Origin: a virus
Direction: 5' to 3' (one strand)
IMG/VR virus record: IMGVR_UViG_3300030406_002001
Span: 3,850-67,849 of that record
DNA: 64,000 nucleotides
Shown here: in pieces, positions 1 through 64,000 of the stretch
How the letters are laid out: the number at the start of each line of letters is the position of its first letter
Numbering within the stretch: position 1 is the stretch's first letter
Position numbers and translations under genes: made by a program
Notes under the pieces: generated by a model
Databases searched by the model: none
Told to the model about the DNA's origin: nothing
Seen by the model: only the letters and a program-made list of their open reading frames with translations

Positions 1-3000
1 ATTTTTTCTGTATGTTTATTCATTATTTGCACAAGTCCAACTTCAAAATCTCCTACTATTTCTCTAGCTTTTTGTATTTGACCTTTTTCTATTAATTCTG
101 TAACTTGCCCTTGATATTTTCTAATTTTTTTATAGTTTTGCCAATACTTTGATATTGGCTCTGCACTTAATTTAGTTCTTCTAAAAAAATAATTAGCTAC
201 AGGTGCTTTTGTTAGTTTATCAAATGTTTCATCAGACCAAGGTTTTATATAATCTTTTGCATCTTTATCAAATTTTTTAATTATAGCATCTAATCCTGCA
301 ATAACATCTCTTCCTAATGTAGCTGTATAAGCATTTATATAATGATCTATTATTACAGGACTGCCATAATTTCTTCCTTCTATTCCTATAAAATTACCTA
401 TTCCTCTAATACCATCACCTATTTTTTTTGCAACTTCACTCGTATATGGTGTTTCTTGAAATTCTGCTAATTTATTTTCATTACTTCTAGATACAATAGG
501 TCTTTTTGTGTACATATTTCTATTAAAACCTTCTTCAAAATATGGCATAAACATATCTGTAACAGGAATAAAATTACTAAAATAACTCCAAGCACCTTCA
601 AACCATGTTTTTTCCATTTTATTAACATAATCTTTATCAGTTTTATAAGCATAATTAAGCATTTTTTCTGGTAGTGTTGCAAATAACCATCCTAATTCCC
701 AAGGTTTTCTAACTGTAAAATATTGTCCTTTTTCTTCATTTACTACAAAAACCCAAAAATTTAATTTTTCCCAATCAGAAGTTCCATTTTTATATGTTTC
801 ACTATCTCTATTAGCATACCAATTAATTATTGTTGGTACTGTCATTCCAAAAAAACCTGTCATTGCAAACCTTGTTATTTGTTTAGGATTAGTTGCAGTT
901 CGTGCTAATTTATATAAACCTTGAATACCTGCATTTAAAAAAGCATTAGTTCTTGATGCAGCTTCCATTCTCGCACCTCGTCTTGAAAAATCTATAATAT
1001 CTCTACCTTCATAAGTTGATAATGTATCTATTTGTCTTTTTGTTAATCTTTGATTAACAGGTAGATTTTGATTATCTTTTAATAATTTATTTTTTAATTG
1101 TTTACTTGCAACAATTCTTGGAGCTTGTTCTGTTAAAACTGTTGGTCTTTGTGCTAATCTACCAACTCTTGCTCCTGCTCTTTTCATTACTTCAAATGGA
1201 TATAATAAACTTGATATAGGACTTTTTGAATCAAGAGTATGTATATAATCTCTTTTTTCTATTTGTTCTCTCATTTTATTTGCACTAAATAATTGTCTAT
1301 CAGCATCTACAAATGTAGATTGAGCTTGTCCAGATTCTACAAATTCTCTTTCTATTTTTTTATTTTTTACTTGCCATACAATACCTTTTAATCCATCTAC
1401 TACAGGTATATAAGTAGTTTTACTAATAAATGGCATTGTTAATTCTTGTGCTAAAAAGTTTGCTAATGTAAATTTAGGATGAACAGTAATACCAAATCTT
1501 TTTACCTGTGTTACAATTTCTGCTGTTTTAAATACTGCACCATCTACATCTATTAATCCATATAATTTGTTAAACTGTTTATCTCTTTTTATTGCTTGTA
1601 CCAATACTTCTGATCCTAAATCCCATATCTCTCTTTTACCATTTCTCATAATAGATATTTGTGTATTTGTTAAATCTTTTGGTTTTGCTCTAAATATAGA
1701 TAAATTATTTATTTGATCATCTGATAAGTTTTTAAGTTGAGGAAATGCTGTTTCTATTTCTTTTCTTGTAGCTGTTGTTTCTTGTATAGCAGGTTTTACT
1801 TTTTCTATAAATTTAAAAGCATCTGGATTTTTACCTTTAGCTGACTCTATTGTTTTTATAAAATCAACCATTGCAACATTTCTTTCAGCTAACATTATCA
1901 TTTGCATAGTGTTTTTCATTGTCATTTCAATAGGATCAATAACACTTACTTTTTCAAGATATTCTTTTTTAGTTGCATTGTATTGTTTTTGTAATTGATT
2001 TTTTACTACTTCATCTGTTTCTGTATTTATTTTTTCTTCTAAATCTCTAACTTTTTTTTGTATTCTTTCCACACCTACTATTTGTTTGATAGGCATACCA
2101 CCTTGTGATTTATTACCTTTAAATTTTGGATCAAACAATTTATAAAATGGTACAAAATCTTTATTTGCACTTATAATACTTTCTTTTAGTTTTTTAGTAA
2201 TTACTCCTGCATCTTCCATATAATCTAAAATTCTTTGAGTAAACTCATCATATTCTTTAGATATATTTTCATATTCATCACCATATTTTGTTACAATATT
2301 TCTTGCTCTTTCTATAGGCATACCTGTTACAATACCTCTACCCTCAAGTTCTATAACTCTTTTTGATATTTTATAAATATTAAACTCATCATATTTTGAT
2401 CTACCATTTTTATACTCCAATGGTTTTAATATTTCATATAACGATTTACCTGTAATTTTATCTGCATCAAAAAAACTTTTTGTTCCACTACCATTAATTG
2501 CTGACATAGCTTTACCAACAACACCTGCTAAATTAGTTATCTGTTCATATACAAAATTCTTTTCTGCACCTTCTTTTTCAGCTAATTTTTCTATTTTTTT
2601 TACAGGAAATATACTATCTATACGATCAAACATAAATTTATCTAATTTATTAAACACTCCATCTGCTTCTTTTTCTATTTTTACTTTTTCCGGTTTATAA
2701 AACTCAGACATTGCTTTCATATCTTCATCTTCATAATTTCTAGGAGGTACAACTTCTGCATCATTACTACCTATTTTTTCTCCAAATTCTCTAAGTTCCT
2801 CTCTTATTTCATTTTGCCTTCTACTTACTCTAACTTGATTATCTGGCACATCTGTTTCCCTTAAATTAATTTCTTCTATCTGATTATCTATATCTCTTGA
2901 TCTGTTTTCTATGTCTCTAAAAGTTTCTATTGTATTAGCTCTAAAAGATTCTTCTTCTAATTCCTGTTTTTGTTTTTCTAAATCTTCTTTTTTTGGACCT

Positions 3001-4067
3001 TTACCATTTTCTATATCTTTTAAAACTTTAAATTCATCAACTAATTTTTTTATTTTGGTTGTCGCATTTTCTGTAAGTGTTTTATTAAAAACATTTATAT
3101 TAATACTTGCAGCTTCTTGACCACTAACAGGGTCTTTTAATACATCTTGAACTACATCAGAAAGACTTTCTTTTGTATTAACCATTCTATTTACTGCCAT
3201 TTGTGTAGCTTTAGCACCTATTCCTAATGTACCTACTAATAAAAGATTATCTTGTAATTGTTGTTTTGAAGGTAATGTCAATTTACCTTTTTCTACACTT
3301 TCAATAGCTGTTCCCATACCTGTCATACCTAAATATGTTCCTGCAAGTGTAGTCATAAAATTTTTGCTTAATCCAATTTTGTGTAAAGCAGCAGGTCCTG
3401 CTATAGTTCCTGCTAACATTGCACCACCTTTTAATCCTTCACCTACTCCATGATCTACAAACAAATCCCACCATTGTTTAAATCCTGTAACTTTGCCAGA
3501 TTTTAAAGATTGAAAATATGTTTCTTTTATTGAATCATTTACAAACCCACCTGCAAATGCAGCTTTTGTAAATTGTCTTGTTAATAAATATGGTGCAGCT
3601 CCAATCAATCCTGTTGGTGTATCTCCTACAATAGTACCTATAGACCTAACTAATCTTTCTATTGCACCATCATCTGTTAATTGATTGCCAAATGCTTTTC
3701 TCCAATCATATCCTTGCTCACCTTTTGTATGATATTGTAACATTAAATTAGTTGTACTTTGCCCAAAACCTTCTCTAAAATAATCATATATTTGACTTTC
3801 TTCACCTACTGCCCAAGTTTTTACTTTATTTGCTTTATTTCTAATTACATTAATTCTTTCTTTCCAATAATTTCTAATTGGATTCATAACATCATCTTCT
3901 TCTTTTAATTTTTGTGTTCTATAAATTCCTAATTCTTTAGCAATCTGGTCATCATCAAAACCACCTTGCCTAAGAATATTTATTGATTTTCTTTTATGCT
4001 CGTTTATTTGTTCTTCAGATGCACCACCTTGTTTAAGTAAATTTATATGTTCTTCTATTGCTCCCAT
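1..4067 (-). CDS. Large internal virion (ejection) protein, >1350 aa, runs off window; LPD38-like C-terminal region
   Basis: Not in ORF track; ATG at 4067 (MGAIEEHINLLKQGG), same frame still open at the window edge; WEKLNFWVF...RKPWELG motif; follows other ejection genes. Confidence 0.8.
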   Translation of the reverse strand, partial: MGAIEEHINLLKQGGASEEQINEHKRKSINILRQGGFDDDQIAKELGIYRTQKLKEEDDVMNPIRNYWKERINVIRNKANKVKTWAVGEESQIYDYFREGFGQSTTNLMLQYHTKGEQGYDWRKAFGNQLTDDGAIERLVRSIGTIVGDTPTGLIGAAPYLLTRQFTKAAFAGGFVNDSIKETYFQSLKSGKVTGFKQWWDLFVDHGVGEGLKGGAMLAGTIAGPAALHKIGLSKNFMTTLAGTYLGMTGMGTAIESVEKGKLTLPSKQQLQDNLLLVGTLGIGAKATQMAVNRMVNTKESLSDVVQDVLKDPVSGQEAASININVFNKTLTENATTKIKKLVDEFKVLKDIENGKGPKKEDLEKQKQELEEESFRANTIETFRDIENRSRDIDNQIEEINLRETDVPDNQVRVSRRQNEIREELREFGEKIGSNDAEVVPPRNYEDEDMKAMSEFYKPEKVKIEKEADGVFNKLDKFMFDRIDSIFPVKKIEKLAEKEGAEKNFVYEQITNLAGVVGKAMSAINGSGTKSFFDADKITGKSLYEILKPLEYKNGRSKYDEFNIYKISKRVIELEGRGIVTGMPIERARNIVTKYGDEYENISKEYDEFTQRILDYMEDAGVITKKLKESIISANKDFVPFYKLFDPKFKGNKSQGGMPIKQIVGVERIQKKVRDLEEKINTETDEVVKNQLQKQYNATKKEYLEKVSVIDPIEMTMKNTMQMIMLAERNVAMVDFIKTIESAKGKNPDAFKFIEKVKPAIQETTATRKEIETAFPQLKNLSDDQINNLSIFRAKPKDLTNTQISIMRNGKREIWDLGSEVLVQAIKRDKQFNKLYGLIDVDGAVFKTAEIVTQVKRFGITVHPKFTLANFLAQELTMPFISKTTYIPVVDGLKGIVWQVKNKKIEREFVESGQAQSTFVDADRQLFSANKMREQIEKRDYIHTLDSKSPISSLLYPFEVMKRAGARVGRLAQRPTVLTEQAPRIVASKQLKNKLLKDNQNLPVNQRLTKRQIDTLSTYEGRDIIDFSRRGARMEAASRTNAFLNAGIQGLYKLARTATNPKQITRFAMTGFFGMTVPTIINWYANRDSETYKNGTSDWEKLNFWVFVVNEEKGQYFTVRKPWELGWLFATLPEKMLNYAYKTDKDYVNKMEKTWFEGAWSYFSNFIPVTDMFMPYFEEGFNRNMYTKRPIVSRSNENKLAEFQETPYTSEVAKKIGDGIRGIGNFIGIEGRNYGSPVIIDHYINAYTATLGRDVIAGLDAIIKKFDKDAKDYIKPWSDETFDKLTKAPVANYFFRRTKLSAEPISKYWQNYKKIRKYQGQVTELIEKGQIQKAREIVGDFEVGLVQIMNKHTEK

Positions 4068-4075
4068 ATTTTAAA

Positions 4076-5668
4076 TTACTTTCCTTGAAGTCTTCTTAAT
4101 ATAAAATCAGTAACTTTTTCACCTTCTTTAATTTGAGTTTCATCTGGCAACTTTATTTGTCCTCCCTCAAAACCTTGTACTGCTTCTTTTAAAACCTCAT
4201 CTGAAGGCAAAATAAAAGGTTCTACAAATTTTTGTAAAAATACAGGACTTTCAGTATTAACAAATACATCTTCAAGTGTATAATTTTGACCTGTCTTTGG
4301 ATTTATTGTAGCTAATTTATCTCTTGCAATTCTTTTTAAATCTTGTTCTGATTGATATAACCTTACTTGTGCTGCATCTCCAACTGCATATGTACCTCCT
4401 TTTATTTGTTCTTCAACACTTGTAAAAAACCTTTTAAATGCAGTTTGAAATGCTTTTTCTTCTTTTCCTGCAAATTGTTGTATAATTGCTTTTTGCTCTA
4501 AATAAAATGGTCTTCTAATTTCTCTATCTCTATATCTTTCTGATAAACTTTTTGGTTTTTCTTCTCCTTTTACTGTAAAAGGTGTATCTGTGTCTTTTAC
4601 AATACTTGTTGTATCAATTAATATTTCTATTTCTCTTTGTTTATTAAAATCTGGTTCACCTTCAATATCTTGTAATCTTGCCCTTTTATTTTGTATTTCT
4701 GCATCTACTTGATTTTTTGCTTGTGTTCCTCTTACTCTATCTCTAATATCTTTTAATTCTGTTACTGAAATATCATCTAAATCTTTTGTATCTATTTCAT
4801 TAAAAACTTTTTCATTAAATAATTCATCTGACCTTTGTTTAAATTGCACTTCTTGTAATAAATTATCATTTATTTCACTCTCTAGTCTTTCGTATTGTTT
4901 TCTATCAATTTTTTCTCCACCAATATTATTTTTTTTTAATCTATCCATACTTGCTTGATAGTCAATAGTACCATCTGCTCGTCTAACTAAAATTATAGAA
5001 TTATAAAACTCGTTAATAACTTCTTGTCTATCAGCTTCATAAGCAGCTAATGACTTTCCTGCACTTATTGCTGATTGATTGTCTTTATAAAATTTACTAT
5101 TCTCTCCTGTTATACTTTCTAATAAACCAAATATAGCTTTATCTTCATAGTTTTGCTTACCTACTTTTATCTGCATATTTTTTATCTCTAATTCTTTTTG
5201 TACTGTTGCTCTGTTAACAGTTTCAGCTAATATTTGATTACCTCTTAATTTGTTTACTTCACTCATAAAAGATAATTTTGCTTTTTCTTTGTAATACAAT
5301 CCTTTTTTTGCTGCCATAGGATCATTTTTGTAATAATTTCCAAAATCTTTATCTAAAAAAACTCCGAAATCTGATATTATTTTATCTGTTTCTTGCTGTG
5401 AATATACTGTATTTTGTTCTTTTAATTTTTGTAATTGCTCTTCTGCTTGTCCTAAAAAATATACTTCACTATTAGTAACCTTATTATTAATTCTTTCAGT
5501 TTCTAATTTTGTTTCTTGCTCAATAATGTTACCTAAAAAATCACTAGCAATTTTACCTGCTTGTGCGAACTGCCTACCTCTAAATTCTTGTCCTCTAAGC
5601 AAATTTGTTCCACGTGAAACATTTTGAGCTTGTATTTGTCCTCTAACAGGTCTAATTCTTATTGCCAT
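4076..5668 (-). CDS. Internal virion protein (T7 gp15-position)
   Basis: 530-aa helical protein between gp14-like gene and large ejection gene. Confidence 0.65.
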   Translation of the reverse strand: MAIRIRPVRGQIQAQNVSRGTNLLRGQEFRGRQFAQAGKIASDFLGNIIEQETKLETERINNKVTNSEVYFLGQAEEQLQKLKEQNTVYSQQETDKIISDFGVFLDKDFGNYYKNDPMAAKKGLYYKEKAKLSFMSEVNKLRGNQILAETVNRATVQKELEIKNMQIKVGKQNYEDKAIFGLLESITGENSKFYKDNQSAISAGKSLAAYEADRQEVINEFYNSIILVRRADGTIDYQASMDRLKKNNIGGEKIDRKQYERLESEINDNLLQEVQFKQRSDELFNEKVFNEIDTKDLDDISVTELKDIRDRVRGTQAKNQVDAEIQNKRARLQDIEGEPDFNKQREIEILIDTTSIVKDTDTPFTVKGEEKPKSLSERYRDREIRRPFYLEQKAIIQQFAGKEEKAFQTAFKRFFTSVEEQIKGGTYAVGDAAQVRLYQSEQDLKRIARDKLATINPKTGQNYTLEDVFVNTESPVFLQKFVEPFILPSDEVLKEAVQGFEGGQIKLPDETQIKEGEKVTDFILRRLQGK

Positions 5669-6222
5669 TATCTTATACCTCTAGCTCTTAAAAATGCATT
5701 TCCAGATAATTGAGTCATTGGGTCTAACTGTCCTAATGTAGTTGTTGGACTTGATAAAAAACTGCCAGAAAATTGTCCTGAATAATATGCTGCTGTACCT
5801 AATTGAGCTACACCTTGTATCAAACTTGTTCTACGTTTAAAAGATTCTGCTGCTAATGCTCCGGCTAATTCTATATCATTCTCTAATAAACTTTGTTCTA
5901 ATTCTTTTTCTGCCCAAAATCTAGCATCATCTGCTTCTTCAATAGTATTCTGCATAACTAATAATGGTGAACCTGTAAATCTTTTACCACTTGCACCGAT
6001 TGCTGCTCTTTTTTCTGACAACATAGTTTTTTCTTGTCTATTAATTTTTATTTGTTGTTGCTTTCTTTGCAATTCAATTCTTTGATCTTCGTATGCTTTT
6101 GCTGTTCTTAAATTTTTTGCTTGTATTCGTGAATTTCTTATAGAAGCATAAGTGCCTAATATAGTTTGTAAACCACTTGCTACAGCAAAAAAAGTTCCAA
6201 AAGGTAATCCTATTCCAAACAT
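5668..6222 (-). CDS. Internal virion protein (T7 gp14-like)
   Basis: Hydrophobic N-terminus, coiled coil, GASGKRFTGSPLLV motif, directly after nozzle gene. Confidence 0.7.
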   Translation of the reverse strand: MFGIGLPFGTFFAVASGLQTILGTYASIRNSRIQAKNLRTAKAYEDQRIELQRKQQQIKINRQEKTMLSEKRAAIGASGKRFTGSPLLVMQNTIEEADDARFWAEKELEQSLLENDIELAGALAAESFKRRTSLIQGVAQLGTAAYYSGQFSGSFLSSPTTTLGQLDPMTQLSGNAFLRARGIR

Positions 6223-6225
6223 AAT

Positions 6226-8718
6226 TTAATCCACAGTTAAAAGGGTTCCTGTTATTCCTAATATTGTCATAGGTAAAGGTTGAGTTTGTTTGACAGTAAT
6301 CTGCCCATCTCTATCCCATCCTAAATTTGTTACTCGTTTATCTCCTGTAAACTCTGGTATATTCTGACCCATAGGTGTTGCAGATGATCTAAATGGTAAT
6401 TGATCATCATTTATTGTTGCACCCACTGTATTCAAAAATCTTACCATAACCTCATTATATCTTTTTTTCCTACCTTGTGAAGTACCTGCTTGACCTCCAA
6501 ACTCTGGTTTTAATGTTTTTAATGTACTTGTAAATCCTAGTCCTACATCTATTGTTTTCGTAGATAATTCTGTTGGTATATCTACAGTTATTGCACCATT
6601 TGTTACTGTTTGTGGTGGATATACTGCATCTCCTATAACTATTTGTACCTTTTCTCCTTCAAGATGATCTAATGATGTAACACTTGTAGAAGATGAGTTT
6701 ACTGTGCCTGTTAGATAACTATCCATATTTGCAGTAGAACTTAAATATTCTACATATTGTACTGTCGAACCATTTATTAGTCGTTCAATAATTACCCATA
6801 CTTGATCTTCACCACCTTCTGGAATACTTGCTACACTTTTTGCTTTTGAATGTGTTTCACTTGTAACTGCTAGTCTTGTAGAATCTGTTGTTTCAACTGT
6901 TAAAAGACCTGTAGCTTGTGGACTTGTTTCTGTAATTGTTACAATGTTTGCAGCAGGGTTTGCTACTGTAAAATCTGCATGAGCATTTATTGCTGTAAAT
7001 ATATTATCTGCTGTTGTATTGTTATTTATATTTGGTCTAAATCCTAAAGAACTTGAAGGACTACTACTCCCTGCTGTTTCTGATGTAAATGTTACTTTTG
7101 ATCCGTCTGATTTTGTTAACACAATACGACTACCTACAGGTATATTTGCATAGTCTGTAACTGTAACTGTTGCTGATCCTGTTTTACCACCAAATATATG
7201 TCTATGCCATGCTACTACATTTTCTTCTCTTTGATATGTCATGCCTAAAAACACACCATCTTCTCGTATTGCCCAATAAACAGAATCTGGTTCTTGTGCA
7301 AAATCTACTTCTGTAATACCATTACCTGTAATATGTTCTGATAATATAGTCATATCTGGTGCAGAATATGCATCATCTTCAAACTTATAATAAAATTCTC
7401 TAATTTTTTTTTGTTGTCTTTGAATAAATAAAATAACATTACCAATCTGTATTGGTCTTGCTGGATATACACCATAAGTTGTTTGTTGTGCAATATTTAC
7501 ATTATCTGGTTTTAGTGGTTCTCCTGTTGGTCTACCTACTTTATATTCTGACCCTGCTGTACCAACAATCAAATCTTTAGATGGTGCTAACCATCTGATT
7601 GTATTTACCTTATTTGCTGCAATAGTATATATAAATGCATCTGCTGCATCTGCATCTCCTTCATCAAAATTATCATATAATCCAGATTGTGAAGCCCATA
7701 TTGTTTGTGGAAAGTTTGTACTTCCACCATATAAAAGTCTTTGCTCAAAAAAACTAACAGCTCTTGGAAATCCTGTTGTATTTGAATATGCACCTAGTTG
7801 CCATTCTTTTGTTGCACTTCCTGTTCCTACTGCTGTAAATATTTCATAAGTTACAACTGTTGCACTTGTAAATCCTGTTATTTTTCCATGACCACCTTTT
7901 ACTTTTACCAATCTACCAACATCTGTACTTGCAAATAAATCTGCACTAGCTGTTAATGTCCTGCCTGTGCCTACTGTTGTTGCACTCGTTGTCAAAGTTG
8001 TAGAAGTTGTATTTTCATCTAAATATGGACCTTTTTCAAAATCAACATCTGAAATACTCCAATTAGTATGACCTGTTCTAGTCAATTTTGTTGGTTCATG
8101 TGATGGATGCACTAAATACATAACATCTGCTGATTGAGCAAATTGTATTTCAGATAACTGAGATGATGTGTATTCTGTTGTTATTTCATATACTTTGGCT
8201 GCTGTACCACCAGAAGTATAAGTTGTATAATTAGTTGAATTTACTCCAGATAACTCAAATGTGTTGGTTGTTACATTTGCTATTGTATATCTTCTTGCAT
8301 TGACTTCTGTCATACCACCCACATCATTTAACCATATATGATCTCCATTAGAATATCCATGTGATGATACTGTAACAACAGCCGGATTTGCCTTTGTTAT
8401 TGCTGTTACTGTTTTTGTTGCTTCTGTTATTTGACCATTATCTTTATAAAATCTTATATATAAATTACCAAACTCTAATATATACGATTGTTCTATATTA
8501 AACTCAAAAGGTATCAATCTAGTTGCATTAGCTGAATTTTTTACCTCACACACAAACCTAGAACCATATCTTCTTGTCGTACCACCCTGTGGAAATACTA
8601 TCATATTCTCCATAGTTTCAACTGCATTGTTGTATTTTTTAAAATCTACTTGACCAAATAATTTAGGTGAAATTTCACCGGATGTAAAATTTGTTTGAAA
8701 TGGATGAACTCTTGCCAT
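6226..8718 (-). CDS. Tail tubular protein B / nozzle
   Basis: QTNFTSGEISP N-terminus, FPRAVSFFEQRL, AWHRH and QPLPMTILGI motifs; FCCH-like insertion. Confidence 0.9.
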   Translation of the reverse strand: MARVHPFQTNFTSGEISPKLFGQVDFKKYNNAVETMENMIVFPQGGTTRRYGSRFVCEVKNSANATRLIPFEFNIEQSYILEFGNLYIRFYKDNGQITEATKTVTAITKANPAVVTVSSHGYSNGDHIWLNDVGGMTEVNARRYTIANVTTNTFELSGVNSTNYTTYTSGGTAAKVYEITTEYTSSQLSEIQFAQSADVMYLVHPSHEPTKLTRTGHTNWSISDVDFEKGPYLDENTTSTTLTTSATTVGTGRTLTASADLFASTDVGRLVKVKGGHGKITGFTSATVVTYEIFTAVGTGSATKEWQLGAYSNTTGFPRAVSFFEQRLLYGGSTNFPQTIWASQSGLYDNFDEGDADAADAFIYTIAANKVNTIRWLAPSKDLIVGTAGSEYKVGRPTGEPLKPDNVNIAQQTTYGVYPARPIQIGNVILFIQRQQKKIREFYYKFEDDAYSAPDMTILSEHITGNGITEVDFAQEPDSVYWAIREDGVFLGMTYQREENVVAWHRHIFGGKTGSATVTVTDYANIPVGSRIVLTKSDGSKVTFTSETAGSSSPSSSLGFRPNINNNTTADNIFTAINAHADFTVANPAANIVTITETSPQATGLLTVETTDSTRLAVTSETHSKAKSVASIPEGGEDQVWVIIERLINGSTVQYVEYLSSTANMDSYLTGTVNSSSTSVTSLDHLEGEKVQIVIGDAVYPPQTVTNGAITVDIPTELSTKTIDVGLGFTSTLKTLKPEFGGQAGTSQGRKKRYNEVMVRFLNTVGATINDDQLPFRSSATPMGQNIPEFTGDKRVTNLGWDRDGQITVKQTQPLPMTILGITGTLLTVD

Positions 8719-9299
8719 TAAGGTGCTCTAAAATCAGTAAACACAGTTGATATAATACTATCAGTTGTTCCCTCTGTGCTATCAAGACTTCTTGCTTCTG
8801 ATAACTTTCTTTCAAATAACCTTTGCATTTGTGCTTGTAATGTTGTGCTATTTGTTACAGGATATGCTAAATCTACTGCAAGTTTTGCAGTAAGTGTATC
8901 AACAAACATAGAATCAAATAAACTTGGATCAGTAACTCTTGCAATATAAGTTATTTTTGCTTCCCCTTCATCTGTAAGTAATACCCTGCCTTGACCTGCT
9001 AAATTTTCTATTTTAAATTCAAAATCTTCAAACTCCATTTTTAATACTCGTAAACAAAATGGATCAGTTGGCAATGCAAATTGATTAGCATATTCAAATG
9101 CAGGTGCTGTTGATAACTTTGCTAAATTTGCTCTGTTAATAGCAAAATTCCAAGTATGTGATCTTAATACTGCATCTCTTGATGGTGCATAAAATGCATT
9201 ACATAATCTTGCTCTTTCACTATCTTCTGTTAATGATGCGATAGGACTATCGCCCAACCTTCGTAGAGCATTTGAACATATTGATACTTCTGTTGCCAT
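8718..9299 (-). CDS. Tail tubular protein A / adaptor
   Basis: EVSICSNALRRLGDSPI, HTWNFA, YANQFALP motifs. Confidence 0.9.
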   Translation of the reverse strand: MATEVSICSNALRRLGDSPIASLTEDSERARLCNAFYAPSRDAVLRSHTWNFAINRANLAKLSTAPAFEYANQFALPTDPFCLRVLKMEFEDFEFKIENLAGQGRVLLTDEGEAKITYIARVTDPSLFDSMFVDTLTAKLAVDLAYPVTNSTTLQAQMQRLFERKLSEARSLDSTEGTTDSIISTVFTDFRAP

Positions 9300-9316
9300 A
9301 ATACTCCTAATGTAAC

Positions 9317-9341
9317 AAAAAGGGGGTCTTTTGCAACCCCC
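9317..9341 (-). terminator. Intrinsic terminator after capsid genes
   Basis: Minus strand GGGGGT-loop-ACCCCC followed by TTTTT. Confidence 0.7.
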
Positions 9342-9359
9342 AAATTGTAGTCTATTGTT

Positions 9360-9905
9360 CTAATCAGTTATATAAGTAACTACCATAGTAATATCACCTG
9401 CTGCTGCTGTTGCTGCAACATTAGACATTGTTAGGGCAATTCTTAATGGAACTCCGGGGTCTTCTGATAGACCACCATCTTCCCATGCATGATTAGCTAT
9501 TGCATTGACATTCTTTGCTTCAAATGCAACTTCAACACCTGCTGTGTTTGCTGCTTGTAAAGTTGTTATAGCTGTTGCATAACAATCTTCATCAATAACT
9601 GCATCTGCTGCTGTTTCAGTACCACCAATAGTAAACTTACTAGCTCCATTATACAGACCTACATTGGCTGCTAGTGTTGGTGATCCATTTGAATCAAGAT
9701 CATCATTGTAAAGTTTTATTGACATGACTTTTGCATTTGATGGGATTTGTGCCATCATGATTACATCATCATTATCAATATCACCTGTACCTGCTGCAAT
9801 AGTATCAGCAAATACTCTCATCTTGCCATGAACACTTCCGACTTCGGAAATAACTCTAGGAGATGCATCTAGGTTTGTAATTTCTACAGATTTAGCTGTT
9901 GCCAT
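9360..9905 (-). CDS. Capsid cement/decoration protein
   Basis: Ala/Thr/Gly-rich beta protein immediately after MCP. Confidence 0.6.
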   Translation of the reverse strand: MATAKSVEITNLDASPRVISEVGSVHGKMRVFADTIAAGTGDIDNDDVIMMAQIPSNAKVMSIKLYNDDLDSNGSPTLAANVGLYNGASKFTIGGTETAADAVIDEDCYATAITTLQAANTAGVEVAFEAKNVNAIANHAWEDGGLSEDPGVPLRIALTMSNVAATAAAGDITMVVTYITD

Positions 9906-9915
9906 GATTTACCTC

Positions 9916-10779
9916 CTATGACTCTTGACAAGCAATTTCTACAACTTTTTCGTCTTCTACTCTCGTAGCTCCGATTGTCATTGATAAAAATACTTGTGTT
10001 GCATAGTTCTTGTCAGCTCTTTCAGAGATTCTTGTTTCAATATCTCTGCCAAGTGCAAGACCTATTGCAGATTGACAAAAACCAAGTACAGACCTGTTAC
10101 CATCACTATCTGTGCTTAGTCGTTCACTTCTAATAAAGTTAAATCCTAAAAAAGTATCTAACTCACCTTGTACTAATGCTTTAACAGAATTAAAATCTGC
10201 TGAAGTAATAGTTGTGCTACCTAGTAAATCACTAAGTTGTTTTGCTGACACCACCATGAATCTTGACTCATCTGGGTCAACATCAGCAGCATCTAATACT
10301 TCTTTTGCACTAATTAATTTTGCTAGAGTTAATCCAGCAGAAGCATGAACAATTTTCTGTCCGGAAGGTAATGCCACAGTTGTACCACCAGATACACCAC
10401 CAAAAGCATTTCCACTAGCAGCAGCAATAATTGCATCATCCATTGCTCTACCCATTGCCCAAGCACCACTCATTGCATACTCAGATTGTGGGGAGATTAA
10501 CATTCTAACTTTGTCCTCTTGGTCAATCAGATCAGCCCAATCATAATCATCCATAGTAACTTTCCTTCTTGAGTGAGGGGTATCAACTCTAGGTGTATCA
10601 CTATGTCTGGATGTTCTTTTAAGAGCAGCAGTATCACCAATTCTTTCAAAAAAGTGCGATTTACCTGTTACAGTTTCTGTTCTTACTGCATCTCTTAATC
10701 TTGAACCTTTCTGTTGTGCCAAATGGAACACATTGCTTTTATATTGTTCTACAAAAGCTGTAGTAATTTGAACACTCAT
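9916..10779 (-). CDS. Major capsid protein (BPP-1-like HK97 fold)
   Basis: ITTAFVEQY...QQKGSRLR, DWADLID, GATRVEDEKVVEI; strong AGGAG RBS. Confidence 0.92.
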   Translation of the reverse strand: MSVQITTAFVEQYKSNVFHLAQQKGSRLRDAVRTETVTGKSHFFERIGDTAALKRTSRHSDTPRVDTPHSRRKVTMDDYDWADLIDQEDKVRMLISPQSEYAMSGAWAMGRAMDDAIIAAASGNAFGGVSGGTTVALPSGQKIVHASAGLTLAKLISAKEVLDAADVDPDESRFMVVSAKQLSDLLGSTTITSADFNSVKALVQGELDTFLGFNFIRSERLSTDSDGNRSVLGFCQSAIGLALGRDIETRISERADKNYATQVFLSMTIGATRVEDEKVVEIACQES

Positions 10780-10819
10780 TACAGTTCTCCTTAATAAAAT
10801 TAATATAATAATTTATGCA

Positions 10820-10892
10820 GTTTTTGTCCTAAAAAAGGGAAACCTCGTTTATAGTCGTTAGACTTTATATACTGTTATCCGTAAGGGCAGTA
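10820..10892 (-). promoter_or_regulatory. Structured MCP 5' leader with two CCC...GG-RYAA internal-loop hairpins
   Basis: TACTG-CCC-TTAC-GG-ATAA-CAGTA and GTTT-CCC-TTTTTTA-GG-ACAA-AAAC; same motif before phage B MCP. Confidence 0.65.
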
Positions 10893-10903
10893 CACACAAA
10901 AAT

Positions 10904-10912
10904 ATTATATCA
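10904..10912 (-). promoter_or_regulatory. Extended -10 promoter for MCP
   Basis: TGATATAAT on minus strand just after scaffold stop. Confidence 0.55.
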
Positions 10913-10919
10913 TACTTTT

Positions 10920-11750
10920 TTAAGTATTACCATATACTTTTTCATGTAGTTGTCGCATTTTTTCTACAGCAGGTTGATGATCCTTATGTCTAGGGTTGTG
11001 ATAAGGATGATCTGGATTATTAAAAGTATCTTGTATTTCTTGTTTTGCATCTAATGGTGATGATGCTAAAGTGTTATTTTGTGTATTTTGTGCCATATCT
11101 TCAGTAATATCTTTACCTAATCTAGCAAATAAACGGATAACAGCAGGATGATTCCCTGCTTCTGTATTCATTAAATCTTTTATTTCATTATCACCATACA
11201 CATCAATAGCTCTTTTTGCATTACGAATTTGGCTATCATAGTCATAACCCCATTCTTTTTTAAGCATAGCTTCGGTTTCTTGTTTTTGCACATCTACTTG
11301 TGATGCATACATATCTCCTTGATTCTTTATAGATTCCATTTGATAATTAACAAGACCTTCTACCTGTTGTTGGTTTAAACCCATTTGATGAGCTACATTC
11401 TTAAACTGACTTATCTGATCTTGGGTAAAATATGCAGAATAATCTTCTGGCACATTTACTTCATATTTATCAGCAGCTTCTGGTCTACCTAGTTTATTGT
11501 AGACTTCCATTCTTTCTTCATCAGTTTTAGGTATAGGAATACGATTACCTAATACTTTTTGCTGATGTACTACTGTTTTAGCTAATGACTCTACATCTTT
11601 AAAATTAGATAATGTAGGATCATTTTTTAAATCTTCTGGTAAGTTTGATCTCCAATCTTGATTATCACTTACAGTAGACCCTAAAACTGTATTATCTTCT
11701 ACAGGTTGTTCTACAGGGTTACCTTCTGTTGTGGTCGTTTCTTCAATCAT
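10920..11750 (-). CDS. Capsid scaffolding protein
   Basis: Acidic N-terminus, WRSNLPEDL, LGRPE, EWG, GNHPAVIR motifs; upstream of MCP. Confidence 0.85.
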   Translation of the reverse strand: MIEETTTTEGNPVEQPVEDNTVLGSTVSDNQDWRSNLPEDLKNDPTLSNFKDVESLAKTVVHQQKVLGNRIPIPKTDEERMEVYNKLGRPEAADKYEVNVPEDYSAYFTQDQISQFKNVAHQMGLNQQQVEGLVNYQMESIKNQGDMYASQVDVQKQETEAMLKKEWGYDYDSQIRNAKRAIDVYGDNEIKDLMNTEAGNHPAVIRLFARLGKDITEDMAQNTQNNTLASSPLDAKQEIQDTFNNPDHPYHNPRHKDHQPAVEKMRQLHEKVYGNT

Positions 11751-11943
11751 TTTTTTGCTCCTTTAATAGATTGATTATTCGTATTATAACAGCTCGTTGA
11801 CCTTCCTTATATGCTGTTTCATAAGGACAACTATCAAACGAACTTCTATGATAATAAGCAGACTTTAAATCTGCTAATACTTCCTTCCCTTCTCCAGAGT
11901 CAAAAGTAATTCTGTACATTTTTTGTAATTCTTTTAGTTCCAT
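11743..11943 (-). CDS. Bbp19-like head protein
   Basis: FDSGEGKEVLADL...AYKEGQRAV; between portal and scaffold. Confidence 0.75.
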   Translation of the reverse strand: MELKELQKMYRITFDSGEGKEVLADLKSAYYHRSSFDSCPYETAYKEGQRAVIIRIINLLKEQKND

Positions 11944-13607
11944 TATTCAACTAGACCAAGTGCTCTTGCCGATTCTTCTACTTGCTCTGCACCTTGTTGT
12001 GCTTCTTGTGTACCTAACTCTTTAATAGCTTGGTTTTGTGTTAATGCTGTTTGTGCTTGTTGTTGTTGCATAGCCATTTCTTGTGCTTGTTGCTGTTGTT
12101 GTGCTCTCATTTCTCTCATCTCTGCAACTTCTTCTATACCTCTTAATACAGTTTTAGGAACACCAAGTAAGTTTGCTCTAGTTCTAATTGCAAGATCATG
12201 ATTTATATTATCCATAATAGTTGGATCAATCTGACCTACTTGCATAGCTAATGCATATAATCTATCAATAGCAATAGATTCTTCCATTCTTTGTGATCGT
12301 GCCAAAGGACCTACATATTCTACATCTACTGTTTGACCTTGTATTATTTCTGGTGCAGGTATTAATGCTTCTGCTCTTAGCATAATACCAAATACTCTTT
12401 CAATTAATGGATTTAAAAACTCACTTTGAAATCTTCCTAATGTTGGTCCTAATAATCTTTGCATCAATTCATATCTAACTTGTACCTCTGTTGCTGTCAT
12501 TTGAGGACCTTGTTGTAATTGTAGTTGATCAGAATAATATGCTTGTCGTATTGCTGTTCTTAATTGATTTTCTTTCATATCTGTAATCTGCCAATTAGTA
12601 CCAATAGGTAATGACCTTACAGACCCTTCATTCCTAACAACAGTTATACCGGCAGGTGTTGTTCTAACTCTACCAATAACACCATCATCTGTTACAAGCA
12701 ATGGTGGATCAATAGCTTTTGCCCATGCTTTCAATCCTATCTCTACTGCTTTGTTTAATGTTTTAATATCTGGCAATGCATTATAGCTAGGTGATCTTCC
12801 ATATATTTCACCTGTTGCTTTTGACCACCTTGGTACAAGATATGGGAACTCATTGTACCCACCTTCTCTAACTGACATTTTATCTTCTACACATACATGA
12901 CAACTATAAAAAGGTAATTTTGTTTTTACTTTACCCATAGACCTTTCATAGTCTTCAGTTGGCTCAACTGCATGAATAAATGTAAATTCTTTATCTGGTT
13001 TGTCTTTTGCTGCTTCTATAATTTTTTCACCAACATTATCTTCACCAAACTCTTGTAGTGCTTGTCGTGCTGTTAAATTATATTTACGATATACTGTGTC
13101 TATTCTGCCATCATTATTTTCTTTTATATAAAACTCTTTGATATGTAATGTATTAAAATGTATACCACCTTCAGCAAAACCTTTTTTACTTTCTTCTACA
13201 AATAATGCACCTGTACCTATAGAACATAAATCAAGATATAACTCATGTACTTCTGTGTTAAAATTAGATTCATTAAATAGATCATACATTCTTTTTGCTG
13301 AGTTTTCTAACCACAACTGTACATCTCTGTTTTGATTTAGTTCAGCACTTCTTAATTTCAGATGAAACCATTGTAATGATGGTGATGTTAGTGTTCCATG
13401 TAAACTTGCAGCTAATAAATTATTTGCAGTTATAGCAGTAGAATCAAATAATACTTCTGTTCTTTTCTCACCTTTTTCTCTTTTAGATACAACTTCTGCT
13501 TTTCGTGGCATTACATAATCAAGAATATCTTGCCAATGCTCTTCCCAAGTTCCTCTATGACTTTCTAGTTGTGCAAGTCTTTTTTTTATGTAATCAAAAT
13601 TTGCCAT
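11943..13607 (-). CDS. Portal protein (T7 gp8/Bbp21-like)
   Basis: FDSTA, PRW...GEIYGRSP, MTATEV, YVGPLAR motifs. Confidence 0.95.
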   Translation of the reverse strand: MANFDYIKKRLAQLESHRGTWEEHWQDILDYVMPRKAEVVSKREKGEKRTEVLFDSTAITANNLLAASLHGTLTSPSLQWFHLKLRSAELNQNRDVQLWLENSAKRMYDLFNESNFNTEVHELYLDLCSIGTGALFVEESKKGFAEGGIHFNTLHIKEFYIKENNDGRIDTVYRKYNLTARQALQEFGEDNVGEKIIEAAKDKPDKEFTFIHAVEPTEDYERSMGKVKTKLPFYSCHVCVEDKMSVREGGYNEFPYLVPRWSKATGEIYGRSPSYNALPDIKTLNKAVEIGLKAWAKAIDPPLLVTDDGVIGRVRTTPAGITVVRNEGSVRSLPIGTNWQITDMKENQLRTAIRQAYYSDQLQLQQGPQMTATEVQVRYELMQRLLGPTLGRFQSEFLNPLIERVFGIMLRAEALIPAPEIIQGQTVDVEYVGPLARSQRMEESIAIDRLYALAMQVGQIDPTIMDNINHDLAIRTRANLLGVPKTVLRGIEEVAEMREMRAQQQQQAQEMAMQQQQAQTALTQNQAIKELGTQEAQQGAEQVEESARALGLVE

Positions 13608-13840
13608 CAGGTCATTCTATTTGGTGGTTTTGTTCCACCCAATAATGTTTGTGCAGTTTGTGCTGGTTCTTTTACACCTTCTCCAGATGTAAGTAGTGTT
13701 CCATAAGAACCCTGTTTTCCAAGTGCTATCATTCTTTGTCTTTCAGCTTCTAATTTTGCTTCTGACTCTGCAACCTTATCGTCAATTTCTGGCATTGGTT
13801 GTGGTTGTGGCATACTTGGTGTTTTCATTCCTCCACCCAT
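13607..13840 (-). CDS. Small virion-associated protein (gp6.7/7.3-like)
   Basis: MGGG start, Pro-rich, GTLLTSG and TLLGG motifs, just upstream of portal. Confidence 0.6.
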   Translation of the reverse strand: MGGGMKTPSMPQPQPMPEIDDKVAESEAKLEAERQRMIALGKQGSYGTLLTSGEGVKEPAQTAQTLLGGTKPPNRMT

Positions 13841-13841
13841 A

Positions 13842-14051
13842 TTATCCTCCTAATGTTGTTTTGGTGTTAGCATCTTGTTGTGATCCTAAGGTAGCTCTTA
13901 CTCTTTCAGGTCTTTGAGTTCCTTTTTTCATAAAAGATTTAGGAGGTCTTTGTTGTTTTGGAACTTTTGGTGGTTTTACAATGCTTCTAGCAAACTTACC
14001 TCCCATTCTACTTGTTCCTTTTTTTCTTACCTTTTGTGGTGCACCACCCAT
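13842..14051 (-). CDS. Small basic virion-associated protein
   Basis: MGG start, TTLGG end like neighbours. Confidence 0.55.
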   Translation of the reverse strand: MGGAPQKVRKKGTSRMGGKFARSIVKPPKVPKQQRPPKSFMKKGTQRPERVRATLGSQQDANTKTTLGG

Positions 14052-14060
14052 TAGACTTTC

Positions 14061-14486
14061 CTATAAATATTTACATTCATTTCTAAGCAAACCATATAAA
14101 ACTGCATCATAATATTTAAGACCATCTTTAATAACTTTTCTCACAATACCTTCTTGTTTAAATCCTGCTGATTCAATTAATTTTCTACATCTTGTGTTAT
14201 CTGGTTTTGTCATTGCAGTTACTCTAACACACTTACAAGTATAAAAGCAATACTCAAATACTTGTTTTGCATAACTCCTTCTCATAGCTCTTGGATTATC
14301 AAGTGCTAAATGCATCCACATATTAAATCCGTCATAATGAGAAAATATAGTTCCTCCCACTATTTTGCCATCTTGATAATAACCAATATGTGAAAAATCA
14401 GTATCTACTCCTTGAATATTTGCTCGTGGTGTTACAAATTTCAGAACTTCTTGTGCAAGTGATTTATCAGTTTTTGCAACAATCAT
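14061..14486 (-). CDS. GNAT-fold acetyltransferase-like protein
   Basis: RVTAMTKPDNTRCRKLIESAGFKQEGIVRK is the RimJ/RimL-type N...GF..EG motif. Confidence 0.8.
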   Translation of the reverse strand: MIVAKTDKSLAQEVLKFVTPRANIQGVDTDFSHIGYYQDGKIVGGTIFSHYDGFNMWMHLALDNPRAMRRSYAKQVFEYCFYTCKCVRVTAMTKPDNTRCRKLIESAGFKQEGIVRKVIKDGLKYYDAVLYGLLRNECKYL

Positions 14487-14680
14487 TGACCAAGAATAGT
14501 TCTTGCAGTTGTAGCTTCTTCGCCACCCCCAAGTGTAGTTCCTTGTCCATAACCCATACCTCTTACTTTACCTCTTAACCTTCTTTCTCTAGCTTCCTTT
14601 TTTTTTGGTTCTTCAACCGGAGGAGGTGGTGGTGGCGGAGGTGGTGGAGGGGGTGCACTAGGTCTTGAAAAAAACCCCAT
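14483..14680 (-). CDS. Small polyproline virion-associated protein
   Basis: MGFF start, long poly-Pro tract, TILGQ end. Confidence 0.6.
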   Translation of the reverse strand: MGFFSRPSAPPPPPPPPPPPPVEEPKKKEARERRLRGKVRGMGYGQGTTLGGGEEATTARTILGQ

Positions 14681-14703
14681 AAGTAAATCCTTTCATATTA
14701 ATA

Positions 14704-14997
14704 TTAAGCTCGTTTTATTTTACTTGTTTTTTTTCGTTTTACAAATGTTTTTACATTAGTGGGTTTACCACCCACACCTTGAGCTTTTGCTCTTTTTCGT
14801 GTTACTGCTGATCTAATTTGAGATTTACTCATTGATCTTGCTTTTGCAAGTGGTACACATTTAGGATATTTTCTTTTGCTTTTTGTTGCTGACTTACGAC
14901 CACAGGGTTGAAACTTGCCTTTTTTCTTTGGTGCTCCAATATCAACCCATTTTTCTTTTTTAAACCATTTAGTCAACCCACCTTTTGGTTTTGCCAT
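14704..14997 (-). CDS. Basic protein, DUF5872-like
   Basis: GLTKWFKKEKWVDI...YPKCVP...KRAK. Confidence 0.65.
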   Translation of the reverse strand: MAKPKGGLTKWFKKEKWVDIGAPKKKGKFQPCGRKSATKSKRKYPKCVPLAKARSMSKSQIRSAVTRKRAKAQGVGGKPTNVKTFVKRKKTSKIKRA

Positions 14998-15164
14998 TAT
15001 CCTGTCCTATATCCTCCACCCCTTTTTTTATAAGTCTTTACTAACCATGCATTAGCATAAGCTGAAGGATATACTTTAAATTTTCTTTTTGCTTCTGATT
15101 TTACTCTTGAATATAATGCAGAGTTTGTTGGTATTGCTCTTTTACTTTTTGTTTTTTTTGCCAT
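14997..15164 (-). CDS. 55-aa basic protein (N-terminal partner of DUF5872-like)
   Basis: Manual translation MAKKTKSKRAIPTNSALYSRVKSEAKRKFKVYPSAYANAWLVKTYKKRGGGYRTG; TAATG coupling to next gene. Confidence 0.7.
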   Translation of the reverse strand: MAKKTKSKRAIPTNSALYSRVKSEAKRKFKVYPSAYANAWLVKTYKKRGGGYRTG

Positions 15165-15267
15165 TACTACCTTTCATCATTTTTTCAAGTTTTGCTGCTT
15201 GACCGGCATGAGCTTTTGATGCTTTTTTAAGTGCTGCTATAACACTTCGTACTGTAGCTTTGTTCAT
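15142..15267 (-). CDS. 41-aa basic peptide
   Basis: MNKATVRSVIAALKKASKAHAGQAAKLEKMMKGSNGKKNKK; ATGA coupling. Confidence 0.55.
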   Translation of the reverse strand: MNKATVRSVIAALKKASKAHAGQAAKLEKMMKGSNGKKNKK

Positions 15268-15407
15268 GCTTTTTTCTTTTTCATCTTAGACTTCATGATC
15301 TTTGCTTGAAGTTGTTTTGGTAATGTCTTTTGTTTTTTTGTAAGCATTTTTTTCTTTTTAGGTGGTCTTCCTCTAGTTGATCCGTAAGTTCCTTTACCCA
15401 TTGGCAT
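15264..15407 (-). CDS. 47-aa Lys-rich peptide with RGRP motif
   Basis: MPMGKGTYGSTRGRPPKKKK...; AGGAG RBS after TerL stop. Confidence 0.65.
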   Translation of the reverse strand: MPMGKGTYGSTRGRPPKKKKMLTKKQKTLPKQLQAKIMKSKMKKKKA

Positions 15408-15419
15408 AATATATCTCCT

Positions 15420-16832
15420 TTAAAATAAGTTAAACTCAGAATCCGTTTGTATCTGCATAGGTTCGGTATTCCTTGTTCTTGCCTTTCGTAATGACATTAC
15501 TGCATATCGCAATGCAGATATTATATCATCATTCATAGGAATAATCTTACCATTCTTCCTGTGATACAATCGTATCTCTTCTAGTATCTTACTTTGATTA
15601 GAAAATATTTTCAACCTCTTTGTTTGAAATCTTGTCAACATCTCCATTACACCTGCTTCTACACTTATACCACCACTACCTTCTTTCATTCCATTTTGTG
15701 GTGGATTTGTAAAATGCTCTCGTAATAGATTTACACCCTCATCTCTATATTGCATAGCAAGACTTTTGCCACTACCCTTGTCTGCTTGTCTACCATCCAT
15801 AGGATATATAACAGGTATCCATTTACCTCGTGCTTTTATTGCTGATGCATGGACAGGTACAGTTTCTTGTCGCATACTATATCCATCATACATATATACA
15901 ATATCACTATCTCTATCCCAAGCTACCCATGCACAAGCTGTAGGATGATCCCACCCAAAATCTATGCCACATATCTTTGGATAGTAGTCTGGTATATCAA
16001 ATGGTTCACACAATATATCTTCTTCGTTTATTGGAAATACTAATCCAGAACCTAACTGTGGTATTCCTTTTTCTCGCATCTTTCTTTCGTGAGGTGGTAA
16101 TGCTTGTAAAATTTGTTCTCTTACTTCTTTAGTCATGTGAGGTGCATCATCCCAAGTTGCTTGTATTAAGTCTTGACCCTTTTTTATATTATTTACAAAC
16201 TGTGCAACTGTTTCTGTCATACCTTGCTCTGGTGTAAATGTCATATATACAACACCACCCTTGTCAGCAGTTCTTGTTAATGCTTGAGAATATATTGCTT
16301 GAGGTGGTTCTTCATCTAACCAGATAACATCCAACGACTCTCCCATCCATTTTTCTTTTCCCATTTCATATGCCTTAAAACCTATACGAGAATATCCTCC
16401 ACTCTTATGTCGGATAACTACACTATTCATTGCATTTGGCACTCCGGGTTTTCTTACTGTTTCTCCAATATGTTTTAGTGGAATACTACCCATACCTTTT
16501 GCACTCGGATCATCTGGTTGTCCTACTAATTCTTTTTGACATACATCTCGTGTTGTTTCATTAGATACACCACCTACCCAACATCTCACAGGTCTATCAA
16601 ACTTTCTACCTTCCCACCAATCTGGATATAAACCTGTACAATGATATGCCATCTCCATAGCACCACAAAAAGATTTACCTACCCTGTTACCTGCCATCAA
16701 TAATCTTTGGGTAGCTTTACTATTATGAAATTTCTTTTGATAATCGTATGGCACATACTTTGCCATCTGATTAGTTTTTTTTCGAAATTCCAATTCTTTG
16801 GCTATCTCTAGTGCTCTGGCTAAATCATTCAT
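15420..16832 (-). CDS. terL: Terminase large subunit (P22-like)
   Basis: Walker A AGNRVGKS, WLDEEPP, TFTP, GIDFGWDHP, DDIISALRY. Confidence 0.95.
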   Translation of the reverse strand: MNDLARALEIAKELEFRKKTNQMAKYVPYDYQKKFHNSKATQRLLMAGNRVGKSFCGAMEMAYHCTGLYPDWWEGRKFDRPVRCWVGGVSNETTRDVCQKELVGQPDDPSAKGMGSIPLKHIGETVRKPGVPNAMNSVVIRHKSGGYSRIGFKAYEMGKEKWMGESLDVIWLDEEPPQAIYSQALTRTADKGGVVYMTFTPEQGMTETVAQFVNNIKKGQDLIQATWDDAPHMTKEVREQILQALPPHERKMREKGIPQLGSGLVFPINEEDILCEPFDIPDYYPKICGIDFGWDHPTACAWVAWDRDSDIVYMYDGYSMRQETVPVHASAIKARGKWIPVIYPMDGRQADKGSGKSLAMQYRDEGVNLLREHFTNPPQNGMKEGSGGISVEAGVMEMLTRFQTKRLKIFSNQSKILEEIRLYHRKNGKIIPMNDDIISALRYAVMSLRKARTRNTEPMQIQTDSEFNLF

Positions 16833-17121
16833 CTTTTAATTTATCAAGATCATCGCTATGAACCATTATCCAAAACCCTGCCCTCCCCTTTTCACACAAT
16901 GCTACAACAGGGGTCTTACCCTCTCTCTTTGCCATAACATTTGTGTCATCCCATAATGTTATTACAGTATGCTTCTTTCTGAGCTTACATTCAATGAATA
17001 ATTTGGCGTGAATTACATCTGCCCTCGTAATCTTGCCATTACCACCACTCAAAGGTGTCCTCTGACCACCAAAATATGCAGCTACCTGTCGTTCTCTTTG
17101 CTTCCATGCCTTATCAGCCAT
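16825..17121 (-). CDS. PD-(D/E)XK Holliday-junction-resolvase-like nuclease
   Basis: WKQRERQVA, ADV...FIECK; probable start MADKAW at 17121. Confidence 0.65.
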   Translation of the reverse strand: MADKAWKQRERQVAAYFGGQRTPLSGGNGKITRADVIHAKLFIECKLRKKHTVITLWDDTNVMAKREGKTPVVALCEKGRAGFWIMVHSDDLDKLKDE

Positions 17122-17159
17122 ACCCCTATATACCAAATAGTTAACCTATGTACAAGTAG

Positions 17160-17173
17160 TTAACATAAGTTAA
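17160..17173. promoter_or_regulatory. 14-bp operator TTAAC-N4-GTTAA
   Basis: TTAACATAAGTTAA with perfect arms, upstream of late operon; weaker copy 17141-17154. Confidence 0.7.
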
Positions 17174-17373
17174 TATCTAAATATACCCTTCGCTGTGTGG
17201 AATAATGCATATATATAGCAACATCTCGGCATTTTGGGGGGTTGGGGTCATTTTTTTTGCCTGTAGCCCTTTGTTTCTGTGCATTGTAGCCATTTTTAAT
17301 TAAATTTGGCTCTGTGTTGGTGTGTGTGGGTGCGGAACGATTCTCACAAGATGTTTTGTACTGTATATATGGT

Positions 17374-17796
17374 TTAATGACTAATGATATTCTTATTAAT
17401 ACCTAATTGATTTAATATAGTATTTAGTTGTAACTCTAGTTCTTGTTCACTTAGGTTTTCTATCTTGTTTATTACTTCTGATTTACTTGTGCCTGAATAA
17501 TTGTTTCTATCTAGTAATTGACAACTTGCAGATAGTTGAACACTTTTTGGGGCTTTTTTATCGTTTACTAATTCAATCAATTTATTTATTGCGATACTTA
17601 CCCCAGATTCTAGTTGTTGAAAGTTTCTTTGTTGTATCTGGTCTTTTATATAATTCTTTCTTAATAACTGATATCCGTATTGACTTGGATACTTACATTC
17701 TGGATAAGCTTTACGAACTGCATCAGGTGTTTTTAACCCTTGTAAGATATAGTTTATGAAAAGCTCCTCGCTGTTTGTCAACCTTTTATTCTGCAT
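17374..17796 (-). CDS. terS: Terminase small subunit
   Basis: LT..EELFI..DAVRKAY HTH, QLSASCQLLDR; upstream of TerL. Confidence 0.75.
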   Translation of the reverse strand: MQNKRLTNSEELFINYILQGLKTPDAVRKAYPECKYPSQYGYQLLRKNYIKDQIQQRNFQQLESGVSIAINKLIELVNDKKAPKSVQLSASCQLLDRNNYSGTSKSEVINKIENLSEQELELQLNTILNQLGINKNIISH

Positions 17797-17841
17797 AGTT
17801 TTACCAATTTATTAATAAATTATAGCATATAGTTGATTTAG

Positions 17842-17885
17842 TTGTTGACAATTAACTAAAGTTTTATAATATTAACTTATGTTAA
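17842..17885 (+). promoter_or_regulatory. Early promoter with operator
   Basis: TTGACA 17845-17850 and TATAATAT 17865-17872; TTAACTTATGTTAA 17872-17885. Confidence 0.7.
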
Positions 17886-17939
17886 TACATTTATATAAAC
17901 TTGTTGTATTTTTACAACACATTAGAAAAGGGGTTAAAA

Positions 17940-18179
17940 ATGTTTAAGCATATAAAAGAAAGAACTACTGATTATTATTTAACTGAAGAAAGATATAATC
18001 AAATAAAAACCAACTATCCTAAATGTAATCAATCAATTTCATATTCTGATAGACATTTATTTAAGGAAGATTTTTACCAAAAATACATTGATTTAGATTG
18101 TGTTGAAAAATCTAGAATAGGTTTTGAATTGTCTGCTCAATCTGAATGCACATACAACCAATTTAAAGGGGGTAAATAG
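17940..18179 (+). CDS. Early hypothetical protein
   Basis: ATG at 17940 after AAGGGG RBS. Confidence 0.6.
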   Translation: MFKHIKERTTDYYLTEERYNQIKTNYPKCNQSISYSDRHLFKEDFYQKYIDLDCVEKSRIGFELSAQSECTYNQFKGGK

Positions 18180-18364
18180 TGGATAAATTTTTTAAACCAA
18201 CTGTATTGTTAGGCATAGGACTTTTTAGCTTTATTATGTGTTTGATTAGTGCAGTTTTATTTTTAATAACTGACTCACCAAATCTCATGCTTGAAGCATT
18301 TATAGGTTATGGGTTTTGTGGGGTTGCATTTTTAACAATGGGTATTTTAAAGGGGTTAGAATAA
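18179..18364 (+). CDS. Small two-TM membrane protein
   Basis: Two hydrophobic segments, translational coupling. Confidence 0.6.
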   Translation: MDKFFKPTVLLGIGLFSFIMCLISAVLFLITDSPNLMLEAFIGYGFCGVAFLTMGILKGLE

Positions 18365-18714
18365 TGATAAATAATTATTATAAATATGATGAAATCTATT
18401 CACATTTTGAAGATTTTATTAAAGAACAATTAGACTATGATAAAAATTATTTAAATGAAAATGATTTTTCAGACATACATCACCAAGCATTTAATCAAGA
18501 TTATTATATTATAGGAAGATACCAAGCTGCAAAATGGTTATCTGATGAAGTATTTAATATAATAGAAATGATAAAAGAATATGAAAACGACAATTTTGGA
18601 GAGGTTTACACAGATTTTTCAGAACCTGAAAAAGTTGTAAATATGTATACCTTTATAATTGGTTATGATGTCATGCATGATTATTTTAAAAACAATAAAT
18701 TAGAGGTGGCATAA
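18364..18714 (+). CDS. Acidic early protein, possible Ocr-like DNA mimic
   Basis: 116 aa from ATG 18364, D/E/Y-rich, DIHHQAFNQDYYIIG. Confidence 0.45.
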   Translation: MINNYYKYDEIYSHFEDFIKEQLDYDKNYLNENDFSDIHHQAFNQDYYIIGRYQAAKWLSDEVFNIIEMIKEYENDNFGEVYTDFSEPEKVVNMYTFIIGYDVMHDYFKNNKLEVA

Positions 18715-18905
18715 TGAATAAATTTACAAGAACTGTTTTAAATGGTATTGCCTACAAAGTAGAAAAAGGTGATTTATATTATCTTGACACTTTAAGCAAT
18801 AAATATGAAATGGTAACTTATTTTGAAGATTTTAAAGAAGATGAGTTACATTTTTTAAGAAAGACTTTACCAAAATTTAATGAATATTTTGGGGAATATC
18901 TTTAA
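18714..18905 (+). CDS. Early hypothetical protein
   Basis: GAGG RBS, coupled start. Confidence 0.6.
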   Translation: MNKFTRTVLNGIAYKVEKGDLYYLDTLSNKYEMVTYFEDFKEDELHFLRKTLPKFNEYFGEYL

Positions 18906-18923
18906 TATAAAAGATCCTTCCTT

Positions 18924-18958
18924 AACCCCTACTAATTATTTTAGTGGGGGTTTTTTTT
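18924..18958 (+). terminator. Intrinsic terminator
   Basis: AACCCCTACTAA/TTAGTGGGGGTT stem followed by T-run. Confidence 0.8.
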
Positions 18959-18977
18959 GCATAAAATAAAAAAGCAT

Positions 18978-19009
18978 TTGACACATAAACAATGGTTAAG
19001 TAAAGTTAA
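18978..19009 (+). promoter_or_regulatory. Early promoter with operator
   Basis: TTGACA-17-TAAAGT; TTAAGTAAAGTTAA 18996-19009 overlaps -10. Confidence 0.7.
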
Positions 19010-19018
19010 GTTATTATG

Positions 19019-19276
19019 AATAAAAACAAAGCAGAAAAAAGGGGTTTATATGCAAGTATTAAGAATAGATTATCAACATTATTTTCCTGAAGAAATTTTT
19101 GATTCATTGGAAGAATTACGATTATGGCTCTGTTCATATCATGACGCAGATTGGAATGGTGTTGATGACAATGACAATGACATAGACATATTTACATTAA
19201 CACTTGATGAAATTTGTGATTATGGTGAATGGGGTTATAAAATAATTAATAAAAACAAAGCAGAAAAATAAGGGGT
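19019..19276 (+). repeat. Direct repeats flanking the 73-aa gene
   Basis: AATAAAAACAAAGCAGAAAAA at 19019-19039 and 19248-19268, each followed by AGGGGT. Confidence 0.85.
19050..19271 (+). CDS. Acidic early hypothetical protein
   Basis: RBS in repeat; Asp-rich. Confidence 0.65.
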   Translation: MQVLRIDYQHYFPEEIFDSLEELRLWLCSYHDADWNGVDDNDNDIDIFTLTLDEICDYGEWGYKIINKNKAEK

Positions 19277-19281
19277 GCAAC

Positions 19282-19428
19282 ATGATAACATTAAAACAAA
19301 TAAAAAAAATAGTAAAAGATATTAAAGCAGATGATGAATGGGTAAACGACAGCCATACCAAAGCAGAATATAATGGTATATGTGATGGATTAGATATGCT
19401 CGTTGAAGAATTAGAAAGAAATAAGTAA
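19282..19428 (+). CDS. 48-aa early hypothetical protein
   Basis: Manual ORF MITLKQIKKIVKDIKADDEW..., RBS in second repeat. Confidence 0.6.
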   Translation: MITLKQIKKIVKDIKADDEWVNDSHTKAEYNGICDGLDMLVEELERNK

Positions 19429-19622
19429 TGCAACAAAAAGAAATAACAAAAGAACTTAGATATATTCTTAATGTTGTAGACAGTATGTTATACTGTGAAG
19501 ATTGGCAAAAACTAGACACATATAAATGTAAAATAAAATTTCTAATTAAACATATAGCGAATGATGAAAGAAGGAAAACAATGAAACTGTATCACAAAAA
19601 CAAAAGAAAGATAAGTAAATAA
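19428..19622 (+). CDS. Early hypothetical protein
   Basis: TAATG coupling. Confidence 0.55.
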   Translation: MQQKEITKELRYILNVVDSMLYCEDWQKLDTYKCKIKFLIKHIANDERRKTMKLYHKNKRKISK

Positions 19623-19624
19623 CA

Positions 19625-19855
19625 ATGATAAACATAATTAAACGATTAGATAAAATTATAGATGATTTAAACTGCATGGATATTGAGCATACTAAAAATG
19701 TGGATATATTTGAAATGACAAAAGAGTTATCAGAAATACAAAAAGAATTAACAAAACCTATTGAAATATATAGAAACGATAGGTGGATTTATGATGTTCA
19801 ACCTAATTTTAATTGGACAATTATAGATGCTGATAAACCTTGTGATACAGAATGA
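19625..19855 (+). CDS. Early hypothetical protein
   Basis: Contiguous in operon. Confidence 0.55.
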   Translation: MINIIKRLDKIIDDLNCMDIEHTKNVDIFEMTKELSEIQKELTKPIEIYRNDRWIYDVQPNFNWTIIDADKPCDTE

Positions 19856-20339
19856 ATATGATTAAAACACTAACATTATTTTTTGTAAGTGTATTATCAA
19901 TACAAATATTATTGTCATGGTTGGTTTTATGAATGATGAATTAAAAAAACTTATAGAAGAATATAATCAAGCATTAGCAAACCAATCAGACAAATGCGAA
20001 ATAACATTAGCATCTAAAATTACGAGTCTTGGCTATAGAATGGGTTATGATACATTAGAACAAATAATAGAAGATTATGATGAAGAAACTTGATGAAATA
20101 GAATTACAGTTAAGAAAAGTTGTTATGAGTTTGGAAAGCAAACATAAACCAATAGTTATTAATGATCTATTACAAGATTTGCATGGTATATTAAATTATA
20201 TAGAAAATGAAAAAGAATAAGTCTGACAATTTGTTATGTGTGCCGCTTACTTTTGTTATAACTGATAAAGGCACAAAAAGATATGATTATAATGCTATGA
20301 TTAGTTATTTTTATAATCGTTTAACACTTCTGGGGTATA

Positions 20340-20582
20340 ATGAAGAAAACAAATAAGCAAAGAAGTTTACAATGCGATAGATGTAAAAATTATTTTGATG
20401 TAAACAAAAACAATATGTATGCAATAGGGATTAGACATGGCATTGTTTGTTTAGATTGTTGGAATAAAACTATGCAAGAAGTTACCGACCAACAAACAAA
20501 AACACAAAAAGGAACTGAAAGACAATTTAATCTGGGTGGCTATGATAATCAAATCTATAAGAGCAACACAGAGAAAGATTAA
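20340..20582 (+). CDS. Small Zn-finger protein
   Basis: CDRC...CLDC. Confidence 0.55.
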   Translation: MKKTNKQRSLQCDRCKNYFDVNKNNMYAIGIRHGIVCLDCWNKTMQEVTDQQTKTQKGTERQFNLGGYDNQIYKSNTEKD

Positions 20583-20588
20583 ACACCC

Positions 20589-20891
20589 CTAACGACTCAA
20601 ACTACCTAAAATATCTAACACTTCTTGTAGTAACTTCATTTGGCTACCAAAACGATTTTCAAATTTTTTTGGTGAATAATGGTAACTTTCGTTAGAATTT
20701 CGGTGGTGATTAGGACATAAAGGTAAAACAAGGTAATGACTAGACCTTTTCCCCATACCTGTTTTATTTCTTATGTGATGAATTTCGGCTGGTGTATCAT
20801 GAAAACCTAATTTTCTACAAACTATGCAGCCAATACTTGCAACTCTTTCCATGTGTTTCTGTTCTTTAAGTGTTGGTTTTTTTTTAGGCAT
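20589..20891 (-). CDS. Ref/DUF968-like HNH nuclease
   Basis: GCIVC...PAEIHH...GMG...LPLCPNHHR. Confidence 0.8.
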   Translation of the reverse strand: MPKKKPTLKEQKHMERVASIGCIVCRKLGFHDTPAEIHHIRNKTGMGKRSSHYLVLPLCPNHHRNSNESYHYSPKKFENRFGSQMKLLQEVLDILGSLSR

Positions 20892-21894
20892 TAAAAATAC
20901 TTAATTGATTTTCATTTTTTTCTACAATATTTCCTGACATATAATCTAAATATTCTTTCCAAGTTTTATGTCTATAATATTGCCTAACAACATATCTTTG
21001 AAATTGTTTTAAATCTTTTTTTTGTTGAAGTGGGTCATAGACCATTGGATAAGGTAGAACACCTATATCAACCATTTTATTAAAACGATACCAAATTCTT
21101 TCCCAAGTTTCTCTTTTATCATATCCAATTAACATATATGCCATTATGTGATTAGGTTTAACACCATTTTTTATCAACAAGTCTACACCTTTAAAAAATC
21201 TTTTTTCATCTCCAATATTATCCCAAGCTGTATAAATTCTTTTTTGTTTAAAACTATCATCTCTATAATCTATAGTAACTAAATTTTCAGCTACAATTTC
21301 ATCTATTAATCTAATGTTTATTCCTTGATTAAAGCATACTTTAAAACCACCCTGTTGAATTTCTTTAATTCTTAATTTCCATTGTTCTTCTGGTTGACCA
21401 AAAAAATCGTTATCTAATAAATGTATTTTTTTAGGATATTTACCTCCTCTCCAAATATCATATATAGAACTTACTGATTTATTTTTACCTTCTTTAGTTG
21501 GAACAACACAAAATTTGCACTTTAATCTACACCCTCTTTGAGTAAAACCTAAACTAAATTCATAATCTGGATAAAAACTGTAATCTAATTTATCATAATC
21601 ACCTATATAATCTTCAATGACTAACTTCCAATTATCTGTGCCTGTACCACCAATAATTGCATCTGGATAATTTTTTTTTAATCTATTTATCCTGTTAATA
21701 CTAAATTGAAATATTGATGAACCAAAAACATAATCATATTCCTTGTCAAATAAATCTTTGTTAACTGACCTCGTAAAATCAACTTGATAACCTTTTTCTT
21801 TGTAATATGAGGACAATCTCATTAATGCAAGATTAGGTAATTTGCCATCTATTTGCACTAATTTTACAGATTTACCCATACTTTTTTCGTTCAC
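20884..21894 (-). CDS. Radical SAM protein
   Basis: TQRGCRLKCKFC (CxxxCxxC), LLDNDFF, PNLALMRLS N-terminal domain. Confidence 0.85.
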   Translation of the reverse strand: MNEKSMGKSVKLVQIDGKLPNLALMRLSSYYKEKGYQVDFTRSVNKDLFDKEYDYVFGSSIFQFSINRINRLKKNYPDAIIGGTGTDNWKLVIEDYIGDYDKLDYSFYPDYEFSLGFTQRGCRLKCKFCVVPTKEGKNKSVSSIYDIWRGGKYPKKIHLLDNDFFGQPEEQWKLRIKEIQQGGFKVCFNQGINIRLIDEIVAENLVTIDYRDDSFKQKRIYTAWDNIGDEKRFFKGVDLLIKNGVKPNHIMAYMLIGYDKRETWERIWYRFNKMVDIGVLPYPMVYDPLQQKKDLKQFQRYVVRQYYRHKTWKEYLDYMSGNIVEKNENQLSIFNA

Positions 21895-22213
21895 TCATAG
21901 CCGATATTTGATTGGTTCTCCAAAACTCGAATCTAATTTCTACCATTTTTTTTGACCAAGCAAGTTTTGATTCTTGTTCTACTGCATTTTTTAAGTCTTG
22001 ACACAGTTTAATATATTCTTCTTCTGCTCTTGATTCTAAATCAGCTTTTGCCACTGACATATTATTGGAAGAAGACAACTTATCTTTCATCATTTGAGCT
22101 AACCTTATTTTTCTATAGTGTTCAAGATAATTTAAATTAGCTTTTGCAATAGCATAGTCATTACCAATCTGTCTAATTTCCTCCATTCTTTTTTCTAATT
22201 CTTGTTCACTCAT
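21872..22213 (-). CDS. Coiled-coil hypothetical protein
   Basis: All-helical 113 aa in replication operon. Confidence 0.6.
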   Translation of the reverse strand: MSEQELEKRMEEIRQIGNDYAIAKANLNYLEHYRKIRLAQMMKDKLSSSNNMSVAKADLESRAEEEYIKLCQDLKNAVEQESKLAWSKKMVEIRFEFWRTNQISAMSERKKYG

Positions 22214-22428
22214 TTTTTTTCTCCCATATATTTATTAACACTCCATGCTAAAGAATCTATTTGTTCCCATATAAATTTAGGTTCACAATATTCAAAAAAC
22301 TCCCAAGCATTATCTGTAAGAAACTTATCAAGTTTTTCTTCTTCCCATTCTTCATAATCTGGTGGTAAGTGTTTACCTAAAAAATGACCACTTGCCCATA
22401 TATAATCTTGTGTAGTAGGTTCACTCAT
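22210..22428 (-). CDS. Acidic Trp-rich hypothetical protein
   Basis: ATGA coupling at both ends. Confidence 0.55.
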   Translation of the reverse strand: MSEPTTQDYIWASGHFLGKHLPPDYEEWEEEKLDKFLTDNAWEFFEYCEPKFIWEQIDSLAWSVNKYMGEKK

Positions 22429-23924
22429 AATCTTATTCCTTTTGCTTTTTTTATTTGTAAATGCTTCAGAAAGTTAAAAACTTCTGGTGTTGGTGGTGTG
22501 GGCAAGACCATTTTAGAATGGGGAAAGTGTTTATATTTTTCTCTAAAAGTATGACTTGCCCACCCCTCTTTATACCCTTTTTGTCTAGCAATAAACAATA
22601 GTTGGGCATAAAAACTTTTCTTATCTTCTGTTTTAATATTCTCTTTTGGTTTCTTAACTTCTTGTAATCTACCTTGCTTGATTAATAATTGCACTTCTTT
22701 CTTTGTTGGCACAAAATTACAGTTAGGACATTCTGGGTTTTCTTTTGTAGGTTTGTAAACAAAATCACATTTAATACAAGTAAAAGGTTGTTTGATTATT
22801 TCTTTTGGTTCTTTTAGTTTCTTCTTATCTTCTTTACTGTACTCTAGTTTCCATTCTCTTCTTTCATCTGGAAAACCATTTTCATAAACTGCACCGGCAT
22901 GATCTATAATCATGGTATCTTTTTTATTTGTGTATGGTCTTAAACTCCTACCAACCATTTGTAAATATAGACCTACACTTTTTGTTGGTCTGGCTAACAC
23001 TACACAAGATATTTTTGGCATATCCCAACCCTCTGTGAGTATCTGACAATTACATAACACTTTTATCTTATCATCTTGCATCATGTTTAGTTGTCTTTCT
23101 CTTTCTATGTCTGGCATTTCACTATCTATGTGTCCACTTGGTATGCCATTCTGATTAAATATTTTGCAAATATATTTACTGTGAGCAATACTACTAGCAA
23201 ATACTACTGTTGGTCTGTCAAGTGCAAACTGAATCCAATGCTCTACTAAATCACCAACTAATTTAACTTTGTTCATTCTCTTATCTAGTTCTTTTACATC
23301 ATAATCACCTCTTACTGTCGCAACACCTTTTAAATCTGGTATTGTTGGTGCAAAAACTTTACATGGAACTAAAAAACCTTGTGTTGTTAGAGTTTTAATA
23401 TCACTAACTTCAACCAATGTATCATATATATCCCCTAAACCACTTGAGTCATTTCGCAGAGGGGTAGCAGTTAAACCTACAACATAAGCATCTGGATATT
23501 CTGCTAATAATTTTCTGAATGATTTGCTTGTTGACCTATGTGCTTCATCTATAATTAATAAATCAGCTTTGGGTTTATAAAAATCATCATCATCTTTTCT
23601 TGATATAAATGTTTGAATACTTGCTATCTGTGTATCGTAATGCCATACACCTGTTATACCTGCCATAATTACACCTGCATTTATACCAAACTGATGTAGC
23701 TTTGTTGAACATTGTTTCACAAGTTCCCTCCTATGTGCAACAAACAAACTTGATTTGTTTTTTTGCTCTACCTTTTCTATCATCCTACTGGCAATAACTG
23801 TCTTACCAGAGCCAGTTGGTGCAACTAATAAAACTTTTTTGCACCCTCTAGCAAATTGTTCCTTTACATTTTGTATTGCAAACTCTTGATATTTACGAAG
23901 TTCCATACCTATTCCATATATCAT
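22425..23924 (-). CDS. SF2 DEAH helicase with Zn ribbon
   Basis: APTGSGKT, DEAH, TATP, QMVGRSLR, CIKC..CPNC. Confidence 0.92.
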   Translation of the reverse strand: MIYGIGMELRKYQEFAIQNVKEQFARGCKKVLLVAPTGSGKTVIASRMIEKVEQKNKSSLFVAHRRELVKQCSTKLHQFGINAGVIMAGITGVWHYDTQIASIQTFISRKDDDDFYKPKADLLIIDEAHRSTSKSFRKLLAEYPDAYVVGLTATPLRNDSSGLGDIYDTLVEVSDIKTLTTQGFLVPCKVFAPTIPDLKGVATVRGDYDVKELDKRMNKVKLVGDLVEHWIQFALDRPTVVFASSIAHSKYICKIFNQNGIPSGHIDSEMPDIERERQLNMMQDDKIKVLCNCQILTEGWDMPKISCVVLARPTKSVGLYLQMVGRSLRPYTNKKDTMIIDHAGAVYENGFPDERREWKLEYSKEDKKKLKEPKEIIKQPFTCIKCDFVYKPTKENPECPNCNFVPTKKEVQLLIKQGRLQEVKKPKENIKTEDKKSFYAQLLFIARQKGYKEGWASHTFREKYKHFPHSKMVLPTPPTPEVFNFLKHLQIKKAKGIRL

Positions 23925-24708
23925 TTAATTGAAACATAACTTCACTATAACTTTCTGGAGGGTTGCACTTGTTAGCAAATGTCAATACTTGATCTTTTGC
24001 ATACTCATACGACTCACCTCTCATTCTCATAGCAACTAACATCTTAACAAGATATTCATGCCTACCACCTAATCCTACACCTCTAACTTGAAAATCCTTG
24101 TTTCTTGTATAATTAGTAGGGTTGTATTTTATTATTTTTTTCTTTGGTCTTTGCAAAGCTAGTCCATCTCTAATATCTTTCATTGTATATGGTGTTGTAA
24201 TGTTTTGCTTAACTATCTTAACAGGATATGGTTTTTTTTTATTGTGCCAAAAACCTGCAACCCTCATTATTCTTGGTAAATCTTTTACTGCCCTATCTGA
24301 CCCAAACTTACTTGCTAATGCTTGTTGATATAATGTAAAGGTTTCTTTTGGCATATCATCTACCAACCAATAAACATGATATTTATTTGGACTTGTATTT
24401 ATTATAAAATGTGGTGGTACATCAAACTTATCCGGCATGGGTGTACCATCAAAATCACAAAATACTGCTCTTACTTTTGTTATATGTTTTGTAGTCCTAC
24501 CCTCTAAATTAGTTTGGTTTACTGTAAAATATACACCTGCACCTTTTTTGTTAAGTTCAGTAAGCTCATCTATATGCTGATCTATTGTGCCATGTAATTG
24601 TTTTATAATTCTTTTATTCTTTCCTTTATCACAAAAGGTCTGAAAACTATGCTCTTCTCCAAAAGGATATAAGAAATCTTTGTATTGCACTATCTTTGCT
24701 CCCACCAA
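23893..24708 (-). CDS. RepB-type AEP primase with PriCT-like C-terminus
   Basis: GVYFTVN, FCDFD, TSPNKYHVYW, DLPRIMRVAGF. Confidence 0.85.
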   Translation of the reverse strand: MVGAKIVQYKDFLYPFGEEHSFQTFCDKGKNKRIIKQLHGTIDQHIDELTELNKKGAGVYFTVNQTNLEGRTTKHITKVRAVFCDFDGTPMPDKFDVPPHFIINTSPNKYHVYWLVDDMPKETFTLYQQALASKFGSDRAVKDLPRIMRVAGFWHNKKKPYPVKIVKQNITTPYTMKDIRDGLALQRPKKKIIKYNPTNYTRNKDFQVRGVGLGGRHEYLVKMLVAMRMRGESYEYAKDQVLTFANKCNPPESYSEVMFQLNDIWNRYGTS

Positions 24709-24748
24709 AAAATGAACAATCCTAACAAAATGTATATTAATACTAAAA

Positions 24749-25126
24749 TCATTTTATATTCTTCCACCTTATTCTTGCACCCAACTTTCCTGCTTTACTT
24801 CTTTTTATTCTATTTAGTTCTTGTTCTTTTCTTTCTTCCTCTGCTTGGATACATTGTAAATATATTTTACCATTCTTTTCAACTTGCTTAAATAAATGTA
24901 TTATGTTTGGAATCATGGTCTTTAGTTTATCAATCCTACAATTACACATTCTGCTTAACACCTCTACATCATATTCTATCTCAAAACCTTGCCAACAATG
25001 GCAATACAGTAATATATATGCACCTTGCTCTTCTAATGATAATCTTAATCTGTCCGGATTTGTTAGCCAATCACTAGCATAAAACTGAAAAGCAGGTGAT
25101 TGTTCATGACTTCTTGATTTTCGCAT
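24749..25126 (-). CDS. DUF1376/YdaU-like initiator N-terminal domain (short form)
   Basis: PAFQFYASDWL, LSLEEQGAYILL, RSKAGKLGARIRW then stop. Confidence 0.8.
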   Translation of the reverse strand: MRKSRSHEQSPAFQFYASDWLTNPDRLRLSLEEQGAYILLYCHCWQGFEIEYDVEVLSRMCNCRIDKLKTMIPNIIHLFKQVEKNGKIYLQCIQAEEERKEQELNRIKRSKAGKLGARIRWKNIK

Positions 25127-25131
25127 AGTTG

Positions 25132-25162
25132 TTAATGTAAGTTAACTGCAACATATTGTCAA
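25132..25162 (-). promoter_or_regulatory. Replication-operon promoter (leaderless) with operator
   Basis: TTGACA-17-TACATT, ATG 7 nt later; TTAACTTACATTAA overlaps -10. Confidence 0.75.
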
Positions 25163-25204
25163 CTTTTTTTTAAAATTAGGTGTAAGTGTTGTTATATCTT
25201 GTGT

Positions 25205-25305
25205 AGAAGTTGAAGGTGAAGATGAAGATGAAGGTGAAGATGAAGGGCTATAATTTGCCATTGGCAAAAAATAGCAATCCTATAACAATGCTATGGCAAT
25301 GCTAT
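25205..25305. repeat. Putative replication origin: (TGAAGR)6 tract plus 11-bp iterons
   Basis: Hexamers 25211-25246; palindrome TTTGCCATTGGCAAA 25254-25268; ATAGCAATCCT/ATAACAATGCT/ATGGCAATGCT 25271-25303. Confidence 0.7.
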
Positions 25306-25344
25306 GCTCTAAAACCCTTACTCACATTGACTTACAAATAATTG

Positions 25345-25373
25345 TTGACTTAGGTTAAATGATGTGATATAAT
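25345..25373 (+). promoter_or_regulatory. Near-consensus promoter with operator
   Basis: TTGACT-17-TATAAT with TG extension; TTGACTTAGGTTAA covers -35. Confidence 0.8.
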
Positions 25374-25397
25374 ATTATAGTAAAGGGGGTGATATTT

Positions 25398-25562
25398 TTG
25401 ACACAAATGAATACAAAAAAATATGCTAGTGAATGGTTAAATAATTTTTGTCATAGATTAATAAAAGACATTAAAAGTTCAAAATCATTTAGTGCTAATT
25501 ACAAAAAGAATATGAATGAAGAAATGAACAATATTCAATATCTTTTAAAAGTTGGAAAATAA
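25398..25562 (+). CDS. 54-aa monocistronic hypothetical protein
   Basis: Own promoter, AAGGGGG RBS, TTG start (or ATG 25407), own terminator. Confidence 0.6.
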   Translation: MTQMNTKKYASEWLNNFCHRLIKDIKSSKSFSANYKKNMNEEMNNIQYLLKVGK

Positions 25563-25565
25563 ATT

Positions 25566-25592
25566 AAAGGGGGAGTTCACAGCTCCCCTTTT
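25566..25592. terminator. Bidirectional terminator
   Basis: GGGGAG-TTCACAG-CTCCCC flanked by A and T runs between convergent genes. Confidence 0.75.
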
Positions 25593-25788
25593 AAAATTTT
25601 AAATCTGGTCTAATATAATCTACTGTATAATCACCAAAATTAGCAATTTGAAATGCTCTTAACTGTGGGATCACTTCCCATTTAGATACGGCAGGGTGTG
25701 AAATTTTCAGCAACCTAGATAAATTCTTACCACCACCATATTTAGTGATGACTTCTTGTTTTCTTTCTATGGCTAATTCATAACTCAT
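25591..25788 (-). CDS. cro: Cro-like HTH regulator
   Basis: YGGGKNLSRLLKISHPAVSKW..IPQLRAFQI. Confidence 0.8.
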   Translation of the reverse strand: MSYELAIERKQEVITKYGGGKNLSRLLKISHPAVSKWEVIPQLRAFQIANFGDYTVDYIRPDLKF

Positions 25789-25795
25789 AATACAT

Positions 25796-25861
25796 ATATT
25801 ATAATTTTATTAACTTTTGTCAATATATTGTTGACATATTATTAGAGTTAACTTATATTAA
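25796..25861. promoter_or_regulatory. Divergent promoters with two operators
   Basis: Minus TTGACA-16-TAATAT; plus TTGACA-17-TATATT; operators 25810-25823 and 25848-25861. Confidence 0.75.
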
Positions 25862-25889
25862 TTAGATAATTATAACAAAAGGGAAAACA

Positions 25890-26486
25890 ATGAGTTTAAT
25901 AATAAAAGATGATAGCCAACAATCTAAGTACCCCCAACTATCAATAGGGGTTCATAATGCTAGATGTATTAGAGTTATAGATTTAGGCACACAGAGAAAT
26001 GAATATAAGGGGGAAGTGTCTTGGAAAAGAAAAGTTATGATAACTTGGGAAGTCCACAACAAAGATTCTGAAGAACCTTTTGAGATTAGTAAATTTTATA
26101 ATCACAGTATGTATGAGAAGGCAAATCTTTCCATAGATTTAGTTTCTTGGAGAGGTAGACCTTTTACAGAAAGAGAAAAAAAGGGTTTTGATATAGGCAA
26201 TCTTGTTGGCAAAGTATGTCAATTAAATGTTATAGAGGGTAATAATGGTAAACCAAAAATTCAAACTGTACTACCAACTAAAGATGAAGTAGGTATTCAA
26301 TATAACAAATCATTGGTTTTTAGTATTGAAGACTATCAAAAAGGTGAGCTTAAAATCTTCAATCAATTAAGAGAAGGTATAAGAAATATGATATTAGAGT
26401 CAAAAGAACTTGAAGGACAATCTCAAGAAGATGTAAAAGAACATGGAGAAAGTGATATAGAGCCAGATGATGCAGTACCATTTTAA
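25890..26486 (+). CDS. SSB-like protein (NGO0469 family)
   Basis: ARCIRVIDLGTQ, SWRGRPFT, acidic tail ending DDAVPF. Confidence 0.75.
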   Translation: MSLIIKDDSQQSKYPQLSIGVHNARCIRVIDLGTQRNEYKGEVSWKRKVMITWEVHNKDSEEPFEISKFYNHSMYEKANLSIDLVSWRGRPFTEREKKGFDIGNLVGKVCQLNVIEGNNGKPKIQTVLPTKDEVGIQYNKSLVFSIEDYQKGELKIFNQLREGIRNMILESKELEGQSQEDVKEHGESDIEPDDAVPF

Positions 26487-26493
26487 TAGTAAT

Positions 26494-26631
26494 ATGATAG
26501 AATATTATAACAAAGAGGGGTATATAGTTAGTTCTTCCGGAAAACTTATTTTAGATCATAAAGGCAATAAAATATTTGTTCCAAAAGAATACAGAGATAA
26601 ATCTAATATGTGGCAAGAATGGAGTAAATAA
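26494..26631 (+). CDS. 45-aa hypothetical protein
   Basis: Manual ORF MIEYYNKEGY... filling the gap. Confidence 0.45.
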   Translation: MIEYYNKEGYIVSSSGKLILDHKGNKIFVPKEYRDKSNMWQEWSK

Positions 26632-26835
26632 ATGGAAACATTAATAATAGGATTGGCAATTAATTTATACACATGGAGTAATGCAGATTTCTTTGTGCAT
26701 AGAAAAAATAATGAAAGACAATATAAATGTGTATGGGTTGATAAAGGTTGGTCAAAAGCTGACAAAAATAATCCATCAATTACTATACTTGGGTACAGTA
26801 AGTACAAGCACCATTGCACATCAAAAGAAAAATAA
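26632..26835 (+). CDS. Small 2-Cys exported-type protein (cassette gene 1)
   Basis: Hydrophobic N-terminus; homologous to 60913-61107. Confidence 0.7.
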   Translation: METLIIGLAINLYTWSNADFFVHRKNNERQYKCVWVDKGWSKADKNNPSITILGYSKYKHHCTSKEK

Positions 26836-27050
26836 TGTTCAAGATATTTATTATTACACTTTGGTTGGAATATGATGGAAAACTATTCATGAAGTATGCT
26901 TTGCCCTTACAAACAAAATGTAATTTTATAACTTGGTGGAATATTCAAGAACAATTTTCCAAAACCCCCTATCATGCAGTTGCTATGAAATGCACAAGAA
27001 TAAAAGACTTTAGAATAGATAAAAGGATATACAATAGTGAAACTTACTAA
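26835..27050 (+). CDS. Small 2-Cys protein (cassette gene 2)
   Basis: Start MFKIFII by TAATG coupling; homologous to 61107-61316. Confidence 0.75.
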   Translation: MFKIFIITLWLEYDGKLFMKYALPLQTKCNFITWWNIQEQFSKTPYHAVAMKCTRIKDFRIDKRIYNSETY

Positions 27051-27924
27051 TAAAATGAACCTTCCCCTAGCTATCAAGAGAGCAGTAGAAAACGATCCTT
27101 ATGACCCCTCTGGATCAGATATATCTACTACTCGCTTGATAGCACCCCCTTTAATTAGATACCTAGAAATCAAGCATCAAGATGAAATAGAAGAAGATGT
27201 TGCAGATAGAATATGGGCATTACTTGGTTCATCAGTACATCATGTAATTGAAAGAGCAAAGATAGAAAACGATTTAGCAGAAATACGATTGTTCTACAAA
27301 GATGATGATATAACGAATGGTTGGACATTATCTGGACAATTTGATTACATAACAAGTGAAGGAGATTTAATTGATTTTAAAACTACTTCTGCTTGGTCAG
27401 CACTAGATGCTTTGCAAAATGGCAAAGATGAGTGGGAGGAACAACTAAATATATTATATTTTTTAGCAAAGAACAATCCGGATAAAGTTAATGTAAAGAT
27501 AAACAAATTATATATTATAGCTATATTAAGAGATTGGTCTAAGATACAAGCAAGAAAATCTGATAACTACCCACAAGCACAAGTAGTTCAAATACCTATT
27601 AGGTTGTGGTCAAATGAAGAACAAGAACATTTTATTAAAGAAAGAATAAGATTACATCAAAAAGCTGATGCAGAAGAGCCAGATATATGTTCTCCTAAAG
27701 AAAGATGGAGAAAAGAAGATAGCTTTGCAGTTATGAAAGATGGTAGAAAGTCTGCACTAAGGGTATTACCAACTTTAAATGCTGCCAAAGAATATTTAAA
27801 AGAAAAAAATATGCAAGAGGGTAAGGGTTGTTTAATAGTACATAGAGCAGGTGAAGATGTTAGATGTGCTAAGTATTGTAGAGTCAATAAATGGTGTAAA
27901 CACTTTAATGACACTATATTTTAG
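27037..27924 (+). CDS. PD-(D/E)XK exonuclease (Cas4/AddB-like)
   Basis: LGSSVHH, SGQFD, LIDFKTTS, QLNI, C-terminal Cys cluster. Confidence 0.8.
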   Translation: MKLTNKMNLPLAIKRAVENDPYDPSGSDISTTRLIAPPLIRYLEIKHQDEIEEDVADRIWALLGSSVHHVIERAKIENDLAEIRLFYKDDDITNGWTLSGQFDYITSEGDLIDFKTTSAWSALDALQNGKDEWEEQLNILYFLAKNNPDKVNVKINKLYIIAILRDWSKIQARKSDNYPQAQVVQIPIRLWSNEEQEHFIKERIRLHQKADAEEPDICSPKERWRKEDSFAVMKDGRKSALRVLPTLNAAKEYLKEKNMQEGKGCLIVHRAGEDVRCAKYCRVNKWCKHFNDTIF

Positions 27925-27974
27925 TTAACTTAAATACACTTGCATAATCCAGAAATACCCCTAACATTGTCGTT

Positions 27975-28070
27975 ATGTGGGATAAAATTAAAAAAGTTAC
28001 AAAGACTTGGACTATCTATAATTGGGTAGAAATTAGTTTACTACTACTAATCTTGTGGAATGTTTGGTAG
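27975..28070 (+). CDS. 31-aa membrane peptide heading the lysis cassette
   Basis: MWDKIKKVTKTWTIYNWVEISLLLLILWNVW; TTGCAT-16-TAACAT promoter 7 nt upstream; stop abuts holin ATG. Confidence 0.55.
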   Translation: MWDKIKKVTKTWTIYNWVEISLLLLILWNVW

Positions 28071-28472
28071 ATGTTACCTATTGGTTCAATAGTAAGTGTA
28101 GCAGGAAAAATTATCGATCAGTTTGTTGAGGACAAAGACCTTAAAACAAAGATCAATGGTGAGCTAAAAAAACAAATCAATGAGCTTGATAAAAAACAAG
28201 CTGAAATCAACTTAGAACAAGCTAAACACCCAAGTCTTTTTGTTGCAGGAGCTAGACCTTGCATCATGTGGATATGTGCATTAGGTATCTTCACTAACTT
28301 TTTCTTTATGCCTATTGCTGAATGGATAGCAATTATGGTTGATCCTACTATAAAACTCCCAGACCTAAACACAGGGGAGCTTATGACTCTAACTTTATCT
28401 TTATTGGGACTTGGTGGACTTCGTAGCTATGAAAAGTCAAAAGGTATAGCTAGAGATAACATGAAAAAATAA
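28071..28472 (+). CDS. Holin (GTA 3TM type)
   Basis: SLFVAGARP, LLGLGGLRSYEK. Confidence 0.85.
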   Translation: MLPIGSIVSVAGKIIDQFVEDKDLKTKINGELKKQINELDKKQAEINLEQAKHPSLFVAGARPCIMWICALGIFTNFFFMPIAEWIAIMVDPTIKLPDLNTGELMTLTLSLLGLGGLRSYEKSKGIARDNMKK

Positions 28473-28909
28473 TGTTTGACAATTTAGAAGATTTAAAAGA
28501 CCGGATCAAAACCCATGAAGGGTACTGTGATACAGTTTATAAAGATACACTTGGTAAAAGAACCATAGGATATGGACACCTCTGCACAGATGATGAAGAA
28601 TGGGAAGATGGCAAAGCATACAGTATGAGCTATCTTAACGATATATTCGAAATAGATTTTAATGAAGCAGTAAACCAAGCAGAAAAATTAATTGGAGATA
28701 CTATCATTAAAAACAAAGCAGCAGAAATTATAGTTGAAATGGTTTTCCAATTAGGTATGGGTGGTGTAAGTAAATTTAAAAAAATGTGGGCAGCATTGCA
28801 AAATCAAGATTATGAGGAAGCATCTGTGCAAATGTTAGATTCTAAATGGGCAAAACAAACACCAAATAGAGCACAAGATTTAGCTGCTATAATGAAAAGT
28901 GTTAGTTAA
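28472..28909 (+). CDS. Endolysin, GH24 lysozyme
   Basis: HEG...YKDTLGKRTIGYGH, MLDSKWAKQTPNRA. Confidence 0.9.
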   Translation: MFDNLEDLKDRIKTHEGYCDTVYKDTLGKRTIGYGHLCTDDEEWEDGKAYSMSYLNDIFEIDFNEAVNQAEKLIGDTIIKNKAAEIIVEMVFQLGMGGVSKFKKMWAALQNQDYEEASVQMLDSKWAKQTPNRAQDLAAIMKSVS

Positions 28910-29366
28910 ATAAATAAGTAAATTCCCAAAATAAAAACCCAACTGCACTACCAACTACTGCAATAATAATTAACATATCTCTTCTTCTTTTTTTTTCTTG
29001 TATTTGTCGTTTAATTGCATCTTTGTGTTCTTTTCTTTGTCTTGCTATTTCTTTTTGTAATGCTTCCCATTGTGTTAATCCATCTGGTGCATATAATAAA
29101 AATATTTCTCTTAATTGATTTCTCATTTTTTCTATTTCCATTTTTCTTAAATGAGCTGCAATAGCATTTTGTTCTATACTACTAAACTTACCAAACATAC
29201 TTTTACCTTTATTGCTAGAATGTGTATCTATATGTGATTCTGCTTCTGCCCATTTCATAATAGGACTAGCTAATTCTGTTAAATCTTTACCTACTTTTAC
29301 ACCTTGTTGTATTAAAGATATTGCAGATTTAGTAGCTGCAAATGCTGTAATTGGATCGATTAACAT
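28902..29366 (-). CDS. Coiled-coil protein with C-terminal TM
   Basis: IDPITAFA start; homologous to 62369-62848. Confidence 0.7.
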   Translation of the reverse strand: MLIDPITAFAATKSAISLIQQGVKVGKDLTELASPIMKWAEAESHIDTHSSNKGKSMFGKFSSIEQNAIAAHLRKMEIEKMRNQLREIFLLYAPDGLTQWEALQKEIARQRKEHKDAIKRQIQEKKRRRDMLIIIAVVGSAVGFLFWEFTYLFN

Positions 29367-29372
29367 TACCCC

Positions 29373-29645
29373 TCACTTTTTCTTTTTATGCCTTGCTGCA
29401 AATTTTCTTGCTGCTTCCACACTTCCAAACCCCCATTTTTTAAGTGCTAATGCTTTTCTTGTTGGTCTACCTTTCTTATCTTTCATAGGACCTTTCATCC
29501 CTGCAAACCGAGCAGCAAAACTAACTCGTCTTGGATTAGTTCCTTTTTTTACAGGAGGTTTTAAATTAGCACCTTCTTTTCTTTTAAAGTATTTTCTACC
29601 TGCTGCTGTCAATCCTCCTGTTTTACTTTTATGTATTTTTTTCAT
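29373..29645 (-). CDS. Basic protein, DUF6321-like
   Basis: GGLTAAGR, LKPPVK, RRVSFAARF, ALKKW; homologous to 53471-53773. Confidence 0.7.
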   Translation of the reverse strand: MKKIHKSKTGGLTAAGRKYFKRKEGANLKPPVKKGTNPRRVSFAARFAGMKGPMKDKKGRPTRKALALKKWGFGSVEAARKFAARHKKKK

Positions 29646-29646
29646 A

Positions 29647-29847
29647 TTATATATCTAATATTTTAAAAAACAATGTTATCAATACTCCCATAATAGACAA
29701 AGTTGATCCCATTATTAATATCTCAAGTCTTTTAACTCGATAATCTAGTTTATCTAATAATGTTTGAACCATAGTCCTATACATAGCACACTCTTTTTCA
29801 TGTGCTTTCATTTCTGATTTCAAACTGCTGTATGATTGTCTAGCCAT
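29647..29847 (-). CDS. XhlA-like small membrane protein
   Basis: AHEKECAMYR coiled coil plus C-terminal TM; homologous to 62848-63042. Confidence 0.6.
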   Translation of the reverse strand: MARQSYSSLKSEMKAHEKECAMYRTMVQTLLDKLDYRVKRLEILIMGSTLSIMGVLITLFFKILDI

Positions 29848-30143
29848 TATTTAGGTTTCTCTGGCATAGTAACAGCTTTAGCTTTATCTACTGTGTCTAC
29901 ATCTTTAGTTATATCTCTTAACTTTTGTCTATATGTTTTCCAAGCATCTGACATAGTTAAATCAGACATACCCATCCAATCACATTCAGCAAGAAGGTTA
30001 GTTCTTTCTTCACGAATACTAACCATAAGTCTGTCATACTCACCATCAGCCCATTCTTTATCTCTTGCTTCCAGTTCTTTAATTTCATCGGCAGTAAGTT
30101 TTACCTCAACACCATTGACCATTTTAGTTTTATAAATAGACAT
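29847..30143 (-). CDS. Tail fibre assembly chaperone
   Basis: IREERTNLLAECDW...WKTYRQKLRDI...PEKP; 93/98 aa identical to 63042-63338. Confidence 0.85.
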   Translation of the reverse strand: MSIYKTKMVNGVEVKLTADEIKELEARDKEWADGEYDRLMVSIREERTNLLAECDWMGMSDLTMSDAWKTYRQKLRDITKDVDTVDKAKAVTMPEKPK

Positions 30144-30155
30144 ATTACCTCCTTT

Positions 30156-30791
30156 CTATTTTACAATTCCATAAACTGTTACTGTTCCAAATGATTCATA
30201 TTTTGTTGTTGTATGATTTAGTGAACTACCACTTCCACCATTACCTATTCCTAACATAAATGAAATAGTATCGTAAGATGTATTTGCAGTAGCAAGGTTC
30301 ATACCTATTTCATAATAATCTGTATTTGTAGTTCCATGTAATAATGAATTAAATATTACACACATTGGGTCTGTACTTACTTGTGGATTTAAAACATCAC
30401 AATACCCAGAAACATACATATCCTCATTTGCTTGAAAATTTTGAGCAAGTGTTCCTATATCATATCCATCACCATATAATACAGCGTGTTGATTTGCATC
30501 TGCTTGTGTGTAATGTAATGTATGTTTAATAGTTGTTGAACCTGTTGTACCTACACTACCACTACTTCCAAATCTAAATAATAATGCACCATTTCCAGCA
30601 TTAGATGTGCTAAGCTTTTCTCTTATATTATAATAAATTCTGTAATTTGTATAAGTAGAAGTAAAAACATTTGCAAAAACAAATCCTTCTGTTGCTTCTG
30701 AACCACTTGCTATTGTTGTTGATGATATTTTTACTAAACCACCTGTACTTACATCAGCGAGTGTTCTTGCATTTGCTCTAATTATTGCCAT
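30156..30791 (-). CDS. Tail fibre/receptor-binding module, variant 1
   Basis: Ser/Thr/Gly beta protein, GGLVK...YGIVK. Confidence 0.7.
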   Translation of the reverse strand: MAIIRANARTLADVSTGGLVKISSTTIASGSEATEGFVFANVFTSTYTNYRIYYNIREKLSTSNAGNGALLFRFGSSGSVGTTGSTTIKHTLHYTQADANQHAVLYGDGYDIGTLAQNFQANEDMYVSGYCDVLNPQVSTDPMCVIFNSLLHGTTNTDYYEIGMNLATANTSYDTISFMLGIGNGGSGSSLNHTTTKYESFGTVTVYGIVK

Positions 30792-30859
30792 TATTTTAAA
30801 ACTCCATATAAAACAGCATTACCTGCACTCATATTAGAACTTGCATGATAATATTTAAT
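30739..30859. repeat. Long direct repeat copy 1 (extent beyond 30859 unknown)
   Basis: Matches 63880-64000 with 3 substitutions, all in the first 35 bp. Confidence 0.95.
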
Positions 30860-31852
30860 TGCATCTATTCCTGTTGTTGTTCCTAAACCTATTACACCAT
30901 GTGCAACTACCACAGATGATGCATTATTCCATCCTGTTTGTAAATATTCAATAGCAACTCGTGAACCATTACTAACATTTCTTGGGTCATGAATTATTAT
31001 ATTACCTCTATATCCATGTGATTCACCAAAACTACCTAAAAGTTTACCATAACTACCATTTGATACACCATAAGTATTTACATTATTATTTGGTCTACCA
31101 GTAACTGCACACCAATAATATGCTGTATTATAATAACTGCTTTGATTAACACCTTTTATTTCGCATCTTATTTCACCAGTACCTGTTGCATGAGAGTGTG
31201 ATATAATAAGTGTTTGATACGTTGCACCATAAGCATATAATCCTGTAAATTCAATAAAGCTTTGATTAGTTGAATCTGTAACCTCTGCAAGTTTAACTAA
31301 ACCACCTGCACTAGCAAATTCCATTTGTCCTACTGCTGTAGCACCACTACCTGTTATACTTTTTACTTTAAGAAACTTATCTGCTGTAGGTGAATTGTCT
31401 GGTAACTTTAATGTCCAACTTTGTCCTGCTGAGTGGTCTGGACTCTTTAACTTTACTCCATGACTGTTTACCTCACAATTTAATTGTATTGCTCCCCCTT
31501 CACCACCTGCTCCTTTTGATATAAGTGTAGGTGCAGTAGCTAACTTATCATTCGTTACAGTATTATCACTTGGTGTTCCTATATTAAGAACATCACCTAA
31601 TACTATAATAAAATTTATTACATCACCTGTAACCAAATTACTTGCAAAAGTAATTGTATGATTTGAAATTGTAAAAGAACTGCCGGGATTTTGAATTATA
31701 CCATTAAGACTAACAAGCATGTGATTTGCACTTGCAGGACTAAAATTTGCAGAGTCTTTTTGCATAGTATATGATGCTTGACCATTAACAACAGATATGG
31801 TGTCTAGCTTTATAAAGTTTCCTGTTATAGGTTGATTTCCAATATAGGGCAT
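30791..31852 (-). CDS. Tail fibre protein
   Basis: MPYIGNQP start, LNGIIQNP, IQLNCEVNSHGVKLKSP, GGLVK...YGVLK. Confidence 0.75.
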   Translation of the reverse strand: MPYIGNQPITGNFIKLDTISVVNGQASYTMQKDSANFSPASANHMLVSLNGIIQNPGSSFTISNHTITFASNLVTGDVINFIIVLGDVLNIGTPSDNTVTNDKLATAPTLISKGAGGEGGAIQLNCEVNSHGVKLKSPDHSAGQSWTLKLPDNSPTADKFLKVKSITGSGATAVGQMEFASAGGLVKLAEVTDSTNQSFIEFTGLYAYGATYQTLIISHSHATGTGEIRCEIKGVNQSSYYNTAYYWCAVTGRPNNNVNTYGVSNGSYGKLLGSFGESHGYRGNIIIHDPRNVSNGSRVAIEYLQTGWNNASSVVVAHGVIGLGTTTGIDAIKYYHASSNMSAGNAVLYGVLK

Positions 31853-32355
31853 TAGTTTGCTACCTCCAACCAAATAACTGTACTAGGTGAACCTGAGTAA
31901 TTATTATTATTACTTCTATTAATTCGTAATATTGTATTGTTGCCTCCAGTTGAAACTTTACCTTGACATTTAACTGGTATTGCTGAACCATCAGTATTTG
32001 TAATACTTGTAAATATTGTTGAAGGCATATATGCATTATTATTTAATGATGTACTATTGTAAAAAACATGAGTTGCTACTGGTGTAGTTGATGTTGTTGA
32101 TAAAAAATCAGAACCATCTATTACCCATTTATAAAATAAATATGTATTAGTTCCACCATCAAAATTTGCAACACCAGATATAAGAACAATACTATTTGAA
32201 CTTGATGGTGTAAAACTACCAAAATCTAAATCATCTGCATAGGAAGTTGCACTTGCCCTTTCAGAGTTTTCTGTTATTTGTGTAATTTTATGACTCAATA
32301 GTTTTCCTCCAACACCTGTTGATAATGAACTTGCTAATATTTTACTTAATGGCAT
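31852..32355 (-). CDS. Tail fibre/receptor-binding module
   Basis: MPLSKI start, GGKLL...FTPSSSNSIVLI...LEVAN. Confidence 0.7.
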   Translation of the reverse strand: MPLSKILASSLSTGVGGKLLSHKITQITENSERASATSYADDLDFGSFTPSSSNSIVLISGVANFDGGTNTYLFYKWVIDGSDFLSTTSTTPVATHVFYNSTSLNNNAYMPSTIFTSITNTDGSAIPVKCQGKVSTGGNNTILRINRSNNNNYSGSPSTVIWLEVAN

Positions 32356-32358
32356 AAT

Positions 32359-32634
32359 CTATTCCTTTGGGTATTTGTCCTTAACTGTTTTTATTGTTTT
32401 TTTCCAACCATCTATTCCATTATGATATATATCATCTAATTGGTCTGGTATAGATGGATATTCTAATTCCCTTTTATATTGATACTCATTAGGGTCTTTC
32501 CAAGCATTAACCTTTGTCCAATCTATAGTAACTAATTTACCATCTTTGTCTTTTGCAACTATTGTTTTTTCTGTATTGCCATCAATAGAAATTACTGAAT
32601 TGTGTATTGCTCGTATAGCTTTATGATAATCCAT
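32359..32634 (-). CDS. Tail fibre chaperone-like protein
   Basis: YQYKRELEYPSIPDQLD...VKDKYPK. Confidence 0.65.
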   Translation of the reverse strand: MDYHKAIRAIHNSVISIDGNTEKTIVAKDKDGKLVTIDWTKVNAWKDPNEYQYKRELEYPSIPDQLDDIYHNGIDGWKKTIKTVKDKYPKE

Positions 32635-33470
32635 TATGCAGATACCTCTTGTGCTGTTAAAGAACTTGTGCCGCCGACTATTAGAGCATCATTTTGATTG
32701 CCATTAGGTCTATTAAGATTAAATGTTTCCCCACCTCGTACATATACTTGTAGTTTATATGTTATAGCATTTGTGGTTGAAGGTGTATCTAAAAGTTCAA
32801 ATCCAGAAGTATATATTTTATATTGTCCATTAGCTGAATGGGGTGTATTAAATCCAAAAGAAGCTTTTACTTGACTACTCAAAGATACTGCTGTTGATTG
32901 CCCTATATGTGTTGAATCTCTCAGAACGTTTATTCCACCATACATATTAGCCGTTCCACCATGTTGCATTACAACACGAATAAGTATTTTATTACTACTA
33001 GATGCTGGTGTAATAGAAAGTGTCATTCCAGTAATATCAACAAATGAACCACTTGTAGTAGAAAAAGTATCAGTTTTAAATGCTTGTACTACTTGTAATA
33101 TTTTACCTCCACCAGCTTCTGCAAAACTATTATCACCTCTTAAAAATGTTGTACTGTTTTTTGTACCTGTTGCTGACAACTGTGCTATTCCAACACTACC
33201 ACTTGCAGGATTAATTGTACCTACGGCTCTTCCTATATATACACAGTACATATCATCTGTACCTGCTGTCGCCTCTGTGAGCGTCAAACTTGTACCAGAA
33301 GCCGAATATGCTGTGGTAGGTTCTTGTCTTACATTATTAATAAATAAAGCAATATCATTAGCATTAGTTACAGATTGAGATAACGTATAACTTGTTGTAG
33401 CACTTACAGAAAAATCTTGTTTAACAAGTGATTGTGATGATGTTGTAGGTGCAGAACCAAGATAAGGCAT
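32634..33470 (-). CDS. Tail fibre protein
   Basis: MPYLGSAP, INNVRQEP, TTFLRGD, GGKILQVV...ITPASSSNKILI...QEVSA. Confidence 0.75.
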   Translation of the reverse strand: MPYLGSAPTTSSQSLVKQDFSVSATTSYTLSQSVTNANDIALFINNVRQEPTTAYSASGTSLTLTEATAGTDDMYCVYIGRAVGTINPASGSVGIAQLSATGTKNSTTFLRGDNSFAEAGGGKILQVVQAFKTDTFSTTSGSFVDITGMTLSITPASSSNKILIRVVMQHGGTANMYGGINVLRDSTHIGQSTAVSLSSQVKASFGFNTPHSANGQYKIYTSGFELLDTPSTTNAITYKLQVYVRGGETFNLNRPNGNQNDALIVGGTSSLTAQEVSA

Positions 33471-33814
33471 TAGGTTATCTCCATAATTGACAATGCAACA
33501 TCTAATGCCGTTGCGGCACTTGCTTGTGCTTTAATAACATCAGTAGTTTGCACGACAACTTTTTGTCCTCCAAACACCTCAAGTGTAGTATTAGCAGGGA
33601 TATCTACTCCTTTTAGTAAAAAAACATCTGCATTTGTTTCTGTATCATTTGTATTACTTACTAATTGTACATCTGCAGTTATTGCACTTGACGTTTTATT
33701 ACTTAATGCCATACCTAAAACAACAGTACTTGTGTTTGAAGGCACAGTATATATTGTATCTAACGAACTATTACTTACACTTGCTTTTGTTTTTACTTTA
33801 AATGTATTTGCCAT
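33470..33814 (-). CDS. Tail fibre adaptor-like protein
   Basis: MANTFK...IYTVPS...SIMEIT directly after the fibre anchor. Confidence 0.55.
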   Translation of the reverse strand: MANTFKVKTKASVSNSSLDTIYTVPSNTSTVVLGMALSNKTSSAITADVQLVSNTNDTETNADVFLLKGVDIPANTTLEVFGGQKVVVQTTDVIKAQASAATALDVALSIMEIT

Positions 33815-33827
33815 AATGTTTCCTATA

Positions 33828-34661
33828 CTATCCTAAAGCAATAGCTAATGCAACAGGGTCGGGTGCAGTATTAGTAATTGTTACTGTATCTGTTGCACTT
33901 ACTGCTACTTGCATATTTGTTCCTGCAGTAAATGTTAATGTATTTCCATCTGTTATAGTTTGTGTGTTTGACCCATCAGAAATAGTAAAAGTATCAAAAC
34001 TACCACTACCTGCCGGACCTGTTGCTCCTGTTGCACCTTGTGGTATACCAAGTGATAAAACACCTGTTGCTGAATTATATGATGCTGTAGCTGAAGCACC
34101 TGCAGATAATGTACTAACTGTAACACCACCTCCTAATGGTTGTGAACTTACAGCAACATTGCCGTCTGTATCAAACGATAATATTTTATTTGCTCTAGTT
34201 GCTTTTACAGGTAAAAAAGTTGAAACAGCAACAGTATCATAATCATATAATTTTATACTTCTACTACTTTGTTGGTCTACATCTGCAATCATAGATGCAA
34301 ATTTATCTTGTTGTGTGTTAAGCGCAGTAACATCAAATGTTCCATTTACAGGAAAATCACTTGTTCTTTCAATTGGTGTTTCTCTAATTATTACAACTAT
34401 ATCACCTGCTGTAAGTCCTGCACCAAATGAAACTGTACCACCGTCACCAAACTCATAAGCACTATCTGTTGTACTTGATGTGCCTGTTACTTTGTATGTA
34501 GTATTTGTAGAAGCACTACTATTAAATGTCATTAGTGCTGTATTTTTATATACTTTTAAATCTGTAATATTAAAAAATTCAAAAGGTACAGTAAACGCAG
34601 TTTGATTACTTGAAGCTGTATAGCTTACTCGAGGTGTATTATTTGCACTAAGTATTGTCAT
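33828..34661 (-). CDS. Tail fibre anchor (T7 gp17 N-terminal domain)
   Basis: TAFTVPFEFF, IIRETP, ALNTQQD; short collagen-like GATGATGPAG; ends ALAIALG. Confidence 0.85.
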   Translation of the reverse strand: MTILSANNTPRVSYTASSNQTAFTVPFEFFNITDLKVYKNTALMTFNSSASTNTTYKVTGTSSTTDSAYEFGDGGTVSFGAGLTAGDIVVIIRETPIERTSDFPVNGTFDVTALNTQQDKFASMIADVDQQSSRSIKLYDYDTVAVSTFLPVKATRANKILSFDTDGNVAVSSQPLGGGVTVSTLSAGASATASYNSATGVLSLGIPQGATGATGPAGSGSFDTFTISDGSNTQTITDGNTLTFTAGTNMQVAVSATDTVTITNTAPDPVALAIALG

Positions 34662-37600
34662 TCTTTTATTGTTTCTCTTACTATATCTCTATATGTTTGG
34701 TCCCAAAGCCATAGACTATTAAGTGGCACCATTCTTTGTATCATATCAACTCTTTCATTATAAGTAAGATTACCACTTCCAAAAGCATAAATCAAATCTG
34801 CAAATAATCCCGGCCCTGCACCTATAACTTCACCAACTGCGTCCATTTCATTTGCTCTACCAAATCTACCTTCTAAACCTAGTGCGGCTCGTGCTCCTAC
34901 CATATGTCCTGTTGTGCCCTCACTTATAGTTTCCATCATAAAATTCATATCTCCAAATAATGCTAATACACCCGATAATTCGACACCTCTTAAGATTTTT
35001 TCTTCTGTTTCTTTTTGTGCATAATATCTTGGATTTTTCAAATAATCACCTAACATACCCATAGATATTAATGCTGTTATACCACCCACTCTATTTACTT
35101 CTCTGTTTTGTGCAAGAGAAATTAAAACTTTTCTATTTGCCGCTATACCCCAACTAAAAAATTGAAATGGTAATCCAAGCCAAGCATTACTAAATTTACC
35201 ACCTAATTCTGTTTTTTGAAAACCCATTGTTCTAAACACAGGATTATCAAACCATTGCGCTAATTCTTCATTATTTAATCGTATAACTCCTGTCATCATA
35301 TTATACTGGTCTGTTGATGTAGGTGTTACAATTGTTCTTTGTGTATCACTCCATATAGCATATCCTAGTTTTCTTCTAGCATCCGCTCCACCACGTAACC
35401 CATCCCATTCCATAGCATTAGCTACTAAAGCTGAATCTCTTTTTTGTATAGGCATATTGGCGATAACATCTGCTGTTCGTTTATCTATACCATAACTAAG
35501 TAATCTTTCTTGCCCAAAATTATCAAGTTGCCCTTTATTCCATTTTATTGAATCTTCTAAAAATCTGTGCATAGCTACTAAACCTTGCATACGTTTCATA
35601 TGATGTGTCCAAGGTGCTAAACCATTTATCATATAGAATGGTGCTTGTGCTCTTTCAAAAGGTTGATTGACATATTTATCAAACTTACCACCTAATCTGC
35701 CACCTAGTGATTCACCTACATCACCAAATATTCTACGTGGTGCTGTATCTAATGTCATTTCTACAATAGGCGATAAATAATCTAATTCACGAACTTGTCT
35801 GCGATATAAGTCTAGACTTTGTAACCAAGGTCGTATTGCATATTTGTATGTATCAGAAAACCCATTGACTAATATTGGTCTTGCTAAATCTGGTAAGGCA
35901 CTAAATATTACTCTACCCATATAAGCTAAACTTGCCCAGTTTCTTAACAGTTTAGTTGTACGTTGACTAAACCCTGCAGGATTTTGTGTATTTAATATAC
36001 CCAGTATTTTATCTTTTTCATCTCTCAAATTATTAATAATCTGATTGCGTTTTGTTGAATCAATATTTTTTTCTAATAGTTTTATTTCTAAATTGTCTAA
36101 AAAATTTACCATATGCGTATCACCAAACTCTCTTGTTATTTCTACAGCGGCACCCATCCTACGAGAATATCCTCTTAAAATAAAATCTACGTCTGTTTCA
36201 ATAAAATCTTCAACTAATTCATTAGGTATATCAAATTCTCTTTGTAATAAATTACGTGTACCTACTTTGTATCTACCATCAGCATCTTTTGCATATCCCG
36301 CAACTCCTTCAATATCTTGAGCATCAACTTCAATATCCATAATATTATTATATATTTCATCTACTCTATTATTTAATTCTCTAGTTGTTAAAGCGTTACT
36401 TCTAGGCTGTGATTGTATATATTTTCTTAAAACACCTTTAAAAGCATCAACATTTTCTAATATTGCATCTCTGCGCCATATTCTTGGTAAATAATTTGGG
36501 TCATCTATGCTCTTTTTAGGTAAATCTTCTATATTTTGCCTACGTTTTGCCTCATTTTCTAGTTTTTGTGCTATTTGTTGTAATCTTTTCTTAGATTCTA
36601 AACGTAGAAATGGTTTTTTTTTGTGTTGTTCTAATAATTTACGTGCAAGTTCTGCGTTTCCTGCTTTCGCCAAGCTAAAATTATTTAAACTGCCTTGGCC
36701 TTGATACATATCTAATCGTTCTATTTCTTTGTTGTAATATTTAAAGTAGTTACGCAATGTTTTTAATGAATTTTTAACTGTATTACGTACACTTGTTATT
36801 TGTATATTATCAACTAAGTCTGGATTTATTAAATATCGACCTAAATCTTCTGTATATTGTTTTTTTGATATTTTTATACTGTCTTGTCCAATAGTACTTG
36901 CATCTTCTAATTGTTGTGTAGCTTTAGAAACTAAACTATCTAATGCTAAAGAACCTCTAGCTATTTTTTGACGTATAATTCCAGAATTTTCATCAATACC
37001 AACAATTTTATTAAAATCGGCATCTATAGATTTAAGTGTTGCTATAAGTTTTGCATTGTGTGTAGTAGATAACTTCATAATAATGCTTGGGTTTGAAGCA
37101 ATACCTTGGTCTACAGCTTTTGTAACTGTACCAAAATCACCAAAAGCTAGTGCCGCCCTTTGTACAATACTTGTTATTTCTTTATTTTTTGACCCAATGT
37201 TTCTACGTGTAAAATTTAACAAAGAGCCAACATTTGTTATACCTTCTACTGCTTGAAAAAAACGATTTGTTTTTGTTTCAAAAGACACATCACTCTCTTG
37301 TGCAATATCTTTGATTACTTCTTCGTTAATACGATTTTCATATGTAGCAATAGATTCATCCTTTTTTTTCTTTGGTAAAACTTTGGCTTTCATTATTTCT
37401 TTACGTATTATAAACTTTACATACTCATCACTATTTGGAATAAGATTAGGGTTTAATGGTTTGGCACCACGTATTGGTGGTTGTAGCCATCTTCCGTCCA
37501 TATATTGTTTTTTTGCTCTTACAATATCTATTTCTAATTCATCTGTTTTTGGATTGTATTTAGCAAGTTTTCTACGTGTTTTAGCTTGATACCCATCAGG

Positions 37601-38470
37601 TACATCAGTTTGCTCTATTGTTTGTTGTTGAATAATCTGACTATTTTTAACTTTAGGATTAACTGTATTGATTTCCCTTATAACAATCGCAGGAGCATTT
37701 TTTCGATAATCTATATTTTTTAATGACCAATTAATAGATTCAAAATCTACTAATCCTTTTTGTTTATGAAATGCTCTGTTATACGCATCTATATTTTGTT
37801 TTGGTGTTTTATTATTAAGTGCTTTACGTGCAACAGGTCCTGATAACTTACCAACCATTCCCCCAATAAGACCACCAGTTATTAACCCCATACCAACAAC
37901 AGTTGCAGATTCATCAATTGTAGCTGTAGGGTCTAATGATAAGCGTATTGGTTCTGTAGCACCTACTAATGCACCCGTAGCTAATCCTGCCCTAGTTGCT
38001 CCTTTAACAAATCCAACACCTGTAGCTAAAGGAATAGGAACCCATATAAGTGGGTCAAGTAAACCTGCGGCAAACGCAGGTGTAATTCTATCCCCATCAG
38101 CTAATCTTTGTCGTCTTGTTTCATTGCGTAAAATTTGTGCACGTAATGCCATATCATGTTCTTTGTTATATACTTCACCAAATTTATCAGCATAAGGTAT
38201 AAATCTATCAAAATTATTATCAAATGGATTATATGTTGGGTCTATAGGTGCGTGGTCCCAACCATTATCATATTTATATCTATCGGCTATCTGTCCAATC
38301 CAAGACAGCATAAAATTATCTTTTATATCACTAAAATAACTTGGTCGTTGCTTATATTCTTTTGGTGCAATTGCTCTAAGATAAGATGTATTAGTAGCGT
38401 GAGTTTGTCTAATTTGTTCTTTTTGTTCTTTATTTAAATCAACATCACGAATTATTTTGTTAATTTTCAT
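34658..38470 (-). CDS. Large internal virion protein (gp16-position)
   Basis: 1270 aa, YLPRIW, FQFFSW motifs, last ejection gene before fibre. Confidence 0.75.
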   Translation of the reverse strand: MKINKIIRDVDLNKEQKEQIRQTHATNTSYLRAIAPKEYKQRPSYFSDIKDNFMLSWIGQIADRYKYDNGWDHAPIDPTYNPFDNNFDRFIPYADKFGEVYNKEHDMALRAQILRNETRRQRLADGDRITPAFAAGLLDPLIWVPIPLATGVGFVKGATRAGLATGALVGATEPIRLSLDPTATIDESATVVGMGLITGGLIGGMVGKLSGPVARKALNNKTPKQNIDAYNRAFHKQKGLVDFESINWSLKNIDYRKNAPAIVIREINTVNPKVKNSQIIQQQTIEQTDVPDGYQAKTRRKLAKYNPKTDELEIDIVRAKKQYMDGRWLQPPIRGAKPLNPNLIPNSDEYVKFIIRKEIMKAKVLPKKKKDESIATYENRINEEVIKDIAQESDVSFETKTNRFFQAVEGITNVGSLLNFTRRNIGSKNKEITSIVQRAALAFGDFGTVTKAVDQGIASNPSIIMKLSTTHNAKLIATLKSIDADFNKIVGIDENSGIIRQKIARGSLALDSLVSKATQQLEDASTIGQDSIKISKKQYTEDLGRYLINPDLVDNIQITSVRNTVKNSLKTLRNYFKYYNKEIERLDMYQGQGSLNNFSLAKAGNAELARKLLEQHKKKPFLRLESKKRLQQIAQKLENEAKRRQNIEDLPKKSIDDPNYLPRIWRRDAILENVDAFKGVLRKYIQSQPRSNALTTRELNNRVDEIYNNIMDIEVDAQDIEGVAGYAKDADGRYKVGTRNLLQREFDIPNELVEDFIETDVDFILRGYSRRMGAAVEITREFGDTHMVNFLDNLEIKLLEKNIDSTKRNQIINNLRDEKDKILGILNTQNPAGFSQRTTKLLRNWASLAYMGRVIFSALPDLARPILVNGFSDTYKYAIRPWLQSLDLYRRQVRELDYLSPIVEMTLDTAPRRIFGDVGESLGGRLGGKFDKYVNQPFERAQAPFYMINGLAPWTHHMKRMQGLVAMHRFLEDSIKWNKGQLDNFGQERLLSYGIDKRTADVIANMPIQKRDSALVANAMEWDGLRGGADARRKLGYAIWSDTQRTIVTPTSTDQYNMMTGVIRLNNEELAQWFDNPVFRTMGFQKTELGGKFSNAWLGLPFQFFSWGIAANRKVLISLAQNREVNRVGGITALISMGMLGDYLKNPRYYAQKETEEKILRGVELSGVLALFGDMNFMMETISEGTTGHMVGARAALGLEGRFGRANEMDAVGEVIGAGPGLFADLIYAFGSGNLTYNERVDMIQRMVPLNSLWLWDQTYRDIVRETIKE

Positions 38471-40865
38471 TTATCAACCTTTGTGTTTCTTTTTTTCTAC
38501 GCCTTAACTCTTCAAAGTATTTATCTTCATCTATCTGTTTTGCTAACCTTTCAATCTTTTCTTTATGATTTTTAAGATTAGATTTTTTTTGCATATGTTC
38601 TTTACTTATTTCATATTTTAAATTTTCTTTTAACATTTCATGTTGCTGACCATATCTTTTGTATAAACCGTTTAGTGTATCATAAATTTCTTTAGGCTTA
38701 AATATAAGCATCTCACCTGCTAAATTATTAAATATTTCTATTCTGCCTCCTTTATCATATCCTAATAAATATGTTGGAAATTGTACTAATGTCATATTAG
38801 CACCTAATTTTTCTCTTGGAATTAATACAATACCATTTTTTTTATTATCAAAATTTATTTTCATATTTTTGCTAGCTATAAATTTTTTATAATCATCAAA
38901 CTCTTGTGGTGCTTGTTCTTTAAGTAACTTTAATATATCCGGTTGTAAATATTCTGTGTTTTTACTACCATCTTCATTTGTTAATCCATATGATATTTCG
39001 GGTGGAAATATAGCATAAACATCTTCTGTTGCATCAAAAAACGCATCTGTTGTCATAACACTTTCAGAATATCCCATTGTAGTTGTGCCATAGGCTCCAT
39101 TCATAAGATGTGCTAATCGTTCTGCTGTATAAGATGCTACATACTCCGATGTAATTTTTTCTTCTTGTGGATTATTTTTAATTCTTAAATCATCTGTTAC
39201 TATTTGTTCGATTAAATCAAAAAAATAAGCATCATGTATAGCATCACCAGAAATATCTGTTAAATATGCTGTTATACCTTTTTGTATTTCTTCTTCAATT
39301 TCTTTTACACTTTGGTCAGATTTTACACCTAATTCACTAATTGGTGTAGCTTTTCTTCTATCATAGGCAAGAAAATGCTCTTCTGATACTTGTCCTGTAA
39401 TATAGCTTCTATTTACTATAAATCTTAATTTTTCTTTTTCCGTGTCATTTAAATCTAAATCAAACATAGTTGCGGCACGTGCAATACTTGGAAACGTGTA
39501 TTTTCCATTATTTTTATATGACATTTGTGTTTCAAACATACCTGTAACTATTGTTTCTATAACTGGTATAACTCTGGGATTACCAAATTCTAAATCATCT
39601 TTAAATTGTTTTTTCATTCGTGGTGTAACTGTGCCAAATCTTTTTAAAAATTTTACAGTATCTTGTGCAATATCATATTGAAATCCTTCTGGAAATAATC
39701 GATTTCTTAATTCTTGATTATCATCAAACTCTCGCAAATCTGTGCTATCTAAAAACGAACTTTTATTAAGACTATAATTATCTTCATGTTCTAAAAAACT
39801 ATACAATGTTGTTTGTTCAGTAGTTTCACTTGCTAAATATGTTATGCGTTTATTTATTGTACTTTCTAATTCACCTCTATCAGACGCATCTAATCCACCC
39901 AAACTATCAAAGAAACCTTGTTTAGTAATAGATATTTTATTACCATCTCCTGCTACTAACTCTACTTTTGGATTACCAACACCAATTAATAGTTTTTTTA
40001 TTTCATTTAAATTATTTAGTAGAATCATATTACCTTGTGCTGTATTTTCTGTATCATTTGGAGATGACAAATAATCAGAGAATGTTCTATAAAATTTTCC
40101 ATGTTTTATTGCAGACTCTATAACATCTTGTCCTTTGATTGCAATATCATCACTTACAAGAGAATATGTTTCTATTACATCACGTAACATATTAATTTTT
40201 TCATCCATGTTGTTGTATAAACCATTAATCCCATAATCTTGTATTTCTGTAAATAATTCATCTATCTGTTTATTACCCTCATATGTTTTTTTCTTATCAA
40301 TAAAATTATTATAGTTAGCGGCAACAGTTCTTTCATTTTGTGTTTGTAGGTTTTGTAAATCTGGTTCAAGAACTTTTGTAAACTTGCTTGGTAAATTTTT
40401 AACAAGTTCATCAAGCATAACACTACTACGACCTATATATTGTTGTGGATTTTGATTTTTACGTAAAACATCTGCTTGTATTCGACTTGTAATTTCTCTA
40501 GCATCTGCCATAACATTATTTTGTAATTCCATAAATACTGTTTTGTCATATGCTTCTTGATTTCTATTAAATAAAAATAAAGGTTCTTTTATTTTGTTAT
40601 ATGTTTTTTGAACGTATTTATTACCATCTTCATCTGTTATTTCTTTTTCATCTACATCAAACTCTAATTGTTCACTTAATCTTTTTTGTTTAGCTGACTC
40701 AACAGACATAGCACCTTTCATAAGTGAATCAGAAAGATTGTCTAGTGTTTTACTCCATTGTGCTTGTGTTTCTTTAGATTTAGCTATTGCAGTATTATAT
40801 CCAAAACCACTTGTTACCTGTATTTGGTTTGCATAATCTACATAGTCTTTTGCTTTTTTAACCAT
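38460..40865 (-). CDS. Internal virion protein (gp15-position)
   Basis: About 800-aa helical protein, synteny. Confidence 0.65.
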   Translation of the reverse strand: MVKKAKDYVDYANQIQVTSGFGYNTAIAKSKETQAQWSKTLDNLSDSLMKGAMSVESAKQKRLSEQLEFDVDEKEITDEDGNKYVQKTYNKIKEPLFLFNRNQEAYDKTVFMELQNNVMADAREITSRIQADVLRKNQNPQQYIGRSSVMLDELVKNLPSKFTKVLEPDLQNLQTQNERTVAANYNNFIDKKKTYEGNKQIDELFTEIQDYGINGLYNNMDEKINMLRDVIETYSLVSDDIAIKGQDVIESAIKHGKFYRTFSDYLSSPNDTENTAQGNMILLNNLNEIKKLLIGVGNPKVELVAGDGNKISITKQGFFDSLGGLDASDRGELESTINKRITYLASETTEQTTLYSFLEHEDNYSLNKSSFLDSTDLREFDDNQELRNRLFPEGFQYDIAQDTVKFLKRFGTVTPRMKKQFKDDLEFGNPRVIPVIETIVTGMFETQMSYKNNGKYTFPSIARAATMFDLDLNDTEKEKLRFIVNRSYITGQVSEEHFLAYDRRKATPISELGVKSDQSVKEIEEEIQKGITAYLTDISGDAIHDAYFFDLIEQIVTDDLRIKNNPQEEKITSEYVASYTAERLAHLMNGAYGTTTMGYSESVMTTDAFFDATEDVYAIFPPEISYGLTNEDGSKNTEYLQPDILKLLKEQAPQEFDDYKKFIASKNMKINFDNKKNGIVLIPREKLGANMTLVQFPTYLLGYDKGGRIEIFNNLAGEMLIFKPKEIYDTLNGLYKRYGQQHEMLKENLKYEISKEHMQKKSNLKNHKEKIERLAKQIDEDKYFEELRRRKKETQRLINEN

Positions 40866-41379
40866 CAAAAACCTTATTCCAATTTATATCTGCACTTGCA
40901 AATGAACCAAAAGCATTAGCTACAGAATTTGTTGTTACTGCACTACGAGAACTTTTATATGCTTGACGACTGGCATCTTGTGCAATTCTAGTTTGTTGCA
41001 CACCATATAAAGCATTTAATTGTCGTTCTGTTCCCATAAGTCGTATATTTCGAATATCTCTTTTTTTTGCTTTTTTATTGGCGGCAAAAAATGCACCATA
41101 ACTAGGACTATCTAAGTCTATATCTGTTCCAGAGAATGTACTTCTATTTTGCTCATATTCTTCTGCGGCAATTCTTTTTCTTTCTGTTATTCTTTGACGC
41201 ATAGCAAGTGCTTCACCCTCTGCTATCTGTTCTTGTTGACGCTGTTGTATAGCAAGTTTTTGTTGCTCCATCTGTTGTTGATAAGCCATAGCTTTTTTTT
41301 GCTGTTGAGCTTGATACAATGATGTTGCTGTTGAACCAATTGCTAATGCTATTGTTACTCCTAAAGTTGCATCACACAT
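40858..41379 (-). CDS. Internal virion protein (gp14-like)
   Basis: MCD start, hydrophobic helix, Gln-rich coil. Confidence 0.7.
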   Translation of the reverse strand: MCDATLGVTIALAIGSTATSLYQAQQQKKAMAYQQQMEQQKLAIQQRQQEQIAEGEALAMRQRITERKRIAAEEYEQNRSTFSGTDIDLDSPSYGAFFAANKKAKKRDIRNIRLMGTERQLNALYGVQQTRIAQDASRQAYKSSRSAVTTNSVANAFGSFASADINWNKVFDG

Positions 41380-44012
41380 TAAAAATATACCTCTGAAGTT
41401 ATTGACACTATTCTAAATGGAACAGGTATTGATTGTCTTATTTGTATATTAGGTTCTGTACTATATCCAAGTGCATATATTTCTTTTTTTCCTGTAAAAC
41501 TAACTAAACTACTACTTGTAGATATACCATTATTTAACAAGACATCATTTCCATTAAGTTGTAAATTATATGTTTTATTTAATTCTAACACAGTTTTACC
41601 TATTTTTTTTGGCATCCCATATACAGAACCAAGTCCTCTTACTGCTTGTGTACTTTCTATAGGTAATGTATCTATTTCTACAGTATAATTCAATCCAATA
41701 TCACAAGCACTTGCAGGTTGGTCAAACTGTACAATACCAGAAGAATTAACAACACCACTTCCAAAATAATTTATATCACCATCTTCTGAAGAACCAGATG
41801 TTGCGTGAACTGTTTTACCAATCAAATTTGGATTACTATTTAATCCACTCCATGTTTTACTTGTAACAAATACAAGAGTCACATTATCACTCTGACTTGC
41901 ATTTGCATCTAATGTAAGTATGTATTCATTTGTATTACCTGTAGGATTAACACTTTGTATAGTATAAACTGTAGCTGTTCCTGTAAATGTAAAGGTTTCT
42001 CCTGCACTTGGCTTTGTTGTGCAGTCATCAATAGTTACTTGTTTAGAATTTGATATAGTTCCATTTACCTTTGGTGTGCCATATGGAATATAACTTGCTG
42101 ATAATGTTTTTGTAACAGAAGCATCAGTTGGTACTGCAAATACAGAGTTTGCAAACTGTTCTAAATAATAAACAGTACTGCCATTTATTGTTCTTTTTAC
42201 TGCAACATAATAAAAATCTGTTGTAGCTGTTGCCGACTCAAATAAACCATCGGTTGTATAAAGAACCCATCCTGCTATTTTTTCTTGTTTATGCGCAGAA
42301 AAAATTGCTAACGTACCATCATCATTTACAAACAACATAAATTGTTCTGTTCGAGTACCAGACTTACGTATTATTGCATTATCTTGTGGATTTGATAATG
42401 CTTGTGGTGATAAAAACGTCAGAACTAGAGGCTGATATTCCTCTGCCGCAGTATTAAAAAAATATTCTCTTGCTGTTTTTCCATTTGGTTGAACAAATAT
42501 TGCCGCACCATCAAACATTTTTGGCATACACGTTTGTGTTACACCTAAATTACTTTGTCTTTTTATTTGCAAATCTGTTGGTGTAAGTGGTTTACCTACC
42601 TGTGGCTTTAAAAAAAATTCACCTGTGCTTGTAAATATTTCTAAATTTTTCCCAGAAACTAAATGACGAACATCATTTATTTGGTCAGACGAAATAGAAA
42701 TTTGTATAGAATCTGTATCTTCTGCTTCACCTACATCAAAATTAAAAAAATCTGCTGTCCTTGAACCTGCAATAAAATCTGGTAATGCTGTGCCTCCTGC
42801 AAAAAATAATCTCTGCTGATGAAATCTACCAGTTTTTGGAAATCCATTTGTTGCAGAGTATACTTGCTCATCCCAACTTCGTGTTGGTGGGTGTCCAACA
42901 ATTGTAACGCTAACACCACCTCCATCTTGAGAGTCTTGTGCTGTATCACTACTACCTGCTGTAAACTCATAGTGATTATCATCAACAACTGTTATAGTTC
43001 TTTCTCCATTAAGATTTGTTTGAGCCAGACCATTACCATCATCATTAAAAATATCTTCTGCACCCTCAATAGTTATACTTGCACCTGTAGTAAAACCATG
43101 TGCTATGTGTGTTACTTTTACTACTCCAGAACCTTCCTTTGTTGCAAAAGGGTCATCATCTAACTCAATACTTACGTCTTTCTGAAGTGTTCCTAATACT
43201 GTTGTTTCATTTGTATATTCAGATATAAGTATTTCAGAACCATGATATCGGATACGTGTACCAACATAATTTGATGCAAAGTAATTTACACTTGTTGTTG
43301 CTATAACAAAAGAATCTACTGTGCCTGTCCCACTTGATGATGTGCCATCACCTGTTGCTGTAAATTGAACACCTACTGTATTTGCTGATGCACCAAGTGC
43401 TGTAAAATCTGTCGTACCTACAGTTTTTATTTTATATGTTGTGCCTGTAACTATGTTTTCTGCTGTTATATCTACAGCACTTTTTGCTGTTGAATCTATA
43501 TCTAATGTAATTTCATCATCTGCAAATTTAAAATATGGTTGAAATCTTTGTTCACCATTAACAGAATCTTTAAATTCAAAATCTGTTCTTGTAAATGTCG
43601 TTGCACCTGTTCTTTTTAAAACTTGTTGTACAAATGCCTCATGACATACAATCATTGTATCAGCTTGTTGTGTAATTGTTAACTCAAACAAGTGTGAAGT
43701 TTGCCACGGACAACCTGTTATAGTTTGTAATAATGTACCATTTGTTGAATAAATTTTTAAAACTGTATTTTGAAAAGCAAATATATATTCTTGTGATTCA
43801 TTAAATATAAATGCTTCTAATCTTGATTGTGCTCCTAAGTCTGCTCTAAATAATGTTCCTGCTCTTCTTTCAATCGGGCCTTGATTAAGTGGGAATACAT
43901 TTCTTGCTTTTTTTAAACCTTGTACAAATGAACCTAAATCTGTTCTTGCAATAACAGTTTCATCTAATTCACCTCTTTGAAATCCGTTTTGATGTACTCT
44001 TGTAACTGGCAT
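41379..44012 (-). CDS. Tail tubular protein B / nozzle
   Basis: QNGFQRGELD, GFP...FHQQRLFF, IAGW. Confidence 0.88.
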   Translation of the reverse strand: MPVTRVHQNGFQRGELDETVIARTDLGSFVQGLKKARNVFPLNQGPIERRAGTLFRADLGAQSRLEAFIFNESQEYIFAFQNTVLKIYSTNGTLLQTITGCPWQTSHLFELTITQQADTMIVCHEAFVQQVLKRTGATTFTRTDFEFKDSVNGEQRFQPYFKFADDEITLDIDSTAKSAVDITAENIVTGTTYKIKTVGTTDFTALGASANTVGVQFTATGDGTSSSGTGTVDSFVIATTSVNYFASNYVGTRIRYHGSEILISEYTNETTVLGTLQKDVSIELDDDPFATKEGSGVVKVTHIAHGFTTGASITIEGAEDIFNDDGNGLAQTNLNGERTITVVDDNHYEFTAGSSDTAQDSQDGGGVSVTIVGHPPTRSWDEQVYSATNGFPKTGRFHQQRLFFAGGTALPDFIAGSRTADFFNFDVGEAEDTDSIQISISSDQINDVRHLVSGKNLEIFTSTGEFFLKPQVGKPLTPTDLQIKRQSNLGVTQTCMPKMFDGAAIFVQPNGKTAREYFFNTAAEEYQPLVLTFLSPQALSNPQDNAIIRKSGTRTEQFMLFVNDDGTLAIFSAHKQEKIAGWVLYTTDGLFESATATTDFYYVAVKRTINGSTVYYLEQFANSVFAVPTDASVTKTLSASYIPYGTPKVNGTISNSKQVTIDDCTTKPSAGETFTFTGTATVYTIQSVNPTGNTNEYILTLDANASQSDNVTLVFVTSKTWSGLNSNPNLIGKTVHATSGSSEDGDINYFGSGVVNSSGIVQFDQPASACDIGLNYTVEIDTLPIESTQAVRGLGSVYGMPKKIGKTVLELNKTYNLQLNGNDVLLNNGISTSSSLVSFTGKKEIYALGYSTEPNIQIRQSIPVPFRIVSITSEVYF

Positions 44013-44013
44013 A

Positions 44014-44631
44014 TTATGACGAAGATGGAACTACAGCTGTAATGCCATTCAACGCTCCTCTTTGTCTTACTTCTATTAACAAACTACTTCTTAGTTTTCT
44101 TGTTGTTTGGGTTTGTGATTCTGTTGCTCGTGCAACCTGTAATTGTAGTAATGCTCTTTTTTGATATAAAACAGACAGATTGTCATTTCTTGCTATAGCA
44201 CCTGCAAATAATGATGCTAATTCAAACTTAAGTATTTCAGTAAAATATGGTGGCATATCATTTTCATGTGGTCTAAATGTATAATCACATACTACTGTAT
44301 CTGCTGTAGATGTATTTGTAAAAATAAAATCACCATATCTATCAAATACAATAACATTATCGCTTACTGTACACGTATGTATAAGTATTGCATCTGCAGG
44401 TATTGCATATGAAGATTCAAATCTATCTAACGGGTCTACTGTACTTTTAGATAATACTGCTTGTTTACTTGCAAATCTCCATCTTGCTCGAGTTAAATGT
44501 CCTTTAAGTGTTGATTCATAAAGCTGATTTGCTACTTGACTTTCAGTTGTATTGTCAGTAAATGACGCAATTGTATTTGCTCCAACTAAAATTAGTGCTT
44601 GATTACATATGTCTATATTTGTTACTGCCAT
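44014..44631 (-). CDS. Tail tubular protein A / adaptor
   Basis: IDICNQALILVGA, RWRFA, MPPYF. Confidence 0.88.
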   Translation of the reverse strand: MAVTNIDICNQALILVGANTIASFTDNTTESQVANQLYESTLKGHLTRARWRFASKQAVLSKSTVDPLDRFESSYAIPADAILIHTCTVSDNVIVFDRYGDFIFTNTSTADTVVCDYTFRPHENDMPPYFTEILKFELASLFAGAIARNDNLSVLYQKRALLQLQVARATESQTQTTRKLRSSLLIEVRQRGALNGITAVVPSSS

Positions 44632-44634
44632 ATT

Positions 44635-44660
44635 AAAATAAAGGGGGTGTTACCACCCCC
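44635..44660 (-). terminator. Intrinsic terminator after capsid genes
   Basis: GGGGGTG-GTAA-CACCCCC-TTTATTTT. Confidence 0.75.
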
Positions 44661-44665
44661 AATAC

Positions 44666-44914
44666 TTATGTTCCGTTGGTTGTTGTTACGGTTGTAGCTC
44701 TACTTGCAGAAGTTACAACTAACATATCAACTGTTCTTGTACCTCCTGTAGCACCAACTACTAAAATAATATCATTTTGCATTAAGCCATTCGTCATATC
44801 ATTAAAGTAGCCAGAACCTGCTATTGTACCAACAGCCTCAGTAGAATGGTATAACCAAAGATTTTGGTCACCTGCTCCACTGATTTTCTTAAAATTAGCT
44901 TTAATTAATGCCAT
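44666..44914 (-). CDS. Small capsid-associated protein
   Basis: 82 aa directly after MCP, AGGAG RBS. Confidence 0.6.
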   Translation of the reverse strand: MALIKANFKKISGAGDQNLWLYHSTEAVGTIAGSGYFNDMTNGLMQNDIILVVGATGGTRTVDMLVVTSASRATTVTTTNGT

Positions 44915-44923
44915 CAGTATCTC

Positions 44924-45748
44924 CTATTCTTGTATTATACATTGAATCATACCTTCACCATCAATCTCAACTGCACCCATACTCATGTAAGATGTAATTA
45001 AGTTTGAAACTTTTTCCGGTATGTAGTTAACTTCAGTTCTAATATCAGAACCCATAGCAAGACCAACTGCTGATTTATGATAGGCATGACAATCTCTGTT
45101 ACTTCCAGAAAGTGTCAATCCAGAATGTGTAAACCACATAAAGCCTAACCATCTCTTTGCAGTAAGACCACCTGCATAAGGTAAATCATTCTCGCCTACA
45201 TATTCTGCTCTTGAGAACTGGTCTATTGTTAGTAAGTCTGCCCAACCTGCAGATGATACAACAAAATATCTTTGTCCATCATCTGGAATATCTCCTGCAC
45301 CAAATGCTTCATAAACAGTTAATGCTTTAGCCAAAGTAAGACCCTGACTATTATGTGCTACATTATTACTGTTTGTACCTGCATCTAATATATCGATAAT
45401 TAGTTGGTCAGTTTTTCTACCTAGTGCAGAAGCCGCACTTTGAGAAAGAACTTGTCTTTCATCAATGTTTGTTTTCAACTCATCTAGTCTATCGACATAA
45501 TCTGCCGCATAGAAATCTGATAGAGATACTTCTACATTATTGTGAGTAATTTCCATAGTTGGAACATTAGCGTGTCTACTTTTTTCAGTAGCAGAGCCTT
45601 TACCCACTTTTTGGAATCTCGCTTGAGAACCCTTAACATTATTAAGCGTTCTGACAGTATTCTTTAATTTTGAGCCCATACGCTGATAAGCCATGTGGAC
45701 TTCACTCTCAAATTGCTTAATAAATGCAGTTGTAATGGAAGTTGCCAT
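44924..45748 (-). CDS. Major capsid protein (BPP-1-like)
   Basis: ITTAFIKQFESEVHMAYQRMGSKL, ALGRKTDQLI. Confidence 0.92.
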   Translation of the reverse strand: MATSITTAFIKQFESEVHMAYQRMGSKLKNTVRTLNNVKGSQARFQKVGKGSATEKSRHANVPTMEITHNNVEVSLSDFYAADYVDRLDELKTNIDERQVLSQSAASALGRKTDQLIIDILDAGTNSNNVAHNSQGLTLAKALTVYEAFGAGDIPDDGQRYFVVSSAGWADLLTIDQFSRAEYVGENDLPYAGGLTAKRWLGFMWFTHSGLTLSGSNRDCHAYHKSAVGLAMGSDIRTEVNYIPEKVSNLITSYMSMGAVEIDGEGMIQCIIQE

Positions 45749-45785
45749 TATATACTCCTTTATTAGTTACTATTAAACAAATTTC

Positions 45786-45851
45786 AAGTTATCCATTTTT
45801 ATTCTTTTGGGTTGCCCAATAACGTGGGCCCAAATGTTTAAGAATGGGCTT
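45786..45851 (-). promoter_or_regulatory. Structured MCP leader with two nested CCC...GG-RYAA motifs
   Basis: AAG-CCC-ATT...AAT-GG-ATAA-CTT enclosing TTTGGG-CCC-ACGTTATT-GG-GCAA-CCCAAA. Confidence 0.65.
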
Positions 45852-46331
45852 TACTCCTCTAAAAACCTTTATATTAGGTTTTTTATAAAAGTATAACATT
45901 TTTTGACCTTTGACAAGTACTGGTGTGTTTTTAAATGTAAATCCTAAAAATTTTAACCATCTTATTGTTTTTGTTTGTTCAAAAGAACAGGTGTTAAACA
46001 AATATGTAAAGTGCTCTTCAACATATCTAACAAAGATAATATTACCTTTACAAAATTTTACAAAGTTAGTAAAAGGCTCTTCTGTTGATAAGAACCAAAT
46101 TTTTCCTGTTGTTTGATGTTTGTAGATTGGGCACACTCCCCACATAGCAATAACTTGATGTTTATTATTAAATAATGAAAAAGTAATTGTATTTTTTTTA
46201 TAATTTCGAAATGGATATAGTAATGCTCTTAACGGGTCATAACCCAAAGATGCTATTTCATATTTATCAAGTTGCTTTAGTTTTGGTGCTAACTCATAGC
46301 AATCGTCTGGAATTGCTATATCCATATACAT
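45789..46331 (-). CDS. T7 gp13-like GNAT-fold virion assembly protein
   Basis: VIAMWGV, GKIWFL, TIRWLKFLGF. Confidence 0.7.
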   Translation of the reverse strand: MYMDIAIPDDCYELAPKLKQLDKYEIASLGYDPLRALLYPFRNYKKNTITFSLFNNKHQVIAMWGVCPIYKHQTTGKIWFLSTEEPFTNFVKFCKGNIIFVRYVEEHFTYLFNTCSFEQTKTIRWLKFLGFTFKNTPVLVKGQKMLYFYKKPNIKVFRGVKPILKHLGPRYWATQKNKNG

Positions 46332-47116
46332 TATCTGTATAGTCTATTAAACGCATCATCAACTTTTTTTACATAACTGTCATCTCTATGTCGTGAATCA
46401 TAGTATCGTGGGTCTTTCATCATACTCCTTACTTCATTAAGTGTTAGTTGATTAACAGGTCTAGCAGAAGGCTGTTTACCACTTATATTATTTTTTGTTA
46501 ATTCAATAATACTTTCTAATACCTCTATGCCTTGTGCAGTTCGTGTAAGTGTTGAATTATCGATTAGGTCTGCTTGTTCTGGTGAAAGATTTGTATCTAA
46601 AAAATTATAAACAGCATCCAAACGTGCATCAACATTTTCACCAAGTGCTTCTATTTCTTTTTCTTCATCTGGTTGACTACTTTGTATCATGTCAACATAT
46701 TTATTTATACCTTCTTGAAACATATCATTATCATAGGCATTTTCATCACAATGATTTTGCCACCATTCCATCATAGGATTTGATAATACCATTTCTTCAG
46801 TTATAGTTTCTGGTAAAGCAGGTAACGTATATTCTTCTGGTTTTTCAGACATTGCTTCTTCTGATAACTCATTAATTAACTCTTCTCTAAATTCTTCTTT
46901 TTTTCCTCCAACAAATTTTTCTAGTTCTGTATACCCTTTTTCTAACTCCTCATGTGTATTAAACTTTCCTAATATTTTTGGTGTAGCTATTTCTTCTGTA
47001 GGTTCTGCAGTAGTTTCATTTGTTTCACGTGGAACATTCTCATTTACTAGCTGTGTTTGTTCCTGCGTTTCTTCAACTATTTGTTGTTCTTCCGCTTGAT
47101 TTTCATCATTTGACAT
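46331..47116 (-). CDS. Capsid scaffolding protein
   Basis: Acidic, LEKGYTELEK, MMKDPRY. Confidence 0.82.
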   Translation of the reverse strand: MSNDENQAEEQQIVEETQEQTQLVNENVPRETNETTAEPTEEIATPKILGKFNTHEELEKGYTELEKFVGGKKEEFREELINELSEEAMSEKPEEYTLPALPETITEEMVLSNPMMEWWQNHCDENAYDNDMFQEGINKYVDMIQSSQPDEEKEIEALGENVDARLDAVYNFLDTNLSPEQADLIDNSTLTRTAQGIEVLESIIELTKNNISGKQPSARPVNQLTLNEVRSMMKDPRYYDSRHRDDSYVKKVDDAFNRLYR

Positions 47117-47393
47117 TTAGTTTCTCCTGTACAATGTTTTGGCTTTTACCTTTATTAATTCTACGTTGTATCAATCCAACCATATATCTTTGACCCTCTA
47201 GATGACGTAATGTTGCATCTGATACTTCGCTACCTGCAACAGCTTCTATAGTAATAGATTTAAGATAATTCATTAATTTTTGTCCATTTTTTGTATTTAG
47301 AACATTTAAAAACAAACTATTTAATTCTGTTTCTTGTTCTGCAGGTCTGGTATAATTATCTAATCCAACAAGATTATTAGAAGCGGATTTCAT
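47106..47393 (-). CDS. Bbp19-like head protein
   Basis: GQKLMNYLKSITI...LRHLEGQRY. Confidence 0.72.
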   Translation of the reverse strand: MKSASNNLVGLDNYTRPAEQETELNSLFLNVLNTKNGQKLMNYLKSITIEAVAGSEVSDATLRHLEGQRYMVGLIQRRINKGKSQNIVQEKLNVK

Positions 47394-47424
47394 AGTTTAT
47401 AAATACACAAACATAGTCGTAATG

Positions 47425-49041
47425 TCAACCAGTTATACTCCGTGCACCTTTAGTAACCTCTTCTGGTGAAAAATTTCTACCTTCTTGTTGTGCTCTTTGA
47501 TTTACTAATTCTTGAATTTGTTGTGATGCTTCTGCCATTTCTTCTGGACTTCTTATTAGTTCTTCTGGAATACCTAGTTTTTTCGCTATAAACTTCGCCG
47601 CTTCATCTTGTTTTATTAAAATGTTTAATAACTGTGGCCCTACTCTTGCTTGTATTAACCCTAAGAATCTATCTAATGTTGCAACGTCTTGTTGTTGTTG
47701 TGCTTGTGCTAGTGGTGATGATGAACGAATTTTTATTTCTCTCCCATTAACTACAGGAATTGTAATGCGTCCTTGCTTTTTTAAAATATATATTACTCTT
47801 TGAAGAACAGGTGTCACTAATTCTGCTTGTAATCTACCAAACGCCGCACCTATTTGTCTTGATAAATCAGCCATACGTTCTGCAACTTCTGTTGCTGACA
47901 TAGGTGTTTTTTCATTTGGATTACCTAACATATCATTGTACAGTGCTTTTTTTATATTAGTTCGCATATCTCTTAATACTAAATCAGATACTTGAAAATT
48001 ACCTGCAGGTCTAACTGGTGTTAATCCTGTACTGCCTTGTGCTTTTGGTATAATAGTTCCGGGAATAAGTTGTATATTATCAACATTTATAACACCATCA
48101 TCTTCTACTTGATACATACCAGAGATAGCCATTTGAGCATTTTCTAAAATTAATTCTATAACTAGATTTGCAGTTTTAATTGCGGGTAGTGCCATTTGTA
48201 TTGGGCCTCGTCCATAAACTTCACCTGCTACTTTTGACCATCTATATACAACATAGGGATTTGACCCTGTGCCTTTAAATGTTTTATCTAATAATTTTTC
48301 TTCATACATTTCTGCAATTACACAAAATATATGTTCTTCTTCTTTTGTGTTTTCATAATTTCTATATACAACTTCTATAATAGAACAATCTTTATCTGGG
48401 TCTTTTTCCATATCTTTCATCATCTTGTCAGATATTTTTGCTTCGGGATAAGCAATTTGTAATTGTGAAAACTTAATTAATCGTTTTCTAAATACATGGT
48501 CTACTTGGTCATCATGTCCGCTATCTAATAAAATTTGTGGTAATGGTATAGATTTAAAACGTATAGGATGAACAGCATCTCCTTCTTCAATTAAAAGACA
48601 ACCTGTACCAACAGCACAATCTAAAAATGTTTCATGTACTTCTTGAGAAAAATTTGAGTTTTGTAAGACCTCAAATACATATTCTGTAACTGTATCAAGA
48701 TTTTGATTAACACCTTTTTGTTGGTCTTTAGGTATTTCTGAACCTGCAATTAAATCTGCCCAACGGGCAAAGTTTGGTACAATACCTGCTTGGATACGTG
48801 ATGCAAATTCTTGAACGCCAACTACTGCTGTTTCATCAAATATTCTATCATTACGACTTCTACCTATTGTTTCACTATAGAAACTTTCTCTTTGTGGCAA
48901 ACAATACTCATAACAATCTTCAAATGTCGGATTCCATTGGTCTTTAATGGCAACGGCTTTTCTATAACGTGCCATCAATTTACGTACAGGATTTGTTTCT
49001 CCTATATTTTCTACTGCCATTGGTTTATAATCTATTACCAT
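47425..49041 (-). CDS. Portal protein
   Basis: IFDETA, RWSKVAGEVYGRGP, MSATEV, SPLAQAQ. Confidence 0.95.
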   Translation of the reverse strand: MVIDYKPMAVENIGETNPVRKLMARYRKAVAIKDQWNPTFEDCYEYCLPQRESFYSETIGRSRNDRIFDETAVVGVQEFASRIQAGIVPNFARWADLIAGSEIPKDQQKGVNQNLDTVTEYVFEVLQNSNFSQEVHETFLDCAVGTGCLLIEEGDAVHPIRFKSIPLPQILLDSGHDDQVDHVFRKRLIKFSQLQIAYPEAKISDKMMKDMEKDPDKDCSIIEVVYRNYENTKEEEHIFCVIAEMYEEKLLDKTFKGTGSNPYVVYRWSKVAGEVYGRGPIQMALPAIKTANLVIELILENAQMAISGMYQVEDDGVINVDNIQLIPGTIIPKAQGSTGLTPVRPAGNFQVSDLVLRDMRTNIKKALYNDMLGNPNEKTPMSATEVAERMADLSRQIGAAFGRLQAELVTPVLQRVIYILKKQGRITIPVVNGREIKIRSSSPLAQAQQQQDVATLDRFLGLIQARVGPQLLNILIKQDEAAKFIAKKLGIPEELIRSPEEMAEASQQIQELVNQRAQQEGRNFSPEEVTKGARSITG

Positions 49042-49118
49042 TTATTTCCTACTCATTCTTCATATTCCAAAAAAAAACACATAAGCCAAAAAATAGATAT
49101 AACAATGTTACTAACAAG

Positions 49119-49376
49119 CTATACGCCAAGTGTATCCCTTGATTGCAAATCTGCAGTAACCAAGAATCCTTGACCTCCACGTCGACCTGTCAGTAATGAC
49201 CTTCTGCCACGTTGCCCTGCCACTTGTGCCACTCTATCTTGGAACTGTTCGTCCTTTAACTTACGTCTTTCAGCGAGTTCTTCTCTACGTGCCTGTGCTC
49301 TCTGACGGCGCAATGACTCATCAGGTGGCGGCGGTGGTGGTGGTGGTGGTGGTCTTGAGCCTCCTCCTACACACAT
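49119..49376 (-). CDS. Small polyproline virion-associated protein
   Basis: MCVGGG start, poly-Pro, RSLLTG, TLGV end. Confidence 0.65.
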   Translation of the reverse strand: MCVGGGSRPPPPPPPPPPDESLRRQRAQARREELAERRKLKDEQFQDRVAQVAGQRGRRSLLTGRRGGQGFLVTADLQSRDTLGV

Positions 49377-50881
49377 TATCTTCTCCTTTCGTATATGCTT
49401 TTAGGTTTTAAATTAAAAACATTAAAATTTCTTTTTGCTATTATAGGTTTACTAGATTTATTACCCATTGTCAAAGTTCTTCCTTCGCCTGCTCCAAGTA
49501 ATAAATATTGAAGTGCATCATGAATATGTGAAAATCTATTTTTATTTGGCTTTTCATCATAACGTTCTCCACTTACTTGGAGTCTACGATAATGATAACC
49601 ACCTGTAAATCCTTTAATAAGATTTGTACAACTTTTATCTACAAGTAAACCACTTTCACCATCAACCATTCTATTAAGTGTAGCATTTACAGATTCTAAA
49701 CGTAAACTTACATCATTGCTAGGTGCGGGTCTTGCCATAATGCCTAGTCCTTTTAATATTTGAAATGGTGTATTTTCATCTGTTTGAACCCTATGGTCAC
49801 CTGCAGGGTCACCAAATATTTGAAATGGGCGTGGTAAATACTTTGTCATACTCATTTTCATAAGTTCTGCAAAACGAACAATACCCATATCTTCTGCAAC
49901 AAGTTCTTCGCATACAACCCACCGATTTCTAATTTTTTGTGCAAAGACACAGGCAGGAGTTAATCCAAAGTCAATCCCAATATAAATAGGTAATTGTGGT
50001 GCAAGGGCTAGTTCTCCTTTAGCTACATGAACATCAGTTCTAAATGATTCATATACAGGTTTACCATCTTCTATTTGTCCTAATTTATTTAAAACATATA
50101 CATCAATCCAAGATTTGGTCTTACCACGTATAATATTTTGGTAATAATTTTTTGTAAGATTTTTACTATTTTCTTGTTTTGGATTTTCTTTATAACTTTC
50201 TATTTCTTTTTCATTATTACGTTGTTCTAATAACGCAGGTGGTTGATTCCAAAACTTCCAATTATCTGGAGTTATTAACATTTTTGCTTCTTGTTTACTT
50301 ATATAATCTGGAATAATTGATTCACCAGACATGATACTCCACCAGTGGTCTGTATCTGGAGGGTTGGTATCGCAAATAACACCATACCATGTTGGGCCAC
50401 CATCACGCATAGATGGAAAACGACCAACACGCATAGAACAAGCATCAACAATTGACTTAGGAATCTCTCTAGCTTCATTTATCCAAACTCCTGTTAGTTC
50501 TAAAGATAATAACTTTTTAACATCTTCTGGTCTATCTAAAGCTAAAAATATAACTTCAAGGTCTATATCACCTTTTTGTATCTTATGTGTATAAGGCACA
50601 CTCCATGTAAATGTACCCCAATCTTCTTCGGGAAACCAATCTAACCATGTTTTTATAGTTGTTGTTTTAAGTTGTGGGTTTGTATTTCTTATGACTGCCC
50701 ATCTAGATTTACGTATACCATCTTCTGATTTTGCTTGAGTTATTGCTGTTTTAATTATTTCTATACAACAGGCAACAGATTTACCCGAGCCAACAGGCCC
50801 ACGTATACCTCTAAAAAAACTTTTATTTTTAAGAAACTCTTTAAGAGTATCACCATCTGGCTTATAGTTTAGTGATGCCAT
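49376..50881 (-). CDS. terL: Terminase large subunit (BPP-1-like)
   Basis: GPVGSGKS, WINEARE, DTNPP, GIDFGLTP, SHIHDALQY. Confidence 0.95.
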   Translation of the reverse strand: MASLNYKPDGDTLKEFLKNKSFFRGIRGPVGSGKSVACCIEIIKTAITQAKSEDGIRKSRWAVIRNTNPQLKTTTIKTWLDWFPEEDWGTFTWSVPYTHKIQKGDIDLEVIFLALDRPEDVKKLLSLELTGVWINEAREIPKSIVDACSMRVGRFPSMRDGGPTWYGVICDTNPPDTDHWWSIMSGESIIPDYISKQEAKMLITPDNWKFWNQPPALLEQRNNEKEIESYKENPKQENSKNLTKNYYQNIIRGKTKSWIDVYVLNKLGQIEDGKPVYESFRTDVHVAKGELALAPQLPIYIGIDFGLTPACVFAQKIRNRWVVCEELVAEDMGIVRFAELMKMSMTKYLPRPFQIFGDPAGDHRVQTDENTPFQILKGLGIMARPAPSNDVSLRLESVNATLNRMVDGESGLLVDKSCTNLIKGFTGGYHYRRLQVSGERYDEKPNKNRFSHIHDALQYLLLGAGEGRTLTMGNKSSKPIIAKRNFNVFNLKPKSIYERRR

Positions 50882-51056
50882 AATCTACAGCTAGTTTAAT
50901 TAATTTTTCTCTAGCGTTTTCAGATAATGATTCTATTATTCTGTCCGCTTCATGATTGGTAACAAATTCTTTTGGGTAGTGTTTCATATGTTGTGATTTC
51001 ACCACAGTACGTAATGTGTCTATTTCTTTAATAGATAATCGTGTAAATAGCGTCAT
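50862..51056 (-). CDS. Hypothetical protein
   Basis: Coupled ORF before TerL. Confidence 0.6.
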   Translation of the reverse strand: MTLFTRLSIKEIDTLRTVVKSQHMKHYPKEFVTNHEADRIIESLSENAREKLIKLAVDYGITKL

Positions 51057-51454
51057 ACTCTTCTATATTTTCTAACTTTTCTTGCTATTGCTCTTGGTTG
51101 TTTACTAAACTGTTTACCACTAGCTTTATCTTTTCTTTTCTTTGCAGTTGTACGAGCATATTCTGCTGATGATAAACTTTTAATTGCTTTTGATGGAAGA
51201 TAGCGTTCACCTGTTTCAGAAGATTTTTTACCGGACTTTGTTCTCCATTTTTGTTTTGACCACTTTGCAAGTGAGGTTTTTGATTTACCACCACCACTAT
51301 AACCACCACCTGCTTTTTTATAGGCTTTGACGGCGGCTTGGGCTTTTCTACCTGACCATTGACCTGCACCTGTGCCATGACTTGCTTGTGCTTTTATACG
51401 TGCAACAATTCTTTTCCAAAGACTTGGTTTAGTTTTTTTTGCTGTCTTGCTCAT
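51053..51454 (-). CDS. Basic protein, DUF5872-like
   Basis: GQWSGRKAQ, YKKAGGGY, SLAKWSKQKW, GERYLP. Confidence 0.7.
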   Translation of the reverse strand: MSKTAKKTKPSLWKRIVARIKAQASHGTGAGQWSGRKAQAAVKAYKKAGGGYSGGGKSKTSLAKWSKQKWRTKSGKKSSETGERYLPSKAIKSLSSAEYARTTAKKRKDKASGKQFSKQPRAIARKVRKYRRV

Positions 51455-51672
51455 TTTTTTGCTCTATTAAATGCTATTGATGTAATTCGTATATTAGCTA
51501 AACTATTATTTCTTGGATTACCATCTCTATGGTCTATATCTTTTTTGTCATTTTTACTTACTCTTTTTAATCGTATAAGTAATCTACGCATTTTGTTGCG
51601 GTGTGCTCTATCTTTTTTTTGTGACGAAGATGATTGGAATTTAGCATATTCGTCCTTATAATCTCTATGCAT
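51451..51672 (-). CDS. Small HNH-motif protein
   Basis: KDIDHRDGNPRNNSLANIR...NR. Confidence 0.7.
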   Translation of the reverse strand: MHRDYKDEYAKFQSSSSQKKDRAHRNKMRRLLIRLKRVSKNDKKDIDHRDGNPRNNSLANIRITSIAFNRAKK

Positions 51673-51673
51673 T

Positions 51674-51853
51674 TTATTGAGTGTAAACTATTTTTTTTGC
51701 CATTTCTTCAGCAACTTCTTTGCTATGTCCACGTATCATTTTAATTTGTACATAATCAGCAAACTGTTTGGCTCTATGATTTTTAAGTTCTTTTTTTTCA
51801 TTAGCAAGTATTTTATCTGCTATTGCTTCCATTTTTTTACTTTTTTTTGTCAT
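51674..51853 (-). CDS. 59-aa hypothetical protein
   Basis: Manual ORF MTKKSKKMEAIADK...IVYTQ filling gap. Confidence 0.5.
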   Translation of the reverse strand: MTKKSKKMEAIADKILANEKKELKNHRAKQFADYVQIKMIRGHSKEVAEEMAKKIVYTQ

Positions 51854-53144
51854 ATTTATCTAATATTTTTTTTAGTTGTTGTCCATATACTCTAACAAGT
51901 CCCTGACTTGCTGTGTTTGATATTATTTTATTTTCTGTTTGTTTTATAATGTCTTCTCTTAATTTATTTGCTTTTGCCCTATCTGCATTAGTTAAATTAA
52001 TTTTACCTTTTGAGCCAATAAGACTTCTAAACTTTTCTGTTATTGCTGTACGTAATTGTTTTGCATCTACTTCTCCTTTAACAGCCTTATCATATGTTTT
52101 ATCTTTTTCTGTTTTAGGATTTTTAGAATCAACAAATTTATTTAATCTTTTTTGTGCTTGTTCTCTTTTTACTCGTCTACTGCTTTTTTGTGGTGGTTGT
52201 GACCTTGCTCCTGTTTTTAATTTTGTTGGTTGTATTTTTTTACCAACTTTCTCAACTGTTTCTCCAACTTTTCTTCGAACAACAAGTTCACCTCTTTTAA
52301 ACATATCAACAGCTTTACCCAATCGTTTTTTTACTGCACCACTTTCTAATCTAGTTTTACGTAATTTTTTACCTAATACTTTACGTTTACCTTCTGATTC
52401 TGCTAATTTCTCTGCATCTGTTTTAGATTGTGTTTTTTTAGTAGTTGTTTTTTTAGTAGTTGTTTTTTCTGTGGTTTTAGCTTTTGGTCTACCACGTGCA
52501 TCTCGTGGTTGTTTCTTTGCCAAGTCTGCCTGTGGAAATCTTTTCTTGTATGCTTTAGTAAATCGTGCAAGTCCTTTTTTAAATGCCGATTTGCCTTTTT
52601 TCATAAGTGCTTTACCTACAGGTGTTTTTGCAAAAAGTTGTGCTCCTCTACCTAATCCACGAATAAATACTGGAGTTAAAGCTAAACCTGCTACAGTTCC
52701 AACTGTTTTTAATACTTTTTTATTACGTGCATCACGTCTTGCTTTTTCTTCTGCTGTTAATGGTTTTCTGTCTGCTCTACGTCTAAGTCTTTGTTTTTTG
52801 TTGCCTTGTTGACGGACAGGTTCTGCTTTTTGTTTTGACTCTTCTGCTTTCTCTCTATTTAATCTATTTATTAATTCAGTATCATCAACTCCTGTTTGTT
52901 TTTTTTCAACTACCTTTTTTTCTTTTACAGGTGATATATTTTCTTTTTGAACAGGTATTGGCTTTGGAACTGTTGTTGATTCACCATAACCTTGTGCTTT
53001 AGTTCCTGTGCCTTGTTCTTGTCTTTCATTATCAGATTCACCACGACGTGTAGCAAACTCACCCATTCTAGCAATAGCTGTATAGTTTGTAGGATTTAAA
53101 CGTAGAAGACGTCTACGTTTTCTTTCTCTTTCTGCTTTATCCAC
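51837..53144 (-). CDS. 435-aa very basic low-complexity protein
   Basis: Lys/Arg-rich, one hydrophobic segment, TTTKK repeats; AGGAG RBS with GTG start. Confidence 0.75.
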   Translation of the reverse strand: MDKAERERKRRRLLRLNPTNYTAIARMGEFATRRGESDNERQEQGTGTKAQGYGESTTVPKPIPVQKENISPVKEKKVVEKKQTGVDDTELINRLNREKAEESKQKAEPVRQQGNKKQRLRRRADRKPLTAEEKARRDARNKKVLKTVGTVAGLALTPVFIRGLGRGAQLFAKTPVGKALMKKGKSAFKKGLARFTKAYKKRFPQADLAKKQPRDARGRPKAKTTEKTTTKKTTTKKTQSKTDAEKLAESEGKRKVLGKKLRKTRLESGAVKKRLGKAVDMFKRGELVVRRKVGETVEKVGKKIQPTKLKTGARSQPPQKSSRRVKREQAQKRLNKFVDSKNPKTEKDKTYDKAVKGEVDAKQLRTAITEKFRSLIGSKGKINLTNADRAKANKLREDIIKQTENKIISNTASQGLVRVYGQQLKKILDKYDKKK

Positions 53145-53241
53145 TTTTCTTCCTTTTTAATTTTTTAAAATCAGCACCTGTAATTTTATTACGTGGTTTT
53201 GCAACACGGGCAATTTTTTTTTGTTTAGGACTTAATCGCAT
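53137..53241 (-). CDS. 34-aa basic peptide
   Basis: MRLSPKQKKIARVAKPRNKITGADFKKLKRRKSG. Confidence 0.55.
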   Translation of the reverse strand: MRLSPKQKKIARVAKPRNKITGADFKKLKRKKSG

Positions 53242-53419
53242 TTTTACCTTTCATTTTCATAATTTTTCTTTTAACACTAGCAGGTAAATCTTTAAAGTGA
53301 AATAATTTTTCACTTGTTTTATTATGTGTCTTACCTGTATGTGTTTCTCCATTAGGCATTTTATGAGTACCCCCCTTATGGACAGACCCATCTTTTTTAT
53401 AGTGAGGTACTCCTTTCAT
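53225..53419 (-). CDS. His/Lys-rich small protein
   Basis: HYKKDG...THKMPNG..HTGKTH. Confidence 0.65.
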   Translation of the reverse strand: MKGVPHYKKDGSVHKGGTHKMPNGETHTGKTHNKTSEKLFHFKDLPASVKRKIMKMKGKNAIKS

Positions 53420-53469
53420 TAGTACCCTTTTTTCTTTTTTTTCTTCATTGGCATTTTTTTTCCGGGCAT
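53419..53469 (-). CDS. 16-aa poly-Lys peptide
   Basis: MPGKKMPMKKKKKKGY exactly fills the gap, TAATG coupling. Confidence 0.45.
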   Translation of the reverse strand: MPGKKMPMKKKKKKGY

Positions 53470-53470
53470 T

Positions 53471-53773
53471 TTACTTTCCTTTCTTTTTTTTATTTTTTAA
53501 TCGTATGGACATACGCTTTGCTTTGGCTCTTGCATCTGCCTTGCTCGACGCACCCCATGCACGTAATGATAACAAAAGTCGTGTTGGTTTTCCATCTTTA
53601 TATTCTGGACCGGGCATATTACCCATTCTTGCTAGAAAAGATGCACGTCTTGGATTATCTCCACGTTTGACAGGAGGACGTAATGTACCTCCTTTATAAG
53701 ATGCACGACCTTTGGCATTTAATCCTCCCTTAGGATTCTTACCTGCCTTTCTTTGCCATGCGGGTGTTTTCAT
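53471..53773 (-). CDS. Basic protein, DUF6321-like
   Basis: GGLNAKGRAS, LRPPVK, RRASFLARM, SLRAW. Confidence 0.7.
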   Translation of the reverse strand: MKTPAWQRKAGKNPKGGLNAKGRASYKGGTLRPPVKRGDNPRRASFLARMGNMPGPEYKDGKPTRLLLSLRAWGASSKADARAKAKRMSIRLKNKKKKGK

Positions 53774-54063
53774 TTACTTTTTAATTTTTTAGCTTTTTTC
53801 TTAGCTAATCTTTTTTTTCTAGCTGTTTCTATTTTATTTTCTGCTTTATCTTTTTCTAAAAGACGACGTACCGGAGTTATAAATCTATCTCTTGAGCGTT
53901 TTGGCTTTGATGCTCTTTCTCCAGATGTTTCTGGATTAATAGTTACCATATATCCACCAAGTGTTTTATGTTGTTTTGCACCCGTAAAAGGATTTACATT
54001 CTTTGATGTAACCATACTACCAAATTTTCTAACAGACTTTTTCTGAAACTTTTTATTTGTCAT
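53770..54063 (-). CDS. Basic hypothetical protein, first gene of late operon
   Basis: TTGCTT-17-TAAGGT promoter ends 6 nt before ATG. Confidence 0.65.
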   Translation of the reverse strand: MTNKKFQKKSVRKFGSMVTSKNVNPFTGAKQHKTLGGYMVTINPETSGERASKPKRSRDRFITPVRRLLEKDKAENKIETARKKRLAKKKAKKLKSK

Positions 54064-54204
54064 AACCGAACCTTAACAGAAAAAAAAATAAAAAGCAACG
54101 AACCTTGAACAACTTTAACGAGAGGATGGTACTTCTACTATGGTGGCGTCAGCTGTTTTTCTAACCTACCCTATGATTTATACTTGCGTTGCGGTGTAAA
54201 AATC

Positions 54205-54567
54205 TTACGTCAGGTCTATATTGATAGAGAAATCACCTTTAACTAGGTGCTGATGCTTGTCAGGTGCTTTAAATCCTGCCCTGTCAAGTATATCTTTACT
54301 GGCTTCCAACTGTACGTACTCTGATTTAGCATCAGTACAGAGTCTAAGTAACGTGCTACTTGCCTTCGTCGCACTCAGTCCTAACGTTCTTTGTATCTCT
54401 TGATTCATATATTGCTGTACCTTTGGAGTTCGTAGCATCTTACTTGCACTAACACGGGCACTAGTGCCCTTGTATCCTGCGACTTTGGACGCCTTGGTTA
54501 TCGTACAACCTGTGGCTACGAGTGTATCCACTAACAATTTCGCCTTTGCTGATATTTCGTTGCTCAT
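54205..54567 (-). CDS. terS: Terminase small subunit
   Basis: ASKVAGY...ASKMLRTPKVQQY, ASKDILDRAG. Confidence 0.8.
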   Translation of the reverse strand: MSNEISAKAKLLVDTLVATGCTITKASKVAGYKGTSARVSASKMLRTPKVQQYMNQEIQRTLGLSATKASSTLLRLCTDAKSEYVQLEASKDILDRAGFKAPDKHQHLVKGDFSINIDLT

Positions 54568-54722
54568 AACTACTAACTCTTCTTATACTTGTTAATCTTT
54601 CATTTGTCAACATACCATGTATCATTGAGATACTACACCTATGAAAAGATATGCTGAGCATACCAGAACGGCTAAGAAGCCGTTCTTTCTTTTCAAAGCT
54701 TCCGTATCTCTTTTATAATAAT

Positions 54723-55019
54723 CATACTTGCCACATTGCAAGTATGCAAAAATGTCACCTTACTTTGTGGTATTACAAAGTAAGCAAAAAATATAATATC
54801 ATACTTTGCCTTTTACCACGTCCCGATAATTATAGTACAAGAAAAAAGACAGCACGGTGGGTCCCGGCACTTCGTGCCACCCTTCCGGCGTACGCTTTTG
54901 TCTTGTACTAAATTTCGGCTCAGGTTGGGTGCCCGCAATCAAGATTGCGACCCTGCCCTGCGGTAAACTACGTGGTAAAAGGAAGAGTGATATTTGTATA
55001 TTATGTATACAGGTATCAC
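54723..55019 (+). ncRNA. Candidate structured leader/ncRNA (multi-branched, GC-rich)
   Basis: 13-bp stem 54809-54821/54970-54982 enclosing two arms with repeated GGGT-SCC-hairpin-ACCC; flanking hairpins. Confidence 0.5.
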
Positions 55020-55053
55020 GTAATATTAACTCATAATAAAAAGGATAAACATT

Positions 55054-55572
55054 ATGAAACAACCAAAAAATAAAACAATTGGTAGTGTTGCAAAAATAGT
55101 AAACACTATTGTAACTGAGTTAGACCGAACATATACTGCAGGTCTACTCAATCAGTATGACGACCCATCTGCGACCTTAGTTGGTTCAATGATTGAGTCT
55201 TGTCAGTACCTAATAACTAATGATAAAGCAAAAAATACAACTCTATACATCTCAAACGAAGCAGATGAAAAATACAATCTGTATCTAAGAGAGCTTGAGG
55301 ATAAAAAAGAACAACATAATGACCCTAAATTCGCAGGGCCTAAACGTTTTGATAACCTTGCTCTTGAAGAAGCAGTTGACTTAGTTGAAGGTAACGGAGG
55401 CGACGCTATTGATAGAAAAGTTATCGCTAACTCAAACCTTGAAGCCATCAAAATGCTACAATCAGACTTGTTTGATTGTTACAAAGCAATGTTTGACAGA
55501 GAGTACGTACTTGTTGATGAAAGAAAATCATCAACAGTAACTAAGCGTCCATCACGTAAGATGATTGCTTAA
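55054..55572 (+). CDS. First early gene, hypothetical
   Basis: AAGGA RBS, own terminator. Confidence 0.75.
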   Translation: MKQPKNKTIGSVAKIVNTIVTELDRTYTAGLLNQYDDPSATLVGSMIESCQYLITNDKAKNTTLYISNEADEKYNLYLRELEDKKEQHNDPKFAGPKRFDNLALEEAVDLVEGNGGDAIDRKVIANSNLEAIKMLQSDLFDCYKAMFDREYVLVDERKSSTVTKRPSRKMIA

Positions 55573-55579
55573 CTAAACT

Positions 55580-55617
55580 AAACCCAAGTGTTACCTTCCT
55601 GACACTTGGGTTTTTTT
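55580..55617 (+). terminator. Intrinsic terminator
   Basis: AAACCCAAGTGTT/GACACTTGGGTTT plus T-run. Confidence 0.85.
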
Positions 55618-55684
55618 ATGATTACGGAACACCCCCTTGTGCTTCGCACGGCGGGGGTGCCACCTTCGTATCATTTCACTATCA

Positions 55685-55739
55685 TCAGTACAAAATAAAA
55701 TCAGTACGACTTGCAATGCAAATGTCAGTACTATATAAT
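55685..55739 (+). promoter_or_regulatory. Early promoter with three TCAGTAC repeats
   Basis: TTGCAA-17-TATAAT; TCAGTAC at 55685, 55701, 55725. Confidence 0.7.
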
Positions 55740-55759
55740 AACAATGAAAGGATAATGTT

Positions 55760-56101
55760 ATGTCAAAATATCTAAATGAAGATTCTCGTAAACATCATTA
55801 CGAAAGTACAATCGAGTCAACTCACCTCAAGCATATCAATTATATCAATACAATGAGGCAGTATGCAAATGAATATCAAGCAACAGTACAAGAAAAAAGT
55901 GTTGATATACCTGCACCTATGTTAGAAAAAGCCATGCATAGCTACAAAAAAATATTTGATATTACACACGCTATGCTAATAGCAATTGAAAACAATATGT
56001 ATGATAAAACAGTTTGGGAACAAGGTATGCTAAGTGTAAACCAATACGTAGACAGTATGGAAACAATTGCAAACTATGGAGGTACAAATGGCAAAAATTA
56101 G
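55760..56101 (+). CDS. Early hypothetical protein
   Basis: AAGGA RBS after promoter. Confidence 0.65.
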   Translation: MSKYLNEDSRKHHYESTIESTHLKHINYINTMRQYANEYQATVQEKSVDIPAPMLEKAMHSYKKIFDITHAMLIAIENNMYDKTVWEQGMLSVNQYVDSMETIANYGGTNGKN

Positions 56102-56306
56102 ACCAACACGCAGAACAACACTAAAACTAAAAAGAACACTAGCAAGATATCAAGAAGAATATTACATCAATGACCAAGCTATACTTGCAGGTCAATGTGA
56201 TGATGAAGAGCGGCAAAAATTTTTAGACAAAGAAATCAAAGCTATATGTAATTTACTAAACTATGATTTTGTACAAACAATGGAGCAATACTATGAAAAC
56301 AAATGA
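56088..56306 (+). CDS. Early hypothetical protein
   Basis: GGAGG RBS before ATG 56088. Confidence 0.6.
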   Translation: MAKIRPTRRTTLKLKRTLARYQEEYYINDQAILAGQCDDEERQKFLDKEIKAICNLLNYDFVQTMEQYYENK

Positions 56307-56454
56307 ACGTAAAGAACTGCGCACACAAATACAAAATGTAATCACAGCAATGGAAAAAGATATGCAAGTACAGAACATCTACACAAAACATGTCTTATAC
56401 AAATACGTTGCTTCATTACAAACTATTGACAATTATCTAGAGAATTCAACGTAG
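56293..56454 (+). CDS. Early hypothetical protein
   Basis: GGAG RBS before ATG 56293. Confidence 0.55.
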   Translation: MKTNERKELRTQIQNVITAMEKDMQVQNIYTKHVLYKYVASLQTIDNYLENST

Positions 56455-56652
56455 CTTCAATGTGCATTTAGTGTACGTAGATGCAACTGCGAATAGGTTT
56501 TGTCCTTTGTACCTACCTGACTCCACGGCTAACAAACAAGGACATTTAAACTGTAGCTACATCAATGTAGAGGAGGGCTGTAAAAAGCGTACCATTTAAT
56601 GTACAAAGATGTAGCTTACAGCTATATCAACTAAACTAACAAGGAGATAAAT

Positions 56653-57531
56653 ATGTTAGACATTGTAAACAAAAATGACTATGACTTTCCTGTAGAAATG
56701 GTAGAACTCGAAGCCATCAATACAGAAGGACAAGTTGGCAAAGATAACTACAAAGTACCTAAAGACTTGGCACGTGCTTGTGTACGTACTGATACCGGAC
56801 AGGTACTAGGTATTCACGGCAGTAAATACAAACCAATCAATCACAATACTGTTGTCAATACAATTGAATCAAGTGTGGATAAAATGTTAGCAACATTGAA
56901 CAAGTCAATTGATTCAGAAGATATTGATTACAAGGTAAATGTATATGACAACGGCGCAAAAATGCGAGGGTCATATACATTCAAGAACCTTGTAATACAA
57001 CCAAAACTAGATGATATTGTAGCATTTCGTATCAACTTTTTCAATAGCTATGACCAATCTTGGGCATTTCAATCTATTGCAGATGGCCTTCGACTTTGGT
57101 GCCTCAATGGGTGCACAACACCTGCAACAGCTACAAAAGTTAGATACAAACATACAACCAAAGTATCTATTGATTGTGTCAAACAAAAAATGATTGATGG
57201 TTTCAATTATTTCAATGACCAAGAAGGTACATTCAAAATGTATGCACTTACAGATGTACAAGACCATGCAGTTGAATCATTTTTCAAACAAACATTATGT
57301 AAAACATTTACACGTAGCACATCTTCATTGCCGTGGAATATGTTTCAGTTTGAAGAACTTATGCGTCAGTACGACAAAGAAAAGTCTACACTTGGTAGAA
57401 ACTTATGGGCTGTATACAATACTATGACCCATTGGGCTACCCATGTAGGTAATCACAAAACACAAAAACGCAGAGAAGATGAAGTAGCTAAAGCACTTTC
57501 ATCACATCAATCAATCTTTACAGGAGTCTAA
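56653..57531 (+). CDS. DUF932-family protein
   Basis: VRTDTGQVLG...YKPINH, NSYD, RLWCLNG, NLWAVYNTMTHWATH. Confidence 0.8.
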   Translation: MLDIVNKNDYDFPVEMVELEAINTEGQVGKDNYKVPKDLARACVRTDTGQVLGIHGSKYKPINHNTVVNTIESSVDKMLATLNKSIDSEDIDYKVNVYDNGAKMRGSYTFKNLVIQPKLDDIVAFRINFFNSYDQSWAFQSIADGLRLWCLNGCTTPATATKVRYKHTTKVSIDCVKQKMIDGFNYFNDQEGTFKMYALTDVQDHAVESFFKQTLCKTFTRSTSSLPWNMFQFEELMRQYDKEKSTLGRNLWAVYNTMTHWATHVGNHKTQKRREDEVAKALSSHQSIFTGV

Positions 57532-57532
57532 T

Positions 57533-57763
57533 ATGAGTCAAATACAACAAGTTTTAGAACATCTTAAGCTACACAGAAGTATTACACCAATCGAAGCACT
57601 AAATATGTATGCTTCTTTTAGATTAAGTGCTATAATTTTTGAGCTACGAAAAGAACATTATATCAATACAGTACTTGTAGATGATGTAAACAAATTTGGC
57701 AAACCAGTACAATATGCCAAATATATGTATGTCGGCGCAATAGAAAGTGAGGGGAAGAAATGA
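57533..57763 (+). CDS. Winged HTH protein
   Basis: VLEHL...SITPIEAL...FRLSAIIFELRK. Confidence 0.75.
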   Translation: MSQIQQVLEHLKLHRSITPIEALNMYASFRLSAIIFELRKEHYINTVLVDDVNKFGKPVQYAKYMYVGAIESEGKK

Positions 57764-58254
57764 ACTACAAACAGCTAGTTCAAGAACTAGCACAGGTACG
57801 AAAAGACTTACGGCTTTGTAGCCGTGCTCTATCCGATAGGATAGGCGTGGCGGAATCGTCCGTAAGTCTTTGGGAGTGTGGCAAAAAAGTGCCTAATGCA
57901 CAACTGCTTATGGATTGGTGTACTGCACTAGGTACAACACTTACTATGCTTCACGGCAAGACAACCATTTCAATTGAATATCAACCTTGCCAATACACAC
58001 AAGATTGGATAACCAAAACTTACGGAGAGCACTATGACTATAACCAAGAACGAGAAATCTTTATTGACTATTACAAATCAACTGGAGCAATTAAAAGCGA
58101 TTGGCACGCTTCCTTCAGAAACTGGCTCAGACGAGCACACAAGTTTGCCAATGCACGAAAAAATACGGAAAGCAACTTGGTCGTCAGTTCCGAGGGCGTT
58201 CAAGAAAGACGTCAACGAATCTCTAATGTTACTAACATACGACTTAAGACATAA
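57760..58254 (+). CDS. XRE HTH fused to initiator-like C-terminal domain
   Basis: LSDRIGVAESSVSLWECGKKVP; FIDYY...DWHASFRNWLRRA. Confidence 0.65.
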   Translation: MNYKQLVQELAQVRKDLRLCSRALSDRIGVAESSVSLWECGKKVPNAQLLMDWCTALGTTLTMLHGKTTISIEYQPCQYTQDWITKTYGEHYDYNQEREIFIDYYKSTGAIKSDWHASFRNWLRRAHKFANARKNTESNLVVSSEGVQERRQRISNVTNIRLKT

Positions 58255-58651
58255 ACAAAGAACAGATGCTATCAGTAATGCGGCCTCATTTTATTTAGAT
58301 GATGTCTTACACAAAATCAAAGCATGGTACAAGGTAATGCAACCTGCTTCAACTAAAACAGTTGGTATGGTGCTAGAAACTATTGCATCAACATTCAGTT
58401 GCAATGTACCTAATGAACTTGGACTAAGTGTTTATATAAAAATACTAAGTCGTTTCCCAGAATTTGTACTGACATATAATACAGAAAAAATTATTGCCAG
58501 TGCAAAATGGCGAAGGCTTCCATTACCTAAAGAATTTCTTGATGTAATGGAGCCAGATTTTGAACGCCACAAGCTGTGGCTACAAAACTTTCACCAAACC
58601 TATTTGTCGTTTGCACAATGGCGACAAAAACGGTATAATACTACAATATAA
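58034..58651 (+). CDS. Possible helicase loader-like protein (start uncertain)
   Basis: Follows initiator-like gene; RRLPLPKEF motif. Confidence 0.45.
   Translation: MTITKNEKSLLTITNQLEQLKAIGTLPSETGSDEHTSLPMHEKIRKATWSSVPRAFKKDVNESLMLLTYDLRHKQRTDAISNAASFYLDDVLHKIKAWYKVMQPASTKTVGMVLETIASTFSCNVPNELGLSVYIKILSRFPEFVLTYNTEKIIASAKWRRLPLPKEFLDVMEPDFERHKLWLQNFHQTYLSFAQWRQKRYNTTI
58611..58639 (+). promoter_or_regulatory. Promoter of recombination operon
   Basis: TTGCAC-17-TATAAT. Confidence 0.65.
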
Positions 58652-58674
58652 TAACAATAAAAGGAGTTAATCTC

Positions 58675-59475
58675 ATGCATAAAAGAAAACACACTATTGG
58701 TGGTAGTGATGCCACTAGAATTATGAAAGGCGATTGGTACAATCTATACAATGAAATCAAAGGTTTTCAAAAACCAGAGGATTTGGAATGGAAAGTATCA
58801 GTATGTATTGGTCAAGCCACCGAAGCACTTAATCGTAAATTTTTTGAACATGAAAGTGGTATGCAAGTATCTACATATCGTTGGTCTGATGCACAGTTTC
58901 CAGACAGAGTAGATTGGCGTCATGCAAGTTATGATGGCATTTGCCTAACCTCTACACAAAATTGGGTGCCACTTGAATGTAAACATACTTACCATACTAA
59001 TAATATACAAAAAGTTGTTGAAACATACTATGCACAACTACATCATTATATGCTTGTGTCTGGTATTGACTTTATTTATTTATCTGTATTCTTTGGTAAC
59101 TTTGAATATCAATATTGCAAAGTCAGTAAAGATAAAAAATATATGAATGAACTTATCAAACGAACTGATAAGTTCAAACAAATGTTAGATACAGATACTA
59201 TCCCATCACGTGACTTAGAAGAACACAAACATATCAAATCAATTGTACTAGATGACATGATTTCAATTGACTATGACAAAAAGAAAAACAATCAGTTTAT
59301 GTCACTAGCTACAGAATGGTGTTCAACAAAAGATACACATGATTTACATAAAGAATTAGGTAAACAATTAAAAGATATAATACCTAGTAATTGTAGGTTT
59401 GCCTCTGGTTCGGGCCTCCAAATAGCCCGAAACAAGGCAAACCATTTGTCAATTCGTAAAATGAAAGGAGCATAA
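58675..59475 (+). CDS. YqaJ-like exonuclease
   Basis: IGGSDA, ASYDG, LECKHT, YYAQLHHYM. Confidence 0.88.
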   Translation: MHKRKHTIGGSDATRIMKGDWYNLYNEIKGFQKPEDLEWKVSVCIGQATEALNRKFFEHESGMQVSTYRWSDAQFPDRVDWRHASYDGICLTSTQNWVPLECKHTYHTNNIQKVVETYYAQLHHYMLVSGIDFIYLSVFFGNFEYQYCKVSKDKKYMNELIKRTDKFKQMLDTDTIPSRDLEEHKHIKSIVLDDMISIDYDKKKNNQFMSLATEWCSTKDTHDLHKELGKQLKDIIPSNCRFASGSGLQIARNKANHLSIRKMKGA

Positions 59476-59976
59476 ATGACAAATACAATCAAAACTAATA
59501 TGGATATTTGGAAAACTTTAGGTAGAACTAACCCCAAATATACCAAACCATTTCAAAAGTTTGGTGGTAAAACACTTACAACTATTGACCCAATGTATCA
59601 GATTATGATGATGACCGACTTGTTTGGCCCGGTAGGTCAAGGTTGGTCATATGACGTAAACTATACCTACACAGACAAATGTGTGTTTGCAGAAGTATCT
59701 ATCAGATATTCTGTAGCCACAAAACTTGATAAACAATGGTACAAATATGGCCCAGTATCTTCTGTACAAGCCTTGTATAAAAAGAATGGTGGGCTTGATG
59801 ATGAAGCACCAAAGAAAGCAATGACAGATGCTATGACAAAAGCATTTAGTCACCTTGGAATGTCAGCTGATGTCTTTCTTGGGTTATTTGATAGCAGTAA
59901 ATACATTGAAAAAACAAGAGAACACTTTGCAGTAATTGATGCAGAAAGGAGAGTATCTAATGGCAAGTCTGAATGA
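59476..59976 (+). CDS. Rad52/Sak-like single-strand annealing protein
   Basis: FGPVGQGW, KKAMTDAMTKAFSHLG; between exonuclease and SSB. Confidence 0.7.
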   Translation: MTNTIKTNMDIWKTLGRTNPKYTKPFQKFGGKTLTTIDPMYQIMMMTDLFGPVGQGWSYDVNYTYTDKCVFAEVSIRYSVATKLDKQWYKYGPVSSVQALYKKNGGLDDEAPKKAMTDAMTKAFSHLGMSADVFLGLFDSSKYIEKTREHFAVIDAERRVSNGKSE

Positions 59977-60403
59977 AGTACAACTTATCGGTAATACAGG
60001 TATTGACCCCGATATAAAACAAACATCTAATGGTGGCAAGTATGCAATCTTTACTTTTGCAACTACAGATAAAAGAAAAGATGCACCAGATACAACACAA
60101 TGGCATAAAGTTGTGTGTTGGGATGAACGATTAGCTGATACAATTGAACGCTTTGTAAAAAAAGGTGACAGACTTTATATCAAAGGTAAACTTGTATATA
60201 GAACGTTCGAACATGAAGGTGTAGAAAAAGAAAAAGCAGAAGTGCATATGGAAAAATTTTCTAGCAAACTTGTAATGCTTGGAGGTAATGCACCCAAAAA
60301 AGTATCTATGATTACTTCAAAAGAAGAAACACGACCATCTGATACAGAAGAAAAAACAGAAGAAAAAGTATACAGAACATTTGAAGATGAGGTACCATAC
60401 TAA
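59960..60403 (+). CDS. ssb: Single-stranded DNA-binding protein
   Basis: LNEVQLIGN.G.DP, TQWHKVV, KKGDRLYIKGKL, tail EDEVPY. Confidence 0.9.
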   Translation: MASLNEVQLIGNTGIDPDIKQTSNGGKYAIFTFATTDKRKDAPDTTQWHKVVCWDERLADTIERFVKKGDRLYIKGKLVYRTFEHEGVEKEKAEVHMEKFSSKLVMLGGNAPKKVSMITSKEETRPSDTEEKTEEKVYRTFEDEVPY

Positions 60404-60615
60404 TGACTAAAAATGAACTCAAGGTTTTGAAGTTCGTACGGAACTTCATTGCACAAAATACCTACAGCCCTAGCTATGAGGAAATTGCACAGGGCTGTGG
60501 GTACTCTGCAGGTGCAAACGCTTACAGAATTTGTATGCAACTCGTACAAAAAGGCTACCTTGCTAAAGAACAAGGCAAATGGCGGAACTTGGTGGTAGCT
60601 AATGGGAAAGTTTAG
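60403..60615 (+). CDS. LexA-like DNA-binding domain protein
   Basis: YSPSYEEIA...LVQKGYL. Confidence 0.75.
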   Translation: MTKNELKVLKFVRNFIAQNTYSPSYEEIAQGCGYSAGANAYRICMQLVQKGYLAKEQGKWRNLVVANGKV

Positions 60616-60916
60616 TAAGCGTAAAGGCTACAGAGTTGAGGCAAAGCTTGTCAAAGAACTTAATCGAGGTGGCATTGAATGTCGTAGACAGCCTATGTCT
60701 GGTGCTATACAAGACTTTCCCCATGATATAGAAATACGTGAACCAAGAATGACGGTAGAAGTAAAAGCACGAGCAAATGGTGAAGGCTTTAAAACTTTAG
60801 AGCGTTGGAAAGGAGGTGCAGATATACTAGCACTTCACAAAGACCACGGCACTACACTTATGTGCCTTGATATTAATCTATTTATTGAACTATTAACAAG
60901 AAAGGAAACACAATGA
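60602..60916 (+). CDS. Holliday-junction-resolvase-like nuclease
   Basis: KRKGYRVE, PMSGA, HDI...VEVK. Confidence 0.72.
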   Translation: MGKFSKRKGYRVEAKLVKELNRGGIECRRQPMSGAIQDFPHDIEIREPRMTVEVKARANGEGFKTLERWKGGADILALHKDHGTTLMCLDINLFIELLTRKETQ

Positions 60917-61107
60917 GTATTGTATTTAGTTTATTTCTACTTTTAAATGTAGCTAATCCAGAGAACAGAGCATTTTTTGAACAAGCATTAGCTAATCACA
61001 AACAATATAATTGCACTTTTGTTTTTAAAGGTATATCTGCGCCGAAAGAAAGACCTGCAATGACTATGTTTGGATATACTGCCTTCAAACAAATCTGTAA
61101 AAAATAG
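60913..61107 (+). CDS. Small 2-Cys exported-type protein (cassette gene 1)
   Basis: Homologous to 26632-26835. Confidence 0.7.
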   Translation: MSIVFSLFLLLNVANPENRAFFEQALANHKQYNCTFVFKGISAPKERPAMTMFGYTAFKQICKK

Positions 61108-61316
61108 TGTTTAAATTATTTGTAGTTACGCTTTGGTTAGAATATGAAGGCAGAATGTATGTAAAATATGCTGTTCCATTGCTTTCAAAATGTAATGTAT
61201 TTACATGGTGGAGTATACAGGAACAATTTTTATCATCTAAATTTAATGTGGTTGCAATGAAATGCACACGCTTTAGAGATTTTCGGTATGATAAACGTAT
61301 TTATTCGTTAGAATAG
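61107..61316 (+). CDS. Small 2-Cys protein (cassette gene 2)
   Basis: 43/69 identical, ungapped, to 26835-27050. Confidence 0.75.
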   Translation: MFKLFVVTLWLEYEGRMYVKYAVPLLSKCNVFTWWSIQEQFLSSKFNVVAMKCTRFRDFRYDKRIYSLE

Positions 61317-61514
61317 ATACAATAAAGCCATAACAATAGCTACAACGAGGATAGCTGAGCGTACAGGGCGATTCATCATATAACGATACTTCATTCGCCA
61401 GTACTCTGTTTTGCTCATTCTCGACCATATATCGGTCTTAACTTTACCCTCTGTATTAATATATATAGGTTTATCATTATTTTGTGTATTTTTTCTTGGT
61501 CTACCTCTTGGCAT
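61308..61514 (-). CDS. Small membrane protein with N-terminal PRGRP motif
   Basis: GGAG RBS before MPRGRPRK; C-terminal TM. Confidence 0.55.
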   Translation of the reverse strand: MPRGRPRKNTQNNDKPIYINTEGKVKTDIWSRMSKTEYWRMKYRYMMNRPVRSAILVVAIVMALLYLF

Positions 61515-61920
61515 TGCGTTTCTCCATTTTATTCTGTAGCACACCAAATGCTCCTTTACCTACACGAAGTCCATATGAGGCACTAACAGAAATTAATATT
61601 ATATGAGTGAACCAATCCGGTGTTGACTTCTCTAAGAATTCAAAACCTTGACGTACAGAATCTTGTGTGAATGGTAAAAATGAGCAAATCAATATACCAC
61701 CGATAACAAGAGTCCAAAATTCGTCTTTCCATGACTCTCCCATTTGGTCAGTTAGACTTTGCTGTAGGTCTATCTCACCTGCCGCTTGTTTCTTTGCTAT
61801 CTCGGCACGACTTTTTGCAATAGCTACTCGTGTTTCTGTTTCGGCTTTTATCTTTTGATTGCGACCTTCAAGCCATGTTGAAACTACAGAACCTATTGGG
61901 CCAAGTAATGCACCTATCAT
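61501..61920 (-). CDS. Holin-like membrane protein
   Basis: SWKDEFWT, PDWF, SASYGLR; adjacent to endolysin. Confidence 0.65.
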   Translation of the reverse strand: MIGALLGPIGSVVSTWLEGRNQKIKAETETRVAIAKSRAEIAKKQAAGEIDLQQSLTDQMGESWKDEFWTLVIGGILICSFLPFTQDSVRQGFEFLEKSTPDWFTHIILISVSASYGLRVGKGAFGVLQNKMEKRNAKR

Positions 61921-62369
61921 TTTATTAGTCCTTTTCTATACCCGTTGACCTTATCATAGGTTAAAACTTCTTGTCTATTGTTTTCTTGTACCAGTGAAAC
62001 GTGAACCCAACCACTATTAGTTTCTCCTGTATAGCACTCCAATATACATTGGTCAAAATCAAGTGATGTAACAATAAGGTCTGCAAGGTCATAGGTTGAT
62101 GTACCAAATACTTCAATATCAACAGCATTGCCTACACAATGTTGACTTTTAGATGATGAACCAATCGCTTCACTTAACGGAGGACAGCGATAACCACTTG
62201 TAATTACAATCGGTTTCTGCACAAGTGTTCGTAATGGTTCTAAAAGATTGGTAGCCAAATGGGTGAGGTTGGTAATATGTAATGGGGAAGGATAATTGTC
62301 TATACCTAATCTCTCAGCCATTTGGCTTTTAGTAAATTCTCTTAATGTAAAATGTGGACTTAATTGCAC
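61917..62369 (-). CDS. Endolysin, peptidase M15
   Basis: LSPHFTLREF, ITSGYRC, SQH..G.AVD, WVHVS. Confidence 0.9.
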   Translation of the reverse strand: MQLSPHFTLREFTKSQMAERLGIDNYPSPLHITNLTHLATNLLEPLRTLVQKPIVITSGYRCPPLSEAIGSSSKSQHCVGNAVDIEVFGTSTYDLADLIVTSLDFDQCILECYTGETNSGWVHVSLVQENNRQEVLTYDKVNGYRKGLIK

Positions 62370-62848
62370 TAAATAAATCCTTTCATCTTCAAGAGAAATC
62401 CAAAGTAATTATATATCACAATACCTGATATAATAAGAACTATTGTAATAATTACAATATCTCTGTTTCTTTTTTTTATTCTTTCCATTTCTCGTAATTG
62501 TTGTTTTTTTTTGGCTCTATGCTCCGCTATCTCAGCTTGTAATCGTTCCCATTGCCCGGCATCTCCATATAATAAAAAAATTTCACGCATTTCTTTTCTC
62601 ATTCTACGCAATTCTTCTTTACGAAAATGGGCTTCGATTGCTGTTTGTTCTGTTGCAGAAAACTTACCAAATACTTTACCTACAAAACTTCCTTTTTTTG
62701 CCGCCGCTATATCTATATTTGCTTCTGCATTTGCCCATCTCTGCACATGACCACCTAATTGCGACAAATCTTTTCCTACTTTAATTGCTTCTTGAATTGC
62801 ATTAGTGGCAGTTTTTAACACAGCAAATGCACTGATAGGGTCTATCAT
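62369..62848 (-). CDS. Coiled-coil protein with C-terminal TM
   Basis: Homologous to 28902-29366. Confidence 0.7.
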   Translation of the reverse strand: MIDPISAFAVLKTATNAIQEAIKVGKDLSQLGGHVQRWANAEANIDIAAAKKGSFVGKVFGKFSATEQTAIEAHFRKEELRRMRKEMREIFLLYGDAGQWERLQAEIAEHRAKKKQQLREMERIKKRNRDIVIITIVLIISGIVIYNYFGFLLKMKGFI

Positions 62849-63042
62849 TAGAATACCTTAAATATTATAGTTAATCCTACTCCTAATATAGATATTGTAC
62901 TGGTCATTGAAAGTAGTTCTAATCGTTTAATTCTACTTTCTAGATTATCAAGACTGCGTTGTGTAGAAGAACGATATACAGCACACTCACGTTCGTGTGC
63001 TTCCATCTCTGCCGCAACATCATGTATAGTTCTTGTGTCCAT
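62848..63042 (-). CDS. XhlA-like small membrane protein
   Basis: Homologous to 29647-29847. Confidence 0.6.
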   Translation of the reverse strand: MDTRTIHDVAAEMEAHERECAVYRSSTQRSLDNLESRIKRLELLSMTSTISILGVGLTIIFKVF

Positions 63043-63338
63043 TATTTCGGTTTCTCTGGCATAGTAACAGCTTTTGCTTTCTCAACTGTATCTACATCTT
63101 TGGTTATATCTCTTAATTTTTGTCTATAAGTTTTCCAATCAGCAGACATAGTTACATCTGACATACCCATCCAATCACATTCAGCTAATAAATTAGTTCT
63201 TTCTTCACGAATACTAGCCATAAGTCTGTCATACTCACCATCAGCCCACTCTTTATCTCTAGCTTCAAGTTCTTTGATTTCGTCAGCAGTAAGTTTTACC
63301 TCAACACCATTAACCATTTTTGTTTTATAAATAGACAT
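63042..63338 (-). CDS. Tail fibre assembly chaperone
   Basis: 93/98 aa identical to 29847-30143. Confidence 0.85.
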   Translation of the reverse strand: MSIYKTKMVNGVEVKLTADEIKELEARDKEWADGEYDRLMASIREERTNLLAECDWMGMSDVTMSADWKTYRQKLRDITKDVDTVEKAKAVTMPEKPK

Positions 63339-63353
63339 ATTTACCTCCTTTCT

Positions 63354-63932
63354 TTATTTTTGTAATCCATATAAAGTAAATGTTCCATCAGCAAAATTAC
63401 CACTATCTAAACTAAATTCTATATAATTGAGAACAACTGATTTTGTATATTGCCATGCCTCTTGAGCTACATTACGATAAAATTGACCTGTTCCTGACCT
63501 TTGCACAAGTTCATGCCTAATATGTAAACTAAGTGTTGCATCTCTTAAACCATCTATACTAAACATTCCACTTGCATGGTCGGCAACGGTAGTATGATTA
63601 CTAAAATCACTTATGGCATAATCAGTTTTTGTAGACCCATTTTGTGCTGCCGCTGAACTTCCTAGTCTTGAATATTGATAACCATAGTTAAAAGTTCCTG
63701 TTTCAAATGAACTACCATTATCTGTGGAATATCTTGACCTTAATTTAGCACCTTGAGTAACAGGATTCAAACCTTGATAAGATAAAATATATTTATCATA
63801 AGTATCCGTAATTACTGTGTTGTCAAATGTAACAGTTGCTTGTGCTGAAGTAATATCTGTTGTTTGTAATTTAATCAATCCACCTGTACTTACATCAGCA
63901 AGTGTTCTTGAGTTTGCTCTAATTATTGCCAT
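63354..63932 (-). CDS. Tail fibre/receptor-binding module, variant 2
   Basis: First 21 aa nearly identical to 30156-30791, then diverges; ends YGLQK. Confidence 0.7.
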   Translation of the reverse strand: MAIIRANSRTLADVSTGGLIKLQTTDITSAQATVTFDNTVITDTYDKYILSYQGLNPVTQGAKLRSRYSTDNGSSFETGTFNYGYQYSRLGSSAAAQNGSTKTDYAISDFSNHTTVADHASGMFSIDGLRDATLSLHIRHELVQRSGTGQFYRNVAQEAWQYTKSVVLNYIEFSLDSGNFADGTFTLYGLQK

Positions 63933-64000
63933 TATTTTAAAACTCCATATAAAACAGCATTACCTGCACTCATATTAGAACTTGCATGATAATATTTAAT
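63880..64000. repeat. Long direct repeat copy 2 (runs off window); includes 3' end of a second copy of the 30791-31852 fibre gene
   Basis: Matches 30739-30859. Confidence 0.95.

Follow-up and report, generated by a model that had tools for sequence, protein, structure and literature searches.

The leaders of the major capsid protein (MCP) genes of two podoviruses were found to carry a small RNA module, formed on the coding strand and preserved through compensatory base changes. The module is specific to the leaders of MCP genes, and hairpins of either orientation can contain it. The window analyzed here is a stretch of 64,000 nucleotides (positions 3,850 to 67,849) of the 67.8-kb IMG/VR record IMGVR_UViG_3300030406_002001, in which two podovirus genomes of ~34 kb each stand end to end. 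Pelagibacter phage Baldr was the nearest cultured relative of the first genome (phage A) and Pelagibacter phage Hodr that of the second (phage B), both within a wider HTVC010P-like group. Pelagiphages of the HTVC010P type are among the most abundant viruses of the ocean, and their late gene control is essentially unstudied. Here, a compact element supported by covariation precedes the gene needing the strongest expression, and its architecture recurs in relatives that infect very different hosts.

The structural genes of both phages are on the minus strand and encode a portal, a small Bbp19-like protein (PF25181), a scaffold-like protein and the MCP, with an additional phrog_308 gene ahead of the MCP gene in phage B. 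The MCP gene of phage A (9916..10779, minus strand, with its ATG at 10779-10777) matched PF19821 (E 1.2e-90) and phrog_3437 (E 1.9e-97), and that of phage B (44924..45748, minus strand) matched PF19821 (E 2.5e-72) and phrog_3437. The unit made up of the MCP gene and one further gene ends at an intrinsic terminator in both phages, at 9322..9341 (minus strand) in phage A, where a 7-bp G+C stem and a T run separate ORF 9360..9905 from the tail tubular gene 8718..9299, and at 44643..44660 (minus strand) in phage B, between ORF 44666..44914 and ORF 44014..44631. With its own predicted promoter and a strong intrinsic terminator after the MCP gene and one small gene, the capsid gene thus constitutes a short unit in both phages. 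Gene 10 of T7 is organized likewise, with a promoter and a terminator of its own; the T7-type capsid family, which we take to be PHA00201, is not PF19821. The leader is about 100–135 nt long in both phages and is untranslated. In contigs from RNA libraries (two runs, one study), the phage A leader was contiguous with the MCP start, up to 10867 and 10878; this is a weak link, since both runs belong to one study. No contig in this set covers 10896-11126, and such contigs do not mark transcript ends and may reflect DNA carry-over.

Each unit measured 25–30 nt and was built around a 1x4 internal loop, in which a C faces A-N-A-A. This loop is flanked by a short helix of G-C pairs (P2, CC/GG) on one side and by an outer helix (P1) on the other. 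On the 5' strand, P1 is followed by one pyrimidine, almost always C, and then by P2 of two to three pairs, while on the 3' strand the four unpaired residues A-N-A-A are followed by the closing strand of P1. The strands of P2 enclose a variable hairpin loop or, in the outer copy of phage B, an insert of 48–50 nt. Viewed as two strands, the module reads 5'-GG A-N-A-A N-3' facing 5'-N' C CC-3', and a three-residue bulge, YAA, arises if the first loop residue is G and pairs with the lone pyrimidine (UCC/GGG, CCC/GGG, UCC/GGA).

Two copies were present in each leader, in tandem in phage A and nested in phage B, and all four instances were located on the coding (minus) strand at the places given in an earlier note on this DNA. 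The distal unit of phage A (unit 1; 10866..10896), at the predicted 5' end of the mRNA, was recognized by reading the sequence, in the core-plus-stem scan and with the covariance model. Its 5' side comprises P1 TGTGTACTG (10896-10888), CCC (10887-10885) and the loop TTAC, and its 3' side GG (10880-10879), ATAA (10878-10875) and P1 CAGTATATA (10874-10866). P1 is therefore 9 bp long, the TACTG/CAGTA stem of the earlier note being its inner 5 bp, and the unit was the top covariance-model match in the window (30.1 bits, E 1.4e-6). The proximal unit (unit 2; 10819..10844, minus strand) consists of P1 GGTTT/AAACT (10844-10840 and 10823-10819), CCC, the loop TTTTTTA, GG and ACAA (10827-10824); its P1 includes one G-U pair, by which it is longer than the GTTT/AAAC stem first described, and it was the second match in the window (15.8 bits, E 0.061). 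The inner unit of phage B (45806..45834, minus strand) has P1 TTTGGG/CCCAAA (45834-45829 and 45811-45806), CCC, the loop ACGTTATT, GG and GCAA, with the first C paired with G so that a CAA bulge results. It is enclosed by the outer unit (45786..45851, minus strand), which is formed by P1 AAG/CTT (45851-45849 and 45788-45786), CCC (45848-45846), GG (45794-45793) and ATAA (45792-45789), the TAA stop (45791-45789) of the upstream ORF 45789..46331 sitting in the ATAA loop. P1 of the outer unit is only 3 bp long in the window's own B clade. The covariance model, which was built from group-A units with 4-nt loops, did not recover the phage B units when the window was searched at E up to 10.

Relatives were taken from IMG/VR as the best 80 of >590 loci for each MCP (groups A and B; 77–100% protein identity, 160 loci in total). 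The leader was defined as the 20–170 nt upstream of the MCP start and was scanned for the core together with a contiguous stem of at least 4 bp, and the remaining sequence was scanned on both strands. There were 184 matches in 23,802 nt of leader vs. 3 in 1,119,656 nt elsewhere among these 160 loci (the best 80 of >590 each), counts that show placement and not a probability because the loci are related. In the 64-kb window, a scan with loops of up to 12 nt returned three matches, at leader sites only. When loops of up to 60 nt were allowed and P1 had to span 5 bp or more, four matches were returned, all in the two leaders, of which one was an alternative pairing in phage B; 30 shuffles of the window, scanned with this longer loop limit, averaged 0.97 matches and never exceeded 2.

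Covariation was tallied on instances that were picked by their cores without any stem requirement, so that the stems did not select them. Among 33 distinct distal units of group A (from the best 80 of >590 loci), P1 of unit 1 was paired in 33/33, 33/33, 30/33 and 28/33 at pairs 1 to 4, with 4–5 pair types at each (four at pair 1 and five at pair 2). An equal-length seed of all 23 group-A units with 4-nt loops had 94.4% of its cells paired vs. 63.8% in shuffles, none of 500 shuffles being as high; all five P1 pairs varied on both sides (50 cells), and slid controls gave 23–46% paired. P1 of the outer unit of phage B was paired in 67/67 distinct leaders (from the best 80 of >590) at pairs 1–3, with two to three pair types, and in 60/67 at pair 4, while its P2 was CCC/GG in 55 and CCT/AG in 12 leaders, fully compensated over ~50 nt. 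At P1 pairs 1–5, G-U (27) outnumbered A-C (7), which identifies the coding strand as the structured one, as expected of RNA. P1 of unit 2 in phage A was nearly invariant (GGTTT/AAACC) and, with hardly any variation, its support comes from a few compensated variants (GGTAT/ATACC, GGTGT/ATACC). P1 of the inner unit of phage B took the forms TCGG/CCGA, TTGG/CCAA, GTTGG/CCAGC and CTCGG/CTGAG in relatives, with an A-G mismatch at pair 3 in one clade (9 of 43 instances).

The earlier note had claimed that the closing stems differ in sequence yet pair, that the 1x4 internal loop is fixed while they vary, and that the motif stands just upstream of the MCP gene. The tallies and the seed agree with the first of these, the loop was the most conserved feature of the units in relatives, and the matches were concentrated in the leaders; covariation and positional enrichment before MCP genes, on which that claim had been staked, were therefore both found. 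The folding energy of the whole leader was not exceptional (z = 0.14 and -0.72 for the two leaders), a measure that is uninformative for units so small. RNAalifold, run on a plain MAFFT alignment of 40 leaders, recovered the proximal hairpin and, of the distal one, no more than P2, because MAFFT had shifted the variable loops out of register.

The units of phage A follow an extended -10 element, as the earlier note had reported. This element (TGaTATAAT; 10904..10912, minus strand) was read directly, with TG at 10912-10911 and TATAAT at 10909-10904, and a weak -35-like TGGTAA is at 10932-10927. A TGnTAnnnT-like element was aligned in most of 40 group-A relatives, some of which had a good -35 (TTGGCA). 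A strict TAYWMT match was found in 42 leaders and lacking in 16 of 58; in 36 of these 42, the -10 hexamer ended 16–18 nt ahead of the CCC core, so that the helix of unit 1 begins within a few nucleotides of the predicted transcription start. P1 of this unit was 4–9 bp long in the leaders scanned. Between the two units of phage A there is a middle hairpin, AGTC-TAAC-GACT (10853..10864, minus strand), followed by ATAAAC (10852-10847), and relatives have at the same place a hairpin with different stems (AGGCA/TGCCT, GTAGCCG/TGGCTAT) and a conserved (T)WTAAAY stretch, which likewise recur in HTVC010P-type leaders. An insert between the units, absent from the window's phage, was present in 22 of 40 aligned group-A relatives; its hairpin was paired in 22/22, with compensatory change at all four pairs tested, and three pairs of a candidate second helix were intact in every sequence, with no change on both sides. 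This second helix would possibly turn the insert into a pseudoknot.

Downstream of the units, an AU-rich spacer in phage A (10780..10818, minus strand) holds the Shine-Dalgarno sequence AAGGAG (10792-10787). The distance from the last unit to the ATG had a median of 35 nt in group A (range 28–101; 58/58 distinct leaders) and of 33 nt in group B (range 24–61; 63/67 distinct leaders), the last module ending 24–40 nt ahead of the ATG in most leaders. The ribosome-binding site was unpaired in the predicted folds of both leaders, and no conserved alternative pairing of the module with the ribosome-binding site or the Shine-Dalgarno sequence was seen by eye.

The phage B leader is arranged in the order of a candidate extended -10, a hairpin (B0), the two nested units and a 33-nt spacer. 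The candidate -10 (TGtTATACT; 45890..45898, minus strand), read directly, lies inside ORF 45789..46331 and overlaps conserved codons, so that conservation cannot distinguish a promoter from coding here. B0 (AACCT-AATATAA-AGGTT; 45864..45880, minus strand), obtained from the minimum-energy fold, is at the predicted 5' end of the leader and within the upstream ORF, and a hairpin of at least 5 bp occupied this position in 67/67 distinct B leaders, with ~35 different stem sequences. That the motifs of phage B overlap the 3' end of another gene had also been noticed earlier, and they indeed fall in the last codons of ORF 45789..46331; in the phrog_308 gene, the overlap extends over roughly the final 30 codons, which the family profile does not reach. 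The unit cores coincide with Pro, Gly-Pro, Trp and Thr-Thr codons (..GP.W.T..) of the upstream ORF, and the inner loop differs by 3 nt between clades. These features indicate that protein and RNA constraints are superimposed in group B, where part of the sequence conservation is explained by the overlapping codons.

Across relatives, two copies per leader were found in every clade examined, in different arrangements. In HTVC010P-type phages, copy 1 was mirrored in 59 of 60 distinct leaders and consisted of P1, A(C/A)AA, UUC, a mostly GNRA-type loop, GAA, C and P1'. Both of its helices covaried, P1 as GGTAAG/CTTACT, TAGG/CCTA, GTGGG/CCCAC and others, and P2 as TTC/GAA, TCC/GGA and CTC/GAG. Written as two strands, (G/A)G ANAA N facing N' C C(C/U), the mirrored copy is the module of the window with the other helix capped. 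Copy 2 of the HTVC010P-type leaders was, by eye, a direct unit with AGAA or ATAA; the strict scan for it gave matches in 12 of 60 leaders, away from the proximal unit, and missed this copy because a step of 1 bp plus a mismatch precedes P1. Some HTVC010P-type relatives kept copy 1 where the small upstream ORF gives way to AT-rich sequence.

A mirrored and a direct copy were also present together outside the HTVC010P type (Manatee Spring phage; high-GC freshwater podovirus, 46.6% MCP identity), and a direct copy was present in Ralstonia phage DU_RP_II. In phage Baldr, two direct copies were the two best genome-wide matches to the unit model, both in the MCP leader; at E up to 1 this model missed the variant copies of HTVC010P and the Ralstonia phage, which were found by pattern and by eye. 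In Vibrio phages VP2 and K300, Alteromonas phage ZP6 and several uncultured relatives, inspection showed that GUAG (or GCAG, UCAG) replaces ANAA. These relatives, with 28–49% MCP identity to the queries and a near-consensus promoter upstream, had a mirrored copy 1 and a direct copy 2, with GUAG in both. In the accessible text of PMC4802629, the second GUAG unit of a VP2-like Vibrio phage is annotated as a predicted promoter. The ANAA type was common to phages of Pelagibacter (an alphaproteobacterium) and Ralstonia (a betaproteobacterium) and to the high-GC freshwater phage. Loop type thus tracks phage lineage and not host, and both copies change together.

The comparison with Rfam proposed in the earlier note returned zero matches at the gathering threshold in the whole window (Rfam 15), and the two leaders searched at E up to 10 gave chance-level matches only, such as algC (15.9 bits vs. 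a cut-off of 33.8) and ctRNA_pT181 (25.8 vs. 56). In literature on RNA motifs of HTVC010P and on structured RNAs before capsid genes, no description was found, and a listing in the catalog PMC10690425 is possible. That IMG/VR-wide survey of candidate structured RNAs reports, in its accessible text, five candidates that precede a major capsid protein, PHA00201 (Fremin, Bhatt and Kyrpides, 2023; PMC10690425). Like the leader described here, those candidates are, as far as that text goes, comparative-genomics finds placed consistently upstream of phage structural genes, although the capsid family is presumably a different one and the comparison is made without their structure or sequence. The present element was rated as matching no described RNA family and would, by its kind, be a cis-acting structured mRNA leader.

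Several phage mRNAs are controlled by translational operators, among them the MS2 coat protein-replicase hairpin and the T4 RegA and gp32 operators, and the P22 scaffold is autoregulated, although we know of no definition of the RNA target of P22 scaffold control. The MS2, RegA and gp32 operators resemble the module in being small bulged or internal-loop hairpins in the leader of a phage gene and share its signature of free helix sequence combined with fixed unpaired residues, which is usual for RNA recognized by proteins. They also share, together with P22 scaffold autoregulation, the logic of fitting the synthesis of structural proteins to assembly. Classical operators, however, overlap or abut the ribosome-binding site, whereas the module ends ~33–35 nt upstream, and in contrast to them it is present twice per leader and in either orientation.

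The fixed loop beside free helices, the two copies and the use of either orientation give the element the look of a protein-recognized module. Because loop type follows phage lineage and both copies change together, the partner would be a single co-evolving and probably phage-encoded one rather than a universal host protein, and, since the head proteins are conserved along with the leader, the capsid, scaffold and Bbp19-like proteins are the candidates. With an open ribosome-binding site and ~33–35 nt separating the end of the module from the ATG, direct occlusion is unlikely and an effect on ribosome loading, mRNA lifetime or both would be expected. Our preferred reading, still a tentative one, is that the leader may offer two docking sites to a trans-acting protein, probably encoded by the phage, which sets the translation or stability of the capsid mRNA. 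A host-type promoter, a folded untranslated leader, the MCP gene with one small gene and an intrinsic terminator would yield a capsid-specific mRNA in both phages. One trans-acting protein, most likely from the head-gene module of the phage (capsid, scaffold or small Bbp19-like protein), would dock on the two modules as two copies or as a dimer, and once bound it would determine how fast the capsid mRNA is translated and/or how long it lasts, matching capsid output to assembly; in phage A, unit 1 may also sequester the 5' end of the transcript. If the element is a protein-binding operator, the coupling of capsid synthesis to assembly in tailed phages becomes directly testable. For the Bbp19-like candidate, no PDB relative and no literature were found, and a single-sequence AlphaFold model was of low confidence (pLDDT 58).

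A bolder version, which we regard as possible but somewhat unlikely, is that the C/ANAA module would be the operator of an autogenous circuit, in which a head protein binds both modules and throttles or boosts capsid synthesis according to the state of assembly, with co-evolution of the loop (ANAA, GUAG) across podoviruses with PF19821 capsids, from SAR11 to Vibrio phages. Such a circuit, if real, would provide the first RNA target to be defined for assembly-coupled control of the capsid in tailed phages.

The concerted change of both loops could equally reflect RNA-RNA contact between the modules, and the main rival to protein docking is a protein-free fold that stabilizes the capsid mRNA and enhances its translation, an explanation that we consider less likely and yet serious. 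Unit 1 would cap the 5' end, the leader would shield the mRNA from 5'-end-dependent decay and keep the AU-rich ribosome site open at a fixed distance, as in the ompA leader, and the loops would make RNA-RNA tertiary contacts, for example between the G-C helix of one module and unpaired A's that dock into it from the second module. The 5' leader of ompA is similar in its length of ~130 nt and has a hairpin at the extreme 5' end, as is predicted for unit 1, and a second one just before an open ribosome-binding site of a very abundant mRNA, and the capsid protein is the most abundant protein of the virion. Such a fold would agree with the spacing from the -10 to the CCC core (16–18 nt in 36/42 leaders, P1 being near the predicted start), with the near-constant 33–35 nt from the last unit to the ATG and the unpaired ribosome-binding site, and with the constant presence of two modules whose loop types switch together. 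It also accords with a T7 gene-10-like TTAACTT in the spacers of 10/58 group A, 20/67 group B and 15/60 HTVC010P-type leaders. However, a plain stabilizer requires no fixed internal loop, and the hairpins of ompA have no shared one, whereas in the capsid leader the loop is the most conserved feature. Furthermore, self-contained RNA modules tend to a single consensus, but here ANAA gives way to GUAG between clades; the tandem, nested and mirrored layouts would all need equal contact geometry; and the start site on which capping depends is inferred from the -10. If the fold is nevertheless self-contained, it would represent a new modular RNA internal-loop motif and a portable stabilizer or enhancer. 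Under either this fold or the preferred protein-docking element, the leader is worth adding to RNA family catalogs and could serve as a marker for capsid transcription units in viromes.

Other explanations appear far less probable. The put RNAs of phage HK022 are ~70 nt long with two bulged stem-loops, putL being just after PL, according to the accessible text of PMC9378689. A put-like RNA making RNA polymerase resist pausing or termination would likewise be a cis-acting RNA with bulged stems just downstream of a host-type phage promoter, a position that the group A units do share, and these phages apparently use the host polymerase. Yet the put stems are described in that text as adjacent and as forming one compact V that binds polymerase, while the group-A units are ~25–75 nt apart, the intervening sequence being taken up by a hairpin with a linker or by the possible pseudoknot insert, and the B units are nested, so that no adjacent V-shaped pair exists. 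The strong intrinsic terminator directly after the MCP gene and one further gene in both phages fits a termination that is wanted, and no Rfam family was matched; a put-like function is accordingly improbable. About as slim is the chance of host mimicry, in which the module would imitate a host RNA site and so titrate or attract a protein of the host, such as a ribosomal protein. The top match of the unit model in an E. coli rRNA operon was at 358-384 of the locus (16S positions 287-313), presumably helix 12 of 16S rRNA, the nearest look-alike, which has a similar layout of a helix, a 3-bp helix and a 3-nt bulge and reads GGAUGA. This match was weak (10 bits, E 0.39 in 11 kb), however, and in the phage loop GGA is followed by UAA or CAA, with a C-A or Y-R pair, instead of by UGA, and the hairpin loops are variable and not GNRA; a universal host partner would also not predict the switch from ANAA to GUAG. 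The presence of two small conserved units recalls tandem-hairpin riboswitches such as guanidine-II, but a ligand or ion sensor made from two small aptamer hairpins is very improbable, as no expression platform was seen in the leaders (no terminator and no alternative sequestering the ribosome-binding site) and the conserved positions are an internal loop of just five residues whose sequence varies between clades. Finally, we give almost no weight to the possibility that the pattern arose by chance, marks a site acting at the DNA level or follows from overlapping coding. The coincidence of the B cores with Pro, Gly-Pro, Trp and Thr-Thr codons would suit the last of these, but the group A units are intergenic, copy 1 persists in some HTVC010P-type relatives where AT-rich sequence stands in for the small upstream ORF, the outer B unit has its 3' half at or after the stop codon, and the helices covary with G-U in excess of A-C.

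Some general RNA motifs offer further points of comparison. The kink-turn is similarly a two-strand module that accepts either hairpin orientation and has a bulge of 3–4 nt by a G-C helix, but it requires tandem sheared G-A pairs after the bulge; in the distal units, P1, the helix after the bulge, had Watson-Crick or G-U pairs of many types in 33/33, 33/33 and 30/33 at pairs 1–3. The module may also bring to mind the 11-nt tetraloop receptor, loop E or the SRP asymmetric loop, but each of these probably differs from it in strand polarity or sequence. Nine nucleotides, GGATAACAG, would be identical to part of 23S rRNA; this was dismissed, the CAG part belonging to the freely covarying P1.

In distant relatives of the major capsid proteins (MCPs), the leader unit, in which an outer helix and a CC/GG helix flank a C opposite a 4-nt A-N-A-A loop, recurred with a different loop. 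These leaders (L171 from Vibrio phage K300, L172/L179 from VP2, L170 from Alteromonas phage ZP6, L180, L182, L183, and L185) held two units of the same architecture, 40–150 nt upstream of the MCP start and downstream of a near-consensus sigma-70 promoter, with GUAG (GCAG, UCAG) replacing ANAA. Copy 1 was mirrored and copy 2 direct, and the local consensus was GGGUAGC opposite GUCC. The second GUAG unit is annotated as a promoter in a published annotation (PMC4802629).

Within group A, the relatives of the phage A MCP, an insert separated the middle hairpin from unit 2 in 22 of the 40 aligned leaders (columns 116–139 of alignment A1), including L021, L030, L034, L036, L039, L043, L044, and L077, about 40–75 nt upstream of the proximal unit; the window's phage A leader was without it. 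The insert hairpin was 100% paired in these 22 relatives, with compensatory change in all four pairs tested. A 3-bp helix (C-G, G-C, U-G/U-A/C-G) crosses it, for which covariation was almost absent. Together, the hairpin and the crossing helix would form an H-type pseudoknot.

In the leader of phage B (45783–45834, minus strand), the 5′ arm TTTGGG-CCC had two possible partners within the window's own clade, namely GG-GCAA-CCCAAA, which forms the inner unit, and, further downstream, GG-ATAA-CTTGAA, reached via three G-U pairs. The latter pairing may represent an alternative conformer; the other B clades did not show it. The related cultured Pelagibacter phage Hodr (OQ414635.1, 5328–5360, minus strand; L191) carried a third site resembling the unit, AAAG-CCC-(10 nt)-GG-ATAA-CTTT (E 4e-4 by the unit covariance model), ∼235 nt upstream of the scaffold-like gene and apparently within the preceding ORF; the window's phage B yielded no counterpart. 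The same model gave a weak match (13.7 bits, E 0.29) on the minus strand of the window at 7512–7538 (TAGGTAG-ACC-AACA-GG-AGAA-CCACTA), inside an 830-aa ORF (6226–8718). Two of its pairs are non-standard, and the match is probably due to chance.

In the 67,849-nt IMG/VR virus record (G000), two distinct HTVC010P-like podovirus genomes, ∼34 kb apiece, lie in tandem. Each carries its own portal, scaffold, MCP and tail genes, with an early arm running in the opposite orientation. The record is rated 100% complete and ‘linear’. Rather than a single 68-kb phage, it probably represents an assembly that is chimeric or concatenated. Both phages encoded a small Bbp19-like protein (PF25181) on the minus strand between the portal and scaffold genes, at 11743–11943 in phage A (E 3.8e-12) and 47106–47393 in phage B (E 1e-5). 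A search for a solved relative and of the literature found none, and the protein is considered only a candidate partner of the leader unit.

AU-rich spacers occupied 10793–10818 (phage A) and 45761–45785 (phage B) of the window. Among distinct leaders, TTAACTT was located 6–45 nt upstream of the ATG in 10/58 of group A, 20/67 of group B, and 15/60 of the HTVC010P type (raw counts), for example in L034, L043, L162, and many B loci, where it fell in the spacers upstream of the Shine-Dalgarno sequence. This heptamer forms the core of ‘epsilon’, the translational enhancer of T7 gene 10.

Follow-up and report, generated by a model that had tools for sequence, protein, structure and literature searches.

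A 67.8-kb marine virus record, very probably an assembly chimera of two pelagiphage-like podoviruses

Why should one virus record carry two sets of podovirus genes? IMG/VR lists the record as a linear virus of 67.8 kb, 100% complete (CheckV). The window analysed here, 64,000 nt in length, comprises contig bases 3850-67849 of the 67,849-base record, so that the contig ends at window 64000. Two collinear podovirus genomes lie head to tail within the one contig; we call them unit 1 (genome A) and unit 2 (genome B). Very probably, the record consists of two separate marine SAR11-type phage genomes, each of ~33-35 kb, joined by the assembler.

Two gene sets and their single-unit relatives

The preliminary description of this DNA had reported two full gene sets, and this was borne out: portal, major capsid protein, tubular tail proteins A and B (nozzle), TerL, TerS-like and lysis genes are all doubled (Table 1). 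For the scaffold pair, the unit 1 gene has a PHROG match, but the unit 2 gene matched no family and was assigned from its position only. Identity of core proteins between the units is only 23-33% (blastp and local alignment): 28-29% (blastp) or 31% (local alignment) for the portals, 31% or 33%, respectively, for the major capsid proteins, and 23-28% (blastp) for the tubular proteins. The terminases had been described as different types of TerL; both match phrog_2, yet they gave no blastp match to each other at E<=1e-3. The replication modules are unrelated, with a primase-helicase in one unit versus a RecE-like exonuclease and SSB in the other (unit 2). No match to an RNA polymerase was found among the ORFs scanned. 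G+C is low, at 26-37%.

Unit 1 extends 3,849 nt upstream of the window, up to the contig start. Its total would be ~35.2 kb if the gap of ~457 nt between contig end and contig start has the same length as in unit 2. Unit 2 with S1 (window 30772-64000) forms a circle-like period of 33,141 nt.

Table 1. Features of the window, in window coordinates
Feature	Unit	Position	Strand	Remarks
Unit 1 (genome A)	1	1-30771, then S1 30772-30859	.	pelagiphage-like podovirus gene set
Unit 2 (genome B)	2	30860-63912, flanked by S1 copies	.	second pelagiphage-like podovirus gene set
S1, first copy		30772-30859	.	88-nt exact repeat; exact match to 63913-64000
S1, second copy		63913-64000	.	last 88 bases of contig
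S2		31632-31720	.	89-nt exact repeat; same as contig bases 317-405, upstream of window
Tubular tail protein B (nozzle)	1	6226-8718		
Tubular tail protein A	1	8718-9299		
Major capsid protein	1	9916-10779		phrog_3437
Scaffold	1	10920-11750		phrog_3742/phrog_458
Portal	1	11943-13607	-	phrog_332, E 6e-168
TerL	1	15420-16832	-	phrog_2 and phrog_31467
TerS-like	1	17374-17796		
Holin	1	28071-28472		
Lysozyme-like	1	28472-28909		
Tail-fibre assembly chaperone	1	29847-30143	-	98 aa; PF16778, phrog_4912
Distal cassette gene	1	30156-30791	-	211 aa, no family match
Tail fibre protein		30791-31873	-	360 aa; phrog_18673 tail fiber, E 2.5e-41
Small cassette protein		31852-32355	-	167 aa, no family match
Second tail fibre protein		32634-33470	-	278 aa; phrog_6942 and phrog_18673 tail fiber
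Lineage-specific tail or fibre protein		33828-34661	-	277 aa; phrog_1640 and phrog_6518
Tubular tail protein B (nozzle)	2	41379-44012		
Tubular tail protein A	2	44014-44631		
Major capsid protein	2	44924-45748		phrog_3437
Putative scaffold	2	46331-47116		position only, no family match
Portal	2	47425-49041	-	phrog_332, E 2e-97
TerL	2	49376-50881	-	phrog_2
TerS-like	2	54205-54567		
Endolysin	2	61917-62369		
Tail-fibre assembly chaperone	2	63042-63338	-	98 aa; counterpart of unit 1 copy
Distal cassette gene	2	63354-63932	-	192 aa; counterpart of 30156-30791, different C-terminal part

Each gene circle is closed separately by relatives. For unit 1, a 34,605-nt record (G001, CheckV estimate 91% complete) is 95-98% identical across most of its length. 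From window 28458-30157 it passes through a cassette to the part at the contig start (window -1942..-188, 97.4%), continues to window 6205-16837 and returns to 16865, which closes the gene circle of unit 1; a 98-nt exact repeat with a one-base offset is present at its two ends. For unit 2, all five relatives tested (G002-G006) are 100% complete at 33,593-34,378 nt (33.6-34.4 kb), with 70-83% DNA identity, and four of them have direct terminal repeats. Locus L002 links the right end of unit 2 (62367-63428, 95.6%) to 30800-33991, closing unit 2; over the latter stretch, of 26 100-nt bins with a value 23 show 95-100% identity, and two more bins gave no value. Locus L030 links the right end (56279-63404, 95.2%) to 33120-36375 at 80%. 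Known isolates with cassette matches also have single-unit genome sizes (for example HTVC010P, 34,892 nt, and EXVC031P, 34,238 nt).

The shared tail-fibre cassette and its exact repeats

The units share a tail-fibre cassette that is patchy, with 85-92% DNA identity across ~3.7 kb. The repeats were located correctly in the preliminary description: 29844-30143 matches 63039-63338 at 91% nt identity, and 30717-30859 matches 63858-64000 at 92%. At these values they are not near-identical as had been stated, and only the last 88 nt of the second match are exact. Nor are they the only similar DNA, since 31377-32387 (87.5%) and 33120-33471 (84.9%) match the first 2.2 kb of the contig, which lies upstream of the window and outside the earlier view. 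The 143-nt conserved island 30717-30859, with its 88 exact nt, crosses the boundary of two fibre genes.

The first copy of S1 is the site where the contig switches from unit 1 to unit 2; it covers the end of one gene (fibre gene 30791-31873) and the start of the next (30156-30791). The join thus sits in sequence common exactly to both units, and the contig stops at the same repeat, window 64000 being the last base of the second copy. The contig has no sequence past 64000, where a phage A tail leading back to position 1 had been proposed as something to look for. S2 lies 772 nt further in than S1 and is a second possible crossing point in the assembly graph. With such long exact repeats on both sides, the segment 30860-31631 has no certain assignment to one unit or the other. 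Further exact matches of 58 and 56 nt lie inside the same cassette. The figure-of-eight topology proposed earlier agrees with a join and an end in one 88-nt repeat, but the 89-, 58- and 56-nt repeats tangle the graph beyond a simple figure of eight. A simple walk of that kind also leaves unexplained why the contig starts ~457 nt short of S1.

Among the cassette genes, the unit 1 chaperone scores above the Pfam cut-off for PF16778 (Phage_tail_APC, 45.1 bits against a cut-off of 26.6) and matches phrog_4912 (tail fiber assembly, E 5.9e-14). The two chaperone copies have 95% aa and 91% nt identity, with a dS of 0.47. For the distal gene 30156-30791 and its unit 2 counterpart, the local alignment covers 95 N-terminal residues only, at 49% aa identity. 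The product of 30791-31873 matches the fibre protein gp28 of cyanophage P-SCSP1u (PDB 8i4m, E 3.4e-20), and over its N-terminal 185-193 aa it shares 84% identity with a truncated copy at the contig start (dS 0.28). The small protein 31852-32355 is 82% identical to the unit 1 copy over its full length (dS 0.27). In the second fibre protein (32634-33470), identity to the unit 1 copy is 91% over the N-terminal 117 aa, and the C-terminal part is unrelated (dS 0.55). The product of 33828-34661 is only 28% identical to its unit 1 counterpart and weakly matches a putative tail fiber (PDB 7z47, E 2e-4).

The units therefore share fibre N-termini, a small protein and the chaperone for fibre assembly, and the C-terminal (distal) parts, likely the receptor binders, differ between the units in two fibre proteins. 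The preliminary description had suggested a recent exchange of a host-recognition module, which is upheld only in part. Sharing after the backbone split is upheld, but recency is not: because dS is 0.27-0.55 in the shared segments versus 0.8-1.6 elsewhere, the exchange is later than the split and yet not recent. In IMG/VR the chaperone has 516 relatives on several backbones, and the cassette parts look as if drawn from a common pool rather than swapped pairwise. Cassette sharing is real but moderate, patchy and widespread.

Depth of the units and origin of the join

The runs that contain the record's sequence are marine metagenomes. Runs X1 and X2 contain 0.91 and 0.89 of the sampled words, and both units are present in each. 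Depth was taken in four runs from Logan contigs, a poor measure that is not read depth, as medians over unit-1-only bins (20860-29530, 13 bins) and unit-2-only bins (34200-40859, 10 bins). Unit 1 and unit 2 stood at 22.8 versus 13.45 in X1; the medians were 23.1 versus 2.5 in X3, 2.4 versus 7.8 in X5 and 5.0 versus 2.2 in X6, three runs in which many of the placed pieces are relatives at 95-99% identity and not the same strains. The units are thus 1.7-fold apart in the best-matching run, X1, and the ratio of their Logan contig depths varies from 0.3 to 9, a ~30-fold range, over the four runs. Long clean pieces in X1 (0-5 differing letters) gave 20.4, 22.6, 20.9 and 21.7 for unit 1 and 11.7, 11.4, 12.3 and 13.8 for unit 2. 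The suggested check on abundance covariation found, by contig depth, that the units do not co-vary, and the even coverage of both units expected of a real cointegrate was not seen.

A coverage step had been predicted near 30-31 kb. Unit depths are indeed unequal in X1, but the fall to ~13x comes at ~34.2 kb, not at the 30.86-kb join, and the cassette bins at 29.5-34.2 kb stand at 23-55x. This raised depth may be attributed to other phages sharing the cassette, a candidate cause suggested because loci L030 and L024 are 94-100% identical at 33200-33600 and ~80% further on.

We consider an assembly chimera of two pelagiphage-like podoviruses, ~33-35 kb each, a highly probable explanation of the contig, in agreement with the reading that had been put forward as most likely. 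In support of this explanation, the depths are unequal and vary among runs, complete relatives carry a single unit, and both the join and the contig end fall in S1. Two different podoviruses would have co-occurred in the sampled seawater, their genomes having in common short exact stretches (88, 89, 58 and 56 nt) within a mosaic cassette. In a k-mer assembly graph, the two genome circles would be fused at these stretches into a single tangle. The assembler, whose path and k-mer size we infer, would have gone round genome A, across a shared stretch into B, round B, and stopped at the shared stretch. The outcome would be a 67.8-kb linear contig of double the size of a natural genome, which is on file as a 100%-complete virus.

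It is very unlikely that the contig is a real cointegrate or hetero-concatemer, that is, a ~68-kb dimer molecule formed by recombination via the cassette during co-infection and sequenced as such. The cassette homology and its exact stretches of 88 and 89 nt would be enough for homologous recombination, both units occur in the same runs, and unit 2 has genes for a RecE-like exonuclease and an SSB. T7-like phages replicate through concatemers. The unequal and varying depths speak against such a molecule, and a capsid of this type would not fit 68 kb, because complete relatives of both lineages are 33.6-34.6 kb. An assembler would also not prefer the path of a rare intermediate. Moreover, when 80 loci of the 516 chaperone relatives were examined and their flanking backbones scored at >=80% identity, none had an A-B or B-A backbone; three were A-A and one was B-B, the other 76 not being assignable on both sides. 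No contig name was common to the two portal-type sets (80 loci each, of 190 and 348 relatives), in which the longest contigs were 38,215 and 42,167 nt. The S1 adjacencies, 30190-30716 with 30860-31300 and 63390-63857 with 30860-31300, were each found in 0 of 80 loci, so that among these the immediate adjacency was reproduced for neither model, the assembly chimera or the real A-B molecule, and this tells against the chimera too.

A real join at low frequency is very unlikely. Here the island 30717-30859 would serve as a recombination hot spot during co-infection, and the A-B contig would be a captured hetero-concatemer. If this were true, the hetero-concatemer would be an intermediate that moves distal fibre genes and chaperones between pelagiphage lineages.

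Tandem integration of two related prophages in a bacterial chromosome could give two complete units head to tail, but it has only a slender chance and is nearly refuted. Host DNA is absent from both contig ends, which lie within the same tail-fibre gene; no tRNA gene is present, and no integrase family was found among 60 ORFs scanned against PHROGs. The unit boundary falls in the most similar stretch of a structural gene, not at an attachment site, and the record is an IMG/VR virus record. A single real ~68-kb phage genome with two diverged copies of every module, compatible with the CheckV estimate, is scarcely credible in view of core genes all doubled at 23-33% identity, two unrelated replication modules, halves that each match complete genomes of half the size, and the unequal depths of those halves.

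Consequences for the record and comparison with known phages

For the assembly chimera, the join itself would have no biological meaning, and the underlying biology is ordinary: fibre N-terminal domains, a small protein and a chaperone from a pool common to many marine podoviruses. Left unflagged, the record biases genome-size statistics upwards, lumps two viral populations together when sequences are clustered or reads recruited, and could give rise to mistaken reports of giant or duplicated pelagiphage genomes. Cutting it at the shared repeat gives one complete and one nearly complete genome from two little-sampled pelagiphage lineages. The cassette is a clean example of sharing, with fibre N-termini and chaperone at 84-95% protein identity and virion cores at 23-33%, and is consistent with what has been published on host-recognition modules of marine phages.

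In a megablast search against 50,697 phage records, the only matches were Pelagibacter phages EXVC032P and EXVC031P. The portal DNA of unit 1 is 81% identical to EXVC032P, and unit 2 DNA shares 78% identity with EXVC031P across 16% of a 25-kb query. Cassette pieces match 19 records, among them 11 of Pelagibacter phages, these 11 at 69-73%. This relatedness suggests that the units are pelagiphage-like and that their host is SAR11. They resemble podophages of the HTVC010P kind and the EXVC podophages (EXVC032P Baldr, EXVC031P Hodr) in low G+C, a T7-like structural module and relatives of 33.6-34.6 kb. They differ in that megablast covers only 6% and 16% of the queries, no isolate being a close relative of either unit over the greater part of its length, and in that two genomes are fused here in one record.

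According to the COBRA paper (PMC10914622), de Bruijn-graph assemblers break where there are several paths and chimeric joins arise during assembly; regions common to several genomes are one case tested there. As in that case, the join and the contig end lie here in one exact repeat. Unlike it, where a break is the usual outcome, the walk here would have passed the repeat to give a complete heterodimer.

Pelagiphage tail fibres with a conserved N-terminus and a variable C-terminus, and 'metaviromic islands', are described by Mizuno, Ghai and Rodriguez-Valera (2014, PMC3909814). Similarly, two fibre proteins here keep N-termini that are 84-91% identical; one C-terminus is unrelated, and the unit 1 C-terminal part of the other fibre is absent from the contig. 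In contrast to the fibres of that study, the conserved N-termini here bridge lineages whose virion cores are only 23-33% identical, and a Pfam scan of seven cassette proteins showed no C1q domain. According to Zhang et al. (2019, 10.1101/2019.12.14.876532), HTVC106P and HTVC010P have homologous tail fibres and some homologous structural proteins, the portal, capsid and scaffold of HTVC106P being only distant relatives of those of other phages. Sharing across lineages is of the same kind here, in different phages; the dS figures given above are those of the present analysis. The fibre and chaperone sharing behind the join adds no new principle and fits a pattern already published for pelagiphages.

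Two podophage genomes in one record

The window begins at base 3850 of a 67,849-base contig and its position 64000 is the final base of that contig. This single contig is the entire genome of the record, which is classed as linear in IMG/VR and as 100% complete by CheckV. The preliminary description read two phage genomes here, and this reading held. Two collinear units follow each other head to tail. Unit 1 (genome A) opens the contig and ends at window 30859; unit 2 (genome B) spans 30772 to 64000, with a period of 33,141 nt. Both are cut within one and the same tail-fibre gene. A circle closed from this contig would lack about 457 nt between end and start.

The two repeats described between the units were present (29844-30143 and 63039-63338; 30717-30859 and 63858-64000). 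They had been called near-identical, but their identities were only 91% and 92%, respectively, and the match was exact solely in the final 88 nt of the second pair (30772-30859 and 63913-64000). Nor were they the only such DNA, as the 3,849 bases before the window, which the preliminary description did not cover, are similar to window 31377-32387 (87.5%) and to window 33120-33471 (84.9%). Whether sequence past 64000 leads back to phage A had been proposed as a check; the contig ends at that base.

A T7-like virion module was found in each unit (see the table). The virion proteins were 23-31% identical between the units by blastp, and the two TerL proteins gave no blastp match to each other at E ≤ 1e-3. 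The replication modules were unrelated, with a primosomal protein, primase, DnaB-like helicase, exonuclease and radical-SAM protein encoded in unit 1 and, in unit 2, an SSB, a DUF932 protein and two exonucleases, one of them RecE-like. No tRNA was present, and no Rfam family or structured RNA was detected in the window at gathering scores.

Features of the two units, with identity and dS between units
Feature	Unit	Window position	Identity	dS	Family or note
Portal	both				phrog_332
Major capsid protein	both				phrog_3437
Tubular tail protein A	both				phrog_394
Tubular tail protein B	both				phrog_376
Large internal virion proteins	both
TerL	both				phrog_2
TerS-like protein	both
Lysis genes	both
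Acyl-CoA N-acyltransferase-like protein	1	14061-14486			phrog_4470, E 2.5e-28; counterpart not detected in unit 2
Radical-SAM domain protein	1	20884-21894			phrog_9298, E 5e-49; counterpart not detected in unit 2
Fibre assembly chaperone, 98 aa	both	29847-30143; 63042-63338	95% aa, 91% nt	0.47	PF16778, above cut-off
143 nt spanning a gene boundary	both	boundary of 30156-30791 and 30791-31873	92% nt	not computed	shared
Fibre protein, N-terminal 185 aa	both	in 30791-31873	84% aa	0.28	shared
167-aa protein	both	31852-32355	82% aa	0.27	shared
91-aa protein		32359-32634	34% aa	0.87	unshared
Fibre protein, N-terminal 117 aa	both	in 32634-33470	91% aa	0.55	shared
Cassette gene		33470-33814	38% aa	0.84	unshared
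Cassette gene		33828-34661	28% aa		unshared

When 50,697 phage records were searched by megablast, Pelagibacter phages were the sole matches: EXVC032P matched the unit 1 portal at 81%, and EXVC031P matched unit 2 at 78%, covering 16% of a 25-kb query. The runs containing the sequence were marine or seawater metagenomes. To judge from their relatives, both units would be SAR11 podophages.

Separate genomes of each type and their depth

Genomes of each type were found on their own. G001, a 34,605-nt IMG/VR record (the source of loci L055 and L082), is 95-98% identical to unit 1 over most of its length. It runs through window 19611-30157, a tail-fibre cassette, -1942 to -188 (upstream of the window; 97.4%) and 6205-16837, and then back to 16865. 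The opening 98 nt of G001 are found again, without a difference, one base short of its other end. This order and the end repeat indicate that a genome of the unit 1 type closes on itself at 34.5 kb. Although G001 is classed as linear, with an estimated completeness of 91%, it takes in the entire gene circle; the end-repeat test probably failed to recognize a complete genome.

For unit 2, locus L002 connects the right end (62367-63428, 95.6%) with 30800-33991, at 95-100% in 23 of the 26 100-nt bins with a value (two more bins had none), and locus L030 connects the same end (95.2%) with 33120-36375 (80%). All five unit 2 relatives tested were 100% complete, with lengths of 33,593-34,378 nt, and direct terminal repeats were present in four.

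Mixed combinations were absent from the loci analyzed. In 80 of the 516 chaperone loci, with backbones assigned at ≥80% identity, three were flanked by unit 1 backbone on both sides (A-A), one by unit 2 backbone on both sides (B-B) and none by one of each (A-B or B-A); for the other 76, a backbone could not be assigned to both sides. The longest contig was 38,215 nt among 80 of the 190 unit 1-type portal loci and 42,167 nt among 80 of the 348 unit 2-type portal loci, and, by inspection of the list, no contig name occurs in both of these sets.

The depth of the two units was compared by aligning Logan contigs of four sequencing runs to window 20860-40859. Medians were worked out by hand from unit-specific bins alone, and the values are contig k-mer depths, a poor measure according to the tool. 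X1, which contains 0.91 of the sampled words, may be the source of the record; runs X7-X20, with 0.17-0.28 of these words, lie outside the comparison. Its long pieces had depths of 20.4, 22.6, 20.9 and 21.7 in unit 1 (0-2 differing letters) and 11.7, 11.4, 12.3 and 13.8 in unit 2 (0-5 differing letters). Median bin depths in units 1 and 2 were 22.8 and 13.45 in X1 (ratio 1.7), and, in runs where many pieces are 95-99% relatives, 23.1 and 2.5 in X3 (ratio 9), 2.4 and 7.8 in X5 (ratio 0.3) and 5.0 and 2.2 in X6 (ratio 2.3). Stretches of X3, X5 and X6 with little or no contig cover, such as 39536-40202 in X6 (depth 0), were given no weight, following the tool's warning.

A coverage step had been predicted near 30-31 kb. 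Depth in X1 did drop to about 13x, but it did so at about 34.2 kb instead of at the join, as the bins of the cassette (29.5-34.2 kb) were inflated to 23-55x. We take this inflation to be a sum over other phages bearing the cassette, since the chaperone bin reached 19.5x in X5 and 24.7x in X6 with 1-5x beside it, and since loci L030 and L024 were 94-100% identical at 33200-33600 and about 80% further on.

Several smaller differences were observed within the unit 1 lineage. The 287 nt at 25305-25591 (57-aa ORF 25389-25562) are absent from G001, which has about 33 other bases instead, and are replaced by 36-38 other letters in X1, X3 and X5 contigs (joints 25304/25305 to 25595/25598); this is a small insertion/deletion polymorphism of the early region. 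Most of the holin gene (28071-28472, phrog_3427), namely 28076-28460, corresponds to about 350 unrelated bases in G001 and to 352 letters in an X3 contig (joint 28075 to 28461), with flanks 95-97% identical, and this looks like an allelic swap. Window 1-6205 with 180 nt upstream holds three internal virion (ejection) protein genes, which matched G001 at 67-70% in short pieces only between flanks of 97-98%; they are a second swapped module. Summed contig depth in bin 24862-25528, which takes in the gene of the primosomal protein (24749-25126) and the spacer that follows, was 50.1 in X5 and 65.7 in X6 compared with roughly 0.3-7.5 in other unit 1 bins, and this bin is probably common to much more abundant phages.

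Origin of the join

The join is very probably an assembly artefact. For any k of at most 88, the exact 88-nt repeat would form a node common to both genome circles, and an exact 89-nt repeat (window 31632-31720, contig 317-405) would be a second; with k up to 55 there would be four. The contig could then be one walk, round A, across a shared node, round B, and to a stop at a shared node. According to a published account (PMC10914622), de Bruijn-graph assemblers produce breaks and chimeric joins where genomes have regions in common. Since the long shared nodes number two, any assignment of the 772 nt that separate them (30860-31631) is tentative, with L002 pointing to unit 2. None of the 80 chaperone loci analyzed (of 516) reproduced the immediate gene order of the join, whether A-B or B-B, as nearly all contigs differ in the distal gene that separates the chaperone from the fibre gene; the crossover may accordingly lie in either the 88-nt or the 89-nt repeat.

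A real hetero-concatemer is unsupported and highly improbable: a molecule with one copy of each unit cannot give depth ratios from 0.3 to 9. Tandem prophages were rejected, as host flanks and tRNA are lacking, the boundary lies inside a fibre gene and an integrase family was found in none of the 60 ORFs scanned. On the preferred reading, an artefact of assembly, the record ought to be divided at the shared repeat and should not count as one complete 68-kb virus.

The shared tail-fibre cassette

Sharing of the cassette between the units is patchy, and the C-terminal parts of 30156-30791 and 32634-33470 are not common to both. For the other genes compared, five outside the cassette and two unshared cassette genes, dS was 0.80-1.64 (three lysis-side genes 0.80, 0.83 and 1.64; portal 1.00; capsid protein 1.57). 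The lower dS of the shared pieces indicates transfer between lineages long after the backbones split. The recent exchange of a host-recognition module proposed at first is thus supported in that the transfer postdates this split, but not in its recency, as the pieces are 9-15% diverged in DNA. The shared pieces are mostly virion-proximal, with the chaperone; the distal parts, which would be the ones to bind the host, are not among them.

Fibre protein 30791-31873 matched a fibre protein of known structure, gp28 from the T7-like cyanophage P-SCSP1u (8i4m, E 3.4e-20), and 32634-33470 had no meaningful match among PDB sequences (top match an antibody chain, E 0.44). The chaperone family was the sole Pfam result for the seven cassette proteins, which did not match the T7 tail-fibre N-terminal domain or C1q at E ≤ 0.01.

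The chaperone has 516 relatives in IMG/VR, on unit 1-like, unit 2-like and other backbones, and protein identity was 83-95% for 42 of the 80 analyzed. A copy at least 95% identical is also present in different genomic surroundings, and similarity stops precisely at the stop codon of the gene: contigs of X5 and X6 align with the window to the right from 29847 and have 255 nt of unrelated sequence on the left. Gene order in the cassette is shuffled among close relatives. In G001 (12375-14015, L055) a relative of the 167-aa gene (window 31857-32316, 83.5%) directly adjoins the chaperone, where unit 1 has a 211-aa gene, and the fibre N-terminus comes next.

Cassette pieces matched 19 records at 69-82%, 11 of them from Pelagibacter phages of various types, whose genomes span 34.6-54.8 kb. 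For HTVC010P-like pelagiphages, Mizuno et al. (2014; PMC3909814) describe conserved fibre N-termini that recruit many reads, variable C-termini, and some fibre modules that persist across oceans. Tail-fibre homology between otherwise differing pelagiphage groups is reported in a preprint by Zhang et al. (2019; 10.1101/2019.12.14.876532). The two genomes add new members to pelagiphage lineages, and the mosaicism seen in their shared cassette is of a known kind.
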